A stretch of 64,000 nucleotides of DNA from an uncultured Alphaproteobacteria bacterium (lineage in GTDB: Bacteria; Pseudomonadota; Alphaproteobacteria; Rhizobiales; CAWCWK01). The notes beneath the pieces were generated by a model. That model saw only the letters and a program-made list of their open reading frames with translations. It did not search any database and had not been told where the DNA came from. The stretch is from contig CAWCWK010000004.1 in the NCBI GenBank assembly GCA_963799285.1, positions 270,309 through 334,308 of the forward strand, given 5' to 3'. Position numbers and translations under genes: made by a program. This document shows positions 1-64,000 of the stretch, piece after piece; position 1 is the first letter of the stretch; each line of letters opens with the position of its first letter.

Positions 1-2042
1 TCGAGAACGCGGCCGCCCGGGGCGACCCACGCGGCGCGATCAAGCGGGCACAGATGCATCTCGCCGCGGCCGGCGATCGCGGCGGGCGCGACCGCGCGGC
101 CACGCTGTTGGAGGACGCGGCAGACGGCGGCTCGTTCGATGCGGGCGTGTCGCTGGCCCGCCTCCTTCTGGAGGATGGCACGGACACGGACCGTGCCGTC
201 GCGCTTCTGGAGACGGGCGCGGCGAACCACGACCCGACGGCCTTCCGGCTCCTCGCCCGTTTCCATCGCGGTGACTATACGGCGGTGTCGGACCCGGTCC
301 GCATGCGGGCGGTGCTGGACGCTGCGATGGCGAGACCCGGCGTCTCGGCCGACATCGTCGCCATGGCCGCGCAGCCGCCGCTGACGAGCCCACCGGGGCC
401 GGGTGATCGCGAACGCGCCGCCGCCCTGCGCGCCCGCTTAGCGGCAATGGAGGGGCCGGCCGCCGACCTCGCCTACGCTCGAGCGTTGCTCGGGGCGGGC
501 GAGGACCTGGCCGAGGCCGGGCGCCGCCTGCGCCGAGCCGCGGAAGGCGGCGATCCGCAGGCCATGACCGAGCTCTCTGAGTTCCTGCGCTGCGTGCCGG
601 GAGCGGACCCGGCGGGCGAGGCGATCCGCTGGCGGGCTCGGGCGGCCGAGGCCGGCAGCACGGCGAGCCAGCGCGCCCTGGCGGAAGCGGCGCTGCGCGG
701 CGGGCGGGCCGATGAGGCCGACCGATGGCTGCGCCGTGCGGACGACCTTGGCGATCGACTGGCCACGGCGCGGCTCGCCGTGCTCGCTGCGGGCGGAGGA
801 GGCGACGTCGGCCCCTCCGCCGATGGCGCGCGTCCAGCCACCTCGGCCGAGGTCGAGAGTTTCGTCGAGCGTGCGGCGGCCCTCGGCGAAGGGGTCGTCT
901 CCGGCCGCCTGGCCCTGCTTCGCGCGCAGCGGCGCGGCGAGCTCGACCTCGATGCCGATGCGCTGCTGGCCGGCCTCTCTCGCAGCCTCGATCCCGATGC
1001 GCGACTCGCTCGAGCCGAGGCTCTTCTGGCCCGCGGGGAGCTCTCCGCCGCGTCGGACGATGCCGCTCGGCTCCTCCAGGCGGCTGCGTGGCAGGGCCAG
1101 GCAGACGCGATGATGCGTCTGGCGGCAGGCGAACCCGCGCCGACCGGGGCCTTGGCGCCGCAGGGCGGGTGGCTCGTGGAAGCGGCCCGGCACGGCGACG
1201 CCGACGCACTCGCCCGGCTCCCCGACGATGCCGCCCTGGCAGAGGACGTCCTCGCCTCTGCGGGGCAGCGCCGGGTATGCGATCCGGCCGCGCTGGTGGC
1301 ATTGGCGTCGTTGGAGCGACGCTTTGGCAAGGGACGGGCGGGCCCGTCCGCGGCGGACTACCTCGCCCAGGCCGTCTCCATCGCCGGGGAGCGCCCGTCC
1401 GATCTCTACAAGGTCGCCCTCGCCTTCGCCTCCGGCGATGCGACGGGAGAGCCCGACACCGCGCAGGCGCGTGAGCTCCTGCGAGGCGCGGCCGAGGAAG
1501 GCCACGCAAAGGCCGCCGTTGCCCTCGCGCGATCACTGGCACGGGCTCCGGGCCGGGCCTTCACCGAGGCGCTAGGATGGCTGGAGATGGCGGCCGACGC
1601 GGGCGAGCCGTCGGCTGTCGAGACTTTGGCGCGCTTCGCGAGCGACGAGGCCGTCGACAGTGCGGAACGCGAGGCCGTGCTAGACACCCTAAAGGCCGTT
1701 GCCGATCGCGGCGACGTGCCGGCCATGAATGCCTACGGCGCGGCCGTCGTGGCGCTCGGCGAGGCCCGGCGCGAGGAGGGCCTGTCGTTCATTCTGAAAG
1801 CCGCGGCGGAGGAGGACCCCGGAGCGATGATGGCGCTGGCACGCCTTTATGCCTCCGGCGTCATGGGCGACGTGTCGGTCGACAAGAGCACCGAATGGCT
1901 GCGCCGGGCCGCACAGGCCGGGAACCCGGAGGCGATGTACCGCTATGCGATGGCGCTCGACGTCGGCCTGGGAACGCCGCCCGATCAAAAGGCGGCCGCA
2001 CATTGGCTCAAGCGGGCACGAGATCATGGCTTCAACCAGTAG
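1..2042 (+). CDS. Sel1-like (SLR/TPR-type) repeat protein, 5' end cut by the window edge
   Basis: The frame of ORF 54..2042 stays open back to nt 3 (ENAAARGDPRGAIKRAQ precedes the first Met). It holds many degenerate ~36-aa Sel1-type repeats, e.g. GDPQAMTELSEFL and GNPEAMYRYAMALDVGLGTPPDQKAAAHWLKRA. GC3 is high. Confidence 0.8.
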   Translation, partial: ENAAARGDPRGAIKRAQMHLAAAGDRGGRDRAATLLEDAADGGSFDAGVSLARLLLEDGTDTDRAVALLETGAANHDPTAFRLLARFHRGDYTAVSDPVRMRAVLDAAMARPGVSADIVAMAAQPPLTSPPGPGDRERAAALRARLAAMEGPAADLAYARALLGAGEDLAEAGRRLRRAAEGGDPQAMTELSEFLRCVPGADPAGEAIRWRARAAEAGSTASQRALAEAALRGGRADEADRWLRRADDLGDRLATARLAVLAAGGGGDVGPSADGARPATSAEVESFVERAAALGEGVVSGRLALLRAQRRGELDLDADALLAGLSRSLDPDARLARAEALLARGELSAASDDAARLLQAAAWQGQADAMMRLAAGEPAPTGALAPQGGWLVEAARHGDADALARLPDDAALAEDVLASAGQRRVCDPAALVALASLERRFGKGRAGPSAADYLAQAVSIAGERPSDLYKVALAFASGDATGEPDTAQARELLRGAAEEGHAKAAVALARSLARAPGRAFTEALGWLEMAADAGEPSAVETLARFASDEAVDSAEREAVLDTLKAVADRGDVPAMNAYGAAVVALGEARREEGLSFILKAAAEEDPGAMMALARLYASGVMGDVSVDKSTEWLRRAAQAGNPEAMYRYAMALDVGLGTPPDQKAAAHWLKRARDHGFNQ

Positions 2043-3306
2043 CGGCACATCGCCCCGGCCCCGCCCTTTGCGTCCAGGGCCCCATGCGCGGCGCTACGCC
2101 GTGCTCCTCCTGGCTGCGGGCCTCTTCAGCTGGGCCGGGACGCTGGTTCCTGCGCCGCCTTTCGGCGCCACTCCGGCGATGGCAGCCCCCGCCGATGGCC
2201 ACCTCCAGCAGCACGTAGCCGGGGCGCTGAAGGGTAGCCGCGTCGATCTTCGCGAGGCGGCCAAGCTCATTACGGCGCGCGGGCCACGGCCCTTCGACGG
2301 CGCGGCTGCCTTGCGGCCGCTCCTGCGGGCCGAGGCCCTGCTCGGATCGAGCGCCTCGGCCAACGCCTATGCCCTGATGCTGCAATTCGGCATCGGCGGG
2401 CCCAAGGACGCGCGCGAGGCGCCGGAATGGTATGCCCGGGCGGCTGCGGACGGAAACCGATCGGCCACCGACGACGCCGCGCTCGCCTATGCGCTCGGCT
2501 GGGGCGTGCGGCGCGACAACGGACGCGCCGACGATCTTCTGGCGACGCTCGACGCGGACGCCCGGGCGCGCTCCATGCTGCGGATCAGCGACGCGCTCAT
2601 GGCGCCGGGCCGCGAGGAGCCGGAGGAAGCCCGCCGCTGGGCGGCCCGCGCTGCCGCCCTCGGGACGGCTGACCAGACCCGCGCCGCGCTGCGCTACGAG
2701 AAGCTCGGTCCTGTCGACGCCGTGGCTGCGGACAAGCTTCGCACGTGGTTCGGTGCCGGCGTCGAGCGCGGCGAGGCGGCGGCCATGCTCGGTCTGGCCC
2801 GGCAGCTGAACGGCGGTTCAGACGAGGAGCGGGCCAGGGCGGCGACGCTGATGGCCTCCGCGATCGCCGGCGGGGACGGCCAAGCGGTGTCCGCGCTCGT
2901 CGGCCTTCTCGAGGCAAGGCGTAGGGGCGATCCCGCGCTCGCCCCCGTGATCGCGACGCTCGAGGAGATGGCGACGCGAGGCGTCGGCGGGGCGAGGTCT
3001 GTCCTCGCGCAGGTCTACGCCGTCTGGGGTGTCTCGGACCCGGAATTGCGGCGCCGTGGGCGCGGCCATCTCGAGGCCGCCGCCGAGGCTGGCGACGCGG
3101 AGGCGCAATACAGGCTGGCATTGGTCCTCCTCAACCCGGTGGACGGCTCGGCCGACTTGAAGGCGGCCCGGGCCTATCTTTCCCTCGCGGCGCAGAGCGG
3201 ACACAGCCTTGCGCGCGACGCCGTCTCGCAATTCGGGGAGATGCCGCTCGAAGAGGCCCGCAGCGCCGTAGAGGCCCACGCCGCGTCTCATGAGGCGGAG
3301 CGCTAG
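2026..3306 (+). CDS. Sel1-like repeat protein with N-terminal signal/anchor segment
   Basis: I take the internal ATG at 2026 of ORF 1849..3306, giving MASTSSGTSPRP...RRYAVLLLAAGLFSWAGTLVPAPP (hydrophobic leader). Sel1 repeats follow (ANAYALMLQFGIGGPKDAREAPEWYARAAADG; GDAEAQYRLALVLL). It overlaps the upstream paralogue by 17 nt. Confidence 0.75.
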   Translation: MASTSSGTSPRPRPLRPGPHARRYAVLLLAAGLFSWAGTLVPAPPFGATPAMAAPADGHLQQHVAGALKGSRVDLREAAKLITARGPRPFDGAAALRPLLRAEALLGSSASANAYALMLQFGIGGPKDAREAPEWYARAAADGNRSATDDAALAYALGWGVRRDNGRADDLLATLDADARARSMLRISDALMAPGREEPEEARRWAARAAALGTADQTRAALRYEKLGPVDAVAADKLRTWFGAGVERGEAAAMLGLARQLNGGSDEERARAATLMASAIAGGDGQAVSALVGLLEARRRGDPALAPVIATLEEMATRGVGGARSVLAQVYAVWGVSDPELRRRGRGHLEAAAEAGDAEAQYRLALVLLNPVDGSADLKAARAYLSLAAQSGHSLARDAVSQFGEMPLEEARSAVEAHAASHEAER

Positions 3307-3442
3307 GCCGGCGACGGCTCGCGTGGCGGCGGGCCTTCAGCCGGCCCGGGCAAGCTTAACTTCCGGCAAGTGACCCGGTGCCGCGCCGTGCTCAAACCGA
3401 TGGCCAGGTCCCGGCCGGGACGCTCCCACGTGAGGTAGATGC

Positions 3443-6028
3443 GTGACCCAACTGTTCGACATAAGGGACTATGGCGCCGTCGCGGACGACGGCTCCGACG
3501 ACACGGCGGCCATCGCCTCGGCCGTCGGCGCGGCGCGGGCTGCCGGTGGCGGAGCGGTCTACGTCCCCTCCGGCACCTTCCACGTGAGCGGCGACGCGAG
3601 CGATCCATCCGTCGGCGGCATCACGCTCTACTCCGACATCGACCTCATGGGCGACGGGATGGGGCTCTCGGTCGTCAAGCTCATCGACGGGTTCGACGCA
3701 CGGATCAACGGCATCGTGCGCACGACGCCTTCCGAGAGTGTGTCCAACGTCACCATCTCCAACCTGACCATCGACGGCAATCGCGCCAACAACGCCGACC
3801 ATCAGGCCGGCTTCATCTGCGGCGTGAAGGAAGACGGCAGCGGCCGCATCCACGAGAACATCACGCTGTCCAACGTGGAAGCGAAGGATTGCACGGGCTA
3901 CGGCATCGATCCGCACGAGTTCACCCGCAACATGACCATCGAGGGCTGCGTCTCGCACGGCAATGGCGACGACGGCATCACGCTCGACGGCGTCATTGGC
4001 GGGCTCGTCAGGGACAACCTCGCCTTCAACAACGACCGGCACGGCTTCAACCTGACGACGAGCACGAGCGACGTGCGGTTGGAGAACAACGTCTCCTACG
4101 GCAACGGCTCTTCCGGCCTCGTCGTCCAGCGCGGCGACATCTTCGCCCCCGGCACCAACGACGTCGCGTGGCCGAGCAATATCCAGATCGTCGGCGGAGC
4201 CTTCTACGCCAACCAGCGCGAGGGCGTGCTGATCAAGCTCTCGGACGGCGTCACCGTCACCGGCGCCGCGATTCACGACAATCTGCTTCAGGGCGTGCGC
4301 ATAGAAGGCGCGTCCGGCACCGTCATCGACGGCAACACGATCTACAACAACGCCAATCTCGGTGACGGCCTGACCGACGAGATCAACATCCGCTCACGCT
4401 TCGACGACGCGTCGGCGACCCCTCGGACCTACTATTCGACCGACACGCTCATCACCAACAACACGATCTACAGTACCGACGCGACCGCTCCCCGCTACGG
4501 CGTCCGCGAGGAGCTCGGCAATTCCAGCGCCGCCAAGCCCTCGGGAACGCTCGTCTCCGCCAACACGATCTCGGGGGCGGCGGCGGGGCCCTACTTCATT
4601 CCGCCCTATTCGGTGACGAACGGCGACGACTTACTGCCGGGAACCAAGTCGGGCGACGCCTTCGCCGGCCAGCTCGGCAACGACACCTATATCGTCAACC
4701 ATAGCGGCGACACCGTCACCGAGCAGGCCAATGCCGGCACGGATACGGTCTATTCGTCGCTGAACTTCGTGCTGCCGAACCATGTCGAGAACCTGTTCCT
4801 GACCGACAACGCGGTGCGCGGGACCGGCAACGGGCTCGCCAATGTCGTGGTTGGAAACGCGCTCGACAACCAGCTCACCGGTCTGGGCGGCGCCGACACG
4901 CTCGATGGCGGGGCGGGTGCCGACCTGATGACCGGCGGCGACGGCGACGACGTCTACGTGGTCGACGACGCGCGGGACACGATCGTGGAGAAGGCCCATT
5001 CCGGCCTCGGCGGCATCGATACGGTGTATGCCAGCGTCGACACCGTTCTGCCCGAGCAGGTCGAGGTGCTCGTCCTGACCGGCAGTTCCGACCTCGCCGC
5101 GACGGGCAACGGGCTCGCGAACACCCTCATCGGCAATGCCGGCGACAACGTTCTCGATGGCGCGGCGGGCGCGGACACCATGGTGGGCGGTCTTGGCGAC
5201 GATACCTACATCGTCGATCACACCGGAGACAGCGTGCGCGAGGCCTTCGACGCGGGCGTCGACACCATCGTATCGAGCCTGTCCTATACGCTCGGCGACA
5301 ATGTCGAGCGGCTCGTACTGTCCGGGACCGTAGCCCTCAACGGCACCGGCAACGGCGGCGCCAATAGCCTGGTCGGCAACGCGGGCGCCAACCGGCTGCA
5401 CGGCATGGGCGGCGACGACACACTGGAAGGCGGGCTCGGCACCGACCAGCTCTATGGCGATGGCGGCAACGACACCTTCGTACTGCGCAAGGGCGAGTTC
5501 TCCGGCGACACGGTCGAGGATTTTTATGGCAATGGGGGAGCCGATGGTGACCGCCTCCTGTTCACCGGCTTCGGCGCCTCGGCGACGTTGACCCGGGTCT
5601 CCGGCAACCTCTGGCAGGTCAGTGAAAATGGCTATGTGGAGACGTTCATGCTGAAGGCGGGCGGCGGGCTCGATGTCTCCGACTACGCCTTCGACGGTGC
5701 TTCGGGTTCGGCCGCCGCCGCCCTGATCGCCGATGCGAGCGTGACCGACACCCCACTCCTCCTGCCGGACCAGGGGGACACCTTCGACTTCACGCTCTTG
5801 GATACGCGGGCGGTCGACGAGGCGGGCGCGTTCAGGCGGACTGGAGCGGATGAGCCGTTCGCGTTCGGCGGTGTGGCCGACGCGACGGAGCGTTCCCCTC
5901 ACGGCGGCCCGGACTATTTCGCCTACCTTGCCGATCGTCACGGTGACGCGCCGGACGACGGGCTTGCAGGGTTTGCGAGCGAGGACCCGCGCGGCGAGAT
6001 GTATGGCTTCTCCGACGGTCTTATCTGA
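3443..6028 (+). CDS. AlgE-type mannuronan C-5-epimerase-like right-handed beta-helix protein with C-terminal RTX (GGxGxD) modules; putative type I secretion substrate
   Basis: GTG start with GAGG 8 nt upstream. The N-terminus DIRDYGAVADDGSDDTAAIASAVGAARAAGGGAVYVPSGTFHVSG and the blocks YGIDPHEFT (nt 3899-3919), NNDRHGFNLTTST, SYGNGSSGLVVQRG and REGVLIK are colinear with the A-module of Azotobacter AlgE epimerases as I recall them. Calcium-binding nonapeptide runs and an acidic C-terminus follow. Confidence 0.8.
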   Translation: MTQLFDIRDYGAVADDGSDDTAAIASAVGAARAAGGGAVYVPSGTFHVSGDASDPSVGGITLYSDIDLMGDGMGLSVVKLIDGFDARINGIVRTTPSESVSNVTISNLTIDGNRANNADHQAGFICGVKEDGSGRIHENITLSNVEAKDCTGYGIDPHEFTRNMTIEGCVSHGNGDDGITLDGVIGGLVRDNLAFNNDRHGFNLTTSTSDVRLENNVSYGNGSSGLVVQRGDIFAPGTNDVAWPSNIQIVGGAFYANQREGVLIKLSDGVTVTGAAIHDNLLQGVRIEGASGTVIDGNTIYNNANLGDGLTDEINIRSRFDDASATPRTYYSTDTLITNNTIYSTDATAPRYGVREELGNSSAAKPSGTLVSANTISGAAAGPYFIPPYSVTNGDDLLPGTKSGDAFAGQLGNDTYIVNHSGDTVTEQANAGTDTVYSSLNFVLPNHVENLFLTDNAVRGTGNGLANVVVGNALDNQLTGLGGADTLDGGAGADLMTGGDGDDVYVVDDARDTIVEKAHSGLGGIDTVYASVDTVLPEQVEVLVLTGSSDLAATGNGLANTLIGNAGDNVLDGAAGADTMVGGLGDDTYIVDHTGDSVREAFDAGVDTIVSSLSYTLGDNVERLVLSGTVALNGTGNGGANSLVGNAGANRLHGMGGDDTLEGGLGTDQLYGDGGNDTFVLRKGEFSGDTVEDFYGNGGADGDRLLFTGFGASATLTRVSGNLWQVSENGYVETFMLKAGGGLDVSDYAFDGASGSAAAALIADASVTDTPLLLPDQGDTFDFTLLDTRAVDEAGAFRRTGADEPFAFGGVADATERSPHGGPDYFAYLADRHGDAPDDGLAGFASEDPRGEMYGFSDGLI
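4676..5485 (+). repeat. Three tandem ~84-aa (~250-bp) modules inside the epimerase-like gene, each ending in GGxGxD runs
   Basis: Module starts are GNDTYIVNHSGDTVTEQANAGTDTVYSSL..., GDDVYVVDDARDTIVEKAHSGLGGIDTVYASV... and GDDTYIVDHTGDSVREAFDAGVDTIVSSL.... Each continues with VE.L.L.G....TGNG.AN...GNA..N.L.G..G.D. Confidence 0.8.
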
Positions 6029-6173
6029 CCCGCCATGGCGGCCATGCGTGGCTCGATGGGCGAATGCCGCCGGTTCGGGTCCGGCGAGGCCCGTCACCAG
6101 CGGCGCCGCGCCCGGGCCGCATACGTCCTGCTGGGTTCTTCTTGCGTCCGTGCGCCGTTCCGGCCTCGCTAGC

Positions 6174-6614
6174 GTGCCGGCCGTTGCTGTCACCAGGTTC
6201 GACCTCGATCCCAGGCAGCTGCGGGAAGCGGCCGCCAAGGCGAGCGACGCCCGATCGGCCCGGCGCATGCTCGCCATCGCCCTCGTTCTCGAAGGCGTTG
6301 ATCGCAAGAGCGCGGCGGAGACCTGCGCGATGGACCGCCAGACGCTGAGGGACTGGGTACGCCGCTATAACGCCCAAGGCCTCGACGGGCTTCAGAACCG
6401 TCGGCCTCCCGGGCCGCCCTCCCGCCTCACGGACGCACAGATGGCCGAACTCGCCGCGCTGCTGCACCAGCACCCGAACGCTGGGGGACCGCGAACGTGG
6501 CGCCCGGCCGAGATACGCTTTCTCATCCGACAGCGGTTCGGCATCGACTATCACGAACGCACGGCAGCCAAGATCCTTACGCGTCTGCGACGAGTGCGTC
6601 CCCCCATCGACTGA
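6174..6614 (+). mobile_element. IS630-family transposase N-terminal (HTH / winged-helix) fragment; no DDE domain follows
   Basis: The tail of ORF 5850..6614 reads ARRMLAIALVLEGVDRKSAAETCAMDRQTLRDWVRRYNAQGLDGLQNRRPPGPPSRLTDAQMAELAALL...WRPAEIRFLIRQRFGIDYHERTAAKILTRL. This matches the DNA-binding half of IS630-type transposases. No catalytic domain is recognisable downstream in any frame. The start (GTG 6174) is uncertain. Confidence 0.6.
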
Positions 6615-7110
6615 ACCGGCGCTCCTTGAGGGCCCAGACCCTAATCCTCCGGGATGGTGAGGGGAGCTTCGCGCGGGTTCCGGGACCGGGGGGCGCCGTG
6701 CGCTCATCCGGCGCCACATCCACGATCGGACGTCTGTCCCCCCGAGCGCGGGCCACCGCGCGGTCCAAAACGCCTCTCGGCCGCCCATCGAAAACGCGCC
6801 CTGGGCTTTGACCCCTCCCCGTTAGGGCTCCTGTCCATCCGCTTCGAGAGCACTCGGGCCACGGGTGCGCTCGCCTCCCTCCTTCCTATCCCCCGTCCGC
6901 CGAGCCTTCAGTTGCGGAACGGCGCGGTCCTGCCTTTCCCGACCCGGGCAACGCCGCTTCGTGCGTGCGTGGCGGGCCCAGCGGTCACTTTCAAGGCCGG
7001 TCGCCTGGACCACACGCAATTTGCACCCTGGTGAATCACGATCCGGTCACATTCGGCCGTGTACCAGTGATTTATCGAGTTGTGTCGGCAACGGACAATA
7101 CGGCGCGTAC

Positions 7111-7149
7111 CTGACCATAAGATCTATAATACACTGGGCTCATGGTCAG
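7111..7149. promoter_or_regulatory. 8-bp inverted repeat CTGACCAT-N23-ATGGTCAG inside an AT-rich island upstream of the PL7 lyase gene
   Basis: Read directly: CTGACCAT at 7111-7118 and ATGGTCAG at 7142-7149. A third TGGTCAG lies at 7249-7255. The surrounding ~7030-7250 is clearly more AT-rich than the window. Confidence 0.3.
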
Positions 7150-7330
7150 ATCATGCCGCAGTAAAAATCGACAGCTATTGTAATTGCATACGAAAAACTA
7201 CCCTTTCTTACATTGTGATTACTTTACAGAGCTGCCTTTAGGTTCGAGTGGTCAGGATTGGTGTCTGGGCGTCATGCGACGACGTCTTTCCCCATGGTCG
7301 ACCGTTCGTCGATCCTTCCGGCCTAGGCGG

Positions 7331-7348
7331 GCGACCCTCGAGGGTCGC
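7331..7348. promoter_or_regulatory. 18-bp perfect palindrome GCGACCCTCGAGGGTCGC, ~115 nt upstream of the PL7 lyase start
   Basis: Read directly from the sequence. It could be an operator or an RNA hairpin (7-bp stem, 4-nt loop). Function is unknown. Confidence 0.3.
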
Positions 7349-7462
7349 GCGATACGCTCGAAGGGGGGGCTGGGCGCGGGGTCGCGCGGGGGCGCAACGA
7401 ATACTGCACACAGGACAGGCCGCCTTCGCCACTTGGTAGAGGCCGCCCAGAAAGGTTGAACG

Positions 7463-8794
7463 ATGAGCGTAAACTCCGAACATTTCGATCTCACGAACTG
7501 GAAGCTGACCCTTCCAGTGGACAAGGCGGGAACGATCTCCGGCCGTGCCGCAGAGGTTGCGGACCTCAACGGTTTCGAAGACCCGCGGTCCTTCTTCGAC
7601 GACGACACCGGCGCCATGGTCTTTCGCGTGTCCGTCGACGGCGCCACCACCGGCGGCAGCAAGTATCCCCGCTCAGAGCTGCGCGAGATGGACGGCGATG
7701 ACAGAGCCGCCTGGACGCTCTCCGAGGGCGGCACGATGAGCGCCACGCTGACCGTCCAGGAAGCCCCGACGCTCGACAAGGGCGGGCTCGGCCGGATCGT
7801 GGTTGGACAGATCCACGGGAGCGACGACGAGCTCGTCCGGCTCTACTGGGACAACGGCTCCGTCTACTTCAAGAACGATCAGGCCGGTCCGTCCGACAAG
7901 GAACTGAAGTTCACATTTACCGCATCCGACGGGAGCGAGCCGGACATCGCGCTCGGCGAGCGTTTCTCCTACGTCATCGAGGCGCGAGGCGAGACGCTTG
8001 CGGTCTCTATCTTCGCCGATGGCAAGACCTATACCTCCGTGACGCGGATCAACGACGTCTGGCAGTCCGATGCGCTCTATTTCAAGGCCGGAGCCTATCT
8101 CGGCGTCAACGAGACGAATGGCGATGGGTTCGGGCAGGTCGCGTTTCACGGCCTCGACTTCTCGCATGAGCCAGGCCGGGGCCTGGGCGGCCTCGTATCG
8201 GCGCCAAGCGAAGGCGACGAGGTCGTCGGGGGCGGTCAAGTGGACCCCGCGACCGAGCCTGCAGTCGATGTGGTGGACCTCCCGGTAGACGAGCCTCCCA
8301 AAGTCTCCGAAGAAGGCGAGACGTTCGCCGGCACGTCCGGCAATAACGCTCTCACCGGCGGTCATGGGAACGACACGTTCTACGGTCGAAGGGGCGACGA
8401 CGTCCTCGATGGTGGGGGTGGCGACGACGTGATCTGGGGCAATAGCGGTCAAGATACCCTGATCGGCGGGGCCGGCGACGATTGGCTCAAGGGCGGCGAC
8501 GGCATCGACACCTTCGTCTTCGAGGCGGGGCACGGCCACGACATCGTGCACGAGTTCCGGCGCGGCGAGACGCTCAAGCTCTCCGACACGTGGTTCGCAT
8601 CCCGGGACGACGTCCTCGATGCGCTGGTGAGGACGGATGACGGCCTCCTTCTCAAGACCGGGACCGTGTCCTCTATCCTCTTCACCAATACGAGCGAACG
8701 CGACCTCATGGGAGGGACGATCGAGCTCGAGACTGCCGCAAGCCCGACCAACGGCGCAGGGGATTCCCTGCTCGACCTCCCTGCCGGCTTTTAG
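7463..8794 (+). CDS. Polysaccharide lyase family 7 (alginate_lyase2) domain fused to RTX repeats; putative secreted alginate lyase
   Basis: PL7 signature blocks appear in order: WKLTLP, RSELRE (7670-7687), QIH (7808-7816) and YFKAGAY (8078-8098). RTX nonapeptides follow: GGHGNDTFYGRRGDDVLDGGGGDDVIWGNSGQDTLIGGAGDDWLKGGDGIDTF (8324-8518). Confidence 0.85.
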   Translation: MSVNSEHFDLTNWKLTLPVDKAGTISGRAAEVADLNGFEDPRSFFDDDTGAMVFRVSVDGATTGGSKYPRSELREMDGDDRAAWTLSEGGTMSATLTVQEAPTLDKGGLGRIVVGQIHGSDDELVRLYWDNGSVYFKNDQAGPSDKELKFTFTASDGSEPDIALGERFSYVIEARGETLAVSIFADGKTYTSVTRINDVWQSDALYFKAGAYLGVNETNGDGFGQVAFHGLDFSHEPGRGLGGLVSAPSEGDEVVGGGQVDPATEPAVDVVDLPVDEPPKVSEEGETFAGTSGNNALTGGHGNDTFYGRRGDDVLDGGGGDDVIWGNSGQDTLIGGAGDDWLKGGDGIDTFVFEAGHGHDIVHEFRRGETLKLSDTWFASRDDVLDALVRTDDGLLLKTGTVSSILFTNTSERDLMGGTIELETAASPTNGAGDSLLDLPAGF

Positions 8795-9359
8795 CCGAAA
8801 GGTTCGGAGATCCTCACCTCATCGCTCTCGCGCGGTAAGCGATGGGGTGGGCGACCGGCTTGACGCAGGTATTGCGCGTCACACCGCAAGCTGGTCCACG
8901 GTTTGAGCGAGGCCGGCGCCGACCCCGGCCTTCGACGAGATGGCACCACCTGGCCACCGTCGTCGATCGCGTTGAAGTAAAAGGACAGGCCGCCCCCATC
9001 GCCGGGCGCGTCGGCAGGCTTTCGGAGAGCCTGCCCTGCAACCTGGCTCCCAAGAATACTCGAGAGCATCATCGACCCCAGCGTCGAAGGGGGCCCGATG
9101 GGACGCCCATCACCCCGCCAACAGAGATCCTATTGCAAGCCACAGGCAGAGGTGCGCATCAACAAACTTGACGCAAACGGCGCACCCGGCTGCATTCCGT
9201 GCAGCGTGGACATGCCGACCATGGCCGCCGTGAGCGGGTGTTGGTGCTGGGATTGACGAGGAGAATGGACGGCGTCATGCCCTGGCTGCGAGCGGCCGAC
9301 CCATCCTGCGGGTACCCTCCCTCAAGCGTTATGGCTCTACAGTCTCGCCGAGACGTAAA

Positions 9360-10346
9360 GTGGTGATAGAAAGAAACGCTCCAGTGGATCGCGATAATCC
9401 CTCCGATGGTGCGGACGCAAAGCTCGAAGTCGATCGATATGGCGATGAGGGCCGCGATCTCGTCGGCTATCGCGGACGCTGGCCCGATATCCTCTGGCCC
9501 AACGGGACGCGACTCGCGGTCAGCGTCGTGCTGAATTTCGAGGAGGGGGCTGAACTGCAGGTAGGCGACGGCGATCCCATGAGCGAGCGCATGGGCGAGG
9601 TGCTCAGCGTCGTGCCAGAGGGCCGGCGCGACTTCGGTCAGGAACAGATCTTCGCTTACGGCACGCGCGCCGGCCTGTGGCGCTTCCTCGACACGCTCGA
9701 AGCCGAGGCCTGCCCAGCCACGATCTTCTTCTGCGGCCGAGCCGTCGCGCGCGCGCCCTCCCTTGCGCGGGCCTGTGTGGCAAGAGGGCACGAGGCGGCT
9801 TGCCACGGCTGGCTTTGGAGACCCCACGCCGACTATACGTCGCGAGACGCAGAGGCCGCCGACCTCGACCGCGCGCTCGACGCCATCGAGGCGGCGACGA
9901 AGGAGCGGCCCCGCGGATTCTTCTGCCGGGGCGGCGAGAGCCCCTGGACGCGCGACCTCCTCGTCGAGCGCGACTTCGCCTACACCTCGAACGCATTCGA
10001 CGACGACCTGCCCTACTGGACGAAGAACGGCGACCTCCTCGTTCTACCCTACGCGCTCGATACGAATGACATGAAGTTCTTTCATCCCAACGGCTTCGTG
10101 CTCGCATCCGAGATGGTAGACTATGTCCGCGACGCTTTGGAGACGCTCCTCCTGGAGGCCGAGAGCGGGCGGGCCCGGGTCCTTAATATCGGCTTTCACC
10201 TGCGCATCGCGGGCCGGCCGGCGCGGTTCCGTGCCGTGCGCGAGATTTTGGCGATGCTGAGCGCGCACCGCGACAGGCTATGGCTTGCCCGGAGGATCGA
10301 TATCGCCGAGGCGTTCCGTAGCCAAGTCCCACCGCGGGCGCGCTAG
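9360..10346 (+). CDS. PuuE-type (polysaccharide-deacetylase fold) ring amidohydrolase homologue, allantoinase-like
   Basis: RDLVGYRGRWPDILWPNGTRLAVSVVLNFEEGAE...HGWLWRPH...PYALDTNDMKF...LNIGFHLRIAGRPAR is colinear with PuuE allantoinase as I recall it. The GTG start at 9360 has no clear RBS, so the start is uncertain. Confidence 0.75.
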   Translation: MVIERNAPVDRDNPSDGADAKLEVDRYGDEGRDLVGYRGRWPDILWPNGTRLAVSVVLNFEEGAELQVGDGDPMSERMGEVLSVVPEGRRDFGQEQIFAYGTRAGLWRFLDTLEAEACPATIFFCGRAVARAPSLARACVARGHEAACHGWLWRPHADYTSRDAEAADLDRALDAIEAATKERPRGFFCRGGESPWTRDLLVERDFAYTSNAFDDDLPYWTKNGDLLVLPYALDTNDMKFFHPNGFVLASEMVDYVRDALETLLLEAESGRARVLNIGFHLRIAGRPARFRAVREILAMLSAHRDRLWLARRIDIAEAFRSQVPPRAR

Positions 10347-11887
10347 GCGCGCGGGTCCATCGGCAGCGCCGGCAGGTAGCCCTTATAGAAGGCGCGGACA
10401 TGCGGCATGACCTCGCGGGCGAGATCGCGGCGAGCGTCCTCGTCCGGCGTCAGCGGGCGGGCGAAGAAGCGGGCGAGCTCGGCCATCGCGTCCGACTTGT
10501 CGACCTGCAGATGCCGGGCATTGCGGTAGATGCACGCGCCGGCCACCCAGGTCTCCCGCACGGCGCCGGCCTTCGCGCGCTGCACCAGGACCTCTAGAAG
10601 GGGCACGTCGGGAGACTGGTAGGGTGCGGTGACCTCGGCCCAGTCGAGCAGTACCGCATCGGCCTCGGCGCCGACTGCAAGCGTGCCGATCGCCTCGCCG
10701 AACGGGGTTGTGCGGGCCGCGTGCTCGGTCGCCATGCGCAGCACCTGCGACGCGTCCGGCGCCGGCGAATCTATGCCTGGCGGCCGGTGGAAGCGTTGGA
10801 CGAGGCGGATCTCCTGCAACATGTCACGATCATCGTTGATGCCGGCCTCGTCGATCCCGATCGCGACGGGAATGCCTCTTGCGAGCATCCGGTTGAGCGC
10901 TGCGACGCCGCTCTTGAGGCGAAGGTTCGATGAGCAGTTGTGGCACACGCAAGCGCCACGTTCGGCCACGAGGTCGAGATCGCCCTCCGTCAGCCACACG
11001 CCGTGGCCGATCGTAAGCGCTGGGCCGACAAGACCGAAGCGGTCGAAATGGGCGAGCGCAGTGCCGCCGGTCCGCTTCTCGGCATAGGCCGCCTGATAGG
11101 GCGTCTCGACGATATGGGCGTGCATGCAGAGCCCGTGCGCGGGGCCGGCGTGACGGGCCGAGAGATCGGCGACCGCGCCGAGCGCCTGATCCGACAGCCA
11201 GTGCAGGTTGGACGGCGCAAGCTGGATGCGCACGCGTCCGCCGGACTGCCCGATCAACCCCTCGAAGAAGGCGATCTGGTCCTCCAGCGAGACCGTATAG
11301 GTTTCGAAATAATCCGCCATCGCCGGTCTCAGCGCCGCCGGGAGCCGGGCTACGAAATCGGCGTCCGGCTCGTAGACGAGACGGTTCTGGTCGCGCAGGG
11401 CCATCGAATAGGAAACCCTCAGCCCGATGTCGCGATAGGCCTTCAGGACCGCGCCGGACGCCCGCTCCAAACCGGCCAGCCCGCCGGCCGCGCGGCTGTG
11501 AAGATGCTGGACCGTCGTGACGCCCGACTCGATCAACTCGAAGGCCGATTGGAGCGTGTCGAGATAGGGGTCGACATCGCGCAGCGCGAGCCGACTGGCG
11601 AACCACAGCTCCAGAGGGTGGTCGAGCGAGCCGAGCTGCAGCGGCGTGGCGCCGACATGGTGATGTGCGTTGATGAGACCGGGGATGAGAGCATGCCCCG
11701 CCCCCCCGGAGCGCGGCGCGTCGGGATGGCTCTTTCCCAGCGCCTCACGCGAGGCGATCTCATGCACTCGCCCACCGACGATGACGAGACTAGCATCCTT
11801 GTGGATGATCGGCTTTCCATGGTCGAAGCGCTCCAGAATCCAGTCGGCTTCTAGGATTTCCGCCACTGCTGCACTCTTTGTCTCCAT
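10343..11887 (-). CDS. Metal-dependent amidohydrolase of the ATZ/TRZ / deaminase-chlorohydrolase type
   Basis: I take the internal ATG at 11887 of ORF 10343..11980 (METKSAAVAEILEADWIL). Motifs are LIPGLINAHHHVG, HAHIVET and IGIDEAGINDD. Its 3' end overlaps the convergent PuuE-like gene by 4 nt. Confidence 0.75.
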   Translation of the reverse strand: METKSAAVAEILEADWILERFDHGKPIIHKDASLVIVGGRVHEIASREALGKSHPDAPRSGGAGHALIPGLINAHHHVGATPLQLGSLDHPLELWFASRLALRDVDPYLDTLQSAFELIESGVTTVQHLHSRAAGGLAGLERASGAVLKAYRDIGLRVSYSMALRDQNRLVYEPDADFVARLPAALRPAMADYFETYTVSLEDQIAFFEGLIGQSGGRVRIQLAPSNLHWLSDQALGAVADLSARHAGPAHGLCMHAHIVETPYQAAYAEKRTGGTALAHFDRFGLVGPALTIGHGVWLTEGDLDLVAERGACVCHNCSSNLRLKSGVAALNRMLARGIPVAIGIDEAGINDDRDMLQEIRLVQRFHRPPGIDSPAPDASQVLRMATEHAARTTPFGEAIGTLAVGAEADAVLLDWAEVTAPYQSPDVPLLEVLVQRAKAGAVRETWVAGACIYRNARHLQVDKSDAMAELARFFARPLTPDEDARRDLAREVMPHVRAFYKGYLPALPMDPRA

Positions 11888-12166
11888 GCCCAATCCTTGC
11901 GCATTCGACCCTCTTGCCAAAGGCCGCCGACGCGGTCTAGCCTGATCGCGCAAGCTGGAGATTTGTTTACGTGATTGCACGCAGGCGCAAGACAGGGCGA
12001 CGCGGAGGGCATTTCAAATGTCGCTCCCGGTCGCCGCGCGCCTTCGTCTGTCTCGTGAAAGCGGGCTGCAGCCAGCACGGGTAGGTCCGCGCGGGGCACA
12101 GCCTCGTGCGTTTGCACCTGCGGGGCCGCCGAGGCGTCGCATCGACTCATTCCGTTCTGGCTTTCC

Positions 12167-13369
12167 ATGTCCCCTTCATCCGCTCCCTCGGCCCACGCAG
12201 CCGATGTTCGTCCTTCCGTCGTCTTCCCCGAGACCTATGCCGAGGCCTGCGCAGCGGCAGCCTCGACCGGCTTCGATGTCGATGTCGTCATCGCCCGAGC
12301 GAGAGAGGCTGCGGCGAAACTTCTCGAGCGCGCCGGGCCTCGTCTGACGCGCCTTCTCTTCGTCGGCTCTGGCGACAGCCTCTTCGCGGCCCGGTCGGCC
12401 GTGCCGGCCATTCAGCGGTGGACCGGGCTCTATGTCGAGGCGCAGACCTCGCTCACCTTCGCGCGCTACGGCGTGTCTCTCCTGGACGAGCGGGACGTTG
12501 TGGTGGCGGTCCCCAATTCCGGCAACTCGACCCGGACGCGTGAGGGCGTCACGCTGGCGAAGGCGGCCGGCCGGCTGACGCTCGGCATCACCGGCTCCGA
12601 TAGCGGCCCTTTGGCCAAGGGCGCGGACATCGTGCTCCACCGCCCCGTCGTGCGCGACGAGGCGATGCCCGACCACTATCGGCGCGTGTTCCTCAACATG
12701 GCCGAATATCTTGCCGCCCTCGTCGCGCACTGGGCGCTGGCTCTGGAGATCGGCGTGCTGCGCGAGCATCTGACGGCACAGGACCGCGATGCCTGGCTCG
12801 ATCGCATCCGCGCGGGCCTGGAGGAGATCGAGCCGACGGCGCGAGCGATCGAGCCGGCCATCGCTCGCTATGTCGCCGAGGCCGAGGCTTTCGATACCGT
12901 CTGGACCATCGGGGCCGGCCCGAACGTGGGCACGGCCGAATATTCCGCCGCCAAGTTCCACGAGCAGGTGCCGCTGAACGGCGTGCCCCAGGACCTCGAG
13001 GAGTGGGCGCACCTGCAATACTTTCTCACCGTGATGGGCCAGGCCAAGGGACCCGTCATCGTGCTGGCGCCATGTGGCAACGCGGTCGACCGGGCAGGCG
13101 AGATGCTCCAGGGCATCGCCAGCGCGGGCGGCACGGCCCTGCTGGCGACGGACGTCGACGAACTGACCGGGCCCGCCACCGTGCGCCTCGCCATGCCGCA
13201 CGTCGGGCACGAGCTTGTCAGCCCGCTGACCTACCACCTGCCGGCACAGCTCCTCGCGCTGCATGTCGCGCGCGGTCGCCCGCTCGGCTTCCTGCCGCTC
13301 CAGCGACAGGACGACTACTGGCTCATCCGCAAGGGTCTGATCAGGACCGATACGGCCGGACTCGACTGA
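12167..13369 (+). CDS. Double-SIS-domain phosphosugar isomerase/deglycase-like protein (GlmS C-terminal / FrlB / AgaS type)
   Basis: LLFVGSGDSLFAARSAVPAIQRW...VVVAVPNSGNSTRTREGVTLAKAAGRLTLGITGSDSGPLAKGADIVL is a typical SIS nucleotide-fold. A second SIS-like half follows. The N-terminal ~45 aa and the start are uncertain. Confidence 0.7.
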   Translation: MSPSSAPSAHAADVRPSVVFPETYAEACAAAASTGFDVDVVIARAREAAAKLLERAGPRLTRLLFVGSGDSLFAARSAVPAIQRWTGLYVEAQTSLTFARYGVSLLDERDVVVAVPNSGNSTRTREGVTLAKAAGRLTLGITGSDSGPLAKGADIVLHRPVVRDEAMPDHYRRVFLNMAEYLAALVAHWALALEIGVLREHLTAQDRDAWLDRIRAGLEEIEPTARAIEPAIARYVAEAEAFDTVWTIGAGPNVGTAEYSAAKFHEQVPLNGVPQDLEEWAHLQYFLTVMGQAKGPVIVLAPCGNAVDRAGEMLQGIASAGGTALLATDVDELTGPATVRLAMPHVGHELVSPLTYHLPAQLLALHVARGRPLGFLPLQRQDDYWLIRKGLIRTDTAGLD

Positions 13370-13386
13370 GCCCTACAGAAGGCCGC

Positions 13387-13410
13387 GAGGAGCACCCGAC
13401 AGGGCTCCTC
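13387..13410 (+). terminator. Hairpin GAGGAGC-N10-GCTCCTC between SIS gene 1 and the binding-protein gene
   Basis: A 7-bp perfect stem was read directly. No U-tract follows, so it may be a stabiliser or attenuator rather than a terminator. Confidence 0.25.
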
Positions 13411-13484
13411 CCGAACCCCGTTTAGCCGACACCAAGATCGGCCTTTCAAGAGACCCTACTACCATTCGTTCCCAGGAGGCGAGG

Positions 13485-14540
13485 ATGACGAAGCTAATCA
13501 ACCGCAGAATCTTCAATAGCGGCCTATTCGGCGCCGGCGTGGCAGCTGCGACGCTGGCGAAGCCCAACATCGTCCGCGCGCAGGATCGCGAGCTCGTGAT
13601 CATCAGCTACGGCGGCGCCCTGCAGGAGCCGCATCGCTGGCTCGGCGACAAAATGGAGGCCCAGCACGCGGGGCTGCGTGTCGTCCTGGTACCCTCCGAG
13701 AGCCAGGACATTGTCGCCCAGATCAAGGCCGCGCAGGGCTTCAGCCCCTATGACGCGATGCCGAACGGCGAGCCGCCGCACCTGATCGCGATCCAGGAGG
13801 GCTATATCGAGAAGGCCGATCCGTCGCAGATTCCGAACCTCGCGAACGCCATCCCGGAATTCGTCGCCAAGAGCCAGGGCTACGGCGTTCCGGCGACCTT
13901 TTCGCTGATCGGGCTCGCCTACAACGAGGAGATGGTCGAAACCCCGCCGACCTCGTGGGCCGACATGTGGAACGAGGAATATGCCGGTCAGGTCGGCATC
14001 TGCCGAACGTCGTCCAATCTCGGGCTCGGCACGCTGGCCGTGGTCTCCAAGATCTTCGGCGGCTCGGAGGACGATCTCTCCGTCGGCTAGCAGAAGCTTC
14101 AGGAGCTCAACCCCATCGCCGGCCGCAGCCCGCGCATCCTGTCGCAGATGATGGAGCGCGGCGAGATCGCCATGGCGCCGCTGTGGAATAACGACGCCGC
14201 CGTCGCGGCCGAGAAGGGCCTGCCGATCAAGTTCGTCAAGCCCGATCCCGGCCCTGTCGCGATCATCTCCTTCATGTCGCAGATCGCCAATTCGCGCGAG
14301 CCCGAGCTCGTCAACGAATGGCTGAACGGCATCCTGTCGGAGGAGTATCAGACCATGGCGGCCGCCGCGCCCTATTACTTCGGTGCAACGGTGCAAGGCA
14401 TTGAGATCCCGGAGGCCGCGAGACCCTATACGCCTTCGACGCCGGAGGAGGTGCTCAGCCTGCAGACGGTCGACTGGTCCAAGATCGTGCCCATTCGCGG
14501 CGACCTGGTCGAACAGTTCGACCGCACGTTCGCGGGCTGA
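13485..14540 (+). pseudogene. PotD/family-1 ABC substrate-binding protein interrupted by an in-frame TAG at 14088-14090
   Basis: ORFs 13485..14090 and 14148..14540 are in the same frame. Read-through gives ...GGSEDDLSVG*QKLQELNPIAGRSPRILSQMMERGEIAMAPLWNND.... A signal peptide is present (RRIFNSGLFGAGVAAATLAKPNIVRA). A single G-to-A change from TGG (Trp) would explain the stop. Confidence 0.8.
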
Positions 14541-14543
14541 TCG

Positions 14544-15662
14544 ATGACCGCGCGCGCGAATACGCAGGCGGGCGAGGGCGGCAAGGGCCACGTGGCGGCG
14601 CCGATGATGGCCGATATCGGCCGGCAACCGGACGTGCTGCGAGGCATCGTCGCCCGCCGCGACGCCATCGCGGATTTCGCGCGCGCACATCTCATGCCCG
14701 ATAGCGGCGGGCGAACCTACGTCTTCGGCTCGGGCGACGGCTGGTTCGCCGCTCGGGCCGGATGCGATGGCTCCGACGTCTTTGTCGGCGCGAGCGGGCT
14801 GGAAGTGCTCGGCCATCTGAGTGGTAAGGCCGTTCCTGCCGATCGCGGTCTGGCTATCTCCATGTCGGGCAATGTCGACCGCACCGTCGAAGCGGCCGAA
14901 GCCCTCGTCGCGCGGGGCGTGCCGATCGCCGCGCTGACCAATTCGGCCGGCGGTCGGCTCGCGGCGCTGGGCGCGCCGAACCACAGTCTTGATCTCGACG
15001 ACATCGCCCCCTTCCTCTGCGGCACGGCGAGCTATCTCGCCACGCTCGCGACCTTGCAGATGGCACGAGCGGCGCTCGACGGGACGATCGACGAGACGGC
15101 CGCGCGCATCGCCCGCACGGCGGACGCGCTCGATGAGAGCCTCTCGGCGCTGGATGCGCTCGCCCGGACCGTCGCGGCAGCGGGCGTTCCCTCCGGCGTG
15201 CGCATCCTGTCCTGCGGCGGCGCCGGCATGGCGACGGCCGATTACGGCGCGGCCAAGCTCGTTGAGGTCGCGCGCGTACCGGTCTGGACGGACGATGTCG
15301 AGGAGTTCGCCCACCGCCAGTTCTGGACCGCCGATACGGACGAGCTCATCGTCCATCTCCCGACGACGCCGGCCGTCGCCGAGATCGCCGACGAGGCCGG
15401 GGCGGCGCTGCGCGATTCAGGTTTTCGCACGCTTTGGATCGGTCAGGCGACGGGGGCTCGGCCGGGTGGCGAGCACCAGGCCGTGCCGGGCGAGGTGGAG
15501 CCGGCCCTCTTCGTGCCCGTCGCCTTGCAGCTTCTCGCCTATCACCTGTCCTGGGCCTGTGGGTTGGACCCCAACACGCGGCTGCACTTGAAGAACGACG
15601 AGCTCCGCTTTCGAACCAGCCGCCGCCTCACCCGGCGCTCGCTTCTGGGAACGGGGCAATGA
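14544..15662 (+). CDS. Double-SIS-domain phosphosugar isomerase/deglycase-like protein (paralogue 2)
   Basis: YVFGSGDGWFAARAG...GLAISMSGNVDRTVEAAEALVARGVPIAALTNSAGGRLAALG. Its stop overlaps the next start (ATGA). Confidence 0.7.
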   Translation: MTARANTQAGEGGKGHVAAPMMADIGRQPDVLRGIVARRDAIADFARAHLMPDSGGRTYVFGSGDGWFAARAGCDGSDVFVGASGLEVLGHLSGKAVPADRGLAISMSGNVDRTVEAAEALVARGVPIAALTNSAGGRLAALGAPNHSLDLDDIAPFLCGTASYLATLATLQMARAALDGTIDETAARIARTADALDESLSALDALARTVAAAGVPSGVRILSCGGAGMATADYGAAKLVEVARVPVWTDDVEEFAHRQFWTADTDELIVHLPTTPAVAEIADEAGAALRDSGFRTLWIGQATGARPGGEHQAVPGEVEPALFVPVALQLLAYHLSWACGLDPNTRLHLKNDELRFRTSRRLTRRSLLGTGQ

Positions 15663-16546
15663 GGAGTTTCGCCAGACCGCGCGTCGCCGTCTTCGGCTAC
15701 CTCTCGCTCGACGCGCTGTCGCGGGACGGCGCTCGCCACGAGGACATTCCCGGCGGAGGCGTGCTCTACGCCGCGCTCGGCGTCCTGGCGGCTGGCGGCG
15801 TCCCCTCGCTCTTCGCGGCGCGCACGGTCGACTTTTCAGGCGAGGTCCTGGCGCGGCTGTCCGCGATGGGCGCGGACCTGTCCGGTCTCGTTCCATCACC
15901 CCACGCAACGCGGCGGGCCGCGCTCCTGACCGAGCCGGACGACGGGCGTGTCTCGCCGCATCACGGCGCCCCTGCCTGGAGAGCCGCCACCGTCCGCCTC
16001 ACCCCAACCCCACCCTGCGGCATGGAACGCGTGGACGCCGCCATTCTTTGCCCGATGCCGCTCGAGGCCGCCAAGGCTATAGCGGATGCCCTGCCGTCCG
16101 ACCTCGCCCTCGTCCTCGACACGAGCGAGGCCTTCGCGGCCGACGGGCGCGAGGCCCTCGCGCCGCTCCTCGCGCGTGCGGACGTCTTCGCGCCGAGCCT
16201 CGCCGAGACGCGGCATCTTTATCCGAACCTCGAGGACGACGAGGCCGCGGCCGCGCTTTCGTGCCACGCGCGTCTCGTCGTCCAGACACGCGGCCCGCAC
16301 GGGCTCGCGGCCTTTGTGGATGGCACATGCGTGGCGACCCAGGCCGCCGGCGATGCGGCGGTCGTCGATACGACAGGTGCCGGAGACGCCGTTTGCGGGG
16401 CGCTGGCCGTGGCGACTGCGCGCGGTCTTTCCATCGTGCAAACGCTGGTGATGGCGTCTGAGGTCGGGGCGCGGGCCGTATCGGGCATCGGTCCTACCGG
16501 GCTCGGCCTCGACATTCGCAGGCAGGAGACCGCATCATGCGCGTAG
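15659..16546 (+). CDS. PfkB-family carbohydrate/ketoamine kinase
   Basis: I take the internal ATG at 15659 of ORF 15434..16546 (MRSFARPRVAVFGYLSLD). The C-terminal PfkB signature is DTTGAGDAVCGALAVA. Confidence 0.8.
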   Translation: MRSFARPRVAVFGYLSLDALSRDGARHEDIPGGGVLYAALGVLAAGGVPSLFAARTVDFSGEVLARLSAMGADLSGLVPSPHATRRAALLTEPDDGRVSPHHGAPAWRAATVRLTPTPPCGMERVDAAILCPMPLEAAKAIADALPSDLALVLDTSEAFAADGREALAPLLARADVFAPSLAETRHLYPNLEDDEAAAALSCHARLVVQTRGPHGLAAFVDGTCVATQAAGDAAVVDTTGAGDAVCGALAVATARGLSIVQTLVMASEVGARAVSGIGPTGLGLDIRRQETASCA

Positions 16547-17586
16547 ACATCCGCTCGCTCGACAAATGGTTCGGCGACAATCACGTCCTGCGCGACTGCG
16601 CGCTGGAGGTGGGCGACGGCGAACTCATCACTTTGCTCGGCGCGTCCGGCTGCGGTAAGACGACCCTCCTGCGCTGCCTGGCCGGCTTCGAGACGCCAAG
16701 CGACGGCCGGATCCTGCTCGGCGAAGACGACGTGACCCGCGTGCCGCCCAACCGTCGCAACGTGGGTTTCGTCTTCCAAAACTACGCTCTCTTCCCGCAC
16801 ATGACGGTAGCCGACAACGTCGGCTACGGACCCAAGGTGCGCAAGGAGCGCTCCGAGCGGCCCTTGCGCGAGCGCGTGCAGGAGGCGCTCGATCTCGTCT
16901 CCCTTCCAGACATGGGCGGGCGTTATCCGTCCGAGCTCTCGGGTGGGCAACAACAGCGTGTCGCGCTGGCCCGCGCGCTCGTCATCAAACCGCGCGTCCT
17001 GCTGCTCGACGAAGCCTTCAACGCGCTCGATGCCAAGTTGCGCGTGGCGATGCAGATCGAGATGCGAAAGCTCGTCAAGTCGGTCGGCATCACGACCGTC
17101 TGCGTGACGCACGACCAGACCGAGGCGATGACGATCTCAGATCGGATCGCGATCATGGAAGGCGGCCGCATCCTCCAGATCGGGACGCCGGCCGAGATCT
17201 ACGACCGGCCCGGCACGCCCTATGTCGCCGACTTCATCGGCGCAGCCAACATCTTGCGTCGCGAAGTGCGCGGCGGCGCGGCCGAGATCGGGCCCGGCAT
17301 CAGCGTCCCCAGCCGGACGACAGGGCCCGTCGCCATCGTCGTGCGACCCGAGAACCTACGCCTCGGTGCGCCCGGCGAAGGAGGTTGGCACGGCCGCGTT
17401 TCCTTCGCCCGCGTCCTCGGCGCCACCACCGAGTACGAGGTCGTGAGCCAGGCGGAGGCAGGCGATCCGCCCCTGCGGATCGTGATGGCGCGGCAGGGCA
17501 CGGCCGACCCGGCGCCGGGCGACGAGGTCTCGCTTGCCCTGAACGATGCAGGCGCATGCGTCGTCGTGCCGGAGACGCCGGCATGA
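16537..17586 (+). CDS. ABC transporter ATP-binding protein (PotA/CysA type with C-terminal TOBE-like domain)
   Basis: Walker A is GASGCGKTT. Also present: FQNYALFPHMTV, the signature LSGGQQQRVALARAL and Walker B LLLDEAF. Confidence 0.9.
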   Translation: MRVDIRSLDKWFGDNHVLRDCALEVGDGELITLLGASGCGKTTLLRCLAGFETPSDGRILLGEDDVTRVPPNRRNVGFVFQNYALFPHMTVADNVGYGPKVRKERSERPLRERVQEALDLVSLPDMGGRYPSELSGGQQQRVALARALVIKPRVLLLDEAFNALDAKLRVAMQIEMRKLVKSVGITTVCVTHDQTEAMTISDRIAIMEGGRILQIGTPAEIYDRPGTPYVADFIGAANILRREVRGGAAEIGPGISVPSRTTGPVAIVVRPENLRLGAPGEGGWHGRVSFARVLGATTEYEVVSQAEAGDPPLRIVMARQGTADPAPGDEVSLALNDAGACVVVPETPA

Positions 17587-18515
17587 CCGAGGCCGATATC
17601 GCGGCGCCCTCTCCGCGCTTGGCACGCGACGGGCCGATGGTCCGCATCGGGCGGCGGCTGATGGCGGGCGGCGTCTGGCCGGCCGTTCCCGCGCTCGTCT
17701 TCCTGGTGTTCTTCTTCGCCATCCCGATGGTGCTGTTGCTCGCCTTCGGCTTCGTGGACATCGAACGCGGCGTCGTACAGCCGGACACCTGGACGTTCGG
17801 CCATCTGACCGAGGTGCTGCGCGACGACCTCTTCTGGCGCTTCTGGTGGCGCTCCTTCTATGTGGGCGTGCTGGCGACCGTGAGCTGCATCGTCCTGGCC
17901 TATCCGCTGGCCTATCTCTACACCATGGTCGGCCGGGTCGGGCGCGGCGCGATCTTGCTCATCACCGTCGCGCCGCTTCTTACCAGCGCGCTCGTACGCA
18001 CCTATGCCTGGCTCGTCATCCTCGGCGGTCGGCGCGGCGTCGTGAACAACGCACTCATCGAGATGGGCCTGATCGAGCGGCCGCTGCGGCTCCTCAACAC
18101 GGATTTCGCGGTCATCCTCGGCATGACGCAAATCCACCTGCCGTTCATGGTGCTGCCGCTCATCACCGTGCTCGCCGCGCGTGACCGGGCGTATGAGCAG
18201 GCCTCGCTCGGCCTCGGCGCGAGCCATGTCTCGACCTTCCTCCGGGTGACGCTGCCGATGTCGCTGCCGGGCATCACGGCCGGGGCGGCGCTGGTCTTCG
18301 CGCTGTCCTACACGAACTTCATCATCCCGCAGCTGCTGGGCGGCGGCAACTACATGACGCTCGCCGTGCAGGTCTACGAGTACATCATCGTGATCCTGGA
18401 CTGGAATCGGGGCGCGGTGCTGGCCCTGCTCCTCCTGTCGAGTTGCTTTGCCTTTATCCTGGCGATGACCTGGGCCGGCAACCGGGCCGCCCGCTGGACG
18501 GAGGGCCCGAGATGA
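17583..18515 (+). CDS. ABC transporter permease (PotB-like)
   Basis: I take the internal ATG at 17583 (ATGA overlap with the ATPase stop), giving MTEADIAAP.... It has multiple TM segments and an EAA-type loop (ASLGLGASHVSTFLRVTLP). Confidence 0.85.
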   Translation: MTEADIAAPSPRLARDGPMVRIGRRLMAGGVWPAVPALVFLVFFFAIPMVLLLAFGFVDIERGVVQPDTWTFGHLTEVLRDDLFWRFWWRSFYVGVLATVSCIVLAYPLAYLYTMVGRVGRGAILLITVAPLLTSALVRTYAWLVILGGRRGVVNNALIEMGLIERPLRLLNTDFAVILGMTQIHLPFMVLPLITVLAARDRAYEQASLGLGASHVSTFLRVTLPMSLPGITAGAALVFALSYTNFIIPQLLGGGNYMTLAVQVYEYIIVILDWNRGAVLALLLLSSCFAFILAMTWAGNRAARWTEGPR

Positions 18516-19327
18516 GCCGCTTCCTATCGCTTAGCTGGGGCGATTGCCTCGGCGTAGCCCTTTTGATCGCGCTGGCCGCCTGCGCCTTGGTCCTCTTGAT
18601 CGTGCCGAGCCTGATCGTCGTCGCGGTCTCCTTCACCGAGACGGCCTACATCACCTTCCCGCCGCGCGGCTTCACGCTCGACTGGTATGTCGATCTGGCC
18701 GGCCGCGACCAGATCATCCATGCGGCCGGCACGAGCCTGCGGATCGCGCTGCTGACGATGGTGGTCTGCCTGCTGATCGGCGTGCCGGCCGCCTTCGCAC
18801 TGGTGCGCGGCCGCTTTTGGGGGCGCGGGCCGGCTGCCGCCTTCCTGCTGGCGCCGCAGATGCTGCCAGGCATGGTGATCGGTATCGCGATCCTCTTCTT
18901 CGGCGCCTATTTCGCCTTTCGCCAATCGGACACGATGGTCACGATCGGCCTCGTCGTCTTCTGTCTGCCGTTTGCGGTGCGCATGGTGATGGCGCGACTG
19001 GCCGGGCTCGACCCGCGGCTCGACGAGGCTTCGGCCGGTCTTGGCGCGTCCAGCCTGACGACCTTCATGAGGATCACGGTTCCGCAGATTGTGCCCGCCA
19101 TCCTGGCGGCGGCGACCTTCGTCTTCATCGAGGCGTTCGACAACCTGACGGTCGCGCTCTTTACCGCCTCGCCGCGCAGCCGGCCGCTCGCGGTCGAGCT
19201 CTACAACCTCGTCCAGTTCGATTCGAGCCCGGTCGTGGCCGCCTTGTCGAGCCTGGAGATATTGCTGGCGCTACTGATCGTGCTCGTGCTCTCGCGCACC
19301 GTCGGCCTCGATCGGCTGCGCACATAG
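18512..19327 (+). CDS. ABC transporter permease (PotC-like)
   Basis: I take the internal ATG at 18512 (ATGA overlap), giving MSRFLSLSWGD.... The EAA-type loop is EASAGLGASSLTTFMRITVP. Confidence 0.85.
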   Translation: MSRFLSLSWGDCLGVALLIALAACALVLLIVPSLIVVAVSFTETAYITFPPRGFTLDWYVDLAGRDQIIHAAGTSLRIALLTMVVCLLIGVPAAFALVRGRFWGRGPAAAFLLAPQMLPGMVIGIAILFFGAYFAFRQSDTMVTIGLVVFCLPFAVRMVMARLAGLDPRLDEASAGLGASSLTTFMRITVPQIVPAILAAATFVFIEAFDNLTVALFTASPRSRPLAVELYNLVQFDSSPVVAALSSLEILLALLIVLVLSRTVGLDRLRT

Positions 19328-19328
19328 C

Positions 19329-20282
19329 GTGCCGACCCCGCGCCTCCTTATCCTCGGTCAACTCACGGTCGACGACGTCGTGCCGGCCAGCCCAGGGCGC
19401 TGGGAGCGACGGCTGGGGGGAAACGCCCTCTACACCCTCGCCGGGGCACGGACAGTGATGCCGGAGGCCGAGATCGGCGTGGTCAGCCGTCTCGGCAACG
19501 GCGCCCCGGATGGCTTCGGCGCGCTGCTGGCGGGAACCTCAGCGTTGGCATCCCTCTCCCCGAGCGGAACGGACCAACTCGTCGAATGGCTCATCTATGA
19601 GCCGGACGGCTCGCGCCGCACCCTGCCACGCAATGTCGATCTGCGTGGAGGGGAGACCCCGGAGGCTCGTCACGCGCGCTATCTCGATCGCTTGGAGGCA
19701 CAGTCGCCTCGTCTTGCCGATATCCCGGCCGACTGGCGCGCCGCGCCCAACATCCATTGTGCTACGCAAGTCTGGCCACGACATGAGGAAGCACTGCGCG
19801 ATGCGCCGGCCGCCACGCGCCTCTCCCTCGACCCGTCCCGCCACTACGCCGCGCCGCTCGATCTCGCCGCGCTCGCGACCCGGCTGGTGCGAGCCGATGC
19901 GGTCCTGCCGAGCGAGCAGGAGATCGCGCATCTCGCGCCTCGCGGCCTTGAGGGTTCGCTCGCTCACGACCTTGTACGCTCCCTCGTGGAGGCGGGTTTG
20001 CGCGAGGTCGTGCTGAAGCTGGGCGCAAGGGGCTGCGTTGTCGGCACGAAGGGCGCAACGCACGAAATCGCCGGCAAGGCGATCGACGTCGTCGATCCGA
20101 CCGGAGCGGGGGATGCCTTTTGCGGCGCCTACGCGGCAGCCCGTGCCTTGGGCCTTCCGCCGAACGTGGCGGCCGAGCGCGCGGTCGAAGCAGGCGCCCT
20201 AATCGTCGGCCGCGCCGGTCTGGAGGCCGCGCTTGCTCTCCCTGTCATGCCTGCTGTCATGCCTGCGCACCGGGCGCTCTGA
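19329..20282 (+). CDS. PfkB-family kinase (paralogue 2)
   Basis: GTG start 2 nt after the permease stop. N-terminus is LLILGQLTVDDV. The C-terminal signature is DPTGAGDAFCGAYAAA. Confidence 0.8.
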   Translation: MPTPRLLILGQLTVDDVVPASPGRWERRLGGNALYTLAGARTVMPEAEIGVVSRLGNGAPDGFGALLAGTSALASLSPSGTDQLVEWLIYEPDGSRRTLPRNVDLRGGETPEARHARYLDRLEAQSPRLADIPADWRAAPNIHCATQVWPRHEEALRDAPAATRLSLDPSRHYAAPLDLAALATRLVRADAVLPSEQEIAHLAPRGLEGSLAHDLVRSLVEAGLREVVLKLGARGCVVGTKGATHEIAGKAIDVVDPTGAGDAFCGAYAAARALGLPPNVAAERAVEAGALIVGRAGLEAALALPVMPAVMPAHRAL

Positions 20283-20289
20283 CATGGCC

Positions 20290-21198
20290 CTAGCGTTCGG
20301 GAAAATCCGAGATGGGCGGTCGTGGCTCCCAGACGGGGAGCCCCTGTGCAACGCGCCACGCCCGCGCAATCTCTGCGCGCGTCATGAAGCGCACGCCCGG
20401 CCGCGCAGACATATGGTCGAGCGCCGCCTCCAGCCCGCCGATCCGCGCCGGCCGGCCGATGATACGCAAATGCAGTCCGATCGAGAGCATGCGCGGCGCA
20501 TCGGCGCCTTCGGCATAGAGCCGATCGAAGGCGGCGATGCAGTAGCGCGCGAAGTCTTCCGCGAAGACGAAGCCGCCATTGCGCTGGAAGCGCATGTCGT
20601 TGGTATCGAAGGCGTAGGGCAAGACGACATGCGTGCGCTCTGCGAGCCGCACGGTATAGGGCGCATCGCCATTATAGGCGTTGGAATCATAGAGAAAGCC
20701 GCCTTGTTCCAGCAGCAGCCTGCGCGTGTTGATCGACGTGGCCGAGCGGGTGTGCCAGCCGACGGGCGGGCGGCCCGCCGTCTCCCGGATCGCGGCGACG
20801 GCTCGGCCAATGGCGCGGCGCTCCTCGGTTTCGCTCATGTGCGCATGCGTTTCCCAGCGCCAACCATGGGCCGAGATTTCGTGCCCATCCGTAACGGCAT
20901 CGCGGGCGATATGCGGATTCTCCATCAAGGCGCGGCCGCAGGCGTTGAGCGTCGCGGGAACGCCGCGCGAGCGAAGGACCTCGCGGATGCGTGCCCAGCC
21001 AATGCCGGCGCCGTAGTCGAAATGGGAGTCCATGCACGGGTCGGGAACGCCCGTGACCTCCTCGACCACCTCGTATACGCCTTCGTTCCGTGCGTCGCCG
21101 CGCGCGATCGAGAGCTGCGCGCCCTCTTCGACGTTCACGACGATCGACACGGCGAGCCGATCGCCGTCAAGCCAGTCGCGACCTGCCTGCTCGTCCAT
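20290..21198 (-). CDS. PuuE-type (polysaccharide-deacetylase fold) ring amidohydrolase homologue (paralogue 2)
   Basis: ATG at 21198 is preceded by GGAGAGG. LAVSIVVNVEEGAQ...HGWRWETH...GWHTRS...LPYAFDTNDMRF...LSIGLHLRIIGRPAR is strongly PuuE-like. Confidence 0.85.
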   Translation of the reverse strand: MDEQAGRDWLDGDRLAVSIVVNVEEGAQLSIARGDARNEGVYEVVEEVTGVPDPCMDSHFDYGAGIGWARIREVLRSRGVPATLNACGRALMENPHIARDAVTDGHEISAHGWRWETHAHMSETEERRAIGRAVAAIRETAGRPPVGWHTRSATSINTRRLLLEQGGFLYDSNAYNGDAPYTVRLAERTHVVLPYAFDTNDMRFQRNGGFVFAEDFARYCIAAFDRLYAEGADAPRMLSIGLHLRIIGRPARIGGLEAALDHMSARPGVRFMTRAEIARAWRVAQGLPVWEPRPPISDFPER

Positions 21199-21244
21199 GC
21201 AGTTCCTCTCCACCGATCATTCCGACCCTGACGGATGCGACAAG

Positions 21245-22033
21245 ATGACCTCGACACATCCCGGGCCGCGTCCCTTCTCCCGCATCATCGCGGCCCTTCA
21301 CCTGCCGGCCTTCGACGCGCATGCTCCCTCCATGGCGTGGCTCGAAGATTACGTGCTGAGCAATGTCGAGGTCTTCGTGAAAGGTGGCATCGACGCCGTC
21401 AAGATACAGGACCAGACGCGCGAGCACGGCGCGGCTAACCCCCGGTCCGTCGCCCGGCTCGCCGCTCTGACGCGGCTCGTCCGCCGCACCTATCCAGACC
21501 TTTCGCTCGGCGTGATCGTGCAGGCCCACGATGCGGTCGCGCCTCTCGCCGTAGCGGATGCGGCGGATGCCGACTTCGTGCGGCTCAAGGTGTTCGTCGG
21601 CGCGGTCCTCAACGCGGAGGGGCAGCGCGACGCACTAAGTCTCGCAGCGACCGCCGCCCGTGCCGAAATGGGTCGTCCGGACATCGCGATCCTGGCCGAT
21701 GTCCACGACCGGACGAGCCATCCCTTGGGCGACGTACCCCACGAGACGGCCGCGACCTGGGCGCAGAAGGCCGGTGCGGACGCCCTCGTCATCACCGGCC
21801 ACGACTTCGCTGACAGCCTGACTCGAATCGAGGCAGCCCGGGCGGCGGGCGTCACCTGGCCTGTGTTCGTCGGCGGCGGCGTCACCGCCGACAACGTTCG
21901 CTCCGCCTTGGACGTCGCCAACGGCGTCGTCGTCAGTACGTCCATCATGCGCAAGGATCCGTTTGCGACCGATCTTGTCCGTTGGGACCTCGACGCGGTC
22001 CGCCATCTGGTAGACCAAACAGTCGGCCGATAG
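21245..22033 (+). CDS. BtpA/SgcQ-family TIM-barrel protein
   Basis: I take the internal ATG at 21245 of ORF 21032..22033. RIIAALHLPAF...VEVFVKGGIDAVKIQDQ...VGGGVTADNV...GVVVSTSI fits the BtpA family pattern. It diverges from the PuuE-like gene across only 46 bp. Confidence 0.65.
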   Translation: MTSTHPGPRPFSRIIAALHLPAFDAHAPSMAWLEDYVLSNVEVFVKGGIDAVKIQDQTREHGAANPRSVARLAALTRLVRRTYPDLSLGVIVQAHDAVAPLAVADAADADFVRLKVFVGAVLNAEGQRDALSLAATAARAEMGRPDIAILADVHDRTSHPLGDVPHETAATWAQKAGADALVITGHDFADSLTRIEAARAAGVTWPVFVGGGVTADNVRSALDVANGVVVSTSIMRKDPFATDLVRWDLDAVRHLVDQTVGR

Positions 22034-22119
22034 GCGACCGGGTCGATACGATAGAGACGGTTCGTCGCGCCTATGCCGAGCACACCGTCACGGGCGTCTG
22101 AACCGCGCCGGGTTTGCCG

Positions 22120-22327
22120 AAGGTTCTCCATCGAGAAGGATGGGGTTCATGGGAAGCGGGAGACGACGTAGGGCGTCCGCACTGGCCTTGTGCGCCCGAT
22201 CGCGCTGGGCCGCCGCAACTGGCTGTTTGCCGGCTCGGGCCGGGGCGGCGAACGCGCTGCCGCCATCTCGTGCATCGACGAACTCCTCCCTTGGAGCACG
22301 GCGCAAGGAGACACCTCGCTAGCCTGA
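22120..22327 (+). mobile_element. Decayed IS66-family transposase C-terminal fragment
   Basis: Translation of 22172-22327 gives GVRTGLVRPIALGRRNWLFAGSGRGGERAAAIS-CIDELLPWS. This matches the conserved IS66 TnpC tail (ALGRKNWLFAGS..GGERAA ... ELLPWN) with about 40 residues missing in the middle. An in-frame TAG at 22169 lies upstream. Confidence 0.55.
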
Positions 22328-22420
22328 CCGGAGGCCTGCTCTCTAGACGGGCATGCAAGCGCTCAAGGAGCACAGGTCGCAGTGAGTGCAGGCCCGCGCG
22401 CCGCCGGAGGCGCCCGCTTG

Positions 22421-23056
22421 TCAGCCGAGGATGTCGGCCGTCGTCGCGAACGTGGCGCCTGCGGCCGTCAGGCGGTCTGTCATCGGCTGATTGAGCGCGT
22501 TGCCGAAGACGCCGGTCGCGTCCTCTACGACGACGACCTCGAAGCCCTGTTCGGCGCCGTCATGGGCCGAGAAGCCGACGCAATATTCGTAGACGAGACC
22601 CGTAAGGAAGATGCGGCGCACGCCCTTCTCGCGAAGGTAGCCGGCAAGGCCTGTCGAGGTCTTCTTGTCGTTCTCGAAGAAGGTCGAATAGGAATCGATC
22701 TCGGGGTTCACGCCCTTGCGCACGATCACGTCGACGCGGTCGACCTCGAGATCGGGGTGGAAGGCGGCGCCTTCGGTGCCCTCGACGCAATGGTCTGGCC
22801 AGAGCATCTGCTCGCCATAGGACAGCTTGGTCGTCTCGAACGGGCTCTTGCCCGGATGGGCCGACGCGAAGGACTTGTGGCCCGGCGGGTGCCAATCCTG
22901 GCTCATGGCGACGATCGGAAACGCCGCCATCAACCGATTGATGGGCGCGACGACCTTGTCACCCTCCGGGATGGCGAGCGCCCCGCCGGGGCAGAAATCG
23001 TTCTGCACGTCGATGACGACAAGCGCATCGCCGTCGCCGATCTCGATCGAAGCCAT
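22421..23056 (-). CDS. pncA: Nicotinamidase / pyrazinamidase
   Basis: ALVVIDVQNDFCPGGALAI...QDWHP.GH.SF...LWPDHCV.GT.GA.FH...VRKG....DSYS.F..N......TGL..YL...G...IFL.GL..EYCV. It is full length at 211 aa. Confidence 0.9.
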   Translation of the reverse strand: MASIEIGDGDALVVIDVQNDFCPGGALAIPEGDKVVAPINRLMAAFPIVAMSQDWHPPGHKSFASAHPGKSPFETTKLSYGEQMLWPDHCVEGTEGAAFHPDLEVDRVDVIVRKGVNPEIDSYSTFFENDKKTSTGLAGYLREKGVRRIFLTGLVYEYCVGFSAHDGAEQGFEVVVVEDATGVFGNALNQPMTDRLTAAGATFATTADILG

Positions 23057-23096
23057 GTCGGACGCCTTCTCCTCAGATAGATTAAGAGATCGCCCG

Positions 23097-23561
23097 TCAG
23101 ACGAAGGCCTGCAAGCCCGTCTGCGCGCGCCCCAGGATCAGGGCGTGGACGTCGTGCGCGCCTTCATAGGTGTTGACCGTCTCCAGGTTGCACATGTGGC
23201 GCATGTTCTGGAACTCTTCCGAGATGCCATCGCCGCTATGCATGTCGCGCGACGCCCGGGCGATGTCGAGCGCCTTGCCGCAATTGTTGCGCTTGATGAT
23301 GCTGATCATCTCAGGCGCGGCCTTGCCCTCGTCCCGGTAGGCTTCGATCACGCGGAGTTGCAGCTTTTCCTGCGCGTAGGAGCGGGCTGCATCACGCAGC
23401 ATCCGCTCGTCCTCGCTGAGCTGCTCCTCGAGCCGGAACGGATCGTCCCAGGAAAAACTCGACAGTTCGGGGCGCGAAGCCGGGCTCAGCTCGCGCGGCA
23501 ACGCGTCGGCCGGGTCGACCTCGCAAGAGACTTCCTGGTGAACGATCGACAATACGGTCAA
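23097..23561 (-). pseudogene. gcdH: Glutaryl-CoA dehydrogenase remnant with a large in-frame internal deletion
   Basis: The N-terminal block [43 protein letters not shown] is joined directly (junction ~23325-23330) to the C-terminal block [76 protein letters not shown]. The middle ~270 residues of a normal ~395-aa enzyme are absent. The start (TTG 23561) is a guess. Confidence 0.8.
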
Positions 23562-23584
23562 CGGTCTACCTTTTTGATCCCGGC

Positions 23585-24406
23585 TCAGCCGACGAAGGCG
23601 CGCTCGACGACGAAGGTGTTCGGCGCGGCGTTGGAGCCTTCGACGAGGCCATAGCCCTCCAACATCGCCTTGGTGTCGTTCAACATGGCCATGGAGCCGC
23701 AGATCATGCCGCGATCCTCGTCGGGATTGATGGTTGGCACGCCCAGATCCTCGAAGAGCCTGCCCGATGCCATGAGTTCGGTGATCCGGCCCTTGCAATG
23801 GTAGTCGCCGCGCGTCACCGAGGTGTAGAGCCTAAGGCGCCCCTTGGCGAACTCCCCGACGAGGGGGTCTTCCTGGGTCTCGCGCATCAGCGCCTCGGCA
23901 TATTGCAGCTCGTCGACCTCGCGGCAGGTATGGGTGAGGATGACCTCGTCGAACTTCTCGTAGGTCTCGGGGTCGCGCACCAGCGAGGCGAAGGGCGCGA
24001 CGCCCGTGCCGGTCGAGAACATGTAGAGCCGCTTGCCGGGTATAAGCGCATCGTTGACGAGCGTCCCCGTCGGCTTCCTGCGCATCAGCATCGTGTCGCC
24101 GACCTTGATCTTCTGGAGATGCTCGGTCAACGGGCCGCCGGGCACCTTGATCGAATAGAACTCGATCTCCTCGTCCCAGGACGGGCTTGCCATCGAATAG
24201 GCGCGGTAGACGGGCTTCTCGGCACTCGGCAGGCCGATCATGACGAATTCCCCGGAGCGAAAGCGAAAGCTTGCCGGCCGGGTGATGCGAAAGCGGAAGA
24301 GCCGGTCCGTGTAGTGCTCGACGGAGGTGACGGTCTCGGCAAAGACGCCCGTCGGTATCGTGAAGTCGACCGGGCTTCCCTTTACGATCGGTGTCATGTC
24401 CGTCAT
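23585..24406 (-). CDS. fpr: Ferredoxin-NADP+ reductase (bacterial Fpr type)
   Basis: ATG at 24406 with GAGGA upstream. Blocks present: RFR....F.F..GEF.MIGL, RAYS.AS, GPLT.HL, LYM.STGTG.APF and FVVERAFVG at the C-terminus. Confidence 0.9.
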
Positions 24407-24469
24407 GCGATCCTCATGCGTGCTGTCGTCTAGGCTCGGAACGTGGTGCGAGCGCTCCGATCTCCACCA

Positions 24470-24493
24470 ATATCGTTCGTACACAAACGATAT
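24470..24493. promoter_or_regulatory. Operator-like palindrome ATATCGTT-CGTACACA-AACGATAT upstream of fpr
   Basis: Perfect 8-bp arms were read directly. It lies 64-87 nt upstream of the fpr start. It shares the TCGTT-N8-AACGA core with sites at 29393, 39286 and 40097. Confidence 0.55.
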
Positions 24494-24654
24494 GTCAGAT
24501 CTCGTTCCGGCGTCAAGGTCCGCGCTGCGTCTATCGGGGCCCGAGGGCCGAGCACACGTCCGGCGTCCGCCTTGACCGGCAATGTTCGGAACGTCGTTTC
24601 ATACGGTCGTGCTATCGCGCGCCGGGCTGTGTCAGGCGGCAGCTCGGCGAAGCA

Positions 24655-25350
24655 TCAGACGCCGAGATAGGTATGGATCTTGCCGTGGTCGGCCCGCAGG
24701 GCCGCGGCCGACAGGGTCTCGAGGTTTCGGCCGTTCTCGATGAAGACCGCCTGGTCGGCGACCGCCAGGATCGCGTCGACCCGCTGCTCGACGAGGACGA
24801 CGGCCAGCCCTTCCTCCCGCATGCGCGTGATGACATCGCGAATGAGGGCGATCATCGAGGGCTGCAGGCCTTCGGTCGGCTCATCGAGGAGAAGGACCTT
24901 CGGCTCCAGGCAGAGCGCACGGGCCATGGCCAGCATCTGCTGCTCGCCGCCGGACAGCGTGCTCGCCTGCTGGTCGAGCCGCTCGCCTAGGCGCGGGAAC
25001 ATCTCCAGCACGCGGTCGCGGACATGGGCTCCGGAGCGGCAGGCCAGAAGGCCCATCTCGATATTTTCGTCGACGGAGAGCTCAGGGAAGAGGCGGCGCC
25101 CTTGCGGGACGTAGCCGACGCGGCGCTTTGGCACCTCGTGGGCGGGAAGGCGGCCGATATCCTCGCCGTCGAGCGCGATCGTGCCGCCCTGGAGGGGTAG
25201 AAGCCCCATGATCGCGCGCATGGTGGTCGTCTTGCCGGCGCCGTTGCGGCCCAGGAGGCAGGTGATCTGGCCGGGCCTCGCCTCCAGGCTGACGCCGAAA
25301 AGGACCTTCACCTTGCCGTAGGCGACGTGGATGTCATCAAGCTGGAGCAT
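24655..25350 (-). CDS. livF: Branched-chain-amino-acid-type (HAAT family) ABC transporter ATP-binding protein, LivF-like
   Basis: LLGRNGAGKTTT, LSGGEQQMLAMARAL and LLLDEPTEGL. Length is 231 aa. Confidence 0.85.
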   Translation of the reverse strand: MLQLDDIHVAYGKVKVLFGVSLEARPGQITCLLGRNGAGKTTTMRAIMGLLPLQGGTIALDGEDIGRLPAHEVPKRRVGYVPQGRRLFPELSVDENIEMGLLACRSGAHVRDRVLEMFPRLGERLDQQASTLSGGEQQMLAMARALCLEPKVLLLDEPTEGLQPSMIALIRDVITRMREEGLAVVLVEQRVDAILAVADQAVFIENGRNLETLSAAALRADHGKIHTYLGV

Positions 25351-26089
25351 CGACGGCCTCCACGCTCGTGCCGAGATAGGCGGCCTGAACGGCCGGGTTG
25401 TCCTGCACCTCGACCGGCGTTCCGCTGGCCAGGATCTCGCCGAAATTAAGCACCGTGATGCGCTCGGCCGTGCGCATGACGACGTCCATGTTGTGTTCGA
25501 TGAGGAGGATGGTGGTCTTGCCCGTCAGGTCTTTGATGAGGCGGACGAACTCGGTGACTTCCGCTTCGGCCAGCCCTTGTGTCGGTTCGTCGAGGATGAA
25601 GAGCTTGGGGTCCTGCGCCAGCCCCATCGCGATCTCGAGCACGCGCTGGTGTCCGTAGGAGAGATCGCCGGCGAGCTGGGCGGCGCGGTCGGCGATCCCG
25701 ACGCGGGTCAGCACCTCATCGACCTTGGCTGTCACGCCCGCCTCGCCGCGCGTCCCGTCGCGGCGGACCGCGAGCGCGACGTTCTCGTGCACCGTCAGGT
25801 TGGCGAAGACCGACGTGATCTGAAAGGTGTAGGCGATGCCGAGGCCGATGCGCTTATGCGCCGGCATGGCACTGATGTCCCGGCCCTTGAAGAGGACGGT
25901 GCCGCGGGTCGCCGTAATGCGCCCGCAGAGCATGCCGACGAAGGTCGACTTGCCGGCGCCGTTGGGGCCGATGAGCGCCATCGTCTGCCCCTCGGGTAGA
26001 ATGAAGTCGATATCGGTGTTGGCCTTGATGCCGCCGAATGTCTTGGTCAGCCCCCGCGTCTCCAGGATCGGCGCCGCGTTCGCGCTCAT
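25337..26089 (-). CDS. livG: HAAT-family ABC transporter ATP-binding protein, LivG-like
   Basis: ATG at 26089 forms an ATGA overlap with the livM stop. Motifs: LTKTFGGIKA, IGPNGAGKST, LSYGHQRVLEIAMGL and LILDEPTQGL. Confidence 0.85.
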   Translation of the reverse strand: MSANAAPILETRGLTKTFGGIKANTDIDFILPEGQTMALIGPNGAGKSTFVGMLCGRITATRGTVLFKGRDISAMPAHKRIGLGIAYTFQITSVFANLTVHENVALAVRRDGTRGEAGVTAKVDEVLTRVGIADRAAQLAGDLSYGHQRVLEIAMGLAQDPKLFILDEPTQGLAEAEVTEFVRLIKDLTGKTTILLIEHNMDVVMRTAERITVLNFGEILASGTPVEVQDNPAVQAAYLGTSVEAVDAPA

Positions 26090-27002
26090 GGCAGCCACCT
26101 CATCGCCTTCTGGCGCAGCACGCCGGCCAGCCCATGCGGGGCGAAGAGCGTCAGGAGGACGAGGGCGATGCCGGCGATGAACATGTAGGCGTCGGTCACG
26201 GTCGAGGACAAATCGATCAGATAGAACATGAAGGCGACGCCAATGAGCGGGCCGATCGTCGTGCCGGCGCCGCCGAGGAGCACCCAGAGAAGGGGAAAGA
26301 TCGAATATTGGACGGTCGCGAAGGTGGCTCCGACATAGCCGAAGAGGAGTGCATAGCCGGCGCCCGCACAGCCCGACAGCGTGCCGGAGATGAGGATGGC
26401 CGACAGTTTCAGCCTATAAGTGTCGTAGCCAAGCATCCGCGCGCGCTCCTCGTTCTCGCGGATGGCGACCAGGGCGCGGCCGAGCCGCGATTTTACGAGG
26501 ATGGCCGAGCCGAGGAAGGCGGAGGAGAAGAAGACCCAGGCGGCCCAGTAGCGCGACTGCTCGCCCGAGACATCGATGCCGAAGAGCGAGCGCGCCGTCT
26601 GCTCGACCACGAAGCCTTCATCGCCGCGCGTCCAGGCGCCGAAATAGAGCGCGGCGAGATAGCCGGCCTGCGCGAACATGAGCGTCACGATCATGAAGGC
26701 GACCTCGCGCGTCCGCAGCGCGAGAAAGCCGATGGCGAGCGAGACGAGCAGGGCGATGAGCGCACCCATGCAGGAGCGCGAGGCCGGTCGGCACACCGCC
26801 ATGCTCGACCGCGAGACCGAAGCCGTACATGCCGGCCGCAAAGAAGAGCGCGTGGCCGAGGCTCAGAGAGGCCCGTGTAGCCGAAGAGCACGTTGTAGCC
26901 GATCGCGTAGACCGCCAGCACCATGATGCGCGCGAGGTTGCCGACATGATAGGCGGGCAGCACGAAGAAGAGGAGCGCGAGGAGCGGCGATGACACCGGC
27001 AT
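26086..27002 (-). pseudogene. livM: HAAT-family permease (LivM-like) split over three reading frames by two frameshifts
   Basis: Frame 1 gives MPVSSPLLALLFFVLPAYHVGNLARIMVLAVYAIGYNVLFGYTGL. Frame 2, from ~26868, gives SLSLGHALFFAAGMYGFGLAVEHGGVPTGLALL. Frame 3, from ~26771, gives MGALIALLVSLAIGFLALRTREVAFMIVTLMFAQAGY... to the stop at 26086. Each junction looks like a 1-nt insertion (a CTCTCT run; CTGcATG). Confidence 0.75.
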
Positions 27003-27029
27003 GGAAGACGTAGGATTTCTGTGCGTCGG

Positions 27030-27956
27030 TCATGACAGGCGCTTCCCCATCAGCCCCTGCGGGCGGAAGACGAGCACCATGGCGACGGCGAGCGTCGCGA
27101 TGATCTTGGCCAGCGTCGGCGAGAAGAAGACCGACACGATACCGTCCGTCATGCCGATGAGGATGGCCGCAATGACCGTGCCGGGCAGGCTGCCGAGCCC
27201 GCCGATGATCACGACGATGAACGAAAGGAGCAGCGGATCGTGCCCCATCAGGTAATGCGCCTGCTGGACCGGCACGACGAGCACGGCCCCGATGGCGGCC
27301 AGCGCCGCGCCAAGGCCGAAGACGTAGGCGAAGACCTTGTCGACCGGCACGCCGAAGGCCCGCGACATCTCGCGGTCCTGCTGTGTGGCGCGCATGACGA
27401 GGCCGAATGTGGTGCGCGTCATCAAGAGCCAGATGCCGGCCAGGATGGCGGCTGCGGCGGCGATGATGAAGAGCTTGTAGCTCGTGATGCTGAGCCCCCA
27501 GGGGAAGAAGACCTCCACCCCCTCCTCGCCGAACTCGAGCCAAGGGAGCGCGATCCGCTCGTTAAAGGGCGGCTCGACCGGGCGCGCATCGGGCCCGAAG
27601 GTCATGAGGGTCGCCTGCTGGATGATGTAGAGAAGGCCGATCGTCGCGACGATCGTGCGCTCGGGATTATACGCGATCCGCTTCAGGATCACCCGGTCGG
27701 CGGCCGCCGCCAGCGCGCCAACGAGCAGCGGCGCGATCAGGATCGCGGCGACGAAGCCGAGCGCGGGATGCGCGCCGATGGCGGTCGCGATCCACCAGGC
27801 GAGCACCGCGCCCAGCATGAAGAATTCGCCGTGGGCGACGTTCACGACGCGCATCACGCCGAAGACGATGGAGAGGCCCATCGCCGTCAGCGCGAGAACC
27901 GCGGCCGTGACGGCGCCCTCCAAGGACGCCAGGAGTAGGTGAGGTCCGAATTCCAC
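27030..27956 (-). CDS. livH: HAAT-family permease, LivH-like
   Basis: AVLALTAMGLSIVFGVMRVVNVAHGEFFMLGA.... It is 308 aa and polytopic. Confidence 0.85.
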   Translation of the reverse strand: MEFGPHLLLASLEGAVTAAVLALTAMGLSIVFGVMRVVNVAHGEFFMLGAVLAWWIATAIGAHPALGFVAAILIAPLLVGALAAAADRVILKRIAYNPERTIVATIGLLYIIQQATLMTFGPDARPVEPPFNERIALPWLEFGEEGVEVFFPWGLSITSYKLFIIAAAAAILAGIWLLMTRTTFGLVMRATQQDREMSRAFGVPVDKVFAYVFGLGAALAAIGAVLVVPVQQAHYLMGHDPLLLSFIVVIIGGLGSLPGTVIAAILIGMTDGIVSVFFSPTLAKIIATLAVAMVLVFRPQGLMGKRLS

Positions 27957-27967
27957 GGGGCGGCCGC

Positions 27968-28005
27968 GCTCGCTTGAGGGCGAGCCCGGACCCAGGTGTT
28001 CCGGG
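27968..28005 (-). other. Two adjacent intercistronic hairpins between the binding-protein gene and livH
   Basis: GCTCGC-N6-GCGAGC (27968-27985) and CCCGGA-N9-TCCGGG (27985-28005) were read directly. No U-tract follows. Confidence 0.3.
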
Positions 28006-28040
28006 CGTCGCGTTTCAGTTTCGGTTCGGGAAAAGCGCGC

Positions 28041-29345
28041 CTAGAAGGACTGGGTCGTGTAGTCCACCTCGTCCGGATAGAGGGTGTCCTCGATCGAGGT
28101 CTGATGGACACGAACCATGCGACCGTTCTCGACACGCGAAATGTTCTGCTTGCCGAAGACCTGGTGGGTCTTGCCGTTGAAGATCTTCGCGCCCTGCGGG
28201 TGATCGTCCGACAGCGGAATGTCGGAGATCGCCTCGACGGCCTCGATGAGGCCCGTGCGATCGTCGGGGCCCTGGTAGCCGGCGGCCTCCATGCCCTGCT
28301 TGATGATCGCCAGCGTCTCCCAGACGCCGAACATGTGGGCGTAGGTCGACACGTCGCGCGGATCGTCGAGCGAGGCGCCGGTATCGTCGACGCCCACCGC
28401 GGCGCGGTAGGCCGCCTCGTGCGCCGTCTGGTCGGCCTGCGCGGCGCGGCACATGCCCTCCCACATGTAGGACCCCTCGAGGAATTCCAGACCGGGGCTC
28501 GACAGATCGACCGCCTCCAGGCTGTCGACGAAGCCGAAGAGGGCCGGGCCCGCGCCGCCGAAGAACTCGCCCATCTCGCGCACGAAGGTCAGGACGGCCG
28601 GACCGACCATGACGTGATAGACGACTTCGGTGTCGCGCGGGATACGCGGGAAATAGCGCGTGAAAGAGGTCTCGGTCGGCGGCACGGCAATCATCTCGAG
28701 CACCTCGCCGCCTTGCGCCTTGATGGCTTCGGAGAAGAAGTCGCGGTGATCGTGGCCGAACGCGAAGTCCGGGTAGATCATCGTGACCTTTTTGCCGACA
28801 TTGTTCGCGACGTAGGGCGCCATCGAGATGACCTGGCTCTTCACGTCCGTGATGCCGGGCTGCAACGTGTAGCGGTTGAGCATGCCGGACGCGACGTGGT
28901 GGCCCTCGGAGACGACGAAATAGGGCATCTTCAGCTCGCCCGCACGCGGCGAGGAGCCAATGACGACGTGGCTGAAGAGGGGGCCGAACACGGCATCGCA
29001 ATTGTGCAGCGTGGCGAAGCGCTCGAGCACCTCGGCGCCGCGGCGCGGATCGGTGCCGTCGTCCTCGGCGATCATCTCGACCTCGCGGCCGTTGATGCCG
29101 CCGGCCTCGTTCATGCGGGCGATGGCAGCGGTGGCGACCCGCTCGTACCAGCGCCCATAGGCCGAGCCGATGCCCGTGCGATGAACCTGGAAACCGAGCC
29201 GGATCGGCCCGCTCGATTGCGCGTGGGCCATGCGGGCCCAGCCCGGCATGAGACCGGTCGTGCCGGCGGCGCCCGCCGCGGCACCAAGCCCGACAAGCGC
29301 GGAGCGGCGCGTCAGGGCGGATTTCGGCGTCTTCGTATCCGTCAT
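28041..29345 (-). CDS. LivK-type (type I periplasmic binding fold) substrate-binding protein with Tat-like signal
   Basis: ATG at 29345 is preceded by GAGGGGAG. The signal is TRRSALVGLGAAAGAAG. PIRLGFQVHRTGIGSAYG...INGREVEMIAEDDGTDP fits the Leu/Ile/Val-binding family pattern. The ligand is unknown. Confidence 0.8.
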   Translation of the reverse strand: MTDTKTPKSALTRRSALVGLGAAAGAAGTTGLMPGWARMAHAQSSGPIRLGFQVHRTGIGSAYGRWYERVATAAIARMNEAGGINGREVEMIAEDDGTDPRRGAEVLERFATLHNCDAVFGPLFSHVVIGSSPRAGELKMPYFVVSEGHHVASGMLNRYTLQPGITDVKSQVISMAPYVANNVGKKVTMIYPDFAFGHDHRDFFSEAIKAQGGEVLEMIAVPPTETSFTRYFPRIPRDTEVVYHVMVGPAVLTFVREMGEFFGGAGPALFGFVDSLEAVDLSSPGLEFLEGSYMWEGMCRAAQADQTAHEAAYRAAVGVDDTGASLDDPRDVSTYAHMFGVWETLAIIKQGMEAAGYQGPDDRTGLIEAVEAISDIPLSDDHPQGAKIFNGKTHQVFGKQNISRVENGRMVRVHQTSIEDTLYPDEVDYTTQSF

Positions 29346-29392
29346 GATGATTCTCCCCTCATGGGCCTTTGCGACCCGCTTTCCTTTATGGA

Positions 29393-29416
29393 ATAGTGTT
29401 CGCATACAAACGATTT
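29393..29416. promoter_or_regulatory. Operator-like site ATAGTGTTCGCATACAAACGATTT upstream of the Liv-type operon
   Basis: It matches the fpr site at 19 of 24 positions (22/27 including the following GTC). It lies 48-71 nt upstream of the binding-protein start. Confidence 0.5.
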
Positions 29417-29427
29417 GTCCAGCCTCT

Positions 29428-30840
29428 TTAGGCGCCACGCGGCGCGGCCAAGAGCCAGAGGCCAAAAAGCGTGTAGCAAATCATGAAGCCAGCGAGCGGT
29501 ATCTGAGACACGACGGCCCGTTCGCGATCACCGGCGAGGCGCAGCGCGACGTGGTGCGAGACGAGGACGGACAGCACGTGGCCGCCCACGACGAGCGCCG
29601 CTTGGGTCAGCCAGATTGCGCGCACGCTGTCGGCCGTGTTGAGAAAGCCGGTCGTCACCCGCGTTTCGCCAAGGCCGAAGAGGTTGGCACCCGTCGCGAG
29701 CGGATCGCCGATCGCGGCCAGGAGATACTGGCCGTCGACGAGGAAAGCGACGAGGAAATGCGAGGTGTGATAGCCGACCGCGATTGGCAGGACCGCCGGA
29801 GCGAGACCGCGAAAGAGGGATACGAAGCCGATATGCTCGGCGGGCGGCCGCCCCCGATCGGCCAGCCGCGCGCCCAGCCAGACGATGCCGGCGAAGGCGA
29901 GCGGCACGAGAATGCAGGCAGCGGCCAGTCCCCATAGCGACGACGCCAGTACGGCGCTACGGCCGGGAAATTCGAGCGGGTTCACGTCGATCCGCGCCAA
30001 CCACCAGAACGTCTCCTTCAACCCGTCAAAGCTGCCGCCGGCGAGGATGACGAGGGCGAAAACGCCAGCGCTCGCCGGCATCAGATCGTCGCGCGTCAGC
30101 CCCCAGCCCGGGCAGCCGATGGCGGGGCGTGGCGCGGGGTGGATGATCGCCGTCCGACCGAGAAGCGCGAAGAGGACCGAGAAGGCCTCGACCTGCGACA
30201 GCCAGGCCCGATCGCCGACGAGCGCCATGCCGGCGAAGGTGAAGAGGGCGTAGGCGAGCACTATCATCGCCAGCCGATCGGGATCGGCGGGTGCCGGATC
30301 GGCGATGTGGAAGGCCGAAAAGGCGATGAAGACGAGAAGCGCCGGCCAGACCCCTACACACGCCGGCATCGATAAAGGCGGCGCGCCGGCCAGCCTCAGG
30401 ATCGCCAGCCGATAAGGCCCGACCCAGGGGTTGATGAAGACCCAGGCGTTGCCAAAGAGGCCGACCACCGAGAAGAAGATGATCCAGAAGCCCGTCCAGA
30501 ACACAAGCGGCAGCGCGTTCGTCAAGGGATCGCGCGGGCCGGTGATGCCGGCCCAGACGAGGAAGACCCAGAAGGCGAAGGCCAGCAGGCTCGTTGCCGT
30601 CGTCAGGGCTCGGGGCGATGTCGGGACGGGAAGCGTTGCGGCCGCGAAGAGTTGCGTCGTCGCGTGCGTCGGCGCGGCCGAGATGAGCAGGATCGAGGCC
30701 AGCACCGAGAGGCAACCGCCGACGATGTAGTGCCCCGTCGGCAAGAGCAGCACGAAGGCCTGCTCGGAGACATGTGCCGCCGCCGGCGCGGCCAGTAATC
30801 CCATGCCTAGGATTGCGAGCGCTATCCCCCATACGCGCAT
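29428..30840 (-). CDS. Polytopic inner-membrane protein of unknown function with cleavable-looking signal peptide
   Basis: ATG at 30840 is preceded by AAGGAG (7-nt spacer). The N-terminus is MRVWGIALAILGMGLLAAPAAA/HVSEQAFVLLLPTGHY. About 12 hydrophobic segments follow. I do not recognise a family. Confidence 0.6.
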   Translation of the reverse strand: MRVWGIALAILGMGLLAAPAAAHVSEQAFVLLLPTGHYIVGGCLSVLASILLISAAPTHATTQLFAAATLPVPTSPRALTTATSLLAFAFWVFLVWAGITGPRDPLTNALPLVFWTGFWIIFFSVVGLFGNAWVFINPWVGPYRLAILRLAGAPPLSMPACVGVWPALLVFIAFSAFHIADPAPADPDRLAMIVLAYALFTFAGMALVGDRAWLSQVEAFSVLFALLGRTAIIHPAPRPAIGCPGWGLTRDDLMPASAGVFALVILAGGSFDGLKETFWWLARIDVNPLEFPGRSAVLASSLWGLAAACILVPLAFAGIVWLGARLADRGRPPAEHIGFVSLFRGLAPAVLPIAVGYHTSHFLVAFLVDGQYLLAAIGDPLATGANLFGLGETRVTTGFLNTADSVRAIWLTQAALVVGGHVLSVLVSHHVALRLAGDRERAVVSQIPLAGFMICYTLFGLWLLAAPRGA

Positions 30841-30922
30841 CGCCGCGCTCCTTCGCTGGAACCGTCCCCAAATCATGTTAGTGTGCTAGCGATCTTTTGA
30901 GAAGCGAAGAGGCCGACCACCG

Positions 30923-31705
30923 ATGCTCCGCTCCTTCCTGTTCGTCGCGCTCTGCCTCGTCGCCGGGCTTCTGGCCTGGCAGTTCCTTGCCGCGGAGGAA
31001 GAGCCGGTGGCGCTCGGCAATGCGCGGGCCGAGGTCGCGATGACGGGCGATGCGCTGCACGTCTTTGTCGATGTGACGAACCCGGCCGGGCCGGACCGCC
31101 TCGTGGGCGCGTCCTCCCCCGAAGCCCGTTCGGCCGTCATCGTCTCGCGGGCCGGCACGGAAGCGTTGCCGATTCCGGCCGGAAGCACCCCCCAGCTGTC
31201 TGCCGATGGCGCCTATCTGCGGCTGGAAGGCGTAGAGGGCGCTTTGGAGGAGGGGCGGCTGGTGCCGATCGCACTTACCTTCGAGCGCTCAGGCACGCTC
31301 TCTACCCAGGCCCTTGTCGGCGCACCGGCCGATCCGCATGCCATGCTCCGCGCGATGGGCATGATGACGGCGATGGTTGGCCCGCCGCTCGCGGACGTTC
31401 CGCCGACGCTCGCGATCGTCGTCACACCGGCCGAAGACGGTGGCTGGGCGGTCGCGCTGACGACCGGAAATTTCGTTTTCGACCCCGAAGTCGAGAAGCC
31501 CGCGCACGTCGCCGGTCACGGGCATGGCCATCTCTACCTCGACGGCTTGAAGCTCCAGCGCCTCTACGGCGCGACCGCCCGCATCGGTGCGCTGGCGCCG
31601 GGCGACTATACGGTGCTGGTCTCGCTCAATACCAATACGCACGAGGTCTATCTGGGATCGGACGGGCCGGTCATGGCCGAGGCCACGATCACCGTACGCG
31701 ACTAA
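30923..31705 (+). CDS. Periplasmic two-domain protein: PCu(A)C/DUF461-like N-domain plus His-rich C-domain
   Basis: It has a signal anchor (MLRSFLFVALCLVAGLLAW). ALHVFVDVTNPAGPDRLVGASSP...IPAGSTPQLSADGAYLRLEGV..ALEEGRLVPIALTFERSG resembles the PCuAC fold pattern. The C-domain carries HVAGHGHGHLYLDG. Confidence 0.5.
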   Translation: MLRSFLFVALCLVAGLLAWQFLAAEEEPVALGNARAEVAMTGDALHVFVDVTNPAGPDRLVGASSPEARSAVIVSRAGTEALPIPAGSTPQLSADGAYLRLEGVEGALEEGRLVPIALTFERSGTLSTQALVGAPADPHAMLRAMGMMTAMVGPPLADVPPTLAIVVTPAEDGGWAVALTTGNFVFDPEVEKPAHVAGHGHGHLYLDGLKLQRLYGATARIGALAPGDYTVLVSLNTNTHEVYLGSDGPVMAEATITVRD

Positions 31706-32031
31706 GGCGCCGGCTCGAAGACGTGCGCCACCTCGTAGAGAACGGGGGCGAAGCTCTTGCTCATTTCGGTCAGACGGCGGTTGACGTCCTGCATCTGATC
31801 CGAGCGCAGGACGGCGAGGAAAGCGTCGCGGCTCCCCCATTGCGAATAGCTGGCCACACGCGTCCTGGCGTCGTTGACGTGGATCGCGGCGCCGACGAAG
31901 CCCGGCTGATGCGTGATGAAGCCCTCGTAGGTCTCCGAGAGCAGCGCCACGATCGGCTCGCACGAGCCGGAGGGAACCTCGTAGGTCAGGATCACCGTCT
32001 GGACGTCGGACGGCTGCGTGATCTGGACCAT
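31702..32031 (-). CDS. Antibiotic-biosynthesis-monooxygenase (ABM, ferredoxin-like fold) domain protein
   Basis: ATG at 32031 is preceded by GGGAGG. The 109-aa sequence is MVQITQPSDVQTVILTYEVPSG...FITHQPGFVGAAIHVNDARTRVASYSQWGSRDAFLAVL. Confidence 0.6.
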   Translation of the reverse strand: MVQITQPSDVQTVILTYEVPSGSCEPIVALLSETYEGFITHQPGFVGAAIHVNDARTRVASYSQWGSRDAFLAVLRSDQMQDVNRRLTEMSKSFAPVLYEVAHVFEPAP

Positions 32032-32124
32032 GGCTCGGCCTCCCTCGTCGGCTCGTATTGGTATGCGTCTTGGCGCGCGTGTCGCCAGCATGCGCCGGGT
32101 TCGGCCGAGCGTCTACCGGAGCCG

Positions 32125-32709
32125 CTAGCGCAGCCCGTCTTTCCCTTCGGCCTCTTCGTGTGTCAGCCCGCCCACGCGTGGCAGCGGTCGACCACTGTCC
32201 GTAACGGCGATGGCGACGAGGATTTCGTTGGGACGCGGCGCATCGTTCAGCCTGATCTCGACGCCGTCGAAATGGGAGCGGACATAGGCCGCATCCTTGT
32301 GGCCGAGCGGAATGTCGATGTCCTGTCCGAGCCCGCCGCGCTTCTTCGACGAAGGCACGAGGGCCGCGCCCTTCTCGACCGCCTTGCGGAGCGGCGCTCC
32401 CATCTTCGGGTGCAGAAGGGCCGCGGCATGCTCCAGTTCGCCATTCTCTCCGACCATGGCGGCCTTGCCGTAGCTCTCCGCCTCCTCCGGACTGATACCA
32501 AGCGCTGCGACGGCGCGTTCCCCGAGAAGGCCGCCGAGCTCGGCGCCGATCTCCATGAGTTCGCTCAGGTCCTCGACATAGGTGCCCGCAAACGGGTTCT
32601 CGATGACGGCGGCGGCGATGACCTTGCGGGTGGGCGGCGAGATGGTCCGTCCGCCCTCCTTCCGGGTCTCCTCGACCCAGGTCACGAGCTTTCTGATAGC
32701 GGCGCTCAT
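32125..32709 (-). CDS. Amino-acid-synthesis family protein (AA_synth / DUF1185), paralogue B
   Basis: ENPFAGTYVEDLSELMEIGAELGGLL...YGKAAMVGENGELEHAAALLHPKMG...VPSSKKRGGLGQDIDIPLGHKDAAYVRSHFDGVEIRLNDAPRPNEILV. The start overlaps the upstream paralogue's stop by 4 nt. Confidence 0.75.
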   Translation of the reverse strand: MSAAIRKLVTWVEETRKEGGRTISPPTRKVIAAAVIENPFAGTYVEDLSELMEIGAELGGLLGERAVAALGISPEEAESYGKAAMVGENGELEHAAALLHPKMGAPLRKAVEKGAALVPSSKKRGGLGQDIDIPLGHKDAAYVRSHFDGVEIRLNDAPRPNEILVAIAVTDSGRPLPRVGGLTHEEAEGKDGLR

Positions 32710-33287
32710 TTCAGACCGTCCTCTCCTTTGATGTCAGCGGCTTCGAGGCCGCCGGAGCGCGAGTGGACGCGCGGACCCGTCGTCATGACGAGCGCGACCA
32801 GCATCTCGTCGGCGCGGGGCGCGTCGTTGAGGCCAATCTCCATCGAATCGAAATGGCTGCGCACGTAGGACGCGTTGACATGCGTGATCGGCACGTCGAT
32901 GCGGGCGCCCATGCCGCCGACCTTCTTGGCAGACGGCACGATGGCCTTCGAGCCGCCGATCACTTCGCGCATGGCGTAGCCGCCCGGCGCGTGCCAGAGC
33001 GCGCCGTGCTCCAGCTCGCCCGCCGCACCGACCAGCGAGGCCTTGCCATAGCCCTCGATTTTGTCCGCCCCGCCAAGCGCGGCGACGAGCTGCTTGGCGA
33101 GCTCCAGGCCGAGCGGGCGCAGATCATCGATGAAGCCCTGAATGTCCGGCTCGTAGCGCCCCGCGAACGGGTTGGCGATGACGGCAAAGGCCGCGCCGCG
33201 AAGCAGTGGGGTGGCCGGTGCCGGCCCTCCCTCATGGAAGATCTCCTCCACGGTGACGACGCGTTTTCGAATCTCGGGGGCAGGCAT
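32706..33287 (-). CDS. Amino-acid-synthesis family protein (AA_synth / DUF1185), paralogue A
   Basis: ANPFAGRYEPDIQGFIDDLRPLGLELA...YGKASLVGAAGELEHGALWHAPGG...VPSAKKVGGMGARIDVPITHVNASYVRSHFDSMEIGLNDAPRADEMLV. Confidence 0.75.
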   Translation of the reverse strand: MPAPEIRKRVVTVEEIFHEGGPAPATPLLRGAAFAVIANPFAGRYEPDIQGFIDDLRPLGLELAKQLVAALGGADKIEGYGKASLVGAAGELEHGALWHAPGGYAMREVIGGSKAIVPSAKKVGGMGARIDVPITHVNASYVRSHFDSMEIGLNDAPRADEMLVALVMTTGPRVHSRSGGLEAADIKGEDGLK

Positions 33288-34186
33288 CAGGCGATCTCCA
33301 GTCTGGTCTCACGGGCGGCGAGAAGCGGCCCGGCATGGGCGCTCTCGCCTTGAAGGAAGAGGGCGGCGGCGAGGATCTGCCTTTGCGCAACCATTCGCGC
33401 CGCGCGGCGCCGTCCGGCCTCGAGGGCTGCGCGCTTGTCGGCTTTGGCGAGCGGCGGCACCCGCGTCACGACGAGCCGGTCGCCGAGATCGCTATCGGGA
33501 TGCAGCGTCTCGGCCGGTGCGCGCGAGATGCCGGGATGGTCCGGCAGGTCGACGGCATTGGCGATCAGCGTCGCGGCGACGTCGGCCTCGGCCGCGCAGC
33601 GCGCGAGAACGGTCACGCTCGTCGCGATACCGAGTGAGAGGCTGCGCCCCCCTGACCCGCTCGTCGCGATGCCGCCAATGCCGGCATGGGCGTCGATCGT
33701 GATGCGGCCGAGATCGGAGCCCTCCACACCTGCCATCGCGATCGCATAGGTCGCATCGCCAGCGAGATGCAGCGCGATGTCGCCGCCATTGTTGACATAG
33801 GCCCGGCGCGGAGCGGTCACGGCCAGGATTGCCGCCAGGACCTCGTCGGAGACGGAGCCCGCCACCGCGATCATCGGCGTGAGGAACGCCGTCCCGCAGA
33901 AGGGCCGCGCTGCGCGATACATCCGACATGCGGTCGGATCGGCGGGGTCTGGCGTATCCCCGCGTAGCGGCATGCGGTGGGTCGGCAACTCGGAGACGAG
34001 TCCGTTCAAAATGCTATCGAAGCGCGTCGCGGCGGCCTCGAATGCCGCATTCCGCTCGACGTCATTCCTCGCATCGACGCCGACGATCAGATCGATCGGC
34101 CCGTGCTGGAGATGCAGGCGCCGTCCGCCGTCGAGAAGTACCGCCGCCGGCCCCTGCATCGGGGTCTGGGCTCCAGCCTTACGCAC
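33287..34186 (-). CDS. UPF0280-family protein (ApbE-like superfamily)
   Basis: LLDGGRRLHLQHGPIDLIVGV...GTAFLTPMIAVAGSVSDEVL...GIGGIATSGSGGRSLSLGIATSVTVLA. It overlaps the upstream reductase-like gene by 8 nt. An alternative start is ATG 34159. Confidence 0.65.
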   Translation of the reverse strand: MRKAGAQTPMQGPAAVLLDGGRRLHLQHGPIDLIVGVDARNDVERNAAFEAAATRFDSILNGLVSELPTHRMPLRGDTPDPADPTACRMYRAARPFCGTAFLTPMIAVAGSVSDEVLAAILAVTAPRRAYVNNGGDIALHLAGDATYAIAMAGVEGSDLGRITIDAHAGIGGIATSGSGGRSLSLGIATSVTVLARCAAEADVAATLIANAVDLPDHPGISRAPAETLHPDSDLGDRLVVTRVPPLAKADKRAALEAGRRRAARMVAQRQILAAALFLQGESAHAGPLLAARETRLEIA

Positions 34187-35687
34187 TCGCCTTCCAGCGA
34201 TAGTTGTGCTGAGCCGTCGGGTTGGCGTCGGGGTCGATCCGGTCGACCCGGCGCACGTCGGCGGGAATGATCTCCTCGATCGGCTTCACATGTTCGATAT
34301 GTCCGCCGAGCGCCACGTAGTCCGAGCGCCGCATGGTGAACTCGATCGGCGCGACGAGGGCCGGCGTCGGCACGTAGCCAAAGGCGTTGGACGGCATGTC
34401 CATCACGTCCGCCATGACGGTGATGCCGCCGCCCGGCCAGACATAGGCGTTGGCCCCGCCGCAGGAGACGTGCGTCAGCGAATCCTTGACCGACCTGGTG
34501 AGCTTGACCGGGTTCTCGGTCACGCCGGCGCGCAGCGAGCCGCCGGCTCCGCCCATGAAGAGCACCGAGCAGAGCGAGGGCTCGCAATTCTCAGCGATCC
34601 GCTCGACGGAGACCTGAAGCGTTTCCGGCAAAGGCATCGGCTGCGGCTCGAGGTTCTCATCGAGTTCGAAATAGGCGTATTGCTCGCCGGTCGTCGAGAC
34701 CATCAGCAGGCGCAGGCCTTGCCAGGCGACCTCGGGATCGGCCGGTTTCAGGATCGTCAGCGGATCGTCGACATCGGTCCCGCCCCAGCCGGTGCCGGGC
34801 TCGGCGACCTGGAAGTAGCGGCCAGGCGTCGAGCGACGCCCCTTCACGCGGATGCCGGTGGGGGGCACGTTCAGCATCTTCCCGGCCTGATGCTCGGAGA
34901 GGACGCCGGTGATGTGATCATCGACCACGATGACCTCGTCGACATGCTGGGCCCATTGCGAGGCGAACATGCCGATGGTGGCCGAGCCGCAGCCGACGCG
35001 CATCAGCTTCTCCTCGACACCGTTGACGATCGGCGCCTTGCCCGCCTGGACGACGAGGGACGCGCCCCCGTCTATTGTCAGCTCGACCGCCTCGCGATTG
35101 CAGAGCTTGAGGAGCGTGTCGCAGGTCACGCGCCCTTCCTTCTTGCTGCCGCCCGTCAAGTGCTCGACGCCGCCGAGGGAGAGCATCTTCGATCCGTACT
35201 CGCCCGTCATCACGTGACCCACCGGCTCGCCATCGACGCGCACGATCTCGCGCTCGTGGCCGATGAAACGGTCGGTGTCGATCTTCACCTTCACGCCGCA
35301 ATAGCTGAAGATGCCCTCGGTCACCACCGTGACCATGTCGGCGTCGCCGACCGTCTGGGAGACGATGAAGGGCGCCGGCTTGTAGTCCGGATAGGTCGTG
35401 CCGGCGCCGATCGCAGTCACGAAGGGCCGGCTGCCCTGCAGGATGTCGCCGTCCCAGTCGCTGCCGTCGGTCCCCTTCATGAAGGGCACGGCCCTCGCGC
35501 CGCTCTCGCGGGAATTCTCGATGATCGTCAGCGGGTCGAGCCGCACCAGCCGTCCCTCCCGGTTGCCATAGCGGTCGCAGGCGCCAGACCGGCCTTCCGC
35601 GATGTAGCAAAGGACCGGGCAGGCGTCGCAGCGGATCTTCCCAGGTGTGGCGACCTTGTCGGCGGCCGGGCTTGTCGTGTCAGACAT
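34179..35687 (-). CDS. hnr: 6-hydroxynicotinate reductase-like iron-sulfur (flavo)protein
   Basis: It is 502 aa with an N-terminal Cys cluster, KIRCDACPVLCYIAEGRSGACDRYGN. I recognise it as the proteobacterial family carried in databases under this name. Context: it sits between a Mo-hydroxylase and UPF0280/AA_synth genes, opposite an enamidase. Confidence 0.65.
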   Translation of the reverse strand: MSDTTSPAADKVATPGKIRCDACPVLCYIAEGRSGACDRYGNREGRLVRLDPLTIIENSRESGARAVPFMKGTDGSDWDGDILQGSRPFVTAIGAGTTYPDYKPAPFIVSQTVGDADMVTVVTEGIFSYCGVKVKIDTDRFIGHEREIVRVDGEPVGHVMTGEYGSKMLSLGGVEHLTGGSKKEGRVTCDTLLKLCNREAVELTIDGGASLVVQAGKAPIVNGVEEKLMRVGCGSATIGMFASQWAQHVDEVIVVDDHITGVLSEHQAGKMLNVPPTGIRVKGRRSTPGRYFQVAEPGTGWGGTDVDDPLTILKPADPEVAWQGLRLLMVSTTGEQYAYFELDENLEPQPMPLPETLQVSVERIAENCEPSLCSVLFMGGAGGSLRAGVTENPVKLTRSVKDSLTHVSCGGANAYVWPGGGITVMADVMDMPSNAFGYVPTPALVAPIEFTMRRSDYVALGGHIEHVKPIEEIIPADVRRVDRIDPDANPTAQHNYRWKASA

Positions 35688-38421
35688 CGCTCGATTCCTT
35701 GATGGCCTGGCGCAGTTTCGACGGCGTGACGGGAACCGAACGGATGCGCACGCCGCAGGCGTGGTGGATGGCGTTCAGAAGCGCGGGCGCGGTCGGAATG
35801 AGCACGTGCTCGCCGAGGCCCTTGGCACCGAATGGTCCGTGCGGGTCCGGCACCTCGACGATGAGCGTGTCGATGGGCGGGACGTCGCCGACGGTCGGAA
35901 TGAGATAGTCGTGCAGGTTCTCGGTCCGGCCCGGAAGATACTCCTCCATCAGCGCCATGCCGAGCCCTTGTGCGATGCCACCATGGACCTGGCCCTCGAC
36001 CAGCATCGGGTTGATCGCCTTGCCGACATCGTGCGCCGCGACGAAGCGGACGGGCCTGGTGGTGCCGAGCCGTGTGTCGATCTCGACCACCGCGAGTTGG
36101 GCCGCATAGCCGAACTGCGCATAGGGCGAGCCCTGTCCCTTCTCGTCGAGCGGCTTGGTCGGCGGATCGTAGGTCTCTTCGGCCCGCAGGGCGTAGCCCT
36201 CGCGGTCCGGGGTAAGGCTCGCGGTATCGATCGCATGCTCGCCCGCTACGTCCCGCACGACGATCCGACCGTCGGCAAAGGCGATCGTCGCGTCCTCGGC
36301 CGCGTTCACCTGGCGTAGGATCGTGGCGCGCAGCGCCTCGCCGCACAAGCGCGCCGCGTTGCCGGACACGAAGGTCTGGCGCGAGGCGGAGGTCTTGCCG
36401 GCATCGGGCGTCACGTCCGTATCGCCATAGACGAGCGAGACGTTGGCGACGGAGGCGCCAAGCGCGGTCGCGAAGATCTGGGCAATGACGGTGTTGGCGC
36501 CCTGGCCGATATCCATCGCGCCCTGATGAAGGACGACTTGGCCGTTCGGCCGCACGCCGGCCTTGATGGTCGAGGGGTTGGGCAGCGAGGTGTTGCCGCA
36601 GCCATACCACCCGGCGGCGAGGCCGACGCCGCGCCGCTTGGAGCCGGTCTGACTGTCGTTGAACGCTTCCGCCCTGCCGCGCTCCTCGCTCCAGGCGGGA
36701 CGCAGCGCCTCGAGGCAGGCGCGAATGCCGACGCCGCTTTCAAAGACCTGACCGCAGACAGTGGGCGTGCCGTCTTCGAGCGCATTCAGAATGCGGAACT
36801 CCAAGGGATCGAGTCCCACCGCTTCGGCCAGCTCGTCGAAGAGCGTTTCCTGCGCGATCGCCGATTGCGGCACGCCGAAGCCGCGAAACGCGCCGGCCGG
36901 CGGACAATGCGTGTGAATCCCCTTGGCCTCGGCCCGGTAGTCCGTCACGCGATAGGGGCCCGAGGCGTGGACCGGCACGCGATTGGCGACCGTCGGTCCC
37001 CAGGAGGCATACGCACCAGTGTTGAAGGCGCCGCGAAAGTCGAAGCCCGACAGCGTGCCGTCCTTCTTAGCGCCGATCGTCAGGCGGATGTCCGACGGAT
37101 GGCGCTTGGTGGTCGATTGCAGGGATTCGGTGCGGGTGTAGGTGAGCCGGACCGGCCGGCCGGTCTTCAGCGCGGCGAGCGCAAGGTAAGGCTGGACTGA
37201 GAGATCGAGCTTGGAGCCAAAGCCGCCGCCGACGCCGGTCGGCACGACGCGAATGCGGCTCGCGTCCATGCCCAGGATGATCTCGAGCGACTCCTTGTCC
37301 ATAACGGCGGCTTGGGTACAGGCGTGAACCTCGATGCGGCCACCCACGATCTCGGCAAACCCGGCCTCGGGCTCGATATAGGCGTGCTCGACGAAACCGG
37401 AGACGAACGATCCTTCGACCGTCACGTCTGCCTCCGCCAGCGCGGCCTTCGGATCGCCGCAGGTCACGAAGCCGGTGCACATCAGGTTGCCGCCCCGGCC
37501 TTCATGCAGCTGCGCGGCGCCTGCGTCTCGGGCCTCGGCGACCGTGCGGGCCGCCTCGCGCTCCGTCCAAGTGACGGGGAAGGTCTCGGGATCGAAGGTG
37601 CGGATCGCGTCCGGCTGGCCGACCACGGCCGCGACCGCCTCGCCGCGAAAGCGTGCGACGCCTTCGGCAAAGACCGGCTGGTCGGCGAAGGCGGGGATGA
37701 CGCCGAACAGGTTCTTGCCCGGAATATCCGCCGCCGTCAGAACGGCCTCCACGCCGGGGGTCTTGGCGGCCCAGGCCTCCAGATCACCAAAGGCGAAGGC
37801 GGCGTGCGGATAGGGCGAGCGCACGACCTTGATCTCGAGCGTTCCGGCCGGCGCCACGTCGTCGCCATAGCGCTCCGCGCCGGTCAGCTTGTCGGCGCCG
37901 TCGAGCCGGCGGATCGCATCGCCCGCGACGCCTTCGCCATGGAGGGCCGGCGCGACGCCGCGTACGGCGTCGATGATCTTTCGGTAGCCCGTGCAGCGGC
38001 AAAGCACGCCGCCGAGCGCATTCTCGGTCTCACGCTCGCTCGGGCTCGCATTGTCGCGCAGCAGGGCGACGGCCGATACGACCATGCCGGGCGTGCAGAT
38101 GCCGCATTGCGCGGCGCCGTGGTCCTGGAAGCGCTCGGCGAGGTCTTGCGCGATCGGATCGGCTTCGGCGAGGCCGGCGGCCGTCACGACCTCGCAATCG
38201 GCACACTGATGCGCCGGAACGAGGCAGGCGCAGGCCACGTCGCCGTCAATGAGAACGCTACAGGCGCCGCAATCGCCGGCATTGCAGCCGATCTTGACGT
38301 CGCGGGCGCCCAGCCGCTCACGCAGAGCTTCGGACAGGCGCTCGCCGGGATAGGGATCGATCTCGACCGGCCGCCCGTTGAGGCGGAACGCAATGCGCGT
38401 ATCGACGACTTTCTGGTCCAT
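35680..38421 (-). CDS. Molybdopterin hydroxylase, fused [2Fe-2S] small-subunit and MoCo large-subunit polypeptide; candidate nicotinate dehydrogenase
   Basis: ATG at 38421 shares 1 nt with the FAD-subunit stop. The N-terminus has CNAGDCGACSV and QCGICTPGMV...CRCTGY (two 2Fe-2S motifs). An aldehyde-oxidase/xanthine-dehydrogenase a/b hammerhead and MoCo-binding region follow, for 913 aa in total. Confidence 0.85.
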   Translation of the reverse strand: MDQKVVDTRIAFRLNGRPVEIDPYPGERLSEALRERLGARDVKIGCNAGDCGACSVLIDGDVACACLVPAHQCADCEVVTAAGLAEADPIAQDLAERFQDHGAAQCGICTPGMVVSAVALLRDNASPSERETENALGGVLCRCTGYRKIIDAVRGVAPALHGEGVAGDAIRRLDGADKLTGAERYGDDVAPAGTLEIKVVRSPYPHAAFAFGDLEAWAAKTPGVEAVLTAADIPGKNLFGVIPAFADQPVFAEGVARFRGEAVAAVVGQPDAIRTFDPETFPVTWTEREAARTVAEARDAGAAQLHEGRGGNLMCTGFVTCGDPKAALAEADVTVEGSFVSGFVEHAYIEPEAGFAEIVGGRIEVHACTQAAVMDKESLEIILGMDASRIRVVPTGVGGGFGSKLDLSVQPYLALAALKTGRPVRLTYTRTESLQSTTKRHPSDIRLTIGAKKDGTLSGFDFRGAFNTGAYASWGPTVANRVPVHASGPYRVTDYRAEAKGIHTHCPPAGAFRGFGVPQSAIAQETLFDELAEAVGLDPLEFRILNALEDGTPTVCGQVFESGVGIRACLEALRPAWSEERGRAEAFNDSQTGSKRRGVGLAAGWYGCGNTSLPNPSTIKAGVRPNGQVVLHQGAMDIGQGANTVIAQIFATALGASVANVSLVYGDTDVTPDAGKTSASRQTFVSGNAARLCGEALRATILRQVNAAEDATIAFADGRIVVRDVAGEHAIDTASLTPDREGYALRAEETYDPPTKPLDEKGQGSPYAQFGYAAQLAVVEIDTRLGTTRPVRFVAAHDVGKAINPMLVEGQVHGGIAQGLGMALMEEYLPGRTENLHDYLIPTVGDVPPIDTLIVEVPDPHGPFGAKGLGEHVLIPTAPALLNAIHHACGVRIRSVPVTPSKLRQAIKESSDV

Positions 38422-39266
38422 CAGACGACCTCCTCGCCACAGGCGCGCAAGACGGCGCGGCGACACAGTTCGCAGACGACGTCGAGCCGGTACGCCGCCG
38501 AGCCGCGCACGTCCGAGATCGGATCGAGCGGCGTCAGAAGCGCGGGATCCTCCAGCTGCGCATCGCGCAAGTCGGCAACCGCCATGCCCTCCAGTTGCCG
38601 CTCCAGCGCATCCAGCCGCTCGGCCACCGGAGAGCAGCTTCCGACCGCGACGCGCGCGTCCGTGATCCGGCCGTCCCGCACCGTGGCAACGGCCGCGACC
38701 ATGGCGATCGAGATGACCAGATATTTGCGGGCGCCGAGCTTTTCGAACGCACTGCCCGCATCGCCAGCGACGGATGGGATGTGAAGCGCGGAGACGAGCT
38801 CGCCGTCCTTAAGAGCCGTCTTGCGCACACCCTGGACGAACTGGCGCAGCGGCATCGTGCGGGCGCCCTCGAGGCCGCTCACCTCGACATGCGCGTCAAG
38901 CGCGAGAAGGGGCGGAACGCCATCCGCAGCCGGCGAGGCGTTGCAGATATTACCGGCAAGCGTCGCGCGGTTCTGAATTTGGGCGGAGCCGACCTGGAGG
39001 GCAGCCTGCTTCAAGGCATCGAAGGCAGGCGGCAGATCGGCCCTGACCACATCAGTCCAAGTCGTCGCCGCGCCGATACGCCAGCCGTCATCGACCCGGC
39101 GGATACCGCGCAAGCCTTCGATCCGCGTGATATCCAGCGCTCGGTGAGGGGGATGGCCGGGCGCCATGGAGGGAAAGACGTCCGTTCCCCCGGCGATCAC
39201 TTGGCCGCCGGAGACGTTGAGCGTCGTCAGCGCCTCGGCCAAACTCGTCGCGACAGTGTAGGACAA
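38421..39266 (-). CDS. FAD-binding subunit of a molybdopterin hydroxylase (CoxM/XdhB-like)
   Basis: TTG start at 39266 with GGAGAG upstream. Blocks: VIAGGTDVFPSM, IQNRATLAGNICNASPAAD and DVRGSAAYR. Confidence 0.85.
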   Translation of the reverse strand: MSYTVATSLAEALTTLNVSGGQVIAGGTDVFPSMAPGHPPHRALDITRIEGLRGIRRVDDGWRIGAATTWTDVVRADLPPAFDALKQAALQVGSAQIQNRATLAGNICNASPAADGVPPLLALDAHVEVSGLEGARTMPLRQFVQGVRKTALKDGELVSALHIPSVAGDAGSAFEKLGARKYLVISIAMVAAVATVRDGRITDARVAVGSCSPVAERLDALERQLEGMAVADLRDAQLEDPALLTPLDPISDVRGSAAYRLDVVCELCRRAVLRACGEEVV

Positions 39267-39285
39267 CGTCCGCTCTCCGCCCGCT

Positions 39286-39309
39286 AGATCATTTGCATGC
39301 TAACATTAT
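39286..39309. promoter_or_regulatory. Degenerate operator-like site AGATCATTTGCATGCTAACATTAT immediately upstream of the hydroxylase operon
   Basis: It matches the enamidase palindrome at 15 of 24 positions, including the contiguous CATGCTAAC core. It lies 20-43 nt upstream of the TTG start at 39266. Confidence 0.4.
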
Positions 39310-39405
39310 CGACACCAGACCGGGTGATGTCAACGCAAGGCTCGGGCGTCGATGCCGGTGGCCAATCCGTTCCTGCCGGCAGCCCGCCGTCAAGGGCGAG
39401 ACGGA

Positions 39406-39852
39406 CTAGCCGAGCTTGGCGAGAAGGCTGAGAAAGACCGTCTGATCCGCTGGGCTCAGTGGCGCCAGCGTCTCGCGAGTGATGGCGGCGCCTGCCGCAT
39501 AGAGCTGCCGGGCAAACTCCTGATGGCCCGGCGCGATGGAGAGCAGCGTGCGGCGCTGGTCGTTGGGATCGGCCTTGGCGGCGACCAAGCCCTTGCGCCG
39601 CAGGCGATCGACCACGCCCTTGATGGTCGCTACGTCCATCGCCGTCTGACGGCCGAGCTCGTTTTGCGAGCAATGGCCGAGTTCCACGAGCTTTGCGAGG
39701 GCCGCGAACTGCGTGGGCGTCACGTCGAGCGGGATCAGCTTCTGGAAGATCGCCGTGTGGCGCTGGGTCGCCTGGCGCAACAGGAACCCGACCTGCGTTT
39801 CGAGGACATAGGCTCTGTCCTTCGCCTCTCTCTCCTCGACTGCCAGACTCAT
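39406..39852 (-). CDS. MarR-family transcriptional regulator
   Basis: ATG at 39852 has GGAG 8 nt upstream. QVGFLLRQATQRHTAIFQKLIPLDVTPTQFAALAKLVELGHCSQNELGRQTAMDVATIKGVVDRLRRKGLV...DPNDQRRTLLSI is a winged helix-turn-helix. Confidence 0.85.
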   Translation of the reverse strand: MSLAVEEREAKDRAYVLETQVGFLLRQATQRHTAIFQKLIPLDVTPTQFAALAKLVELGHCSQNELGRQTAMDVATIKGVVDRLRRKGLVAAKADPNDQRRTLLSIAPGHQEFARQLYAAGAAITRETLAPLSPADQTVFLSLLAKLG

Positions 39853-39966
39853 CTCGTACTCCAAAGCTCGCCAGAGGCGCTGTTGAGAGGCCTTGGGGAT
39901 CTCCCAGTCATGCCACGACCATCCCTCGATGGGAAACCCGCCTTGCTCCGTCCTCACCAAGGGCAC

Positions 39967-39983
39967 GAACGAAATCGTCGTTC
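39967..39983. promoter_or_regulatory. Inverted repeat GAACGA-AATCG-TCGTTC in the marR-enamidase divergent region
   Basis: It uses the same AACGA/TCGTT words as the other sites but in everted order with a 5-nt spacer. It lies 115 nt upstream of the marR start chosen here. Confidence 0.3.
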
Positions 39984-40096
39984 AACACGCGGTTCCACCG
40001 TCGGGCAGCACATTCGGTAGCCGGCGTCGACCCGCGCCGGAGCCCGCGGCGCATAGCCGTGGTCGAACCCGGACCTTCATATTGATGCACTGCCGA

Positions 40097-40120
40097 AATT
40101 CGTTATCATGCTAACGAATT
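40097..40120. promoter_or_regulatory. Perfect 24-bp operator-like palindrome AATTCGTTA-TCATGC-TAACGAATT directly upstream of the enamidase RBS
   Basis: 9-bp perfect arms were read directly. It ends 3 nt before GGGGAGG and 18 nt before the ATG at 40139. Confidence 0.6.
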
Positions 40121-40138
40121 ATTGGGGAGGTCGAAACG

Positions 40139-41332
40139 ATGGCGGACGCCGCGAGCAAGCTGGTCGTGAGGAATATCGGGCTGCTTCTGACGGGCAAGAT
40201 CGAGGCGCCGATAGCGGACGGGGACTGCGTGATCGCCATCGACGGGCGCATTCACGCCTTCGGCTACGAGCGCGACCTCGACACCGAAGGCGCCGATACG
40301 ATCGTCGACGCCAAGGGCGTCACACTCGCGCCCGGCCTCATCGACAGCCATGTCCACCCGGTCGTCGGCGATTACACGCCCCGCCAGCAGCAGCTCCACT
40401 GGATCGATTCGACCTTGCATGGCGGCGTCACGACCATGATCTCAGCCGGCGAGGTACACATGCCGGGCCGCCCGAAGGACATCGTCGGCCTCAAGGCGAT
40501 GGCGATCGCGGCGCAGCGTTGGTACGAGAACTTTCGCCCCTCCGGCGTCAAGGTGCTTGCCGGCGCCCCCGTCATCGAGCACGGCATGGAGGAGCACGAC
40601 TTCAAGGAACTGGCCGACGCCGGCGTGCGGTTCCTCGGCGAGGTCGGTCTCGGCACCGTCAAAGACGGCAAGACAGCCAACCAGATGGTCTCCTGGGCGC
40701 GCAAATACGGCATCCAGTCGACGATCCACACGGGCGGACCCTCGATCCCCGGCTCGGGGCTCATCGACGCGGACATGGTGCTGGAGACCGGCACCGATGT
40801 CGTCGGGCATATTAATGGCGGCCACTCGGCCCTGCCAGACGATCAGATCGTCTGCCTCTGCGAGAACTGCGCCAAGGGCCTCGAGATCGTCCACAACGGC
40901 AACGAGCGGGCCGCCCTCTTGACGCTCAACACGGCGCGAGAGCTCGACAAGCTCGACCAGATCATCCTCGGAACGGACGGGCCGGCCGGCTCCGGCGTGC
41001 AGCCTTTGGGCATCTTGCGCATGGTCGCCATGTTGTCCGCGCTCGGCAATGTCGATGCTGCGACGGCCTTCTGCTTCGCCAACGGCAACACGGCCCGCCA
41101 GCGCGAACTCGATACCGGCCTGCTCGAGAAGGGCTATGCCGCCGATTTCGTCCTCATGGACCAGGCCCAGCACGCGCCCGGCAAGGACATTCTGGAGAGC
41201 GTGCAGCTCGGCAACCTGCCGGGCGTCGGCATGACGATCATCGACGGCGTCGTGCGCTCCATGCGCAGCCGCAACACGCCTCCGGCGCACAAGCTGCCTG
41301 AACTGGTGTCGGGCCCCCGTCCGGCTGCCTGA
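40139..41332 (+). CDS. ena: Enamidase (1,4,5,6-tetrahydro-6-oxonicotinate amidohydrolase) homologue
   Basis: It is colinear with the E. barkeri enzyme as I recall it: DSHVHPVVGDYTPRQ, LHGGVTTMISAGEVHMPGRPKD, GVKVLAGA, GEVGLGTVK, HTGGPSIPGSG, GHINGGHSA, LGILRM and SRNTPPA. Length is 397 aa. Confidence 0.8.
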   Translation: MADAASKLVVRNIGLLLTGKIEAPIADGDCVIAIDGRIHAFGYERDLDTEGADTIVDAKGVTLAPGLIDSHVHPVVGDYTPRQQQLHWIDSTLHGGVTTMISAGEVHMPGRPKDIVGLKAMAIAAQRWYENFRPSGVKVLAGAPVIEHGMEEHDFKELADAGVRFLGEVGLGTVKDGKTANQMVSWARKYGIQSTIHTGGPSIPGSGLIDADMVLETGTDVVGHINGGHSALPDDQIVCLCENCAKGLEIVHNGNERAALLTLNTARELDKLDQIILGTDGPAGSGVQPLGILRMVAMLSALGNVDAATAFCFANGNTARQRELDTGLLEKGYAADFVLMDQAQHAPGKDILESVQLGNLPGVGMTIIDGVVRSMRSRNTPPAHKLPELVSGPRPAA

Positions 41333-41615
41333 CGGTCTGCTCGCTCTGCCGCATGGTCCCATGCCTTCTAGCCGTCGCCGAGATCAGCGTCCCGACCTGG
41401 TCGCCCCCCGGCGGCATGATCACGGACCCGGAGTAGCTCAGCCAAGCCGACAGACCGTCCAGAATGGAGAGACCACCGCTCGTGGCTCGGGCCCCTGGTG
41501 ATGGTCGGTCGCACGGCACGCGGTCATATCCTCGTATCGCCTCGACAAGTTCCTGATTGCATATTCTCCGCCGGCCTGAAAAAGCCCTTGGCGACATGTC
41601 GACGGGGCGCAACGC

Positions 41616-42341
41616 ATGACTTCCGCCATTCTTCCTATCCTCGACCCTGGTCGCGCGGACGCGTCGACCGATCCGGCGGTCTGGGTCGCCGGCGTCTTGC
41701 GCGATCGTATCGTCAAGGGATCCTACCCGTCGGGATCGCGGATCGTGGAGCGAACCGTGTCCGCCGAGCTTGCGGTGTCGCGGACGCCCGTGCGCGAGGC
41801 TCTCAAGTTGCTTCACGCCGATGGCCTCGTCAGGATCTCGCGGCACAAGGGCGCCCACGTCCTCCCATACGATGCGGACGAGGCCCTCGCCCTCTTCGAG
41901 GTCCTCGCGGCGCTGGAGGGCATGGCTGCGGAACGGCTTGCGAGCACAATAGATGATGGGGCGTTTACCGCTCTGGAAAGTCTGCACGCCCGGATGATGA
42001 ACCGCTACGAGGCTGGCGATCTGGAGGGCTATTTCGACAGCAATACCGAGATTCATGATCGGATCGTCGAAGGGTGCGCAAATCCCATCCTCATCGATAC
42101 CTATGGCCGGCTCATCGCGCGCGCCCGACGTGGCCGATATCTCGCGATCATGGACCCGCGCCGGCTGGAGGAGGCCGTCGCGGAGCATGAAGGCCTGATG
42201 GCTGCGCTGCGCCGGCGGCATCCGGGGGATGCAGCCGGCATCTGGCGCCGGCACCTGCTACATTCGGGCGAGACGGTCGCCAAGGCCATCAGCGCGAGGG
42301 CCGTTAGTCCGACGGCCACCCAGTCGGGGCACGCGAGCTGA
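41616..42341 (+). CDS. GntR-family (FadR/FCD subfamily) transcriptional regulator
   Basis: ERTVSAELAVSRTPVREALKLLHADGLVRISRHKGAHV is the winged helix-turn-helix. An all-helical FCD-like C-domain follows. Confidence 0.85.
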   Translation: MTSAILPILDPGRADASTDPAVWVAGVLRDRIVKGSYPSGSRIVERTVSAELAVSRTPVREALKLLHADGLVRISRHKGAHVLPYDADEALALFEVLAALEGMAAERLASTIDDGAFTALESLHARMMNRYEAGDLEGYFDSNTEIHDRIVEGCANPILIDTYGRLIARARRGRYLAIMDPRRLEEAVAEHEGLMAALRRRHPGDAAGIWRRHLLHSGETVAKAISARAVSPTATQSGHAS

Positions 42342-42713
42342 GGCGAGGACGCCGAAAGTCCTTTGCCGCCGCGCGGGTCCATGGGGCTCGGCCACGCGAC
42401 GCGCATCCGCGATTAGGTGTCCATGTCCACGCGGCCCGACCGTCGGTCAGGTTGCCGGCCGAACTGGAGTGGCCGACCATGCCCATACCGGCGATGACGG
42501 GCCGAAGATGAGGCGCCTGCGTGTACCAGTCGTCCTGCGTGCGGGCTTGAGCGCGAGCCTTGATGCGATCCTCCGGATCCCTTCGTCCCGCCCAATATCG
42601 ATATCGGCGTCGAATCGGACCCCCGGCTTCCCTCGTCAGCAGCGCCACGTTCCGAAGGCGCAGGCTCATCACGGCATCCTGATCTGACAATGGATGCGGC
42701 AGACCGCGCCATC

Positions 42714-42753
42714 AATTGCTCAAATATTCATCGATCCGAAGATATGAGCAATT
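42714..42753. promoter_or_regulatory. 9-bp perfect inverted repeat AATTGCTCA-N22-TGAGCAATT upstream of the ABC/hydantoinase operon
   Basis: Read directly. It sits in a locally AT-richer stretch 128-167 nt upstream of the binding-protein start. A separate 12-bp palindrome ATGGCATGCCAT lies at 42804-42815. Confidence 0.35.
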
Positions 42754-42880
42754 TAACGCCATGTCGGACTTGCGCGACGCCGTCCCCTTCGCTCTAGATC
42801 AAATGGCATGCCATTCGCAAACCGGCGGACGACCGGTGATTGGATCGCAATTTCCAACGCTACCGAAAGGCGAAAACGTT

Positions 42881-43951
42881 ATGACTCACCACGACTTACC
42901 GGGTTCGATCTCAGCCAGTATCGGACGCCGGACGCTTCTGAAGACGGCTGGCGCCTTTGCTATCGGCACGCTGGCGTCGCCCGCCATCCTGCGCGCGCAG
43001 ACGACCGAGATCGTCGTCGGCTGCGCCGGCTCGCACACCGCCTGGATGGAGGCGATCGTGGCGCCCCACATGAAGGCGGCGATCGGCGCGGACATTCTCT
43101 TCGAGGGCACCAAGTCTTCGGTGAACCTCGAGAAGATGTCGTCCAACAAGGATGACCCCTACCTCTCGGTCGTACAGATGGACGATCCGGTCATGATCCA
43201 GGCGGTGGAGGCCGACCTCCTGACGCCGATCGTGCCGGACGCGGTGCCGAACATGACGGATCTACGCGACGGCGCCGTCCACATGGACGGGATGTGGTGC
43301 AACTACGTCCAGCCCTGGGCGGGTATCGCCTATAACACGGATGCGAAGGGGGGCGTCTCGTCCTGGGCGGAGCTGTGGGATCCGGCCAACCAAGGCCAGA
43401 TCATCATCATCCCGTCGCTGCAGAACACGGAAGGGATGTGGACGCTCTTCGCCGCCGCCATGCTGGGCACGGGCAAGCCCTTCGCGGAAGCCCAATACGA
43501 GATCGACGCCGCCTTCGCCAAGCTGGAAGAGCTGAAGCCCAACCTGTTGTCGGTCTACACGACGATGAGCCAGGCGTTCAACCTGCTCGAACAGGGCGAG
43601 ATCGCCATGCTGTCGGGCAACTTCTCGTCCTACACCCTGCCGCGCAAGGCCGAGGGGGTGCCGGTCGAACTGGCCGCGCCGAGCGAGGGCATCTTCGCGA
43701 TGCCGTCAGGCATTTGCCTCGTCAAGGGCGGCCCCAACCCGGAGCTCGCGGCAGCCTATGTCAACGAGATGCTGGGGCCGAAGCTTCAGGCGGAGATCGC
43801 CGATTTCGCGACCTCGGTGCCGGCCAATACGACCGTCTCGGCCGGTGCCGTCATACCCGATGGCGTGCCGATCTATAGCCCGGACTGGGCCTTCGTCGCC
43901 GCGAACCGCCGCGCGTGGATCGACCGTTTCGACAAGCTGATGGCCCTCTAG
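42881..43951 (+). CDS. PotD/family-1 ABC substrate-binding protein with Tat-type signal
   Basis: I take the internal ATG at 42881 of ORF 42716..43951. The N-terminus is MTHHDLPGSISASIGRRTLLKTAGAFAIGTLASPAILRA. Confidence 0.8.
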   Translation: MTHHDLPGSISASIGRRTLLKTAGAFAIGTLASPAILRAQTTEIVVGCAGSHTAWMEAIVAPHMKAAIGADILFEGTKSSVNLEKMSSNKDDPYLSVVQMDDPVMIQAVEADLLTPIVPDAVPNMTDLRDGAVHMDGMWCNYVQPWAGIAYNTDAKGGVSSWAELWDPANQGQIIIIPSLQNTEGMWTLFAAAMLGTGKPFAEAQYEIDAAFAKLEELKPNLLSVYTTMSQAFNLLEQGEIAMLSGNFSSYTLPRKAEGVPVELAAPSEGIFAMPSGICLVKGGPNPELAAAYVNEMLGPKLQAEIADFATSVPANTTVSAGAVIPDGVPIYSPDWAFVAANRRAWIDRFDKLMAL

Positions 43952-43965
43952 GGCTCGAGGCGGAC

Positions 43966-45045
43966 ATGATGCACGAAGCGGCGCCTCAGAGCCGGAACTA
44001 TCTCGAGGTCTGGGGCGTCGCGAAGGCTTTCAAGGGCACGCGCGTCATGTCCGGTCTGAACGCCCGGGTGGACCGGGGCGAGCTCGTATCGCTCCTCGGT
44101 CCGTCCGGTTGCGGCAAGAGCACGCTTCTGCGGATCATCGCAGGGCTTCTGACGGCCGACGAGGGCTCCGTCATCGTCGGCGGACGCGAGATCACGCATC
44201 TGCCCGCGCATCGCCGCAACATCTCCGTCGTCTTCCAGAACTACGCGCTGTTCCCTCACCTGACCGTCGCGGAGAACGTCGCCTTCGGCCTGCGCGCACG
44301 AGGCACGGCGAAGGCCGCCACGGCCGCACTGGTGGCGGACGCACTCGCACTGGTGCGAATGAGCGAGTATGCGGACCGTTCGATCGCGGCCCTGTCGGGC
44401 GGGCAGCAGCAGCGGGTGGCGGTGGCCCGCGCGCTCGTTGTGAACCCCGACCTCCTCCTTCTCGACGAACCCTTCTCGGCACTGGACCGCAAGCTGCGCG
44501 AGACGATGCAGGTCGAGTTGAAGGCTCTCCTTCGCGATCGCGGCATGACGGCGATATTCGTGACGCACGATCAGGAGGAGGCGATGGGCGTCTCCGATCG
44601 CATCGCGGTGATGAACGAGGGCCGGATCGAGCAATTCGCCGATCCGTCGACGCTCTACGCCCGCCCCGCCTCACCCTTCGTCATGGACTTCGTCGGCCTG
44701 TCCGCCCGGATGCGCGGCACGGTCGCGGCGTCCGACGGCGGCACGCTCACGATCGAGACCGCCTATGGGATGGTCCGCGCGCCGGGCGATTCGGCGCCCA
44801 GCGCCGAGGTCCAGGTCGGCATCCGGCCGGAGCTGATGTCCGTCGAGGGCGGCGACAACCAAATTCGCGTGACGCTGGACGACGTCGTGGTGCTCGGCTC
44901 CAAGACCGTGCTGCACGGACGAGCCGCGCCCGGCGAGCGCATCATCTGCGAGCTCCCCGGCATCCGCACCGGCTTTCTCCGTGGCGAGACCGTGTCGCTC
45001 GGATGGGCGGTCGAGGACACGCTCGTCTACGAGGTCGCGGCATGA
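43966..45045 (+). CDS. ABC transporter ATP-binding protein (PotA type)
   Basis: GAGG lies 5 nt upstream of ATG 43966. Motifs: GPSGCGKSTLL, FQNYALFPHLTV, LSGGQQQRVAVARAL and LLLDEPFSALD. Confidence 0.9.
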   Translation: MMHEAAPQSRNYLEVWGVAKAFKGTRVMSGLNARVDRGELVSLLGPSGCGKSTLLRIIAGLLTADEGSVIVGGREITHLPAHRRNISVVFQNYALFPHLTVAENVAFGLRARGTAKAATAALVADALALVRMSEYADRSIAALSGGQQQRVAVARALVVNPDLLLLDEPFSALDRKLRETMQVELKALLRDRGMTAIFVTHDQEEAMGVSDRIAVMNEGRIEQFADPSTLYARPASPFVMDFVGLSARMRGTVAASDGGTLTIETAYGMVRAPGDSAPSAEVQVGIRPELMSVEGGDNQIRVTLDDVVVLGSKTVLHGRAAPGERIICELPGIRTGFLRGETVSLGWAVEDTLVYEVAA

Positions 45046-45872
45046 GCGCCCCGATCAGCCGTGTCGGCCATCTCGCGATCCCGGGTCTGGCCTATCTGGC
45101 CGTCGTCTATGCGCTGCCGCTGGTGCTGCTGCTCGCCAAATCCGTCCGGACGGCTGACGGACTGTCCTTCGGCGAATATGCCGACTTCTTCGGCGACGAG
45201 TTCAACCGCCGGGTGCTGTGGCGCACGCTGCGCGTCGCCGGGCTGACGACCGTGCTCGCGCTTCTCATCGCCTACCCGACGGCCTTTGCCATGAACCGCG
45301 CCAGGGGTGTCTGGCTGACCGTCTTCCTGGTCGCTCTGGTCCTGCCGATGTCGCTCGGCGTCGTCGTGAAGGCCTTCGCCTGGTCGATCCTCTTTCGCGC
45401 AAACGGGTTCCTCAACACGACCTTGCAGTGGATCGGGCTGACGGACGCGCCCGTGCGCATGCTCTTCACCGAGACGGCGCTGATCATCGGCGCGGCCAAC
45501 GTCTTCCTGCCTTTCATGGTGCTGCCGATCTACGCCGTCATTCGCCAGTTCGACGGGCGCCTGCCGGAGGCGGCCGCCTCGCTCGGCGCCGGGCCTTTCT
45601 TTCGCTTCTTCCACGTCACCCTGCCGCTCACCCTGCCGGGCGTGGTGGCGGGCTCGGCCTTCACCTTCTCGATGGCGATCTCGATGTACGTCATCCCGTC
45701 GCTGATCGTCGGCGAGCGCCAGCAGACGATGTCCATGCTGATCGCCCGCAGCTTCCTCTACCTGCGCAACGAACCGCTCGGCTCGACCATCTCCGCCGTG
45801 CTGCTGGCCATCGCGATCTTCGTGGTCGTCTTCTCCAGCTGGCTCGCCCGGCGGCTGGGGGCGCGCGCGTGA
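45042..45872 (+). CDS. ABC transporter permease (PotB-like)
   Basis: ATGA overlap with the ATPase stop. The N-terminus is MSAPISRVGHLAIPGLAYLAVVYALPLVLLL. The EAA loop is EAAASLGAGPFFRFFHVTLP. Confidence 0.85.
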   Translation: MSAPISRVGHLAIPGLAYLAVVYALPLVLLLAKSVRTADGLSFGEYADFFGDEFNRRVLWRTLRVAGLTTVLALLIAYPTAFAMNRARGVWLTVFLVALVLPMSLGVVVKAFAWSILFRANGFLNTTLQWIGLTDAPVRMLFTETALIIGAANVFLPFMVLPIYAVIRQFDGRLPEAAASLGAGPFFRFFHVTLPLTLPGVVAGSAFTFSMAISMYVIPSLIVGERQQTMSMLIARSFLYLRNEPLGSTISAVLLAIAIFVVVFSSWLARRLGARA

Positions 45873-46669
45873 CCCGCGTCGATCGCATCGCGCAAGGCCT
45901 GAGCTGGGCGGTCGGCCTCATCTGCATCGTCTTCCTGATGCTGCCGATCATCATCACGGTCGCCGCGTCATTCACCTCGTCGGCCGTCTACACCCTGCCG
46001 CCGCCCGAATGGTCGTTGCGCTGGTATGCCTCGCTTGAGCGCCGATCCGGCCTTTGGGACGCAGTCGTCCTCTCGCTCAATCTCGCGGCCGTCTCCACGG
46101 CGATCGCGCTCGTTCTCGGCACGCTCACCTCGATCGCCGTCGCCCGGGGCGACTTCCGAGGCCGTGACGCGATCGCGACCTTCGCCGTCTCGCCGCTGAT
46201 GATGCCCGGGCTCGTGGTCGGCGTCGCACTTCTCCAGTTCTTTCGCGAGATCGGATTGCGCGACGCCTATTGGTCGCTCTTGCTCGGCCATATCGTGATC
46301 ACGCTGCCCTTCGCGATGCGAACGCTGCTCGCCTCGATGTCGGCCTTCGACTTCGCGCTCGTCGATGCCGCCCGCACGCTGGGCCTGAGCTACCCCAAGG
46401 CGATCCTCAAGGTGCTCGTGCCCAACCTCGCGCCGTCCTACCTGACCGCCGGCCTCTTCGCCTTCCTCGCGTCGATGGACAACTATCCGATCTCGATCTT
46501 CCTGACGGATGCGCGCAACAAGACGCTGCCGATCAAGATGCTGCAATATCTCGAGGAACAGCCGGACCCTTCGCTCGCCGCCATCTCGTCGGGCCTCATC
46601 CTCCTCGCCGTCATCGTCCTCGCCTTCGGCGCACGGACCGTCGGTCTCAACCGGATGATCCAGGGATGA
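45869..46669 (+). CDS. ABC transporter permease (PotC-like)
   Basis: GTGA overlap with the previous stop. The N-terminus is VTRVDRIAQGLSWAVGLICIVFLMLPIIITV. The EAA loop is DAARTLGLSYPKAILKVLVP. Confidence 0.8.
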   Translation: MTRVDRIAQGLSWAVGLICIVFLMLPIIITVAASFTSSAVYTLPPPEWSLRWYASLERRSGLWDAVVLSLNLAAVSTAIALVLGTLTSIAVARGDFRGRDAIATFAVSPLMMPGLVVGVALLQFFREIGLRDAYWSLLLGHIVITLPFAMRTLLASMSAFDFALVDAARTLGLSYPKAILKVLVPNLAPSYLTAGLFAFLASMDNYPISIFLTDARNKTLPIKMLQYLEEQPDPSLAAISSGLILLAVIVLAFGARTVGLNRMIQG

Positions 46670-46736
46670 GCCGACGCGACCCCAGGATCTATCCGGACGT
46701 TGACCTGGAGCCATGCCGGTCGGAGGGGCGCAGCCG

Positions 46737-47486
46737 ATGATGCGCATCCTTCTCGTCAATCCGAACATGACCCGAGCCATGACCGACACGATGGTCGAGA
46801 TCGCCGGGCCGCTGGCGGGCGACCGTGCCGAGATTGTGCCCGTGACGGCGACGCGAGGGTTTCCCTACATCGCATCGCGCGCGGAGGCGACGATCGCCGG
46901 CGCCATCGCGATCGAGACCATCGCCGACAATCTGCGCGGCATCGACGCCGTCGTGATCGCCGCCTTCGGCGACCCCGGGCTCGCAGGCGCGCGCGAGCTC
47001 TTCGACGTGCCGGTGGTGGGGCTCGCGGAGGCGTCGGCGATGTCGGCCGCGATGCTGGGCGAACGCTTCTCGGTCGTCACCTTCTCGCCGCTCATGATGC
47101 GGTGGTACGCGGCCTCGATCATCGATACCGGCCTCGGTGCCCGCTTCACGGGGGTGCGCACGCCGCCATCGCATATCGCCGATGTCGGCCGCGCCGCGAA
47201 CGACTTGCGCGACGAGCTCGTCGCGCTCGCCAGGCGCGCCGTCAGGGAGGACGGCGCGGACGTCGTCATCCTCGGCGGGGCGCCGCTGGCGGGCCTTGCG
47301 CCCCAGATCGCGCACGAGGTCCCGGCCGCCGTTATCGATCCGATTGCGGCGGCGACCGCGCAGGCCCTCGCGCTCGCATCGCTCGGCATCCGTCTGGGCG
47401 GTCGGGCGGGGAAGCCAGCGCCGAAGGCGTCGATGGGTCTGTCCGACCGGCTCTCGGCAATCATCGCGGCGGAGGGCGGGGAATGA
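46737..47486 (+). CDS. Asp/Glu/hydantoin-racemase-family protein lacking both catalytic cysteines
   Basis: GGAGGGG lies ~9 nt upstream of ATG 46737. The N-terminus is MMRILLVNPNMT. The positions of the two catalytic Cys motifs read IAAFGDPGL and ILGGAPLAG, versus IAC(W/F)GDPGL and LLGCAGM in hydantoin racemases as I recall them. Confidence 0.75.
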   Translation: MMRILLVNPNMTRAMTDTMVEIAGPLAGDRAEIVPVTATRGFPYIASRAEATIAGAIAIETIADNLRGIDAVVIAAFGDPGLAGARELFDVPVVGLAEASAMSAAMLGERFSVVTFSPLMMRWYAASIIDTGLGARFTGVRTPPSHIADVGRAANDLRDELVALARRAVREDGADVVILGGAPLAGLAPQIAHEVPAAVIDPIAAATAQALALASLGIRLGGRAGKPAPKASMGLSDRLSAIIAAEGGE

Positions 47487-48880
47487 GCTTCGATACGATC
47501 ATTACGGGTGCGCGTGTGGTGTCACCTGGTGGCGTCGCGGTCTGCGATATCGGCATCACCGGCGGGGTCATCACGGCGCTGGCCGCCCGTCTCGAAGGTG
47601 CGGGCGAGGTCATAGCGGCTGACGGCCTGATCGCGATGCCGGGCGGGATCGACAGCCACGTGCACATCTCGCAGCCCTCCGGTCCCGGCATCGAGATGGC
47701 GGACGATTTCGCCTCCGCGACCCGCTCCGCCGTGGCGGGCGGCAACACGACCGTGCTGCCCTTCTGCCTGCCCGAGGACGGCCAGAGCCTGCGCGAAGCC
47801 GTCGCAGCCTATCACGCGAAGGCGGAAGGCCAATGCCATTGCGACGTCTCCTTCCATCTGATCGTGGCGGATACGGGCCCTGCGACGCTGGGACAGGACC
47901 TGCCGGCGCTCATCAATGCCGGCCACACGAGCTTCAAGGTCTTCATGACCTATAGGGGGCTGGCGCTCTCCGACCGGCAGATCCTCGACGTCATGGCCGT
48001 GGCGCGCGAGCATGGCGCCCTCGTCATGGTGCACGCCGAGAACGAGGACGCGATCGAGTTCCTGCGCGACAAGGCCGATCGCGAGGGGCGGACCGAGCCC
48101 CACCACCACGCGCGCTCGCGCCCCGTCGCCGTGGAGCGCGAGGCGACGCACCGCGCGATCTCGCTGGCCGAGGTCGCCGACGTACCGCTGACCATCGTGC
48201 ATGTCTCCAACGGCGAGGCATTGGACGAGATCCGTCGTGGGCGCCGGCGCGGGGCGAAGGTCTTCGCCGAGACCTGCCCGCAATACATCACGCTGACGGC
48301 GGACGATCTCGACCGCGCGGGCTTCGAGGGTGCAAAGTATGTCTGCTCGCCCCCGCCGCGCACGACGGCCGATTGGGACGCGATCTGGAACGGCATCACC
48401 GGCGGCGATTTCGAGCTCTTCTCGTCCGATCACTGCCCGTTCCGCTTCGCCGATCCCGCCGGCAAAGACGCGCCCGGGGCGCGACAGTCCTTCCGCAACA
48501 TCCCGAACGGCATCCCGGGTGTCGAGACGCGTCTGCCCATCCTCTTCTCGGAGGGGGTAACCAAGGGGCGGATCTCGCTGGAGACGTTCGCTGCGATCAC
48601 GGCGACCAACCACGCCCGGCTCTACGGCCTGACGTCCAAGGGCGCGATCATGGTGGGCAAGGACGCCGACATCGTCCTATGGGACCAGAGACTGACGCGT
48701 CCGATCCGGCAGGCGGACCTCCACCACGGCTCGGACTATACGCCCTGGGAGGGTTTCGAGGTCACCGGCTGGCCGGTGCGCACGATCCTCCGCGGCCGGA
48801 CCATCATGCGCGACGGCGAGCCGGAGGGCGATCCGACTGGCGGCCACATCGCGCGCGCGGCGCCGGAGTTGCGGCCATGA
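47483..48880 (+). CDS. D-hydantoinase / dihydropyrimidinase / imidase-type cyclic amidohydrolase
   Basis: ATGA overlap with the previous stop. The full metal-ligand set is present: GGIDSHVH, SFKVFMTY (Lys to be carboxylated), VMVHAEN, IVHVS and SSDHCP. Length is 465 aa. Confidence 0.9.
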   Translation: MSFDTIITGARVVSPGGVAVCDIGITGGVITALAARLEGAGEVIAADGLIAMPGGIDSHVHISQPSGPGIEMADDFASATRSAVAGGNTTVLPFCLPEDGQSLREAVAAYHAKAEGQCHCDVSFHLIVADTGPATLGQDLPALINAGHTSFKVFMTYRGLALSDRQILDVMAVAREHGALVMVHAENEDAIEFLRDKADREGRTEPHHHARSRPVAVEREATHRAISLAEVADVPLTIVHVSNGEALDEIRRGRRRGAKVFAETCPQYITLTADDLDRAGFEGAKYVCSPPPRTTADWDAIWNGITGGDFELFSSDHCPFRFADPAGKDAPGARQSFRNIPNGIPGVETRLPILFSEGVTKGRISLETFAAITATNHARLYGLTSKGAIMVGKDADIVLWDQRLTRPIRQADLHHGSDYTPWEGFEVTGWPVRTILRGRTIMRDGEPEGDPTGGHIARAAPELRP

Positions 48881-49629
48881 TCCATGCGCCCCTAGACGGC
48901 GCCCGCGTGGGCATGCTGACACCGTCGTCCAATACCGTGCTGGAACCTTACACGGCCGCTATGTTTGCGCCATTGGGCGAGGAGGCGAGCGCGCATTTCG
49001 CCAGGTTCCGCGTCGTCGAGATCTCGCTGTCGGAAGCCTCGCAAACCCAGTTCGATCTCGCGCCTGTCCTTGAGGCGGCGACCCGGCTCGCGGAACTGCG
49101 ACCGCGCCTCATCGCCTGGAACGGCACGTCCGCATCCTGGCTGGGGCTCGACAAGGACCGCGCGCTCTGCGCCGCGATCGAGGCCGAGACCGGCATCCGC
49201 GCGACCTCTACCGTGCTGGGCTTCGAGCGCGTCCTTCGCGCGATGAAGGCCAGGCGGATCGGCCTGGTGACGCCCTATATCGCGGACGTCCAGGACCGCA
49301 TCGCCGCGAACTTCGCGGCCCAGGGCATCGAGGTCGTCGCCAGCGAGCGGCTCGACGTCAGGGATAACTACGCCTTCGCCACCACCCCGCCCGAACAGGT
49401 GGGCGAGATGGCACGATGCGCCGCGAAGGACCGTCCCGACGCCCTCGTCATCATGTGCACCAATTTCCGCGGCGCTCCGCAAGCGGCCCGGATCGAGGCC
49501 GAGACGGGCGTGCCCGTGCTCGATTCCGTGGCGGTCACCGCCGCGCACTGTCTGCGCGAGATGGGCTGCGACCCCTCTCGCGTGACCGGCTGGGGCTCCG
49601 TGTTCCAGCGTTTCGCCGACCCTTCCTGA
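48877..49629 (+). CDS. Maleate-isomerase / arylmalonate-decarboxylase-like member of the Asp/Glu racemase superfamily, with only the second catalytic Cys
   Basis: ATGA overlap with the previous stop. Blocks are VGMLTPSSNTVLEP, then WNGTSAS where two-Cys enzymes carry the first Cys, then VIMCTNFRG retaining the second. Confidence 0.7.
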   Translation: MIHAPLDGARVGMLTPSSNTVLEPYTAAMFAPLGEEASAHFARFRVVEISLSEASQTQFDLAPVLEAATRLAELRPRLIAWNGTSASWLGLDKDRALCAAIEAETGIRATSTVLGFERVLRAMKARRIGLVTPYIADVQDRIAANFAAQGIEVVASERLDVRDNYAFATTPPEQVGEMARCAAKDRPDALVIMCTNFRGAPQAARIEAETGVPVLDSVAVTAAHCLREMGCDPSRVTGWGSVFQRFADPS

Positions 49630-49676
49630 CCCCCCCAAACGGGCCGGAAGAGCCCGCCATCGACAGAGAGACCATC

Positions 49677-50711
49677 ATGACCCTGAAGACCACACTCTCC
49701 GCAGTCCTTCTCGCCACCACGGTCCTCGCCGGTGCGGCAAGCGCCGAGACATATCGCGTCATGGGCCAGCCCGCCGCGACCGGGCTCATCCAGAAGAATG
49801 TCGAGCAGCCCTTCTTCGAGAGCTTCGCCGAGAAGACCGGCCTCGACATGACGGCCGACTACCAGCCCGTCGACGTGACCGGCATCAAGGACACCGAGCA
49901 GCTGCGCATCCTCAAGGACGGGCTGTTCGACATCGTCTCGCTGCGCCTCAGCCAGGTCTCGCGCGACGAGCCGACCATTCTCGGCCTCGACCTCGTCGGC
50001 CTGAACCCCGACTACGCGACCGGCAAGGTAACGGTCGAGAAGTTCGCGCCCATCGTCGACGAGGCGCTGCAAGACAAGTTCAACACCAAGCTGCTCGGCG
50101 TCTGGCCATTCGGGCCGCAGGTTCTCTTCTGCAAGCCGGAGATCGCTTCGCTGTCCGACCTCACGGGGCTCAAGGTGCGCGTATACGATCAGAATCTGGC
50201 CAACTTCATCTCGCTCGTCGGCGGCACGCCCGTGCCGCTCTCCTTCCCCGAAGTCCAGCAATCGCTGGCGCGCGGCGTGGTCGATTGCGCTGTGACCGGT
50301 CCGTCCTCGGCCAACTCTGCCGGATGGCCCGAGGTCACGACCCACATGCTCCCGATCGCCTTCCAGCTCGCGATGAACGGCTACGGGATGAATCTCGATA
50401 AGTGGAACGCGCTGTCGCCCGAGGAGCAGGAGAAGGTGCAGACCGCCTTCGACGGCCTGATCGAGGAGATCTGGACCTATTCCGAGGAGCTCTTCGTCGA
50501 CGCCGTGTCCTGCAACACCGGTGGCGAGGCCTGCGAGACGGGCACGAAATACGACAACGTCCTCGTCAGCCCGACCGAGGCCGACACCGCCCTCATCGGC
50601 ACCGCCGTCACGGACGTCTCCTTCCCTGCCTGGAAGGAGACCTGCGATGCGGTCAACGAGGGCTGCTCGGCAAAGTGGCTGGAGACCGTAGGAACGGCCT
50701 ACGACTTCTGA
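49677..50711 (+). CDS. TRAP transporter substrate-binding protein (DctP-like)
   Basis: I take the internal ATG at 49677 of ORF 49416..50711. The signal peptide is MTLKTTLSAVLLATTVLAGAASA. TRAP Q and M genes follow. Confidence 0.75.
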   Translation: MTLKTTLSAVLLATTVLAGAASAETYRVMGQPAATGLIQKNVEQPFFESFAEKTGLDMTADYQPVDVTGIKDTEQLRILKDGLFDIVSLRLSQVSRDEPTILGLDLVGLNPDYATGKVTVEKFAPIVDEALQDKFNTKLLGVWPFGPQVLFCKPEIASLSDLTGLKVRVYDQNLANFISLVGGTPVPLSFPEVQQSLARGVVDCAVTGPSSANSAGWPEVTTHMLPIAFQLAMNGYGMNLDKWNALSPEEQEKVQTAFDGLIEEIWTYSEELFVDAVSCNTGGEACETGTKYDNVLVSPTEADTALIGTAVTDVSFPAWKETCDAVNEGCSAKWLETVGTAYDF

Positions 50712-50720
50712 TCGCGCAAC

Positions 50721-50746
50721 GTCGCGCCCCGGTATCGGGGCGCGAC
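50721..50746 (+). terminator. Strong intercistronic hairpin GTCGCGCCCCG-GTAT-CGGGGCGCGAC between TRAP binding-protein and membrane genes
   Basis: An 11-bp perfect GC-rich stem with a 4-nt loop was read directly, 10 nt after the stop. No U-tract follows. It is likely a partial terminator or mRNA stabiliser. Confidence 0.45.
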
Positions 50747-50765
50747 AAGACCAAGGGGCCTCCCA

Positions 50766-51323
50766 GTGATGAATGCCGTCGCCACATGGATTTCGCGCCT
50801 CTTCGGGGCCGCCTTGCTCTTTCTCTCCGGCTTCGTCGCGCTGGAGACATTGCTTCGCAAGGTCTTCAACACGTCCCTGCAGGGCGCGGACGAGCTTGGC
50901 GGCTATGTTCTGGCCTTCGGTGCGTCCGCTGCTTTCGTGGTGGCCTTGATCGACCGCGCGCATGTCAGGATCGACGTGCTGCATCAGCGCCTGCCCGTCG
51001 CCCCGCGCGCCTGGATCGACTTCGCTGCCGTGCTGTCGCTTGGCGTCTTGGGCCTCTTCTTCCTCTATATCGGCTGGTTCGTGGTCACCGACACGATTGC
51101 CTACGGGTCGACCGCGGCCACGCCCTGGCGGACGCCGCTCATCTATCCGCAAGGCGCGTGGTATGCGGGCCTGGCGGTCTTCGCGATCGCCTCGTTCTGG
51201 CTATCGGCGCGCGCGTTGCGGCTCGTCGTGACCGGACGGATCGATCAGGTGGCCCGCGAGTTCGCGCCCTGCAGCGCGGCCGAGGAACTGGCCGAGGAAC
51301 TCGATCGGCTCTCCCGCCGATGA
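50766..51323 (+). CDS. TRAP transporter small permease (DctQ-like)
   Basis: It has four hydrophobic segments and contains GADELGGYVLAFGASAAFVVAL. It sits between the P and M genes. The start is GTG 50766 or ATG 50769. Confidence 0.8.
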   Translation: MMNAVATWISRLFGAALLFLSGFVALETLLRKVFNTSLQGADELGGYVLAFGASAAFVVALIDRAHVRIDVLHQRLPVAPRAWIDFAAVLSLGVLGLFFLYIGWFVVTDTIAYGSTAATPWRTPLIYPQGAWYAGLAVFAIASFWLSARALRLVVTGRIDQVAREFAPCSAAEELAEELDRLSRR

Positions 51324-51351
51324 CCCGCACCATGCCCGAAAGCGCCCGCAC

Positions 51352-52665
51352 ATGAGCATGATCGACGTCCTTGTCGGCTTCACGACGATGATGGGCCTCT
51401 TGATGCTCGGCATGCCCGTCGCCGTCGTCATGGTGGTCATGGGCGTGGCCGGGGGCATGATCCTCTATGGGCCTGTCCTGCTGAAATCCATGGGGCCGGT
51501 CCTCTGGGGCGTCTCCAACGAGAACGTGCTGACGGCCATTCCGCTCTTCATCCTGCTCGGCGAATTGCTTCTGCGCTCGGGTCTGGCGGACCGGATGTAT
51601 GCGACGCTGTCCCTCTGGCTCGGGCGCCTGCCCGGCGGACTGCTGCACACCAATATCGGGGCCTGCTCGCTCTTCGCCGCAACGTCAGGGTCCTCGGTTG
51701 CGACGGCTGCGACCGTCGGGACAGTGGCGCTGCCGGCGCTGAACGAGCGCGGCTACGACCCGGCCCGCTCGCTTGGCTCCCTAGCGGCCGGCGGGACGTT
51801 GGGCATCCTCATCCCGCCCTCCGTCAACCTGCTGATCTACGGCTCGCTCGCCTCAGTCTCGGTCGGCCAGCTCTTCGTCGCTGGCATCGTGCCGGGCATC
51901 CTTCTGACATTGACCTTCATGGCCTTTGTGGTCGCCGAGAGCCTGTGGCGCCGCTCGCGCGGTTTGGCCGACGCATCGCGCGTCGAGGATGCCTTGCCCT
52001 TGTTCGAGCGCGTGCGAGCGCTCATCCATCTCGTGCCGGCGGCGGTCGTCTTTCTCGTCGTGATGGGCTCGATCTATCTGGGCATCGCGACGCCGACCGA
52101 AAGCGCGGCGCTCGCCGTGCTCGTCGCGCTCGTCTTCGTGTGGCGCGAGGGCAGGCTGTCTTTCGCCTTCCTCGACATATGCTTTCGGCAGACCGCGAAG
52201 ACGACCGGAATGATCCTCCTCATCATAGCGGCCGCCTTCACGCTGAACGTGACGCTGGCACTGGGTGGCATCACCGGCGTCATCTCCGATTGGGTGGACG
52301 GGCTGGGTCTCGGGCCCACGGGGCTCCTCTTCGCGCTGATGCTTTTCTATCTGATCCTCGGAATGTTCATGGACGTCCTGTCGATGCAGGTGCTGACGAT
52401 CCCGATCGTCGTCCCCATCGTGATAGCCGCCGGCATCGATCCCGTCTGGTTCGGCATCTTCGTCGTGCTGATGAGCGAACTGGGTATGATAACGCCACCC
52501 GTAGGCATGAACCTCTATGTCGTGCAGGGCGTACGCACCGACGGCGGGCCGTTCACCGACGTCGTGCGTGGCGCCATCCCCTATGCAGTGCTGATGCTGC
52601 TCTTCACCGTCCTCCTCATCTTCGTACCCGGGGTTGCGATGTGGCTGCCACGGAGCCTGGGATGA
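51352..52665 (+). CDS. TRAP transporter large permease (DctM-like)
   Basis: It is a 437-aa polytopic protein. Typical DctM blocks are present (LFILLGELLLRSGLADRM, GSSVATAATVG, GTLGILIPPS). Confidence 0.9.
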   Translation: MSMIDVLVGFTTMMGLLMLGMPVAVVMVVMGVAGGMILYGPVLLKSMGPVLWGVSNENVLTAIPLFILLGELLLRSGLADRMYATLSLWLGRLPGGLLHTNIGACSLFAATSGSSVATAATVGTVALPALNERGYDPARSLGSLAAGGTLGILIPPSVNLLIYGSLASVSVGQLFVAGIVPGILLTLTFMAFVVAESLWRRSRGLADASRVEDALPLFERVRALIHLVPAAVVFLVVMGSIYLGIATPTESAALAVLVALVFVWREGRLSFAFLDICFRQTAKTTGMILLIIAAAFTLNVTLALGGITGVISDWVDGLGLGPTGLLFALMLFYLILGMFMDVLSMQVLTIPIVVPIVIAAGIDPVWFGIFVVLMSELGMITPPVGMNLYVVQGVRTDGGPFTDVVRGAIPYAVLMLLFTVLLIFVPGVAMWLPRSLG

Positions 52666-54005
52666 TCTGGCAACACGACGCTACCGCACTGCTGGAGTCA
52701 TTCGCGGCAGGTCGGGCGACGCCGAGCGAGGCGGTCGAGGCCGTTCTCCAACGCATCGCGGCCACCGATCCGGTCGTGAACGCCTACTCCGCCGTGTCCG
52801 ACACCCTCCGGATGGAGGCCGATGCCTCGACCGCCCGTTGGTCCGGCGGTACGCCATCCGGCCCGCTCGACGGCCTGCCGCTGGTGATCAAGGACAATCT
52901 CGTCAGTGCGGGCCTGCCGGCGTCGTGGGGCAATGCCGCCCTCGCCAAGCGCGTGCCCGCGCGAGACGAAAGTCCCGTGGCGGCGTTACGTGAGGCTGGC
53001 GCCTTAGTGATCGGCAAGGGCAACACGCCCGAGTTCGCGGTCGAAGGCTTTACCGACAACCTGACCTTCGGTGCGACCCGCAATCCCTTCGATGCGGCTC
53101 TGACACCGGGCGGCTCCTCTGGCGGCGTCGTCTCGGCAATTGCCTGCGGCTCGGCCTTTGCAGGCCTCGGGACGGATGGCGGCGGCTCGATCCGCCGCCC
53201 GGCCGGCTATACGGGCCTCGTCGGTCTGAAGCCCGGGATCGGCCGTGTCCCGCGCGGTGGCGGCCTGCCGCAAGTGCTGCTCGATTTCGAGGTCGTGGGA
53301 CCGATCGCGCGCTCGCTTCGCGATGTTCGCCTGCTGGACGAGGTGCTGTCCGGCACGCCGGCAGAGTCTCGCCTGGCCGCACCTTCGCGCATCCTCGCCG
53401 TTCCTACGCTCGGAGACGCGCCGTGCGATCCAGCCATCCTCGCCGCGTTCGAGGACGTCCTGGGGCGCCTCCTCGAGCGGGGTCACAGGGTCGAGATCGG
53501 CGGGCTGCCACATGACTTGACCGATCTGAACGCAGGCTGGTCCCGAATCGGACAGATCGGCCTCGCTGCCTATTTCGCCCGCGATCAGGAGGTGGCCGAA
53601 GCGGCCGCACCTCGATATCGCGAGATGGCGAAGGCCGGTTCCGAAGCCTCCGCCACCGAGTTCCAGGCCGTGCTGGACGCCGTCTACGACCTGCGCCATT
53701 CGGCGCGCGATCTCTGGGGGCACGACGCGATCCTGATGCCGACCTCAGCCGCCCAACCATGGGCCGCGCGCGAAAGCCACCCGCGTGAGATCGCCGGACG
53801 CGCCGTCGGCCCTCGTGGCCATGCCGTCTATACGGGCTGGGTGAATGCGGCGGGCCTGCCGGCGCTCGCCTTCCCGGCCCCCCTGTCCAAAGGGCTCCCG
53901 ATCGGAATCCAGTTGGTGGGGCCGATGGGATCGGAGGGGCGGCTCATGGATATTGCCGAGCCGATACTCGCCCCGTTCCGCTGGCCCGACCTTACGCTAG
54001 GTTGA
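52662..54005 (+). CDS. Amidase-signature (GatA-like) amidase
   Basis: ATGA overlap with the dctM stop. Blocks are LDGLPLVIKDNL and GGSSGGVVSAIACGSAFAGLGTDGGGSIRRPA. Confidence 0.9.
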   Translation: MIWQHDATALLESFAAGRATPSEAVEAVLQRIAATDPVVNAYSAVSDTLRMEADASTARWSGGTPSGPLDGLPLVIKDNLVSAGLPASWGNAALAKRVPARDESPVAALREAGALVIGKGNTPEFAVEGFTDNLTFGATRNPFDAALTPGGSSGGVVSAIACGSAFAGLGTDGGGSIRRPAGYTGLVGLKPGIGRVPRGGGLPQVLLDFEVVGPIARSLRDVRLLDEVLSGTPAESRLAAPSRILAVPTLGDAPCDPAILAAFEDVLGRLLERGHRVEIGGLPHDLTDLNAGWSRIGQIGLAAYFARDQEVAEAAAPRYREMAKAGSEASATEFQAVLDAVYDLRHSARDLWGHDAILMPTSAAQPWAARESHPREIAGRAVGPRGHAVYTGWVNAAGLPALAFPAPLSKGLPIGIQLVGPMGSEGRLMDIAEPILAPFRWPDLTLG

Positions 54006-54711
54006 CCGAGACGTCGCCGAGCCCTTCGATCCACCCCTCGATCCGCGTGCCCGGCCCGAACCAGGGAAGGCCGCACAGCGAACCGGTGATGACGATCTGC
54101 CCCGGCCGCACGCCGCCGCAATGATCGCCGAGGTGCCGGAGAAGGAGATCGAGATTGGCGAGCGCGGAACCGCCCGGCACTGTCGCGGGACCATCGAGAA
54201 CATAGCTGTCATCGGCCGTCAGTCGGGCCGGCACCTCGCCGAAATCGGCACCGTCCCAGTCCGTCGGCCCCTCTCCGATGACGATCCCGGCGTTCATCTG
54301 AAGATCAGCGAACTTGAGCGACGGGTTCTCGGCGGCCCGGCCCGCCAGGCGGGTATCGACGAGTTCCAGAACCGTGCGGGGGCGGAGATAGCGCTGCGGT
54401 TCGTCGGGGAGGCCGTCTCCGGGCAGTGCCGTGAGGACCTCGAAGCCGACCTCCAGCTCGATCCCTAACCGGTCGGCCACTGTGCGAACGCCGCGATTCT
54501 CCGTACCGTAGCGGGCGGGTATGGGGGCGAGGATGGGCAGCCCGTCGGGCACCGCGCTCACCTTGAAGCCCGCCACAGGCCCCAGCGCCGTGCAGACCGT
54601 CGTCTGTATCGACAGGATGTCGCGGCGCCTGAGCGCTGCGATGGGCGACGCGATCCTCACGCCGGTGCGATGCGCGCCCAGCAGCCTTTGCGCCAGCATG
54701 TCAGGCGTCAC
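53992..54711 (-). CDS. 2-keto-4-pentenoate hydratase / MhpD-HpcG-like hydratase-decarboxylase family protein
   Basis: GFKVSAVPDG...IELEVGFEV...PGQIVITGSL.G. The 3' end overlaps the convergent amidase by 14 nt. Confidence 0.55.
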   Translation of the reverse strand: MTPDMLAQRLLGAHRTGVRIASPIAALRRRDILSIQTTVCTALGPVAGFKVSAVPDGLPILAPIPARYGTENRGVRTVADRLGIELEVGFEVLTALPGDGLPDEPQRYLRPRTVLELVDTRLAGRAAENPSLKFADLQMNAGIVIGEGPTDWDGADFGEVPARLTADDSYVLDGPATVPGGSALANLDLLLRHLGDHCGGVRPGQIVITGSLCGLPWFGPGTRIEGWIEGLGDVSVNLA

Positions 54712-54715
54712 CGCG

Positions 54716-55351
54716 TCATCCTTCCAGAAGCGCCACGACCTCGTCGGCCGCGCAGATGATCGGATTTAGGAGGGGGAGGGGACTTCGCGACCGCAGCCGC
54801 TCGGCGGCCTCGCCCAACGGACCGCCGCCGATGATGATGCGTTCCGCGCCCTTCGCCCGAGCGTCCTCGATCGCACCCAACAGGGCTGCGTCTAGGGCGT
54901 CGTCGTTTGCCATGAGGGCCAGGGGGGCGCCATCAGAGACGAAGCATCCGATATAGGGCGCCGCACCGGCATGCCGCCGCATCAGATCGTCGATTGCGAT
55001 GCGCAGGCCGGGCGTCGTGGTGGCCACGGCGAAGGGTACACATTCTTTGGCAGCGGAACGCGCAGAAGCCGCCCCAATGCCGATGACGGGACAAGTCAGC
55101 CTACGCGCGAGGGCCTCGGCTCCCGGATCGCCGAAGGCCGCCACGATGACGGCGGCCACATCTCGCGGAACGCTCATTGCGGCGACCTGGCGGCCCGCTT
55201 CGGCAAGCGCATCGGCTGTGACGATCATCCCGGGACCGTGAGGCATGGTCCATCCCTGCGGCGCGGCGCCCAGCGCGCGCGACGCAATCGCGCACATCCG
55301 CTTGGTCGTGGACGCATTGCTATTGGGATTGACGAGAAGGACCGCGTTCAA
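54716..55351 (-). CDS. Asp/Glu/hydantoin-racemase-family protein lacking both catalytic cysteines (paralogue 2)
   Basis: The N-terminus is MNAVLLVNPNSNAS. The motif positions read VAAFGDPGA and IIGGGPLGE. Confidence 0.7.
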   Translation of the reverse strand: MNAVLLVNPNSNASTTKRMCAIASRALGAAPQGWTMPHGPGMIVTADALAEAGRQVAAMSVPRDVAAVIVAAFGDPGAEALARRLTCPVIGIGAASARSAAKECVPFAVATTTPGLRIAIDDLMRRHAGAAPYIGCFVSDGAPLALMANDDALDAALLGAIEDARAKGAERIIIGGGPLGEAAERLRSRSPLPLLNPIICAADEVVALLEG

Positions 55352-55867
55352 GCTCGAGATTTCCTGCCCTTCGAACGCTTCCGACGCCCGGCGAGCCCAA
55401 GTCCCGTCGGCCGCTCGGAGGGTTCAGCCCCACAATACCCCCCCCGGCCCTGCCGGTTTCCCGGACGAACTGACTGGAACGCGCCTAGCCTGTCTTATGG
55501 CTTCCGGTCCAACATCACGACAAGCGCCTCTCGCCGCGATGGCATAGTCTGTCACGTACAGGATCCCATCCACAAACGTGTTCGCGGTCTCATCCTTCCC
55601 TGCGCGCCATTTCCGCAACGATCGAAGCGTCGCCCATGTCGCCGTGAGCCTCGTCGCCTGCCGCGGCGGCCTGGCATGCCGAGATGGCGGAGCTGCTGTC
55701 TCGCCCGGGTTGGGTTGTAAGGGTTCAGCCAAATATCCATGGAACCGAAGTTCAATGGAGGATGGTGCCGCCGCACCAGCCCCGCGAAATCCGCGTCGCG
55801 AGCGCCTTCGAGCCTTCGTGAACCTCTCGGCATCGAGGCGGGAGGTGACGGCGCTCCGTATCGCGAG

Positions 55868-56749
55868 TCAGGCGCGAGCGGGCAGGCCATGGCGTTCGAG
55901 GAAGGCACGCCCGTCGCGCCGGCCCGCTTCCCACGTCGCCTCGATCTTCTCCCGGCTCGTAAAGTCGATCTTGTCGGCCGGCACGCTCCGGGCCGGTTCG
56001 ATGTAGAGCCGGTCGGGGTGATCGGGCAGGTTGCGGAACTTGCGGGTGAGGAGGACGAGGGTGCGCCCCCTGTCGGGATTCGGCATCGGCGCCTTGTTGG
56101 CCATCCCACCGTCGACAACGGGGCGCCCGTTCCAGCCCTGCACGTTGAACACCGGAGGAATGACGGCGGCGGCGCAGACGAGGTCGATCAACGTCCCGTC
56201 GCGCGCGGCCTGGCGCCCGTCGATGAGCACCTGATCGGCGCCCAGTCCGTCGGCCGAGATCACGTGCGGGGTCGAGCGGATCAGCTTGTCGGCCTGATAC
56301 GCGATCATCATCGGGACGGTCGAGAGTTTCGGGGCCGCGTCGAAGGGCGGATGGGTGAGGAGGACCTGAAAGGCCGGGCCGTCCTCTATGCGCGAGACCG
56401 CCTCCGACGTCAGCGTCTCCTCCACGATCTCGCGATACATCTCCTGATGCGGGGTCAGCCCGTTTTCGCGCACCTCGTTCCAATCGACGGACGTGTTGGA
56501 TTCACGCCGGTGCAGCGCCTCGCCCATGACCTCGAAGAGCCGCTCCTCGACTTCGCCGATGAAGGCGCAGGACGAGAGCGCCCCGCCCGAGACGGCCGCG
56601 ATCCGTTGAGGGGCCAGACCGAGCGGATCAGCCACGATTTCCATGAAGCCCCCGTGCCAGAAGCAGCGCGTGCCCCCGCCAGAGAAGACGAGCTGCTCGA
56701 AGCGTAGAGCGTCGGGCAGGTCCGCTGCCGCAACCTTGCGCGGGCTCAA
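55868..56749 (-). CDS. Patatin-like phospholipase
   Basis: The oxyanion motif is FSGGGTRCF, the nucleophile elbow is AVSGGA and the C-terminal DGG is VVDGGMANKAP. The TTG start forms a TTGA overlap with the upstream PLD stop. Confidence 0.8.
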   Translation of the reverse strand: MSPRKVAAADLPDALRFEQLVFSGGGTRCFWHGGFMEIVADPLGLAPQRIAAVSGGALSSCAFIGEVEERLFEVMGEALHRRESNTSVDWNEVRENGLTPHQEMYREIVEETLTSEAVSRIEDGPAFQVLLTHPPFDAAPKLSTVPMMIAYQADKLIRSTPHVISADGLGADQVLIDGRQAARDGTLIDLVCAAAVIPPVFNVQGWNGRPVVDGGMANKAPMPNPDRGRTLVLLTRKFRNLPDHPDRLYIEPARSVPADKIDFTSREKIEATWEAGRRDGRAFLERHGLPARA

Positions 56750-58521
56750 TGCCCTGTCCGCCGCGCGCGGGCCGCCGCGACGAGGGCGGCATCGCCCGTC
56801 CGCGGCTCGACCAATAGGACGTTCTCGCGAACCGGCGCGTCATGCGGTCTCGCCCGCGGCGGATAAGGCGTGATCACGGCGGGCGCGGGGAACGGGCGTC
56901 GCGGCGCGCGGCGGCGGGCGTAGCGCATACTGGCCCAGACGCCGACGGCAACGGCGCCGACGGCCAGCAGGAGGGCGCCCGCACCCACGGCCTCGACATG
57001 GTAGGGCGCGATGGCGCGTTTGGCGCCGTGCGATAGGCTTTTCAAAGGGTGCGGCCTGTTGCGCGGATAGGTCCGCTCGTCGCCGAGGATGCGCTCGCCG
57101 GTCTCGCGCATCACGGCGCCGAGCGGATCCGGGTCGATGGGTTTGAGCCGCCGTGCGGCCTTCTCATTGAGCGCATCCACCGCCGCGATGAGCGAGCCCT
57201 TCTCGGCCGCGACGCTCGCGACCTGCGCCGGCTCGCAGCCCAGATGCTCTGCCAGGAGATCGTGTCGCATCGCCAGGGCGAAAGCACGCTGATCCGCGCT
57301 CGCCGTCTCGAAGGCGACGTCGCACTCGGTATCGAATCCCATGGAGCGGTTGTTGACGTTGCTTGACCCGATGCGCACCAGCCGGTCGTCGATGATCAAG
57401 ACCTTGGCATGGACGTAGATCGGATCGCCGCCCGCGTTCACGGGGTGGTAGATGCGGAAACGATCGCGGCCCTCGGGTCCGCCGCGCGCCGCGGCTGCGC
57501 GCAGCCGCTCGATCATACGCGCGCGGGCGGTATCCATGACCTGGTGCTCGACCGGACCTTGCGCCCGGTCCGGGTTGATCACCAAAAGCTCGGGCCCGCC
57601 CGGCTCGGCCAAGCGCCGCTCCAACGCCTCGCAGATCGTGCCGGAAGCGAGATATTGGCTCTCTAGGTAGATGACGTCGCGCGCTGCGCGGATGGCGGCG
57701 AGATAGAGCTTCTCGATCTCGTCGACGCGCGGCTGCTCGTGGTAGTCGGGTTTAGTCCGCGCCACCGCGACCTCGACACCCTCGAGATCGACGTCCAGCT
57801 CATCGGGCCAAAGCTGGGAGGGTACGCGTGGCGGATCGAGCTCGTCGCCGTTGGCCGCATGCCAGCGCTCGCGCGCCAGATCGCCCAGCACTTCGGCAAT
57901 CGGCCCGCCGAGCGCCGTCGTCACGTCGTGCCATGGCTTATGTCCGTCGCCGTTCGGGAAGTGCCGACGTCTGTCGTCCGGCGCATGGTCCCGCGTGTCC
58001 CAGCGCCCCCCGGTGACGTCGATGCCGCCGCAAAAGGCGAGACGGTCATCCACCACGACCACCTTCTGATGGTGCGTCGCGCCGACGGGGTGATGGCTGT
58101 CGAGCGCGAATTGGATGCGATCCGAGGCGAGCTTGAGGTCGAGCGTCTCCTTGGCCTGCTGGGCGATCTCGACCAGCATCGCCTTATCCCACTTCAAGAT
58201 GTAGAGGGACAGGCCGGGCGTCGCCGTCACGAGATGCTGGAGGAAGTCGCCCAAACGGTTGGGCAGGCCATCGGGTGCGTTGCCGTCCGCATCACCCTTG
58301 TCGGGCAACATCTCCAGCCGCAGGTCGAAATCCCAGCCGATAAGGAAGATCGTTTTCTTGGCGGCGCGCAGGGCCGCACGCAGATGCCGGAAATAGTCGG
58401 CTGCATCGACGATGACCGATAACCGATCCGCCCGCGCTAGGCGCCAGCATGTCTCGCCGGGCACCAAGATGGGCGCGCGGTCGAACCCGTTTCCGGCCTT
58501 TCCCTTGTCGTCTTCTACCAT
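56746..58521 (-). CDS. Phospholipase D / cardiolipin-synthase-superfamily protein with two HKD motifs and a C-terminal membrane anchor
   Basis: I take the internal ATG at 58521 of ORF 56746..58638 (MVEDDKGKAG). HKD1 is THHQKVVVVDDRLAFCGGID and HKD2 is VHAKVLIIDDRLVRIGSSNVNNRS. The C-terminal hydrophobic segment is GAGALLLAVGAVAVGVWA. Confidence 0.85.
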   Translation of the reverse strand: MVEDDKGKAGNGFDRAPILVPGETCWRLARADRLSVIVDAADYFRHLRAALRAAKKTIFLIGWDFDLRLEMLPDKGDADGNAPDGLPNRLGDFLQHLVTATPGLSLYILKWDKAMLVEIAQQAKETLDLKLASDRIQFALDSHHPVGATHHQKVVVVDDRLAFCGGIDVTGGRWDTRDHAPDDRRRHFPNGDGHKPWHDVTTALGGPIAEVLGDLARERWHAANGDELDPPRVPSQLWPDELDVDLEGVEVAVARTKPDYHEQPRVDEIEKLYLAAIRAARDVIYLESQYLASGTICEALERRLAEPGGPELLVINPDRAQGPVEHQVMDTARARMIERLRAAAARGGPEGRDRFRIYHPVNAGGDPIYVHAKVLIIDDRLVRIGSSNVNNRSMGFDTECDVAFETASADQRAFALAMRHDLLAEHLGCEPAQVASVAAEKGSLIAAVDALNEKAARRLKPIDPDPLGAVMRETGERILGDERTYPRNRPHPLKSLSHGAKRAIAPYHVEAVGAGALLLAVGAVAVGVWASMRYARRRAPRRPFPAPAVITPYPPRARPHDAPVRENVLLVEPRTGDAALVAAARARRTGH

Positions 58522-58716
58522 CGGATCGGACCCTTTCGGCAGTTCTCGTGATCTCTTGCGTTCCGCGTTCGAGGCTTCGGCCTCCTCAACGGCATACCGG
58601 CGCACTTCGTTCACGCCGCCGCTCCTGCCTTTGTGCAACCCCTCAACCCGCGCCGCGTTCGTTCTCGGTATATGCAGTTCGCCATGCGTGCTGGCTCGGT
58701 CGGAGATTTAGAGAGT

Positions 58717-59823
58717 ATGACCTCAAGAGAAAGCGGTTCCGGCGACGATCTGGCCACGTGGGGCGGCCCCCTAGAGCGCCCGGCGCGCATGCTGTCGGCC
58801 GAGCGGATCCTCGCCGTCACCGCCCTCGTCCTGCTGCCCCTGGCACTGATTTATCTGTTCTGGATTGGCAAGAACGCCTTTTTCCTTCTTTTCGCAGGTA
58901 TTCTCCTTGCCGCTATCCTCGACGCGGGCGCGCGCGGCATCACGAACCATACGAGCCTTGCCAGAAAGTGGGCGATCGGCATCGTCATCGGCGCGGTCGT
59001 TATCGTCCTAGCGGCTCTGGCTTGGTTCGCCGGCCACTATCTCGTCACCCAGGCCGGTGATCTCTACGACGCCCTCCAGGCGCAGGCTCGCCGGATCGGC
59101 GCCATGATCGACCGTTTCCGCCCGGGCGGGGGCGACCCGGAGGCCGAGACTCCGGCCGAGCTTCTCAACGATGCCACGCAGATGATGGCGGGCGGCGACG
59201 GCGGCGCGGGTTCCTTCGTCAAGGCCGTGCTCGGCGCGTTGGCCAACGCCTTCATCGTCTTCTTCATCGGCGTCTTCCTCGCCCTCGACCCCCACCTCTA
59301 CAAGCGCGGTCTGACGCGTCTCTTTCCCGTCAAGCATCGCGAGACCGTGGACGACGCCCTGCACCGCGCCGGCGGCACGCTGCGCCAGTGGCTTATCGGA
59401 AAGCTGCTTTCGATGGCCATGATCTTCGTCTTCACCCTCGCGGGTCTGTGGCTGATCGGCTACCCGCTGGCGATCCCGCTGGCCTTGCTGGCCGGGCTGC
59501 TGGCCTTCGTTCCAAATCTCGGGCCGATCCTGACCTATATCCCCATCGCGATGGCCGGCTTCTCGGACGGCGTGTCGACGGTCTTGATGGGCGTCGCGGT
59601 CTACGCCGTCGCGCAGACGATAGAGAGCTACATCTTCACGCCGCTCATCCAGAAGCGGATGGTCTCGCTGCCGCCGGCCCTGATCCTCTTCACCCAGGTC
59701 TTGGGTGGCCTTCTCTTCGGCCTGTGGGGCGTCGCACTCGCCACGCCAATTGCCGCCGTGCTGCGGCTGTGGATCGACCGCTACTACGTGCGGGCCGAAC
59801 TGGAAGGAAAGGCAGCCACCTGA
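58717..59823 (+). CDS. AI-2E (PerM/YhhT, UPF0118) family transporter
   Basis: I take the internal ATG at 58717. The family block is LAGLLAFVPNLGPILTYIPIAMAG...QTIESYIFTPLIQKRMVSLPPAL. It has about 8 TM segments. Confidence 0.8.
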   Translation: MTSRESGSGDDLATWGGPLERPARMLSAERILAVTALVLLPLALIYLFWIGKNAFFLLFAGILLAAILDAGARGITNHTSLARKWAIGIVIGAVVIVLAALAWFAGHYLVTQAGDLYDALQAQARRIGAMIDRFRPGGGDPEAETPAELLNDATQMMAGGDGGAGSFVKAVLGALANAFIVFFIGVFLALDPHLYKRGLTRLFPVKHRETVDDALHRAGGTLRQWLIGKLLSMAMIFVFTLAGLWLIGYPLAIPLALLAGLLAFVPNLGPILTYIPIAMAGFSDGVSTVLMGVAVYAVAQTIESYIFTPLIQKRMVSLPPALILFTQVLGGLLFGLWGVALATPIAAVLRLWIDRYYVRAELEGKAAT

Positions 59824-59884
59824 AGGTGGGGCTCTCCGAAGGCGCTCCGCGCGTTTCCACAAGGCCAGAACCCGAGAGGCTATC

Positions 59885-60730
59885 ATGCCGGACACAAGCC
59901 CCCATATTCCCCGCATTCTCCTCGCGTTCGACTTCGACAGCACCCTGGCGACCGACTCCATCGATGCCGTGCTCTCGCTCTACGAGACCGATCGGGAGAC
60001 CTGGGAGCGCGAGTTCGCGCGTCCGCTCGGCGATGGCTGGGACGAGATCGTCCGTCGCGGCCAGGCGCTCATCGATCTCGGCCGCGAGACCGGCAAGCCG
60101 TTGACCGCCGACAGGCTGCGCGAGGCCGGAACGCGCCTAAGCCTCTTCGACGGCGCGACCGAAATGCCGAGCCGTCTCCGCTCGGTGGCGGAGGAAATCG
60201 CCGAGGACATCGAACTGGAATTCGTCGTCCTCTCCTCCGGGTATGCCGAAATCATTGAGGCCGGCTCCATCATGGACGCGTTCGACATGCTGCTCGCCTC
60301 CACCTTTCACTTTCGCCAGAACGGCGAGGCTGCCTGCGTCAAGCGCGCCGTCACCCATCCCGAGAAGGCGCTCTACCTGGAGGCGCTCGGCAAGGGGTTG
60401 GACTATGACGGCTCCAACGGACCCGAGCGAGCGGGCGACCATGTCGACGCATACGACATGCACTGCCCATTCGATCAGATGATCTATCTCGGCGATGGCG
60501 CGTCCGACCTGCAGGCGTTCGGCTTCCTGACCGAGGCGGGGGGCATCGCGATAGCGGTCGATCCCGACGAGGACGGGGCGCTCGACGATACCGGCGCGCA
60601 AGCCGCCCGCCAACGCGTCGATGCCCTCGCACCGCCCGACTATACCGCCGGAACGCGTTTAATGACCGCGCTGGAACATGCGGTGCGGGCGGCCGCCCAT
60701 CGCATCGCTCTACGCCGCATATCGTCGTAA
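59885..60730 (+). CDS. HAD-superfamily hydrolase-like protein
   Basis: I take the internal ATG at 59885. Motif I is LAFDFDSTLA and motif IV-like is YLGDGASDLQAF. Confidence 0.6.
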   Translation: MPDTSPHIPRILLAFDFDSTLATDSIDAVLSLYETDRETWEREFARPLGDGWDEIVRRGQALIDLGRETGKPLTADRLREAGTRLSLFDGATEMPSRLRSVAEEIAEDIELEFVVLSSGYAEIIEAGSIMDAFDMLLASTFHFRQNGEAACVKRAVTHPEKALYLEALGKGLDYDGSNGPERAGDHVDAYDMHCPFDQMIYLGDGASDLQAFGFLTEAGGIAIAVDPDEDGALDDTGAQAARQRVDALAPPDYTAGTRLMTALEHAVRAAAHRIALRRISS

Positions 60731-60990
60731 GGCGCGACGGAGCCCGCCAGCCCCTGCTCGCAGCTGGCAATGAATGATCGGCTCGGTTCGGCGCAAAACT
60801 ATGCGAGGGCGGTGCCGGCCTCGTCGTCGGCCCGGCCGGCTTGGTCTGGATCGACCTGCCCGATGGCCAGGCGGCGCATCTCCACGCTGTTCTCCTTGAA
60901 GACCTCGGGAGCGCGGCTAAGCGCTCGACCGGGCGCGGCGCGAGGGCCGGATCGTCCTTCGCCATCCACGCGCGGCAGGGCCGGGCGGCA

Positions 60991-61407
60991 TCACGTTTCC
61001 TCTGCGGTCTTCGGGCGTTCGGCCAGGACGGCGAGAAGTGCCGATAAGACCCGCCCGTCGGGCGATGGTTTGGTGCAGAGCGGCGCGCCTGGAAAGCGCT
61101 CCGTCAGGTCGTGGGAATCGACATGGCCGGAATGGAAGATGAAGCCGATCTTTCGCTCCTGCAGAATGGCGGCCGCAGGGAAGACCTCCTTGCGGCCGAC
61201 CATGATATCGAGGATCGCGGCGTCGAAGGTCTCGGACGCCAGACCGTCCAGCAGCTTGTCCAATGTCGCGTAGGGCCCGACGACCCGGCCGCCGTGCCGC
61301 TCGACGATCTCTTCGAGGTCGAGCGCGATCAAGGCCTCGTCTTCGGCGATGAGGATCGAGCGTCCCGCTAGGACGCCTGCCTCCGGGGCATGCTCCAACG
61401 CGATCAC
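60991..61407 (-). CDS. Single-domain response regulator (receiver only)
   Basis: GTG at 61407 forms a GTGA overlap with the kinase stop. The sequence is RSILIAEDEALIALDLEEIVERHGGRVVGPYATLDKLLDGLASETFDAAILDIMV...FIFHSGH. Confidence 0.75.
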   Translation of the reverse strand: MIALEHAPEAGVLAGRSILIAEDEALIALDLEEIVERHGGRVVGPYATLDKLLDGLASETFDAAILDIMVGRKEVFPAAAILQERKIGFIFHSGHVDSHDLTERFPGAPLCTKPSPDGRVLSALLAVLAERPKTAEET

Positions 61408-64000
61408 GAGCGCCGTCCTTCGTCGATCTTGACGTGCAATTCCGCCACGAGCCCGGCAGGAAGCCATGTCATCGAGATGTCGCCGTCCATCTGACGCGCG
61501 GAGTAGGTGACGAGCTTGGAGCCGAATCCCGGCGGCGGATCGTCCGCAGCGACGGTCGGGCCGCCGGTCTCCGTCCAGCGGACCATCGCCTCGCCGTCTT
61601 GTCTGGACCAGTCTACCGAGATCCTTCCACTCTCCTTGGAGAGCGCGCCGTACTTGGCCGAGTTCGTTGCCCACTCGTGGAGAATGAGCCCCATGGGCGT
61701 GACCATGTCGACCGGAATCGTCATTCCGGATCCGACGAACTCGATGGCGTGGTCGGCACGGTAAGGCTCCAGAACCGTCTTGATAAGTGCGCCGAGCTCG
61801 GCCTGGGGGAGGCCGCCCACGCTGTCGGTCGCCTGCGTCTGGCCTTGCGTGATCGCGTGGGCCCGCCCCAGCGCATCGATCCGCGCCCGCACGTCGGACA
61901 CGAGCTCCGGCATCGAGGTGGCATTCTTCGCGGCGAGCGACAGGATGGCCGGAATGATGGCGAAGAGGTTCTTCACGCGGTGGTTGATCTCGCGCAGGAG
62001 GAAGTCCTGGCTCTCCTTCGCGTTGCGCTCGGCCGTGATGTCGAAATTCATGCCGGTCATCCGGTCCTGGCCGTTCACGCCGCGCCGCAGCGTGCCGGCC
62101 CCCTGCATCCAGCGCACCCCCTCGCGCCCGTGCACGCGGAATGCCTGGCGGAACGGCGCACCTTCTGAAATCGTCGCGGCGATGCCGGCCTCGACCGCAT
62201 CGCGATCCGCTTCGTCGATCTTCTCCATGAAGCTCTCGACGGTGAACACGTCGTCGGGCCCGAGACCCCACAGCCGCCGCATGGTCTCGTCGACCTTGGT
62301 GATCCGCGTCTTCACGTCGAAGTCCCAAACGCCCATGCCACCGACCTCAAGCGCCAACCGCAACCGGTCCGTCTGGGCGCGCAGCTCGTGTTCCATGGCG
62401 ATCAGGCGGGTGACGTCGGCGAATACGAGCGTCGCGCCTTCGACGCGTTCGTTGGCACGATAGGGCATGATCCGCATCGCATAGGTGCGCAGGCCATCAT
62501 GCGACGTCACGAGGCGCTCCGCCGGCGGCGCGCCCTCAATGATGGCGCGGGCATCGTGGATGATGGCGTCGTCGTTCACCAGGCTCGCGACCTCGGTCAG
62601 CGGCCGGCCGCGATCGCCCTCCTGGAGGGGAAAGACGCCGGCGATGGGCGGCGTGAAGCTCTGCACGGCTGCATCGCGGTCGATGACGACGAGCGCGATC
62701 TCGGTCGACGCCATGAAGTTGTTAATCTCGTCATTGGCGAGGCTGAGTTCGTCGACCTTGCTCTTCAACTCCTCGTTGAGCGTAGAGAGTTCCTCGTTGG
62801 CCGATTGAAGCTCCTCGTTCATCGACATCATCTCTTCGTTCGACGACTTGAGCTCCTCGTTGGCGGTCTCCAACTCCTCGACGGTGGTGTGGAGCCGGAA
62901 GCGGGTATGGCGCAGCTCCTCTTCGAGATCGTGGAAGCGATCGTCCGGCGCGGTGTCGTCTACGAAGTCGTCGGCGACCTCGGCCTGGAAAGCGCCCGCT
63001 TCGACGAAGACGGCGAGGAGCGTTCCGTCCGATAGCGGATCGACGACGAGGTCGATGGCCTGCGAGCCGAACTCGGACCGCACGTCGATACCGCGCGCGG
63101 CTACGCGTTTGCCCTCGCTGACCGCGTGCCGCAGCATCGGCCCGAGCGCCTCGGCCAATCCGGGCCGGGCGAGGGTTACGGCGTGCATCGTCGAATGGCT
63201 GTCGGGGAACTCCAGGAACTTGGAGAGCTTGCCGTTCGTGGAGAGGATGTTGCCGTGATCGTCCAGCACGAGCGACGCATGGGCGTAGCGCTCGAGTATG
63301 CGCTCCGTCGCCGGTGACTTCTCGCCATTATCGGCGAAACTTGTGGGCCGCCGCGTCGTAGGCGCCGGCGTTCGCACACGAAGTCCCACCTTCGTATTCG
63401 CGAAACCGATCGGGTAGGAGGCCTGGCCCACCTTGCGCCTGAAGATGCGCGACACCTGGTCGATGGGCTCGAAGAGTTGCTCGTGGCGACCGATCCCCTC
63501 CGACGGCCCGAGAAACAGCGTGCCGCCCGGTTTGAGGGCGTAATGCATGAGGGGTACGAAGGTCGCTTGGATCTCGTGGCCCATGTAGATCAGCATGTTG
63601 CGGCAGGAGACGAGATCGAGCCGCGAGAATGGCGGGTCCTTGATGACCGAGTGTGCGGAGAACTGCACCATGTCGCGCACGCGCGGTGCGATCTGGAACT
63701 TGCCGTCCATGCCGATGACGTATCGGTCTCGAAAGTCGTCGGGAATGTCCTTCATGGCGGTCAGCGGATAGCGGGCCTCGCGCGCCATGCTGAGCATTCG
63801 CGGATCGATGTCGGTGGCGAAGATCTGGACGACAGGGTGTTTGTCCATCGCGCTGGTGGCCTCGGCGAAGAGCATGGCGACCGTGTAGGCCTCCTCGCCC
63901 GAGGAACAGCCCGGCACCCACACGCGGATCGGCACGCCTGGCATGGAGGCCTCGACGAGCGGCCGGATGGCCTTCTCCTCCAGCAGGCGGAACATCTCCG
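61404..64000 (-). CDS. CheR-methyltransferase / PAS / HWE(HisKA_2)-type histidine kinase hybrid, N-terminus beyond the window
   Basis: The frame is open to nt 64000. The CheR SAM fold is IRVWVPGCSSGEEAYTVAMLF...CRNMLIYM. A coiled-coil ELETANEELKSSNEEMMSMNEELQSANEEL follows, then PAS regions. The kinase core is REINHRVKNLFAII...HEWATNSAKYGAL. Confidence 0.85.
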   Translation of the reverse strand, partial: EMFRLLEEKAIRPLVEASMPGVPIRVWVPGCSSGEEAYTVAMLFAEATSAMDKHPVVQIFATDIDPRMLSMAREARYPLTAMKDIPDDFRDRYVIGMDGKFQIAPRVRDMVQFSAHSVIKDPPFSRLDLVSCRNMLIYMGHEIQATFVPLMHYALKPGGTLFLGPSEGIGRHEQLFEPIDQVSRIFRRKVGQASYPIGFANTKVGLRVRTPAPTTRRPTSFADNGEKSPATERILERYAHASLVLDDHGNILSTNGKLSKFLEFPDSHSTMHAVTLARPGLAEALGPMLRHAVSEGKRVAARGIDVRSEFGSQAIDLVVDPLSDGTLLAVFVEAGAFQAEVADDFVDDTAPDDRFHDLEEELRHTRFRLHTTVEELETANEELKSSNEEMMSMNEELQSANEELSTLNEELKSKVDELSLANDEINNFMASTEIALVVIDRDAAVQSFTPPIAGVFPLQEGDRGRPLTEVASLVNDDAIIHDARAIIEGAPPAERLVTSHDGLRTYAMRIMPYRANERVEGATLVFADVTRLIAMEHELRAQTDRLRLALEVGGMGVWDFDVKTRITKVDETMRRLWGLGPDDVFTVESFMEKIDEADRDAVEAGIAATISEGAPFRQAFRVHGREGVRWMQGAGTLRRGVNGQDRMTGMNFDITAERNAKESQDFLLREINHRVKNLFAIIPAILSLAAKNATSMPELVSDVRARIDALGRAHAITQGQTQATDSVGGLPQAELGALIKTVLEPYRADHAIEFVGSGMTIPVDMVTPMGLILHEWATNSAKYGALSKESGRISVDWSRQDGEAMVRWTETGGPTVAADDPPPGFGSKLVTYSARQMDGDISMTWLPAGLVAELHVKIDEGRRS

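Follow-up and report, generated by a model that had tools for sequence, protein, structure and literature searches.

What compound is taken up and broken down by a gene cluster that joins an ABC importer and a TRAP transporter to a cyclic amidohydrolase and an amidase? We addressed this question in a window of 64,000 nucleotides, the whole stretch of DNA that was analyzed, from an uncultured alphaproteobacterium. The genes run in the order GntR/FCD regulator, ABC importer, HyuRac1, HydA, AMDl, TRAP transporter and amidase-signature amidase, followed 3′ of the amidase by a convergent MhpD-type FAH-fold gene (FAHl) and then a second racemase-like gene (Rac2) (Table 1). Family matches and coordinates agree with the gene content and order of the original prediction, including the convergence of a hydratase and a second racemase-like gene on the operon end; the 3′ ends of FAHl and the amidase gene overlap by 14 bp, and Rac2 lies 4 bp upstream of FAHl. 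No published characterization of the cluster, nor an experiment on any of its members, was found in the literature.

Table 1. Features of the cluster, in window coordinates
Feature	Position	Strand	Evidence or remark
GntR-family regulator with FCD ligand-binding domain, 241 aa	41616..42341	+	Pfam GntR 56.8 bits, FCD 83.2 bits
Inverted repeat, window-specific	42714..42753	.	Perfect 9-bp arms AATTGCTCA/TGAGCAATT
Operator candidate, perfect 14-bp palindrome AATGGCATGCCATT	42802..42815	.	66 bp 5′ of binding-protein start codon
ABC substrate-binding protein, PotD/PhnS/opine class, twin-arginine-like signal peptide	42881..43951	+	Pfam SBP_bac_6, SBP_bac_8
ABC ATPase with TOBE_2 domain	43966..45045	+	Pfam ABC_tran 132.6 bits
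ABC permease 1	45042..45872	+	Pfam BPD_transp_1; ATGA overlap with ATPase gene
ABC permease 2	45869..46669	+	Pfam BPD_transp_1; GTGA overlap with permease 1
HyuRac1, hydantoin/allantoin-racemase family (Asp/Glu/hydantoin)	46737..47486	+	Pfam Asp_Glu_race 143 bits
HydA, D-hydantoinase/dihydropyrimidinase-family cyclic amidohydrolase	47483..48880	+	NCBIfam PRK13404, TIGR02033
AMDl, Asp/Glu-racemase superfamily, AMDase/maleate isomerase hybrid	48877..49629	+	Pfam Amdase 73.9 bits
TRAP substrate-binding protein, DctP family	49677..50711	+	Pfam DctP 68 bits; NCBIfam TRAP_S1 80.3 bits (cut-off 50)
Hairpin, GC-rich, 11-bp, without T tract	50721..50746	+	dctP-dctQ spacer
TRAP small membrane subunit DctQ	50766..51323	+	Pfam DctQ 61.9 bits
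TRAP large membrane subunit DctM	51352..52665	+	Pfam DctM 299.7 bits
Amidase-signature amidase	52662..54005	+	Pfam Amidase 257 bits; ATGA overlap with dctM
FAHl, FAH-fold, MhpD/HpcG/4-oxalocrotonate-decarboxylase branch	53992..54711	-	Foldseek, MhpD match E = 0.002
Rac2, second Cys-less hydantoin-racemase-family protein	54716..55351	-	Pfam Asp_Glu_race 92.5 bits

Nearly every junction from 43966 to 54005 had been described as an ATGA/GTGA overlap. This is the case, with 4-bp overlaps, at five of the nine junctions (ATPase/permease 1, permease 1/permease 2, HyuRac1/HydA, HydA/AMDl and DctM/amidase), while the other four are gaps of ~67 bp (43 bp if the longest HyuRac1 ORF is used), 47, 54 and 28 bp. 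The longest HyuRac1 ORF begins at 46713, but a conserved N terminus and a GGAGG Shine-Dalgarno sequence favor a start at 46737 or 46740. Further upstream, the ABC binding-protein gene lies 539 bp downstream of the GntR gene and 14 bp before the ATPase gene. No terminator-like or promoter-like site in the operon rose above shuffle expectation and, among the spacers, only that between dctP and dctQ holds a significant hairpin (MFE -33.3 kcal/mol over 71 nt, z = -3.2, equaled by 1 of 200 shuffles). Judged from this layout, co-transcription of the cluster is plausible.

The GntR/FCD protein is the presumed repressor of the operon, and in L001 and L005-L009 an orthologue (55-61% identity) stands at the front of the cluster. 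Two sites had been proposed near it. The 9-bp inverted repeat is physically present, its arms nested in 16-nt arms that are 88% complementary, but it has no match at ≤3 mismatches in any related locus and is therefore not a conserved operator. The second site, 42804-42815, falls within the 14-bp palindrome, whose relaxed motif, ATGGNATNCCAT, has a single occurrence in the 64 kb (0.016 expected). One to four copies per locus, every one in a regulatory region, are found in eight close orthologous loci (L001, L003-L009), usually as two copies spaced 143-144 bp, with an additional copy 5′ of the GntR gene in L005, L006 and L009; no copy lies upstream of FAHl and Rac2. The candidate for the conserved operator is thus the palindrome rather than the 9-bp repeat.

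The cluster itself is a real regulator-controlled unit kept in marine Rhodobacterales: GntR, HyuRac1, HydA, AMDl, DctPQM and the amidase are retained in most of the close loci (L001, L003-L009), with 65-89% identity at the protein level. Moreover, the HyuRac-HydA-AMDl triad is encountered again in Alphaproteobacteria, Betaproteobacteria and Actinomycetota, accompanied by a GntR regulator and an anion transporter. Related clusters read MFS-GntR-racemase-hydA-AMDl in Arthrobacter, MFS-AMDl-HydA-HyuRac-GntR/FCD in Advenella, GntR|ABC-amidohydrolase-AMDl-hydA-amidase in Azospirillum and TRAP|AMDl-GntR-hydA in Paracoccus; their transporter is always of anion type (TRAP or MFS) or ABC, and no amidase was found near the minimal Arthrobacter and Advenella clusters. 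The adjoining Mo-hydroxylase/"enamidase" cluster is syntenic in none of the related loci. The proposal of an N-heterocycle catabolic island, made from this adjacency, is therefore not borne out by the relatives and draws on the window's own content only.

Two uptake systems in one operon had also been predicted, and both have their full component set here, but this layout is lineage-specific, as the ABC module is missing from three close relatives (L005, L007 and L008) and forms a separate unit with a different regulator in Salipiger. The module of relatives comes with enzymes of its own (a TRZ/ATZ-type aminohydrolase, a CE4/PuuE-type ring hydrolase and a second amidase), of whose genes no remnant was found in the window spacer. 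On this comparative evidence, the importer is an optional, lineage-specific insert from a second module whose ring-opening and amidase genes have been lost from the window. The same observations would suit a chance join of two unrelated modules, in which the enzyme-less importer serves another, amine- or opine-like substrate, the pathway consists of the HyuRac1-to-amidase genes only, and the shared promoter is a deletion accident. PotD/PhnS/opine-class binding proteins usually bind cationic amines, and the window's protein has weak NCBIfam matches to PhnS and PotD and PDB matches to 4edp, 3pu5 and binders of putrescine, mannopine and 2-AEP. We nevertheless find a chance join doubtful, given that the ABC module, where found, always has this GntR gene on one side and HyuRac1 on the other and follows the same operator palindromes, a constancy that points to co-regulation and probably to related substrates (e.g., an amino-substituted precursor of the same ring).

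The enzymes support the predicted catabolism of a cyclic amide with hydantoinase-family ring opening. HydA scores 701.6 bits against PRK13404 (cut-off 647) and 484.6 bits against TIGR02033 (cut-off 393), matches 1nfg best in the PDB (1.5e-117), and its catalytic set, read from sequence, is complete (H59/H61, K152, Y157, H184, H240, S289, D316 and N342). Since HydA passes these D-hydantoinase/dihydropyrimidinase thresholds and its pocket loops are those of paralogues from other genomic contexts, its sequence cannot tell an imide from a ureide substrate. As predicted, neither the cluster nor the scanned window ORFs contained a classical carbamoylase of the nitrilase or M20 type, and an amidase-signature enzyme stands in its place, with an intact Lys-cisSer-Ser triad (K77, GGSSGG motif and S176, read from sequence). 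This amidase reaches the cut-off of no NCBIfam model (best PRK06169, 250.9 against 506), and the Azospirillum amidase is just 30% identical to it, suggesting that the amidase step may be independently recruited or generic.

The racemase-like genes are family members as described, but not canonical racemases, both catalytic cysteines being missing. In alignment with wild-type 3qvj (IACFGDPG/LGCGGM), HyuRac1 reads IAAFGDPG and LGGAPL; in Rac2, which is syntenic in L003 and L004, the motifs are replaced by VAAFGDPG and IGGGPL. A two-thiol mechanism is common to all characterized members of the racemase family (PMC12661438), and with proteins that lack the usual catalytic residues the chemistry cannot be that of the textbook hydantoin pathway. 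The Ala/Gly pair does not vary among the HyuRac1 orthologues, those of Advenella and Arthrobacter included, and replaces the Cys pair in 73 of ~128 representative relatives; by these alignments, Cys loss is typical of a large racemase-like clade. AMDl, claimed as AMDase-like, has one catalytic Cys and retains no more than the AMDase-type Gly-Thr-Ser…Tyr…Cys set. In the PDB it is closest to maleate isomerase 2xec (1.6e-16), AMDase 3dg9 scoring 3.9e-10, and its motifs PSSN, WNGTS, TPY and CTN are kept in nearly all relatives, TPY being unmatched in the Azospirillum protein. Its constant neighbor is a ring-opening hydrolase, be it HydA, another amidohydrolase or an M24 creatinase/ectoine-hydrolase-like enzyme. 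FAHl has no Pfam match above threshold; its AF2 model (pLDDT 96.7) gives 1sv6, 2eb4, 5d2f and 8ih6 as top Foldseek matches (TM ~0.8), K50, E85, E87 and E116 are invariant, and the gene is syntenic and convergent in five close loci (L003, L004 and L006-L008). On the transport side, the predicted dicarboxylate-type TRAP system is backed as a transporter for a carboxylate-bearing ligand: DctP, aligned to 4pe3 and 4n4u, keeps the carboxylate-clamp arginine of the G-x-K-x-R motif (GLKVRV), and from this one conserved motif the ligand most likely bears a carboxylate.

Based on the HydA, amidase and TRAP families with their intact key residues, the synteny, the deep conservation of the core, the operator palindrome, the five coupled junctions and the precedents discussed below, we lean, somewhat beyond an even chance, toward an inducible GntR/FCD-repressed operon for uptake and hydrolysis of a chiral, carboxylate-bearing five- or six-membered cyclic amide (ureide or imide). 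In the pathway that we infer, the substrate or the ring-opened product formed from it would act as effector and free the regulator from the palindrome, and the anionic heterocycle would enter via the TRAP transporter, its carboxylate clamped by the conserved DctP arginine. HydA, with a binuclear metal center and a carbamylated lysine, would cleave the ring, yielding an N-carbamoyl acid or half-amide; the amidase-signature enzyme would then release ammonia from the terminal carbamoyl or amide group, so that an amino-dicarboxylate or dicarboxylate remains. AMDl would bind this C4/C5-dicarboxylate-like product and form an enediolate at the alpha-carbon, which its single Cys would reprotonate from one face, resulting in stereoinversion/editing or cofactor-free decarboxylation. 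The Cys-less HyuRac1 and Rac2 may bind the ring but could not work by the two-thiol mechanism, and FAHl may handle a 2-oxo or enol-acid end product. Points against this reading are the amidase-less Arthrobacter and Advenella clusters, the racemase-like proteins without known catalytic residues, the weak PDB matches of DctP, the sub-cut-off NCBIfam scores and low Azospirillum identity of the amidase, and the lack of the operator motif at FAHl and Rac2.

Within the cyclic-amide reading, a carboxyalkyl-hydantoin or dihydroorotate-type ureide has a little less than an even chance, a cyclic imide an appreciable though smaller one, and another ring amide is unlikely. D-hydantoinases hydrolyze cyclic imides as well, and a pathway for succinimide-, glutarimide- or maleimide-type imides, with or without a carboxylate, would make HydA an imidase that yields a half-amide and the amidase a "half-amidase" that yields a dicarboxylate, with AMDl and the FAH-fold hydratase processing an unsaturated dicarboxylate. 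This would agree with the missing carbamoylase, with the primary amides that are typical substrates of amidase-signature enzymes, with the HxnM/HxnN precedent (PMC9304392), with maleate isomerase as the closest match of AMDl, with the 2-oxo-enoate hydratase/decarboxylase branch of FAHl, and with the second amidase and CE4/PuuE-type enzyme (the family of the imidases BpIH and CIH) in the relatives' ABC module. We regard it as possible at best, because HydA exceeds curated dihydropyrimidinase/D-hydantoinase thresholds and has a conserved partner from the hydantoin/allantoin racemase subfamily, the TRZ/ATZ aminohydrolases and PuuE-like enzymes of relatives suggest N-rich ureide-type rings, AMDl is without the nucleophilic Cys required for maleate isomerization, and ureido- or carbamate-cleaving amidase-signature enzymes (allophanate hydrolase, AtzE, urethanases) exist and are among the database matches.

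The equivalog-level D-hydantoinase score of HydA and its translational coupling to a racemase-family gene would also accord with classical hydantoin use or reductive pyrimidine catabolism, HyuRac1 racemizing 5-substituted hydantoins, HydA cleaving them or dihydrouracil/dihydrothymine, a carbamoylase being encoded elsewhere and the rest being bystanders. That is very improbable: HyuRac1 is without the two Cys that the two-thiol mechanism requires (PMC12661438), no dihydropyrimidine dehydrogenase, beta-ureidopropionase, carbamoylase or NCS1-type hydantoin permease was found, the TRAP arginine implies an anionic ligand, and AMDl, TRAP and amidase are kept with HydA in close Rhodobacterales, and AMDl with HydA across phyla, so that they are not bystanders. 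We give equally little credence to an ectoine-like compatible-solute pathway, in which a carboxylated cyclic amidine or urea analogue of ectoine is processed with AMDl as EutA and HydA in place of the M24 ectoine hydrolase. EutA is indeed the best NCBIfam match of AMDl, annotated eutA genes are 33-38% identical to AMDl across the C-terminal 60% of AMDl, in L010 AMDl is accompanied by TRAP and an M24 creatinase/ectoine-hydrolase-like gene, and uptake by TRAP, GntR-type regulation and a host among the marine Rhodobacterales are consistent with such a pathway; however, the EutA score of 83 bits is far under the cut-off of 318, EutB/EutC/EutE (DoeB) homologues are missing from the cluster, and HydA chemistry is directed at the ring C(=O)-N bonds found in ureides and imides rather than at amidines.

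Compared with known systems, the HydA-amidase pair resembles a ring-imide hydrolase with an amidase-signature amidase in Aspergillus, where the imidase HxnM and the amidase HxnN set a genetic precedent for conversion of an imide via a half-amide to a dicarboxylate (PMC9304392). The ring-amide to half-amide to dicarboxylate logic of the original prediction gains this precedent, but its preference over a ureide route is not decidable from sequence. AMDl differs from maleate isomerase in having no nucleophilic Cys, and agrees with the definition of an AMDase only in part. Among the best PDB matches of DctP, which are weak (E ~1e-12), are 2pfy and 2pfz, which we take to be Bordetella DctP6 and DctP7. 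In Bordetella, 5-oxoproline, a carboxylated lactam, is a ligand of the TRAP binding proteins DctP6 and DctP7 (PMC13274462).

Gene calls and domain searches bore out the gene content and order of the original prediction, which had described a cyclic imide/ureide operon with two complete uptake systems. In this DNA of about 67% GC, coding frames were chosen by third-position GC and the starts were fixed afterwards. The ABC importer consists of a binding protein, an ATPase and two permease subunits, while the TRAP transporter has the DctP, DctQ and DctM domains together with the conserved arginine of the family.

Features of the cluster and of the rest of the window
Feature	Position	Strand	Remark
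GntR/FCD regulator	41616-42341	+	domain search
Perfect palindrome AATGGCATGCCATT	42802-42815		
PotD/PhnS-class ABC binding protein	42881-43951	+	domain search
ABC ATPase	43966-45045	+	domain search
ABC permease 1	45042-45872	+	domain search
ABC permease 2	45869-46669	+	domain search
HyuRac1, Asp/Glu/hydantoin-racemase family	46737-47486	+	domain search
HydA, cyclic amidohydrolase	47483-48880	+	domain search
AMDl, Amdase-domain protein	48877-49629	+	domain search
DctP	49677-50711	+	domain search
GC hairpin, 11 bp, dctP-dctQ spacer	50721-50746		
DctQ	50766-51323	+	domain search
DctM	51352-52665	+	domain search
Amidase-signature amidase	52662-54005	+	domain search
FAHl, 239 aa	53992-54711	-	convergent with amidase gene, 3' ends overlapping by 14 bp
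Rac2, second racemase-family gene	54716-55351	-	4 bp upstream of FAHl
Beta-helix/RTX-repeat protein; alginate-lyase/RTX protein	3443-6028; 7463-8794		apparently unrelated
PuuE-like CE4, allantoinase/imidase type	9360-10346	+	48% identical to relatives' ABC-module CE4
545-aa amidohydrolase	10343-11980	-	
Parts of one SBP_bac_6/8 protein (N- and C-terminal)	13485-14090; 14148-14540		adjacent, same strand
PuuE-like CE4, allantoinase/imidase type	20290-21213	-	57% identical to relatives' ABC-module CE4
BtpA-family protein	21032-22033		
Isochorismatase	22421-23056		
Protein	29428-30876		sizeable, no Pfam match
Two PF06684 AA_synth proteins	32125-33287	-	ABM monooxygenase-like protein nearby
Two proteins	33287-34186; 34179-35687		sizeable, no Pfam match
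Fused 2Fe-2S/MoCo-binding hydroxylase	35680-38466	-	
FAD subunit of Mo-hydroxylase	38421-39266	-	
MarR regulator	39406-39966	-	
397-aa amidohydrolase ("enamidase")	40139-41332	+	NCBIfam matches weak, non-specific
Patatin-like phospholipase and PLD-domain protein	55868-58638		just past Rac2, apparently unrelated
CheR-PAS-HWE histidine kinase	61404-63995		runs off window end, apparently unrelated

The claim that almost every junction from 43966 to 54005 is an ATGA/GTGA overlap proved too strong, as 4-bp overlaps occur at five of the nine junctions and the others are gaps of 28-67 bp. In the cluster region, a scan ill-suited to high-GC Alphaproteobacteria gave no terminator-like or promoter-like signal above shuffled controls, and no riboswitch or other known RNA matched Rfam at E <= 0.1. 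The dctP-dctQ spacer is the only one with a significant hairpin (z = -3.2 relative to shuffles), which has no T tract. Given this mixture of overlaps and gaps, the lack of signals above shuffles and the one hairpin without a T tract, a single transcript for the cluster is plausible and we go no further than that. Hairpins without a T tract are common after binding-protein genes, and this one may govern how much binding protein is made relative to the membrane subunits.

The two regulatory sites proposed upstream of the ABC genes fared differently. The 9-bp inverted repeat is present in the window and was not found in any related locus. The second site turned out to be part of a perfect palindrome, whose relaxed form is found a single time in the 64 kb, where 0.016 occurrences would be expected. 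The motif recurs in eight orthologous loci, in one to four copies each, all in regulatory regions and mostly as paired copies 143-144 bp apart; in L005, L006 and L009 it additionally lies upstream of the GntR gene. The palindrome is thus a likely operator candidate. The regulator itself, with a winged-helix and an FCD domain and with this palindrome kept in its predicted target promoter in the eight loci, fits the FadR subfamily of GntR proteins.

Loci from other genomes were gathered by a genome scan with AMDl, which gave ten, and from annotated plasmids. Of the close Rhodobacterales loci (L001, L003-L009), most keep the series HyuRac1-HydA-AMDl-DctPQM-amidase at 65-89% protein identity; in L005 the contig ends after AMDl. 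A GntR gene heads the cluster in the loci with upstream flank (L001, L005-L009), the convergent FAHl gene is found in five (L003, L004, L006-L008) and Rac2 in two (L003, L004). The ABC module is absent from L005, L007 and L008, and in Salipiger it forms a unit of its own, GntR-ABC-CE4-amidase-racemase, and hydA, AMDl, TRAP and amidase genes stand elsewhere, behind a LysR gene. Where present in relatives, this module contains a PuuE-like CE4 hydrolase, sometimes joined by another amidase, as in L001 and L003, or by a divergent aminohydrolase of the TRZ/ATZ type, as in L006. The window operon has none of these three, nor a remnant of them: in the 539-bp spacer between the GntR and binding-protein genes, the aminohydrolase of relatives has no tblastn match, and no spacer ORF matches Pfam.

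Beyond these loci the arrangement loosens, to MFS-AMDl-HydA-HyuRac-GntR/FCD in Advenella, MFS-GntR-racemase-hydA-AMDl in Arthrobacter, GntR / ABC-amidohydrolase-AMDl-hydA-amidase in Azospirillum, TRAP-aminohydrolase / AMDl-GntR-hydA in Paracoccus and BtpA-TRAP-amidohydrolase-AMDl in Halovulum (L011). Because these distant arrangements keep a common core, comparison of the loci identifies an ancient unit that combines AMDl with a GntR regulator, a transporter for anions and a hydrolase that opens the ring; a racemase homologue devoid of both cysteines is a usual companion and an amidase an occasional one. Other contexts were seen as well. An alphaproteobacterial MAG (L010, 5184-6380) has an AMDl orthologue (65% identity) that lacks a neighbouring HydA; a LysR gene, the gene of an M24 creatinase/prolidase-type hydrolase and TRAP transporter genes are close by, an arrangement that resembles EutA-EutD in ectoine clusters. 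On Rhodobacter, Rhizobium and Aureimonas plasmids (L014, L016, L017), HydA paralogues (about 60% identity) belong to a conserved module of an FCD regulator, an amino-acid-type ABC transporter, a cysteine desulfurase-like protein and hydA; in Acidisoma (L015), hydA adjoins an ABC transporter of the amino-acid type and the desulfurase-like gene is missing. The plasmid module may represent a further uncharacterised pathway, perhaps one for a thio-substituted ring.

HyuRac1 and Rac2, both of the hydantoin-racemase family, match PF01177 (Asp_Glu_race) at 143 and 92.5 bits, and HyuRac1 matches the PDB entries 3qvk (7e-28) and 3qvj (1.1e-27). Characterised hydantoin and allantoin racemases (EC 5.1.99.5 and 5.1.99.3) work by a two-cysteine 1,1-proton transfer, the sole recorded exception having a Thr/Cys pair (PMC12661438). 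At the two positions, Cys79 and Cys184 in K. pneumoniae HpxA, HyuRac1, Rac2 and all orthologues carry Ala and Gly: wild-type K. pneumoniae allantoin racemase reads IACFGDPG...LGCGGM, HyuRac1 IAAFGDPG...LGGAPL. The Ala/Gly pair of HyuRac1 is invariant as far as Arthrobacter and Advenella (39% identity), and among the nearest clusters in a representative-level search it is the commonest state (73 of about 128), Cys/Cys accounting for 11. Our literature search found no characterised precedent for the loss of both cysteines in the family. A separate observation concerns 5lfd, deposited as a P. fluorescens allantoin racemase, which in our alignment has Gly at the first position (AGYGEHG) and keeps the second Cys. 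We could not square this state with the two-thiol mechanism of the characterised enzymes; losing one cysteine may therefore be tolerated.

AMDl, an AMDase/maleate-isomerase-like protein with thousands of relatives in databases, was judged by criteria from the set of 12 that Maimanakos et al. 2016 give for AMDases (Table 4 of PMC4996985). It has the equivalents of G74, which replaces the first Cys, and of C188 (WNGTS, IMCTN). From the dioxyanion hole (T75, S76, Y126, G189), it has the Thr, the Ser and the Tyr, with Thr in place of G189, and instead of the PPAxG of the P14-P15 aryl pocket it has PSSN. Maleate isomerase has two cysteines (Cys76, the nucleophile, and Cys194 in N. farcinica numbering), only the second of which is kept in AMDl, the first being Gly. 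Its score is below the cut-off of the AMDase model NF052327 (70.5 vs 225) and far below that of the EutA model TIGR02990 (83.3 vs 318 bits). With PSSN for the aryl pocket, Thr for G189, only one Cys and these scores, AMDl is a hybrid that falls outside AMDase, maleate isomerase and EutA. Its residues suggest that it retains the superfamily machinery for forming an enediolate beside a carboxylate, with a single proton donor, and that it probably binds a second carboxylate instead of an aryl group.

FAHl has no Pfam match above threshold (PF01557, FAA_hydrolase: 11.6 bits vs a gathering cut-off of 23.9) and matches MhpD at E = 0.002 only. Its predicted structure (pLDDT 96.7), however, gave Foldseek TM scores of 0.77-0.83 to 1sv6, 2wqt, 2eb4, 5d2f and 8ih6, with E-values down to 7e-15, and on this model FAHl is a member of the MhpD/HpcG/4-oxalocrotonate decarboxylase branch of the FAH superfamily. 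K50, E85, E87 and E116 are invariant and, judged by spacing, may correspond to the catalytic Lys and the metal-binding Glu-x-Glu...Glu triad of the HpcG type, consistent with the catalytic and metal residues of the MhpD branch. The family comprises about 200 clusters, mainly from Rhodobacterales. No listed member (P0121-P0240) has a recorded Pfam domain despite the confident MhpD/HpcG fold, which amounts to a gap in Pfam coverage.

HydA exceeds the curated cut-offs of PRK13404 (701.6 vs 647 bits) and TIGR02033 (484.6 vs 393.25), and has the complete set of H59/H61, K152, H184, H240, D316, Y157, S289 and N342, all kept in relatives. We take the HxH, the carbamylated Lys, the two His and the Asp to be the binuclear-metal ligands and the Tyr, Ser and Asn to bind the ring. 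Cut-offs and residues together assign HydA to the D-hydantoinase/dihydropyrimidinase family. A substrate call from the pocket loops was dropped: when AMDl-linked HydA proteins were compared with the paralogues of the plasmid module, the loops beside the metal ligands were essentially alike across the PRK13404 subfamily. The amidase matches PF01425 at 257 bits and has the Lys-cisSer-Ser triad (K77, GGSSGG, S176). All 26 of its NCBIfam matches (allophanate hydrolase, AtzE, IaaH, GatA and others) fall below cut-off, the best being PRK06169 (250.9 vs 506), and its PDB matches, to GatA, urethanases, aryl acylamidase and biuret/allophanate hydrolases, do not tell amide from ureido cleavage. In DctP, GLKVRV aligns with the GxKxR motif of solved binding proteins, and the Arg that binds the ligand carboxylate is kept. 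Among its best PDB matches, though distant, are 2pfy and 2pfz, which we take to be DctP6 and DctP7. In B. pertussis these two are TRAP binding proteins for 5-oxoproline, a carboxylated lactam (PMC13274462). The similarity is a lead only towards a ligand of this type.

Several other amide or heterocycle hydrolase genes lie in the window. Adjacency to the "enamidase" genes had been read as a sign of a broader N-heterocycle island; the Mo-hydroxylase and "enamidase" genes accompany the cluster in no relative, so that this idea is based on the gene content of the window itself. The mixed-strand genes at 29428-41332 look like a separate uncharacterised N-heterocycle hydroxylation pathway. An oxidative pyrimidine route, from Mo-hydroxylase through barbiturate and ureidomalonate to an AMDase-like decarboxylation, was rejected on the same lack of synteny and the lack of a barbiturase homologue. 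Further upstream, one PuuE-like CE4 gene adjoins the 545-aa amidohydrolase gene and the other the BtpA-family and isochorismatase genes; a BtpA gene also stands ahead of the Halovulum cluster. The two ORFs at 13485-14540 suggest a frameshifted or split binding-protein gene, belonging to a second PotD-class ABC system flanked by SIS-domain proteins.

From the observed gene content, conservation, active-site residues and operator motif, we infer, as the best supported, a scheme of substrates and steps in which a GntR-controlled operon would take up a carboxylate-bearing cyclic amide through the TRAP transporter and HydA would open the ring. The amidase would then remove the carbamoyl or amide nitrogen, AMDl would edit the alpha-carbon of the dicarboxylate-like product by stereoinversion or decarboxylation, and FAHl would handle a 2-oxo or enol-acid end product. 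The ring could be a ureide, such as a carboxyalkyl-hydantoin or a dihydroorotate-type compound, for which speak the family scores of HydA, its partner of hydantoin-racemase ancestry, and the PuuE-like and TRZ/ATZ partners in relatives. For an imide speak the missing carbamoylase, the affinity of AMDl to maleate isomerase and the FAH-fold enzyme, as well as a precedent in Aspergillus nidulans, where HxnM is a CE4 imidase and HxnN an amidase-signature amidase (PMC9304392). The earlier interpretation is supported in part: the genes are read as a hydantoinase- or imidase-type cyclic-amide catabolic operon, sequence not separating imide from ureide. Nothing in the full-text literature searched characterises this combination of genes, and the operon is a good target for pathway discovery, unsurprising in kind.

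What is unusual and conserved is the presence of Cys-less racemase homologues, a single-Cys AMDase/maleate-isomerase hybrid and a Pfam-invisible MhpD-like family. It is conceivable, though we rather doubt it, that the triad of Cys-less racemase-like protein, HydA and AMDl is an ancient cross-phylum module for a widespread, unrecognised natural carboxylated N-heterocycle, in which two racemase-superfamily proteins traded the two-thiol mechanism for new cofactor-free chemistry. Such a module would amount to an undescribed pathway, bringing two or more new enzyme activities and a new FAH subfamily; the chemistry might be, for example, single-base stereoinversion, decarboxylation or tautomerisation of a ring or of a ring-opened ureido/amido dicarboxylate. 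Marine Rhodobacterales are major consumers of dissolved organic nitrogen, and the substrate, once identified, would give a function to a gene set common to many of them as well as to two large clades, the Cys-less hydantoin-racemase homologues and the single-Cys hybrids. What AMDase-type enzymes do in nature is still debated (PMC4996985). Industrial hydantoinase and imidase processes yield chiral amino acids and pregabalin intermediates, and there would be practical value in a natural hydantoinase system whose stereo-editing partners are non-canonical and whose "carbamoylase or half-amidase" is of the amidase-signature type.

Like the classical hyu clusters of Arthrobacter aurescens, Agrobacterium and Sinorhizobium (racemase HyuA/HyuE, hydantoinase HyuH, carbamoylase HyuC, permease HyuP), the cluster couples a racemase-family gene to a D-hydantoinase-family gene with a dedicated transporter and a local regulator. 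Unlike them, it lacks a nitrilase-type or M20-type carbamoylase and both racemase cysteines, has the single-Cys hybrid and an amidase-signature enzyme, and relies for uptake on TRAP and ABC transporters rather than an NCS1 permease. The Blastobacter cyclic-imide pathway, of which the enzymology is described, consists of an imidase and a half-amidase. Cyclic-imide pathways share with the scheme proposed here ring hydrolysis followed by half-amide deamidation, with an amidase-signature enzyme as second hydrolase, whereas the racemase-superfamily and FAH-fold genes are extra in the cluster. Its ring opener is a metal-dependent hydantoinase homologue and not a CE4 enzyme like HxnM, CE4 being confined to the ABC module of relatives; BpIH, considered as a hydantoinase-type imidase, was ruled out as it is itself a CE4/PuuE-type enzyme.

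AMDase (EC 4.1.1.76) genes often adjoin TRAP or ABC transporters (PMC4996985), a linkage found here too. AMDl shares with AMDase the single proton-donor Cys and three of the four dioxyanion-hole residues (equivalents of G74-T75-S76, Y126 and C188), and differs in its maleate-isomerase-type PSSN and its Thr for G189. Maleate cis-trans isomerase (NicE/MaiA; 2xec, 4fq7) is its best structural-sequence match, with the PSSN carboxylate-binding motif, TPY and the C-terminal Cys in common; the nucleophilic Cys is Gly in WNGTS, and the covalent isomerisation mechanism is therefore unavailable. In ergothioneine catabolism, ErtD is a hydantoin-5-propionate amidohydrolase and ErtE an N-carbamoyl-L-glutamate amidohydrolase. 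There, as may be the case here, ring opening of a carboxyalkyl-hydantoin falls to a hydantoinase homologue, and another hydrolase then frees the amino acid; HydA scores 231 and 177 bits against the ErtD models (cut-offs 650 and 600), and no ErtA-C or ErtE homologues were noted. Ectoine utilisation clusters comprise EutA, the TRAP transporter UehABC, the hydrolase EutD/DoeA and a GntR-type regulator. Their hydrolase is of the M24 type, in contrast to the amidohydrolase of the present cluster, which also lacks EutB, EutC and EutE. In both systems, which occur in marine Rhodobacterales, an AMDase-family protein goes together with TRAP uptake and with enzymes that hydrolyse a carboxylated N-heterocycle, a predicted substrate in the present case.

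Follow-up and report, generated by a model that had tools for sequence, protein, structure and literature searches.

Two hydantoin/allantoin-racemase-family proteins lacking both catalytic cysteines, encoded beside amide hydrolases in an alphaproteobacterial contig

The locus and its genes

The window analysed here is a stretch of 64,000 nucleotides from an uncultured alphaproteobacterium (contig CAWCWK010000004.1). It encodes two proteins of the hydantoin/allantoin racemase family, designated RacL1 and RacL2, among genes for transporters and hydrolases. The features of the region are as follows (positions in the window).

41616..42341, plus strand: GntR/FCD regulator, encoded ahead of the RacL1 module in the window and in most of the related loci
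42881..46669, plus strand: PotABCD/PhnSTUV-type ABC importer (substrate-binding protein, ATPase, two permeases)
46737..47486, plus strand: RacL1, 249-aa hydantoin/allantoin-racemase-family protein with no cysteine; AAFGDPG...[GAS]GAPL clade
46956..46982, plus strand: RacL1 motif 1, IAAFGDPGL; Ala76 at the Klebsiella Cys79 column, Asp79 as the invariant acidic residue
47268..47294, plus strand: RacL1 motif 2, ILGGAPLAG; Gly181 at the Cys184 column
47483..48880, plus strand: D-hydantoinase/dihydropyrimidinase, with a start codon that overlaps the stop codon of RacL1
48877..49629, plus strand: arylmalonate-decarboxylase (AMDase)/EutA/maleate-isomerase-like protein; PF17645 73.9 bits, a single cysteine (WNGTSASW ... 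IMCTNF)
49677..52665, plus strand: DctPQM-type TRAP transporter, with synteny in locus L001 and on a Salipiger plasmid
52662..54005, plus strand: amidase-signature amidase; PF01425 257 bits, convergent with the RacL2 operon
53992..54711, minus strand: distant MhpD/FAH-like protein (2-keto-4-pentenoate hydratase family); weak NCBIfam and PDB matches
54716..55351, minus strand: RacL2, hydantoin/allantoin-racemase-family protein of 211 aa that begins at a TTG codon; [AS]AFGDPG...GGGPL clade
55118..55144, minus strand: RacL2 motif 1, VAAFGDPGA; Ala72 at the first catalytic column
54809..54835, minus strand: RacL2 motif 2, IIGGGPLGE; Gly176 at the second catalytic column

The Pfam profile PF01177 covers both proteins end to end, with 143.4 bits for RacL1 (profile positions 1-211) and 92.5 bits for RacL2 (positions 1-210) against a cut-off of 31. 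RacL1 aligns with the PDB entries 3qvj/3qvk at an E value of about 1e-27 and is about 31-36% identical to racemases of the HpxA/HyuA/HyuE type. Structure prediction, which had been proposed together with the sequence-only reading of this DNA, returned the allantoin-racemase fold for both proteins: the AlphaFold model of RacL1 has a pLDDT of 93.7 and the model of RacL2 one of 96.8, and Foldseek comparison with allantoin racemases gave TM scores of 0.86-0.92 and 0.82-0.87, respectively. The top matches of the two models were 3qvk, 3qvj, 5lg5, 5lfd, and 2eq5 (TM 0.72-0.92), and both models show two alpha/beta domains in a pseudo-symmetric arrangement, separated by a cleft. A protein identical to RacL1 is annotated in a public genome, and the database protein P0123 (211 aa) is 100% identical to RacL2, its start included. 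The two had been described as paralogues; they are not a recent pair, as they share only 29% identity, and they fall into two separate clades.

The junction between RacL1 and the hydantoinase gene reads ATGA at 47483-47486, so the translational coupling suggested earlier for one of the two proteins is real and concerns RacL1. The hydantoinase matches the profiles NF009941 (701.6 bits, cut-off 647) and TIGR02033 (484.6 bits) as well as the D-hydantoinase of PDB 1NFG (396.6 bits), and its HxH motif and the lysine of its SFKVFM motif are conserved across loci. The AMDase-like gene is the third in the cluster that belongs to the Asp/Glu-racemase superfamily; the EutA and AMDase NCBIfam matches of its product lie below their cut-offs, the PDB matches are maleate isomerase and AMDase, and its motifs WNGTS[GA]SW and CTN are almost invariant over 61 loci. 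The TRAP transporter suggests a carboxylate substrate. RacL2 heads a two-gene minus-strand operon, with a gap of 4 nt to the MhpD-like gene, and the amidase encoded opposite is 47% identical to the amidase directly 3' of a Polaromonas RacL2 homologue. The cluster had been called hydantoinase-centred; this holds for the coupled RacL1, and both genes are constrained beside amide hydrolases, but RacL2 belongs to its own operon on the opposite strand.

Catalytic columns and active-site loops

The catalytic columns were assigned using three independent alignment methods, all of which agreed. In the HMMER alignments to 3qvj, whose motifs at these columns are IACFGDPGL and LGCGGMA, the column of Klebsiella Cys79 is occupied by Ala and that of Cys184 by Gly in both RacL1 and RacL2. 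The MAFFT alignment of 121 sequences led to the identical assignment. All four motifs quoted in the sequence-only reading were found at the coordinates listed above, and the multiple alignment that it recommended placed a cysteine at neither catalytic column of either protein, in agreement with its main observation. The cysteines of a two-thiol racemase (EC 5.1.99.5 / 5.1.99.3) are thus missing from both columns in both proteins; this loss of the parent family's catalytic residues is one mark of a pseudoenzyme. RacL2 does contain five cysteines, none of which is conserved in its clade (the top cysteine frequency of any column is 0.38). The profiles PF17645 and NF052327 matched neither RacL1 nor RacL2.

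In the related epimerase NozR, the exchange of Cys for Ala at either catalytic column yields an inactive protein (PMC10156859), indicating that the scaffold by itself does not racemise. Given these mutants, the solid column assignment, and the absence of any cysteine from RacL1, we conclude from the sequences that neither RacL1 nor RacL2 can be a conventional two-thiol racemase, as had been proposed.

Meanwhile, much of the active site is retained. The loops following the beta-strands of RacL1 hold 29 of the 52 invariant positions, against 15 expected (P = 4e-6). Residues N8-P9-N10, T16, F77-G78-D79-P80-G81, G95, and T115 are common to RacL1 and the canonical enzymes, whereas at Y44, R48, W123, Y124, and P183 the RacL1 clade, unlike the canonical enzymes, shows no or almost no variation. 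Pro183 of motif 2, which is 100% conserved, stands in place of the Gly of the canonical GCGGM/GCAGM. Of the residues that hydrogen-bond allantoin in the Klebsiella enzyme, namely Asn12, Thr118, and Thr119 (PMC12661438), the equivalents of the first two are kept in both proteins (N10 and T115 in RacL1), and that of Thr119 is Phe116 in RacL1 and Thr in RacL2. The fold and the ligand-binding loops are retained, the thiols are replaced by the small residues Ala and Gly, and the second catalytic loop is remodelled by a fixed Pro.

RacL2 lacks Tyr44 and Arg48, and no residue able to replace the second base is conserved across both clades. The Asp of FGDPG may be structural, since it is invariant in the canonical enzymes as well. 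That the invariant residues cluster in the loops of the active site fits ligand binding or new catalysis and argues against a pure scaffold. Of the two roles suggested previously, a new activity or scaffolding, the latter is therefore disfavoured in its pure form.

Distribution and genomic neighbourhoods of the two clades

The 117 full-length representatives of 50%-identity clusters nearest to RacL1 were sorted by their catalytic columns (both cysteines absent, 67; first cysteine only, 21; canonical, 10). The motifs [AG]AFGDPG and GGAPL occur in all of the top 120 RacL1 homologues (60-100% identity). A pattern search of 80 RacL1 genomic loci, spanning Alpha-, Beta-, and Gammaproteobacteria, Arthrobacter, and Streptomyces, found [GAS]GAPL[AR] in every locus down to 36% identity and AAFGDPG in 75; in the remaining five the search matched an unrelated stretch. 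Most RacL2 homologues keep [AS]AFGDPG and GGGPL. Across Proteobacteria and Actinobacteria, both signatures persist down to an identity of about 36-40%, and homologues that contain no cysteine at all were found for RacL1 (six) and for RacL2 (four). In locus L001, RacL1 and the amidase are each 71% identical to their counterparts, the AMDase-like protein 74%, and the hydantoinase 82%; in Arthrobacter the figure for RacL1 is 42%, compared with 30% and 42% for the enzyme neighbours. RacL1 thus diverges at about the same slow rate as the enzymes encoded next to it. As judged by these comparisons, RacL1 and RacL2 are real, intact genes under constraint. The cysteines had been said to be lost, as if in a local event; the cysteine-free state is instead the fixed signature of two old and widespread clades. 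No characterised member, solved structure, activity, or phenotype of either clade was found in the sources searched.

The neighbourhoods recur as well. The hydantoinase gene lies less than 100 nt downstream of RacL1 in 59 of the 61 same-strand pairs (median gap 10 nt, 11 overlaps), usually with the one-cysteine AMDase-like gene nearby. These counts, together with the 67 representatives lacking both cysteines, bear on the question raised earlier of how widespread such proteins are and what they neighbour. A minimal five-gene module (MFS, GntR, RacL1, hydantoinase, AMDase-like) adjoins transposase genes on the Arthrobacter plasmid pZXY21. In Salipiger, Celeribacter, and Oceanicola, RacL1 is the last gene of an operon with an ABC transporter, a PuuE-like gene, and an amidase gene, and the importer preceding it is of the type found in the window. 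No hydantoinase gene adjoins RacL1 in L003-L007, L017, L020, L023, and L024. In L002, a canonical Cys/Cys racemase is encoded 9 kb from RacL1; since both are present there, the two are probably not redundant.

RacL2 recurs with the amidase and the FAH-family/MhpD-like gene in Alpha- and Betaproteobacteria. The RacL2-to-MhpD-like pair is found in Tropicimonas (55% identity) and, in a decayed form, in Rhodovulum. In Celeribacter and Oceanicola, RacL2 is located next to RacL1 and its hydantoinase. The genes of distant RacL2 relatives overlap an MFS transporter gene by 4 nt or are located after a dCache chemoreceptor gene. Anion-type importers (TRAP, ACS-family MFS) accompany the clusters of both proteins. 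RacL1 and RacL2 hold the genomic slot of the canonical racemases, beside stereospecific ring-opening amide hydrolases, which for RacL1 are either a D-hydantoinase or a PuuE-like deacetylase-family hydrolase together with an amidase, and for RacL2 an amidase together with the FAH/MhpD-like enzyme.

Possible functions and comparison with known systems

Since these cysteine-free subfamilies are large, old, strongly conserved, and placed beside ring-opening amide hydrolases, RacL1 and RacL2 probably carry out thiol-free chemistry or ligand binding. As the best, though tentative, reading we favour a thiol-independent isomerase that readies an anionic cyclic ureide or imide for the ring-opening hydrolase. 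The transporters of the cluster would import such a compound, RacL1 and RacL2 would bind it, and isomerisation without thiols would yield the form accepted by the neighbouring hydrolase. Two routes are plausible. One would be a one-base or water-relayed proton transfer through the invariant Asp of FGDPG, with Tyr44 and Arg48 as additional candidates in the RacL1 clade; in the other, a heteroatom-substituted centre would undergo epimerisation or ring-chain tautomerisation, without carbon-acid deprotonation.

The main rival, which we consider somewhat unlikely, is a non-catalytic pseudoenzyme that has kept the pocket without the chemistry and would, in the cytoplasm, bind or deliver the ligand for, or regulate, the adjacent hydrolase (for RacL1 the hydantoinase) or a transporter or sensor, as a subunit of it. 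The inert Ala and Gly at both catalytic positions in every member examined and the lack of a replacement base common to both clades are consistent with such a ligand-binding partner. Conserved gene order often marks physically interacting proteins, and RacL1 and the hydantoinase keep their order, separated by tiny gaps or overlapping, in Actinobacteria as well as in Proteobacteria. For the RacL2 relatives co-transcribed with the MFS transporter or following the chemoreceptor, a binding protein fits equally well. However, conservation is highest in the pocket loops, and the clade-specific Tyr44, Arg48, and Pro183 fixed there would not be needed by a scaffold, although a binding protein might need them. 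The several RacL1 loci without an adjoining hydantoinase and the canonical racemase coexisting near RacL1 in L002 also speak against this role.

An AMDase-like lyase or decarboxylase built on the racemase scaffold is improbable. Its oxyanion-stabilising loops would hold the enolate or enediolate formed when a carboxylated ureide loses CO2 or a leaving group, and water or Tyr44 would protonate it. The superfamily includes AMDase and, according to a paper that cites it, the algal DMSP lyase Alma1; the TRAP and ACS-family MFS transporters indicate carboxylated substrates, and Tyr44 and Arg48 of RacL1 would suit a carboxylate or proton donor. These two residues are nevertheless missing from RacL2, neither protein matches PF17645, and the AMDase hallmarks sit in the product of the neighbouring AMDase-like gene, the more obvious decarboxylase.

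That the proteins are conventional racemases after all, through misalignment or a relocated catalytic cysteine, is very improbable. In the RacL1 clade, 84% of the members do carry a cysteine four residues past W123 (WYxxC), but 18 members have Ser here and 15 others have Thr, Val, Ala, Leu, or Ile, and the position aligns with a Klebsiella Leu (partial alignment, by eye); the variable substitutions and the hydrophobic counterpart point to a buried rather than a catalytic residue. The agreement of the alignment methods argues against misalignment, the cysteine-free homologues of both clades argue against relocation, and a two-thiol RacL1 was rejected outright, as the window protein has no cysteine. 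Decaying pseudogenes or annotation artefacts, for which nothing speaks beyond the missing cysteines, were rejected as practically negligible in view of intact frames, a GC3 of 0.89 in RacL1, the identical public protein, confident models, and a signature conserved across phyla.

RacL1 and RacL2 share the Pfam family, fold (TM 0.82-0.87), and length of the Klebsiella pneumoniae allantoin racemase HpxA (PDB 3QVJ/3QVK/3QVL) and of the hydantoin racemases HyuA/HyuE, as well as their loop framework NPN, T, FGDPG, and G-x-x-x-[LM]; the genes of these enzymes likewise adjoin a stereospecific ring-opening amidohydrolase. Their second loop, however, reads G-C-[AG]-G-M, whereas that of RacL1 and RacL2 reads G-[GA]-[AG]-P-L with its fixed Pro, and the RacL1 clade has added Tyr44, Arg48, Trp123, and Tyr124.

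Variants with fewer thiols already work in this superfamily, namely AllR and AMDase. The allantoin racemase AllR of Pseudomonas fluorescens (PDB 5LFD/5LG5) gave the best structural match, with a TM of up to 0.92. It carries Gly at the first column (QAGYGEHG) and, three residues later, Glu in place of the Asp of the other enzymes, so the first cysteine is dispensable in at least one member of this branch; this Glu reportedly acts as the catalytic base instead. The second cysteine is still present in AllR (LGCGGM), whereas RacL1 and RacL2 lack it and carry Asp, not Glu, at the compensating position. AMDase (PF17645) and the EutA-like proteins belong to the same superfamily, and in AMDase the loss of a thiol accompanies a change of reaction type. 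We take its catalytic positions to be Gly74 and Cys188, and the titles of its PDB entries name G74C and C188S mutants. RacL1 and RacL2 have neither its GTS dioxyanion motif nor its Cys188, both of which occur instead in the AMDase-like gene nearby (48877-49629), and by sequence and fold the two proteins group with the hydantoin/allantoin racemases rather than with AMDase. The diketopiperazine and peptidyl epimerases NozR and OpaE, which share the subfamily of RacL1 and RacL2, show that substrates have diversified within this branch. The Cys/Cys dyad is retained in both epimerases, whereas RacL1 and RacL2 naturally carry the "dead" genotype of NozR and are nevertheless conserved.

Catalytic columns and fold of RacL1 and RacL2

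The sequence-only reading held that two hydantoin-racemase paralogues, called here RacL1 (46737-47486, + strand) and RacL2 (54716-55351, - strand), have lost both catalytic cysteines, and all four motifs on which it relied were found in these genes. The column assignment was checked with HMMER against the Klebsiella allantoin racemase (3qvj), whose wild-type reference motifs are IACFGDPGL and LGCGGMA. The two catalytic columns (Cys79 and Cys184 of 3qvj) are occupied by Ala and Gly in both RacL1 (Ala76, Gly181) and RacL2 (Ala72, Gly176), and a MAFFT alignment of 121 sequences agreed with HMMER on these columns. RacL1 contains no cysteine at all, and none of the five cysteines of RacL2 is conserved within its clade.

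The AlphaFold models of RacL1 and RacL2 have pLDDT values of 93.7 and 96.8, respectively, and the best structural matches of both are the two solved allantoin racemases (TM 0.82-0.92). Therefore, both proteins are well folded and belong to the hydantoin/allantoin-racemase branch although they lack the dyad: sequence and fold place them in the superfamily and in this branch, and both residues defining a two-thiol hydantoin/allantoin racemase are absent. Misalignment, a relocated cysteine, and pseudogene decay were each refuted. The only frequent (semi-conserved) cysteine among all the columns checked in both clades is at position 127 of the RacL1 clade (window positions 47115-47117), where 178 of 211 proteins (84%) have Cys in a WYxxC motif. 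It was rejected as a relocated catalytic Cys, since the residue is Ser in the RacL1 of the window and aliphatic in some other clade members. By a reading of the partial alignment, it lies opposite a Leu of the Klebsiella enzyme, so that we probably have here a buried residue and not a catalyst that has moved.

Two old cysteine-free clades

The absence of the cysteines was thus confirmed; a local loss was not, as the cysteine-free state is an old, fixed one of two separate clades. RacL1 and RacL2 share 29% identity and each heads its own clade. Without exception, the best 120 RacL1 homologues, which are 60-100% identical and come mostly from Rhodobacterales, carry [AG]AFGDPG and GGAPL; six lack any Cys. 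The nearest relatives belong to Roseobacteraceae, for example Maritimibacter, Salipiger, and Poseidonocella. A pattern search was also run on 80 genomic loci with homologues 36-75% identical, from Alpha-, Beta-, and Gammaproteobacteria, Arthrobacter and its relatives, and Streptomyces; it found [GAS]GAPL[AR] in 80/80 and AAFGDPG in 75/80, an unrelated stretch being picked up in the other five. Most RacL2 homologues (from Rhodobacterales, Streptomyces, Bradyrhizobium, and Polaromonas) carry [AS]AFGDPG and GGGPL.

When 1.84 billion cluster representatives (50% identity) were searched exhaustively with HMMER, 3657 of them matched at E <= 1e-3. The column states were scored in 117 full-length proteins among the best 150 of the 3657, the counts being biased toward the query: both cysteines were absent (Ala/Gly) in 67, only the first was present (Cys/Gly) in 21, and the canonical Cys/Cys pair was found in 10. 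Despite this bias, the sequences clearly point to the cysteine-free proteins as a major part of the hydantoin/allantoin-racemase branch. Around the RacL1 query, the double-cysteine-free representatives outnumber the canonical ones 67 to 10, even though recent papers on the family call the Cys/Cys dyad conserved across it (PMC12661438, PMC10156859). The missing cysteines are a family-wide feature and not peculiar to the window. Annotations routinely label the cysteine-free proteins "hydantoin racemase", "allantoin racemase", or "aspartate/glutamate racemase family protein". A rough neighbour-joining tree, which is star-like and was used for group separation only, not for counting loss events, separates a canonical group (with the Klebsiella and Pseudomonas enzymes), a first-Cys-only group, and the RacL1-type and RacL2-type groups.

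The first-Cys-only class (21/117; database proteins P0276, P0282, P0309, P0318-P0320, and similar) has the motifs IACFG[DE]PG ... GGA[AG]. It has Tyr44 and Arg48 in common with the RacL1 clade, and Glu often replaces the Asp of FGDPG; these may be one-thiol enzymes. The representatives of 468-512 aa are tandem two-unit fusions, of which P0254, P0299, P0311, and P0351 are built of canonical units with Cys motifs in both halves, whereas each of the four catalytic columns of P0343 is occupied by Ser (VSDSG / LGSTTM). No Rosetta-stone fusion of a cysteine-free unit to a hydrolase was found among the representatives; the apparent RacL1-hydantoinase fusions P0316 and P0390 look like frameshift or gene-calling artefacts.

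Genomic company of the cysteine-free genes

The region has a G+C content of ~67%, and high GC3 sets the real genes apart. The gene order around RacL1 and RacL2 is as follows.

Genes of the RacL1/RacL2 region (window positions)
41616-42341, + strand: GntR/FCD regulator
42881-46669, + strand: PotABCD/PhnS-type ABC importer (NCBIfam, generic assignment)
46737-47486, + strand: RacL1 (PF01177, whole length)
47483-48880, + strand: D-hydantoinase/dihydropyrimidinase (NF009941, 701.6 bits, cut-off 647; PDB 1NFG, 396.6 bits)
48877-49629, + strand: AMDaseL, arylmalonate-decarboxylase/EutA/maleate-isomerase-like protein
49677-52665, + strand: DctPQM TRAP transporter
52662-54005, + strand: amidase-signature amidase
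54711-53992, - strand: distant MhpD/FAH-like gene, 4 nt downstream of RacL2
55351-54716, - strand: RacL2 (TTG start; PF01177, whole length), convergent, like the MhpD/FAH-like gene, with the + strand genes

No canonical racemase gene was found elsewhere in the window. The start of the hydantoinase gene overlaps the RacL1 stop codon (ATGA), and the HxH motif of the hydantoinase and the Lys of its SFKVFM motif are conserved in related loci. AMDaseL is the third Asp/Glu-racemase-superfamily gene of the cluster and has Asn-Gly at the first catalytic column. As its motifs WNGTS[GA]SW and CTN are almost invariant (61 loci), with the sole Cys in IMCTNF, AMDaseL is a one-cysteine protein. NCBIfam gives only generic assignments for the transporters (PotABCD/PhnS-like, DctP, ACS-MFS); the TRAP and ACS-type MFS transporters suggest an anionic substrate.

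A hydantoinase-type gene directly follows RacL1 in 61 loci, with a gap of <=100 nt in 59/61 (median 10 nt, 11 overlaps). Closely related Micrococcaceae contribute many of these loci; independent lineages include Rhodobacterales, Bradyrhizobium-like and other Alphaproteobacteria, Micrococcales, and Streptomyces. AMDaseL adjoins RacL1 and the hydantoinase in most loci. The Arthrobacter plasmid pZXY21 carries a compact module of an ACS-family MFS, GntR, RacL1, hydantoinase, and AMDaseL beside transposase genes. On a Klebsiella oxytoca plasmid, GntR and RacL1 diverge from an operon that encodes an ABC transporter, oxidoreductases, a hydantoinase, a FAH-family protein, and a second Asp/Glu-racemase-family protein.

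A Salipiger sp. CCB-MM3 plasmid (locus L093) has two operons split by a LysR gene, the first with GntR, ABC transporter, PuuE-like, amidase, and RacL1 genes, the second with hydantoinase, AMDaseL, TRAP transporter, and amidase genes. In Celeribacter and Oceanicola, the order is ABC transporter, PuuE-like, amidase, RacL1, and hydantoinase, convergent with RacL2. Therefore, 41616-54005 of the window looks like a fusion of two such operons from which the PuuE-like, amidase, and LysR genes were dropped, and RacL1 appears to have become translationally coupled to the hydantoinase in this fused, trimmed version. A second cysteine-free paralogue lies near RacL1 in five other loci (L003, L004, L018, L086, L087), as in the window. 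One locus (L002) also encodes a canonical Cys/Cys racemase (VIACFDDTGL, VVLGCAGMA), at a distance of 9 kb from RacL1.

RacL2 keeps different company. In Tropicimonas, it is followed by the MhpD-like gene (55% identity), in Polaromonas the order is MFS, RacL2, an amidase 47% identical to that of the window, and FAA_hydrolase, and in Streptomyces MFS and RacL2 are found. The Rhodovulum locus (L088, 9650-10800) has an intact RacL2 homologue, a downstream MhpD-like gene split across two frames, and an amidase reduced to its C-terminal third; the partners have apparently decayed while RacL2 was kept. In Bradyrhizobium (L084/L085, 6306-8684), a gene for a dCache/HAMP methyl-accepting chemotaxis protein is followed, after a 12-nt gap, by a RacL2-type gene; some cysteine-free members may thus have a role connected with sensing.

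A divergent cluster at 31702-41332 resembles the Eubacterium-barkeri/Azorhizobium-type nicotinate pathway. It encodes an enamidase (40139-41332; 345 bits to PDB 2VUN), a MarR regulator, a xanthine-dehydrogenase-family hydroxylase (FAD subunit and fused 2Fe-2S/Mo subunit), a UPF0280 protein, two AA_synth (PF06684) paralogues, an ABM protein, and a 502-aa protein without a family match but with an N-terminal CxxCxxxC, possibly a 6-hydroxynicotinate reductase. A part for this enamidase/molybdenum hydroxylase cluster in the RacL1 pathway was rejected, and the cluster was treated as a separate neighbour, because no enamidase homologue was found in 87 related loci.

Conserved residues and possible roles

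The divergence of RacL1 roughly keeps pace with that of the enzymes encoded beside it. Identity to the locus L001 is 71% for RacL1, 82% for the hydantoinase, 74% for AMDaseL, and 71% for the amidase; for the Arthrobacter loci, it is 42%, 30%, and 42% for the first three, the amidase not being compared. Aligning 49 RacL1 orthologues gave 52 invariant positions, of which 29 lie in post-beta-strand loops, vs 15 expected (P = 4e-6); in the racemase fold, these loops form the active-site cleft. RacL1 has N8-P9-N10, T16, G41, D70, F77-G78-D79-P80-G81, P92, G95, E98, and T115 in common with the canonical enzymes. Two of these, N10 and T115, align with residues through which the Klebsiella enzyme hydrogen-bonds allantoin, Asn12 and Thr118 (PMC12661438). 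T37, Y44, R48, E50, W123, Y124, and P183 are specific to the RacL1 clade. RacL2 has P178, the equivalent of P183, and a TTTP loop, and lacks Tyr44/Arg48. Only one charged residue, the Asp of FGDPG, is invariant in both clades.

The cysteine-free proteins occupy the racemase niche beside stereospecific ring-opening hydrolases and keep the ligand-binding framework, with both proton-transfer thiols absent. That they are not conventional two-thiol racemases, as had been proposed, agrees with the related Cys/Cys epimerase NozR, in which Cys-to-Ala mutants at the same columns are inactive (PMC10156859); conventional 1,1-proton transfer is therefore excluded. The reading that we favour, albeit tentatively, is a thiol-independent isomerase that readies an anionic cyclic ureide or imide for hydrolysis by the neighbouring enzyme. 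It would act through the invariant Asp, plus Tyr44/Arg48 in RacL1, or by an epimerisation or ring-chain tautomerisation needing no carbon-acid deprotonation.

The very tight, ancient RacL1-hydantoinase gene pair and the RacL2 relatives beside transporter or chemoreceptor genes speak for a non-catalytic ligand-binding or hydrolase-associated subunit, which we consider somewhat less likely than the isomerase. More speculative still is a specific proposal in which the proteins would be thiol-free epimerases or ring-chain isomerases of ureide/imide rings with a mechanism new to the superfamily or, alternatively, RacL1 would be an obligate non-catalytic subunit of the D-hydantoinase. Such an isomerase might work by opening and re-closing the ring reversibly, by a proton relay built on Asp/Tyr, or via a bicyclic intermediate like that through which allantoin racemises non-enzymatically. 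Cysteine-free enzymes of this kind would gate the entry of an anionic N-heterocycle into a widespread hydantoinase/amidase pathway. A RacL1 subunit would determine substrate choice or stereospecificity in enzymes of the D-hydantoinase type; what these enzymes act on in nature has, to our knowledge, long been unclear. A decarboxylase or lyase is improbable because the adjacent AMDaseL carries the decarboxylase hallmarks.

The subfamily is large, mis-annotated, and mechanistically unexplained. Should its members prove to be enzymes, a cofactor-free scaffold already exploited in industrial biocatalysis (the hydantoinase process, arylmalonate decarboxylase) would gain a new mechanism or reaction type; should they prove to be binding partners, bacteria would offer a clear example of a pseudoenzyme fixed beside its hydrolase. 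Either way, the conserved triad of RacL1, the hydantoinase, and the one-cysteine AMDase-like protein defines an uncharacterised, horizontally mobile catabolic module, found on plasmids or secondary replicons in Arthrobacter, Salipiger, Klebsiella, and Cupriavidus. The triad may help to reveal a natural substrate of bacterial D-hydantoinases.

A PDB search found no solved structure from the cysteine-free clades, and a full-text literature search found no paper on a cysteine-free hydantoin-racemase clade; a paper on homarine catabolism among the results proved unrelated. The Pseudomonas enzyme differs in having Glu at the FGDPG Asp column, beside Gly at the first Cys column; Cendron et al. 2016 reportedly describe this Glu as a substitute base. 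The nearest characterised relatives, namely the Klebsiella and Pseudomonas allantoin racemases, HyuA/HyuE, NozR, and OpaE, all retain at least one Cys, unlike RacL1 and RacL2 at their catalytic columns.
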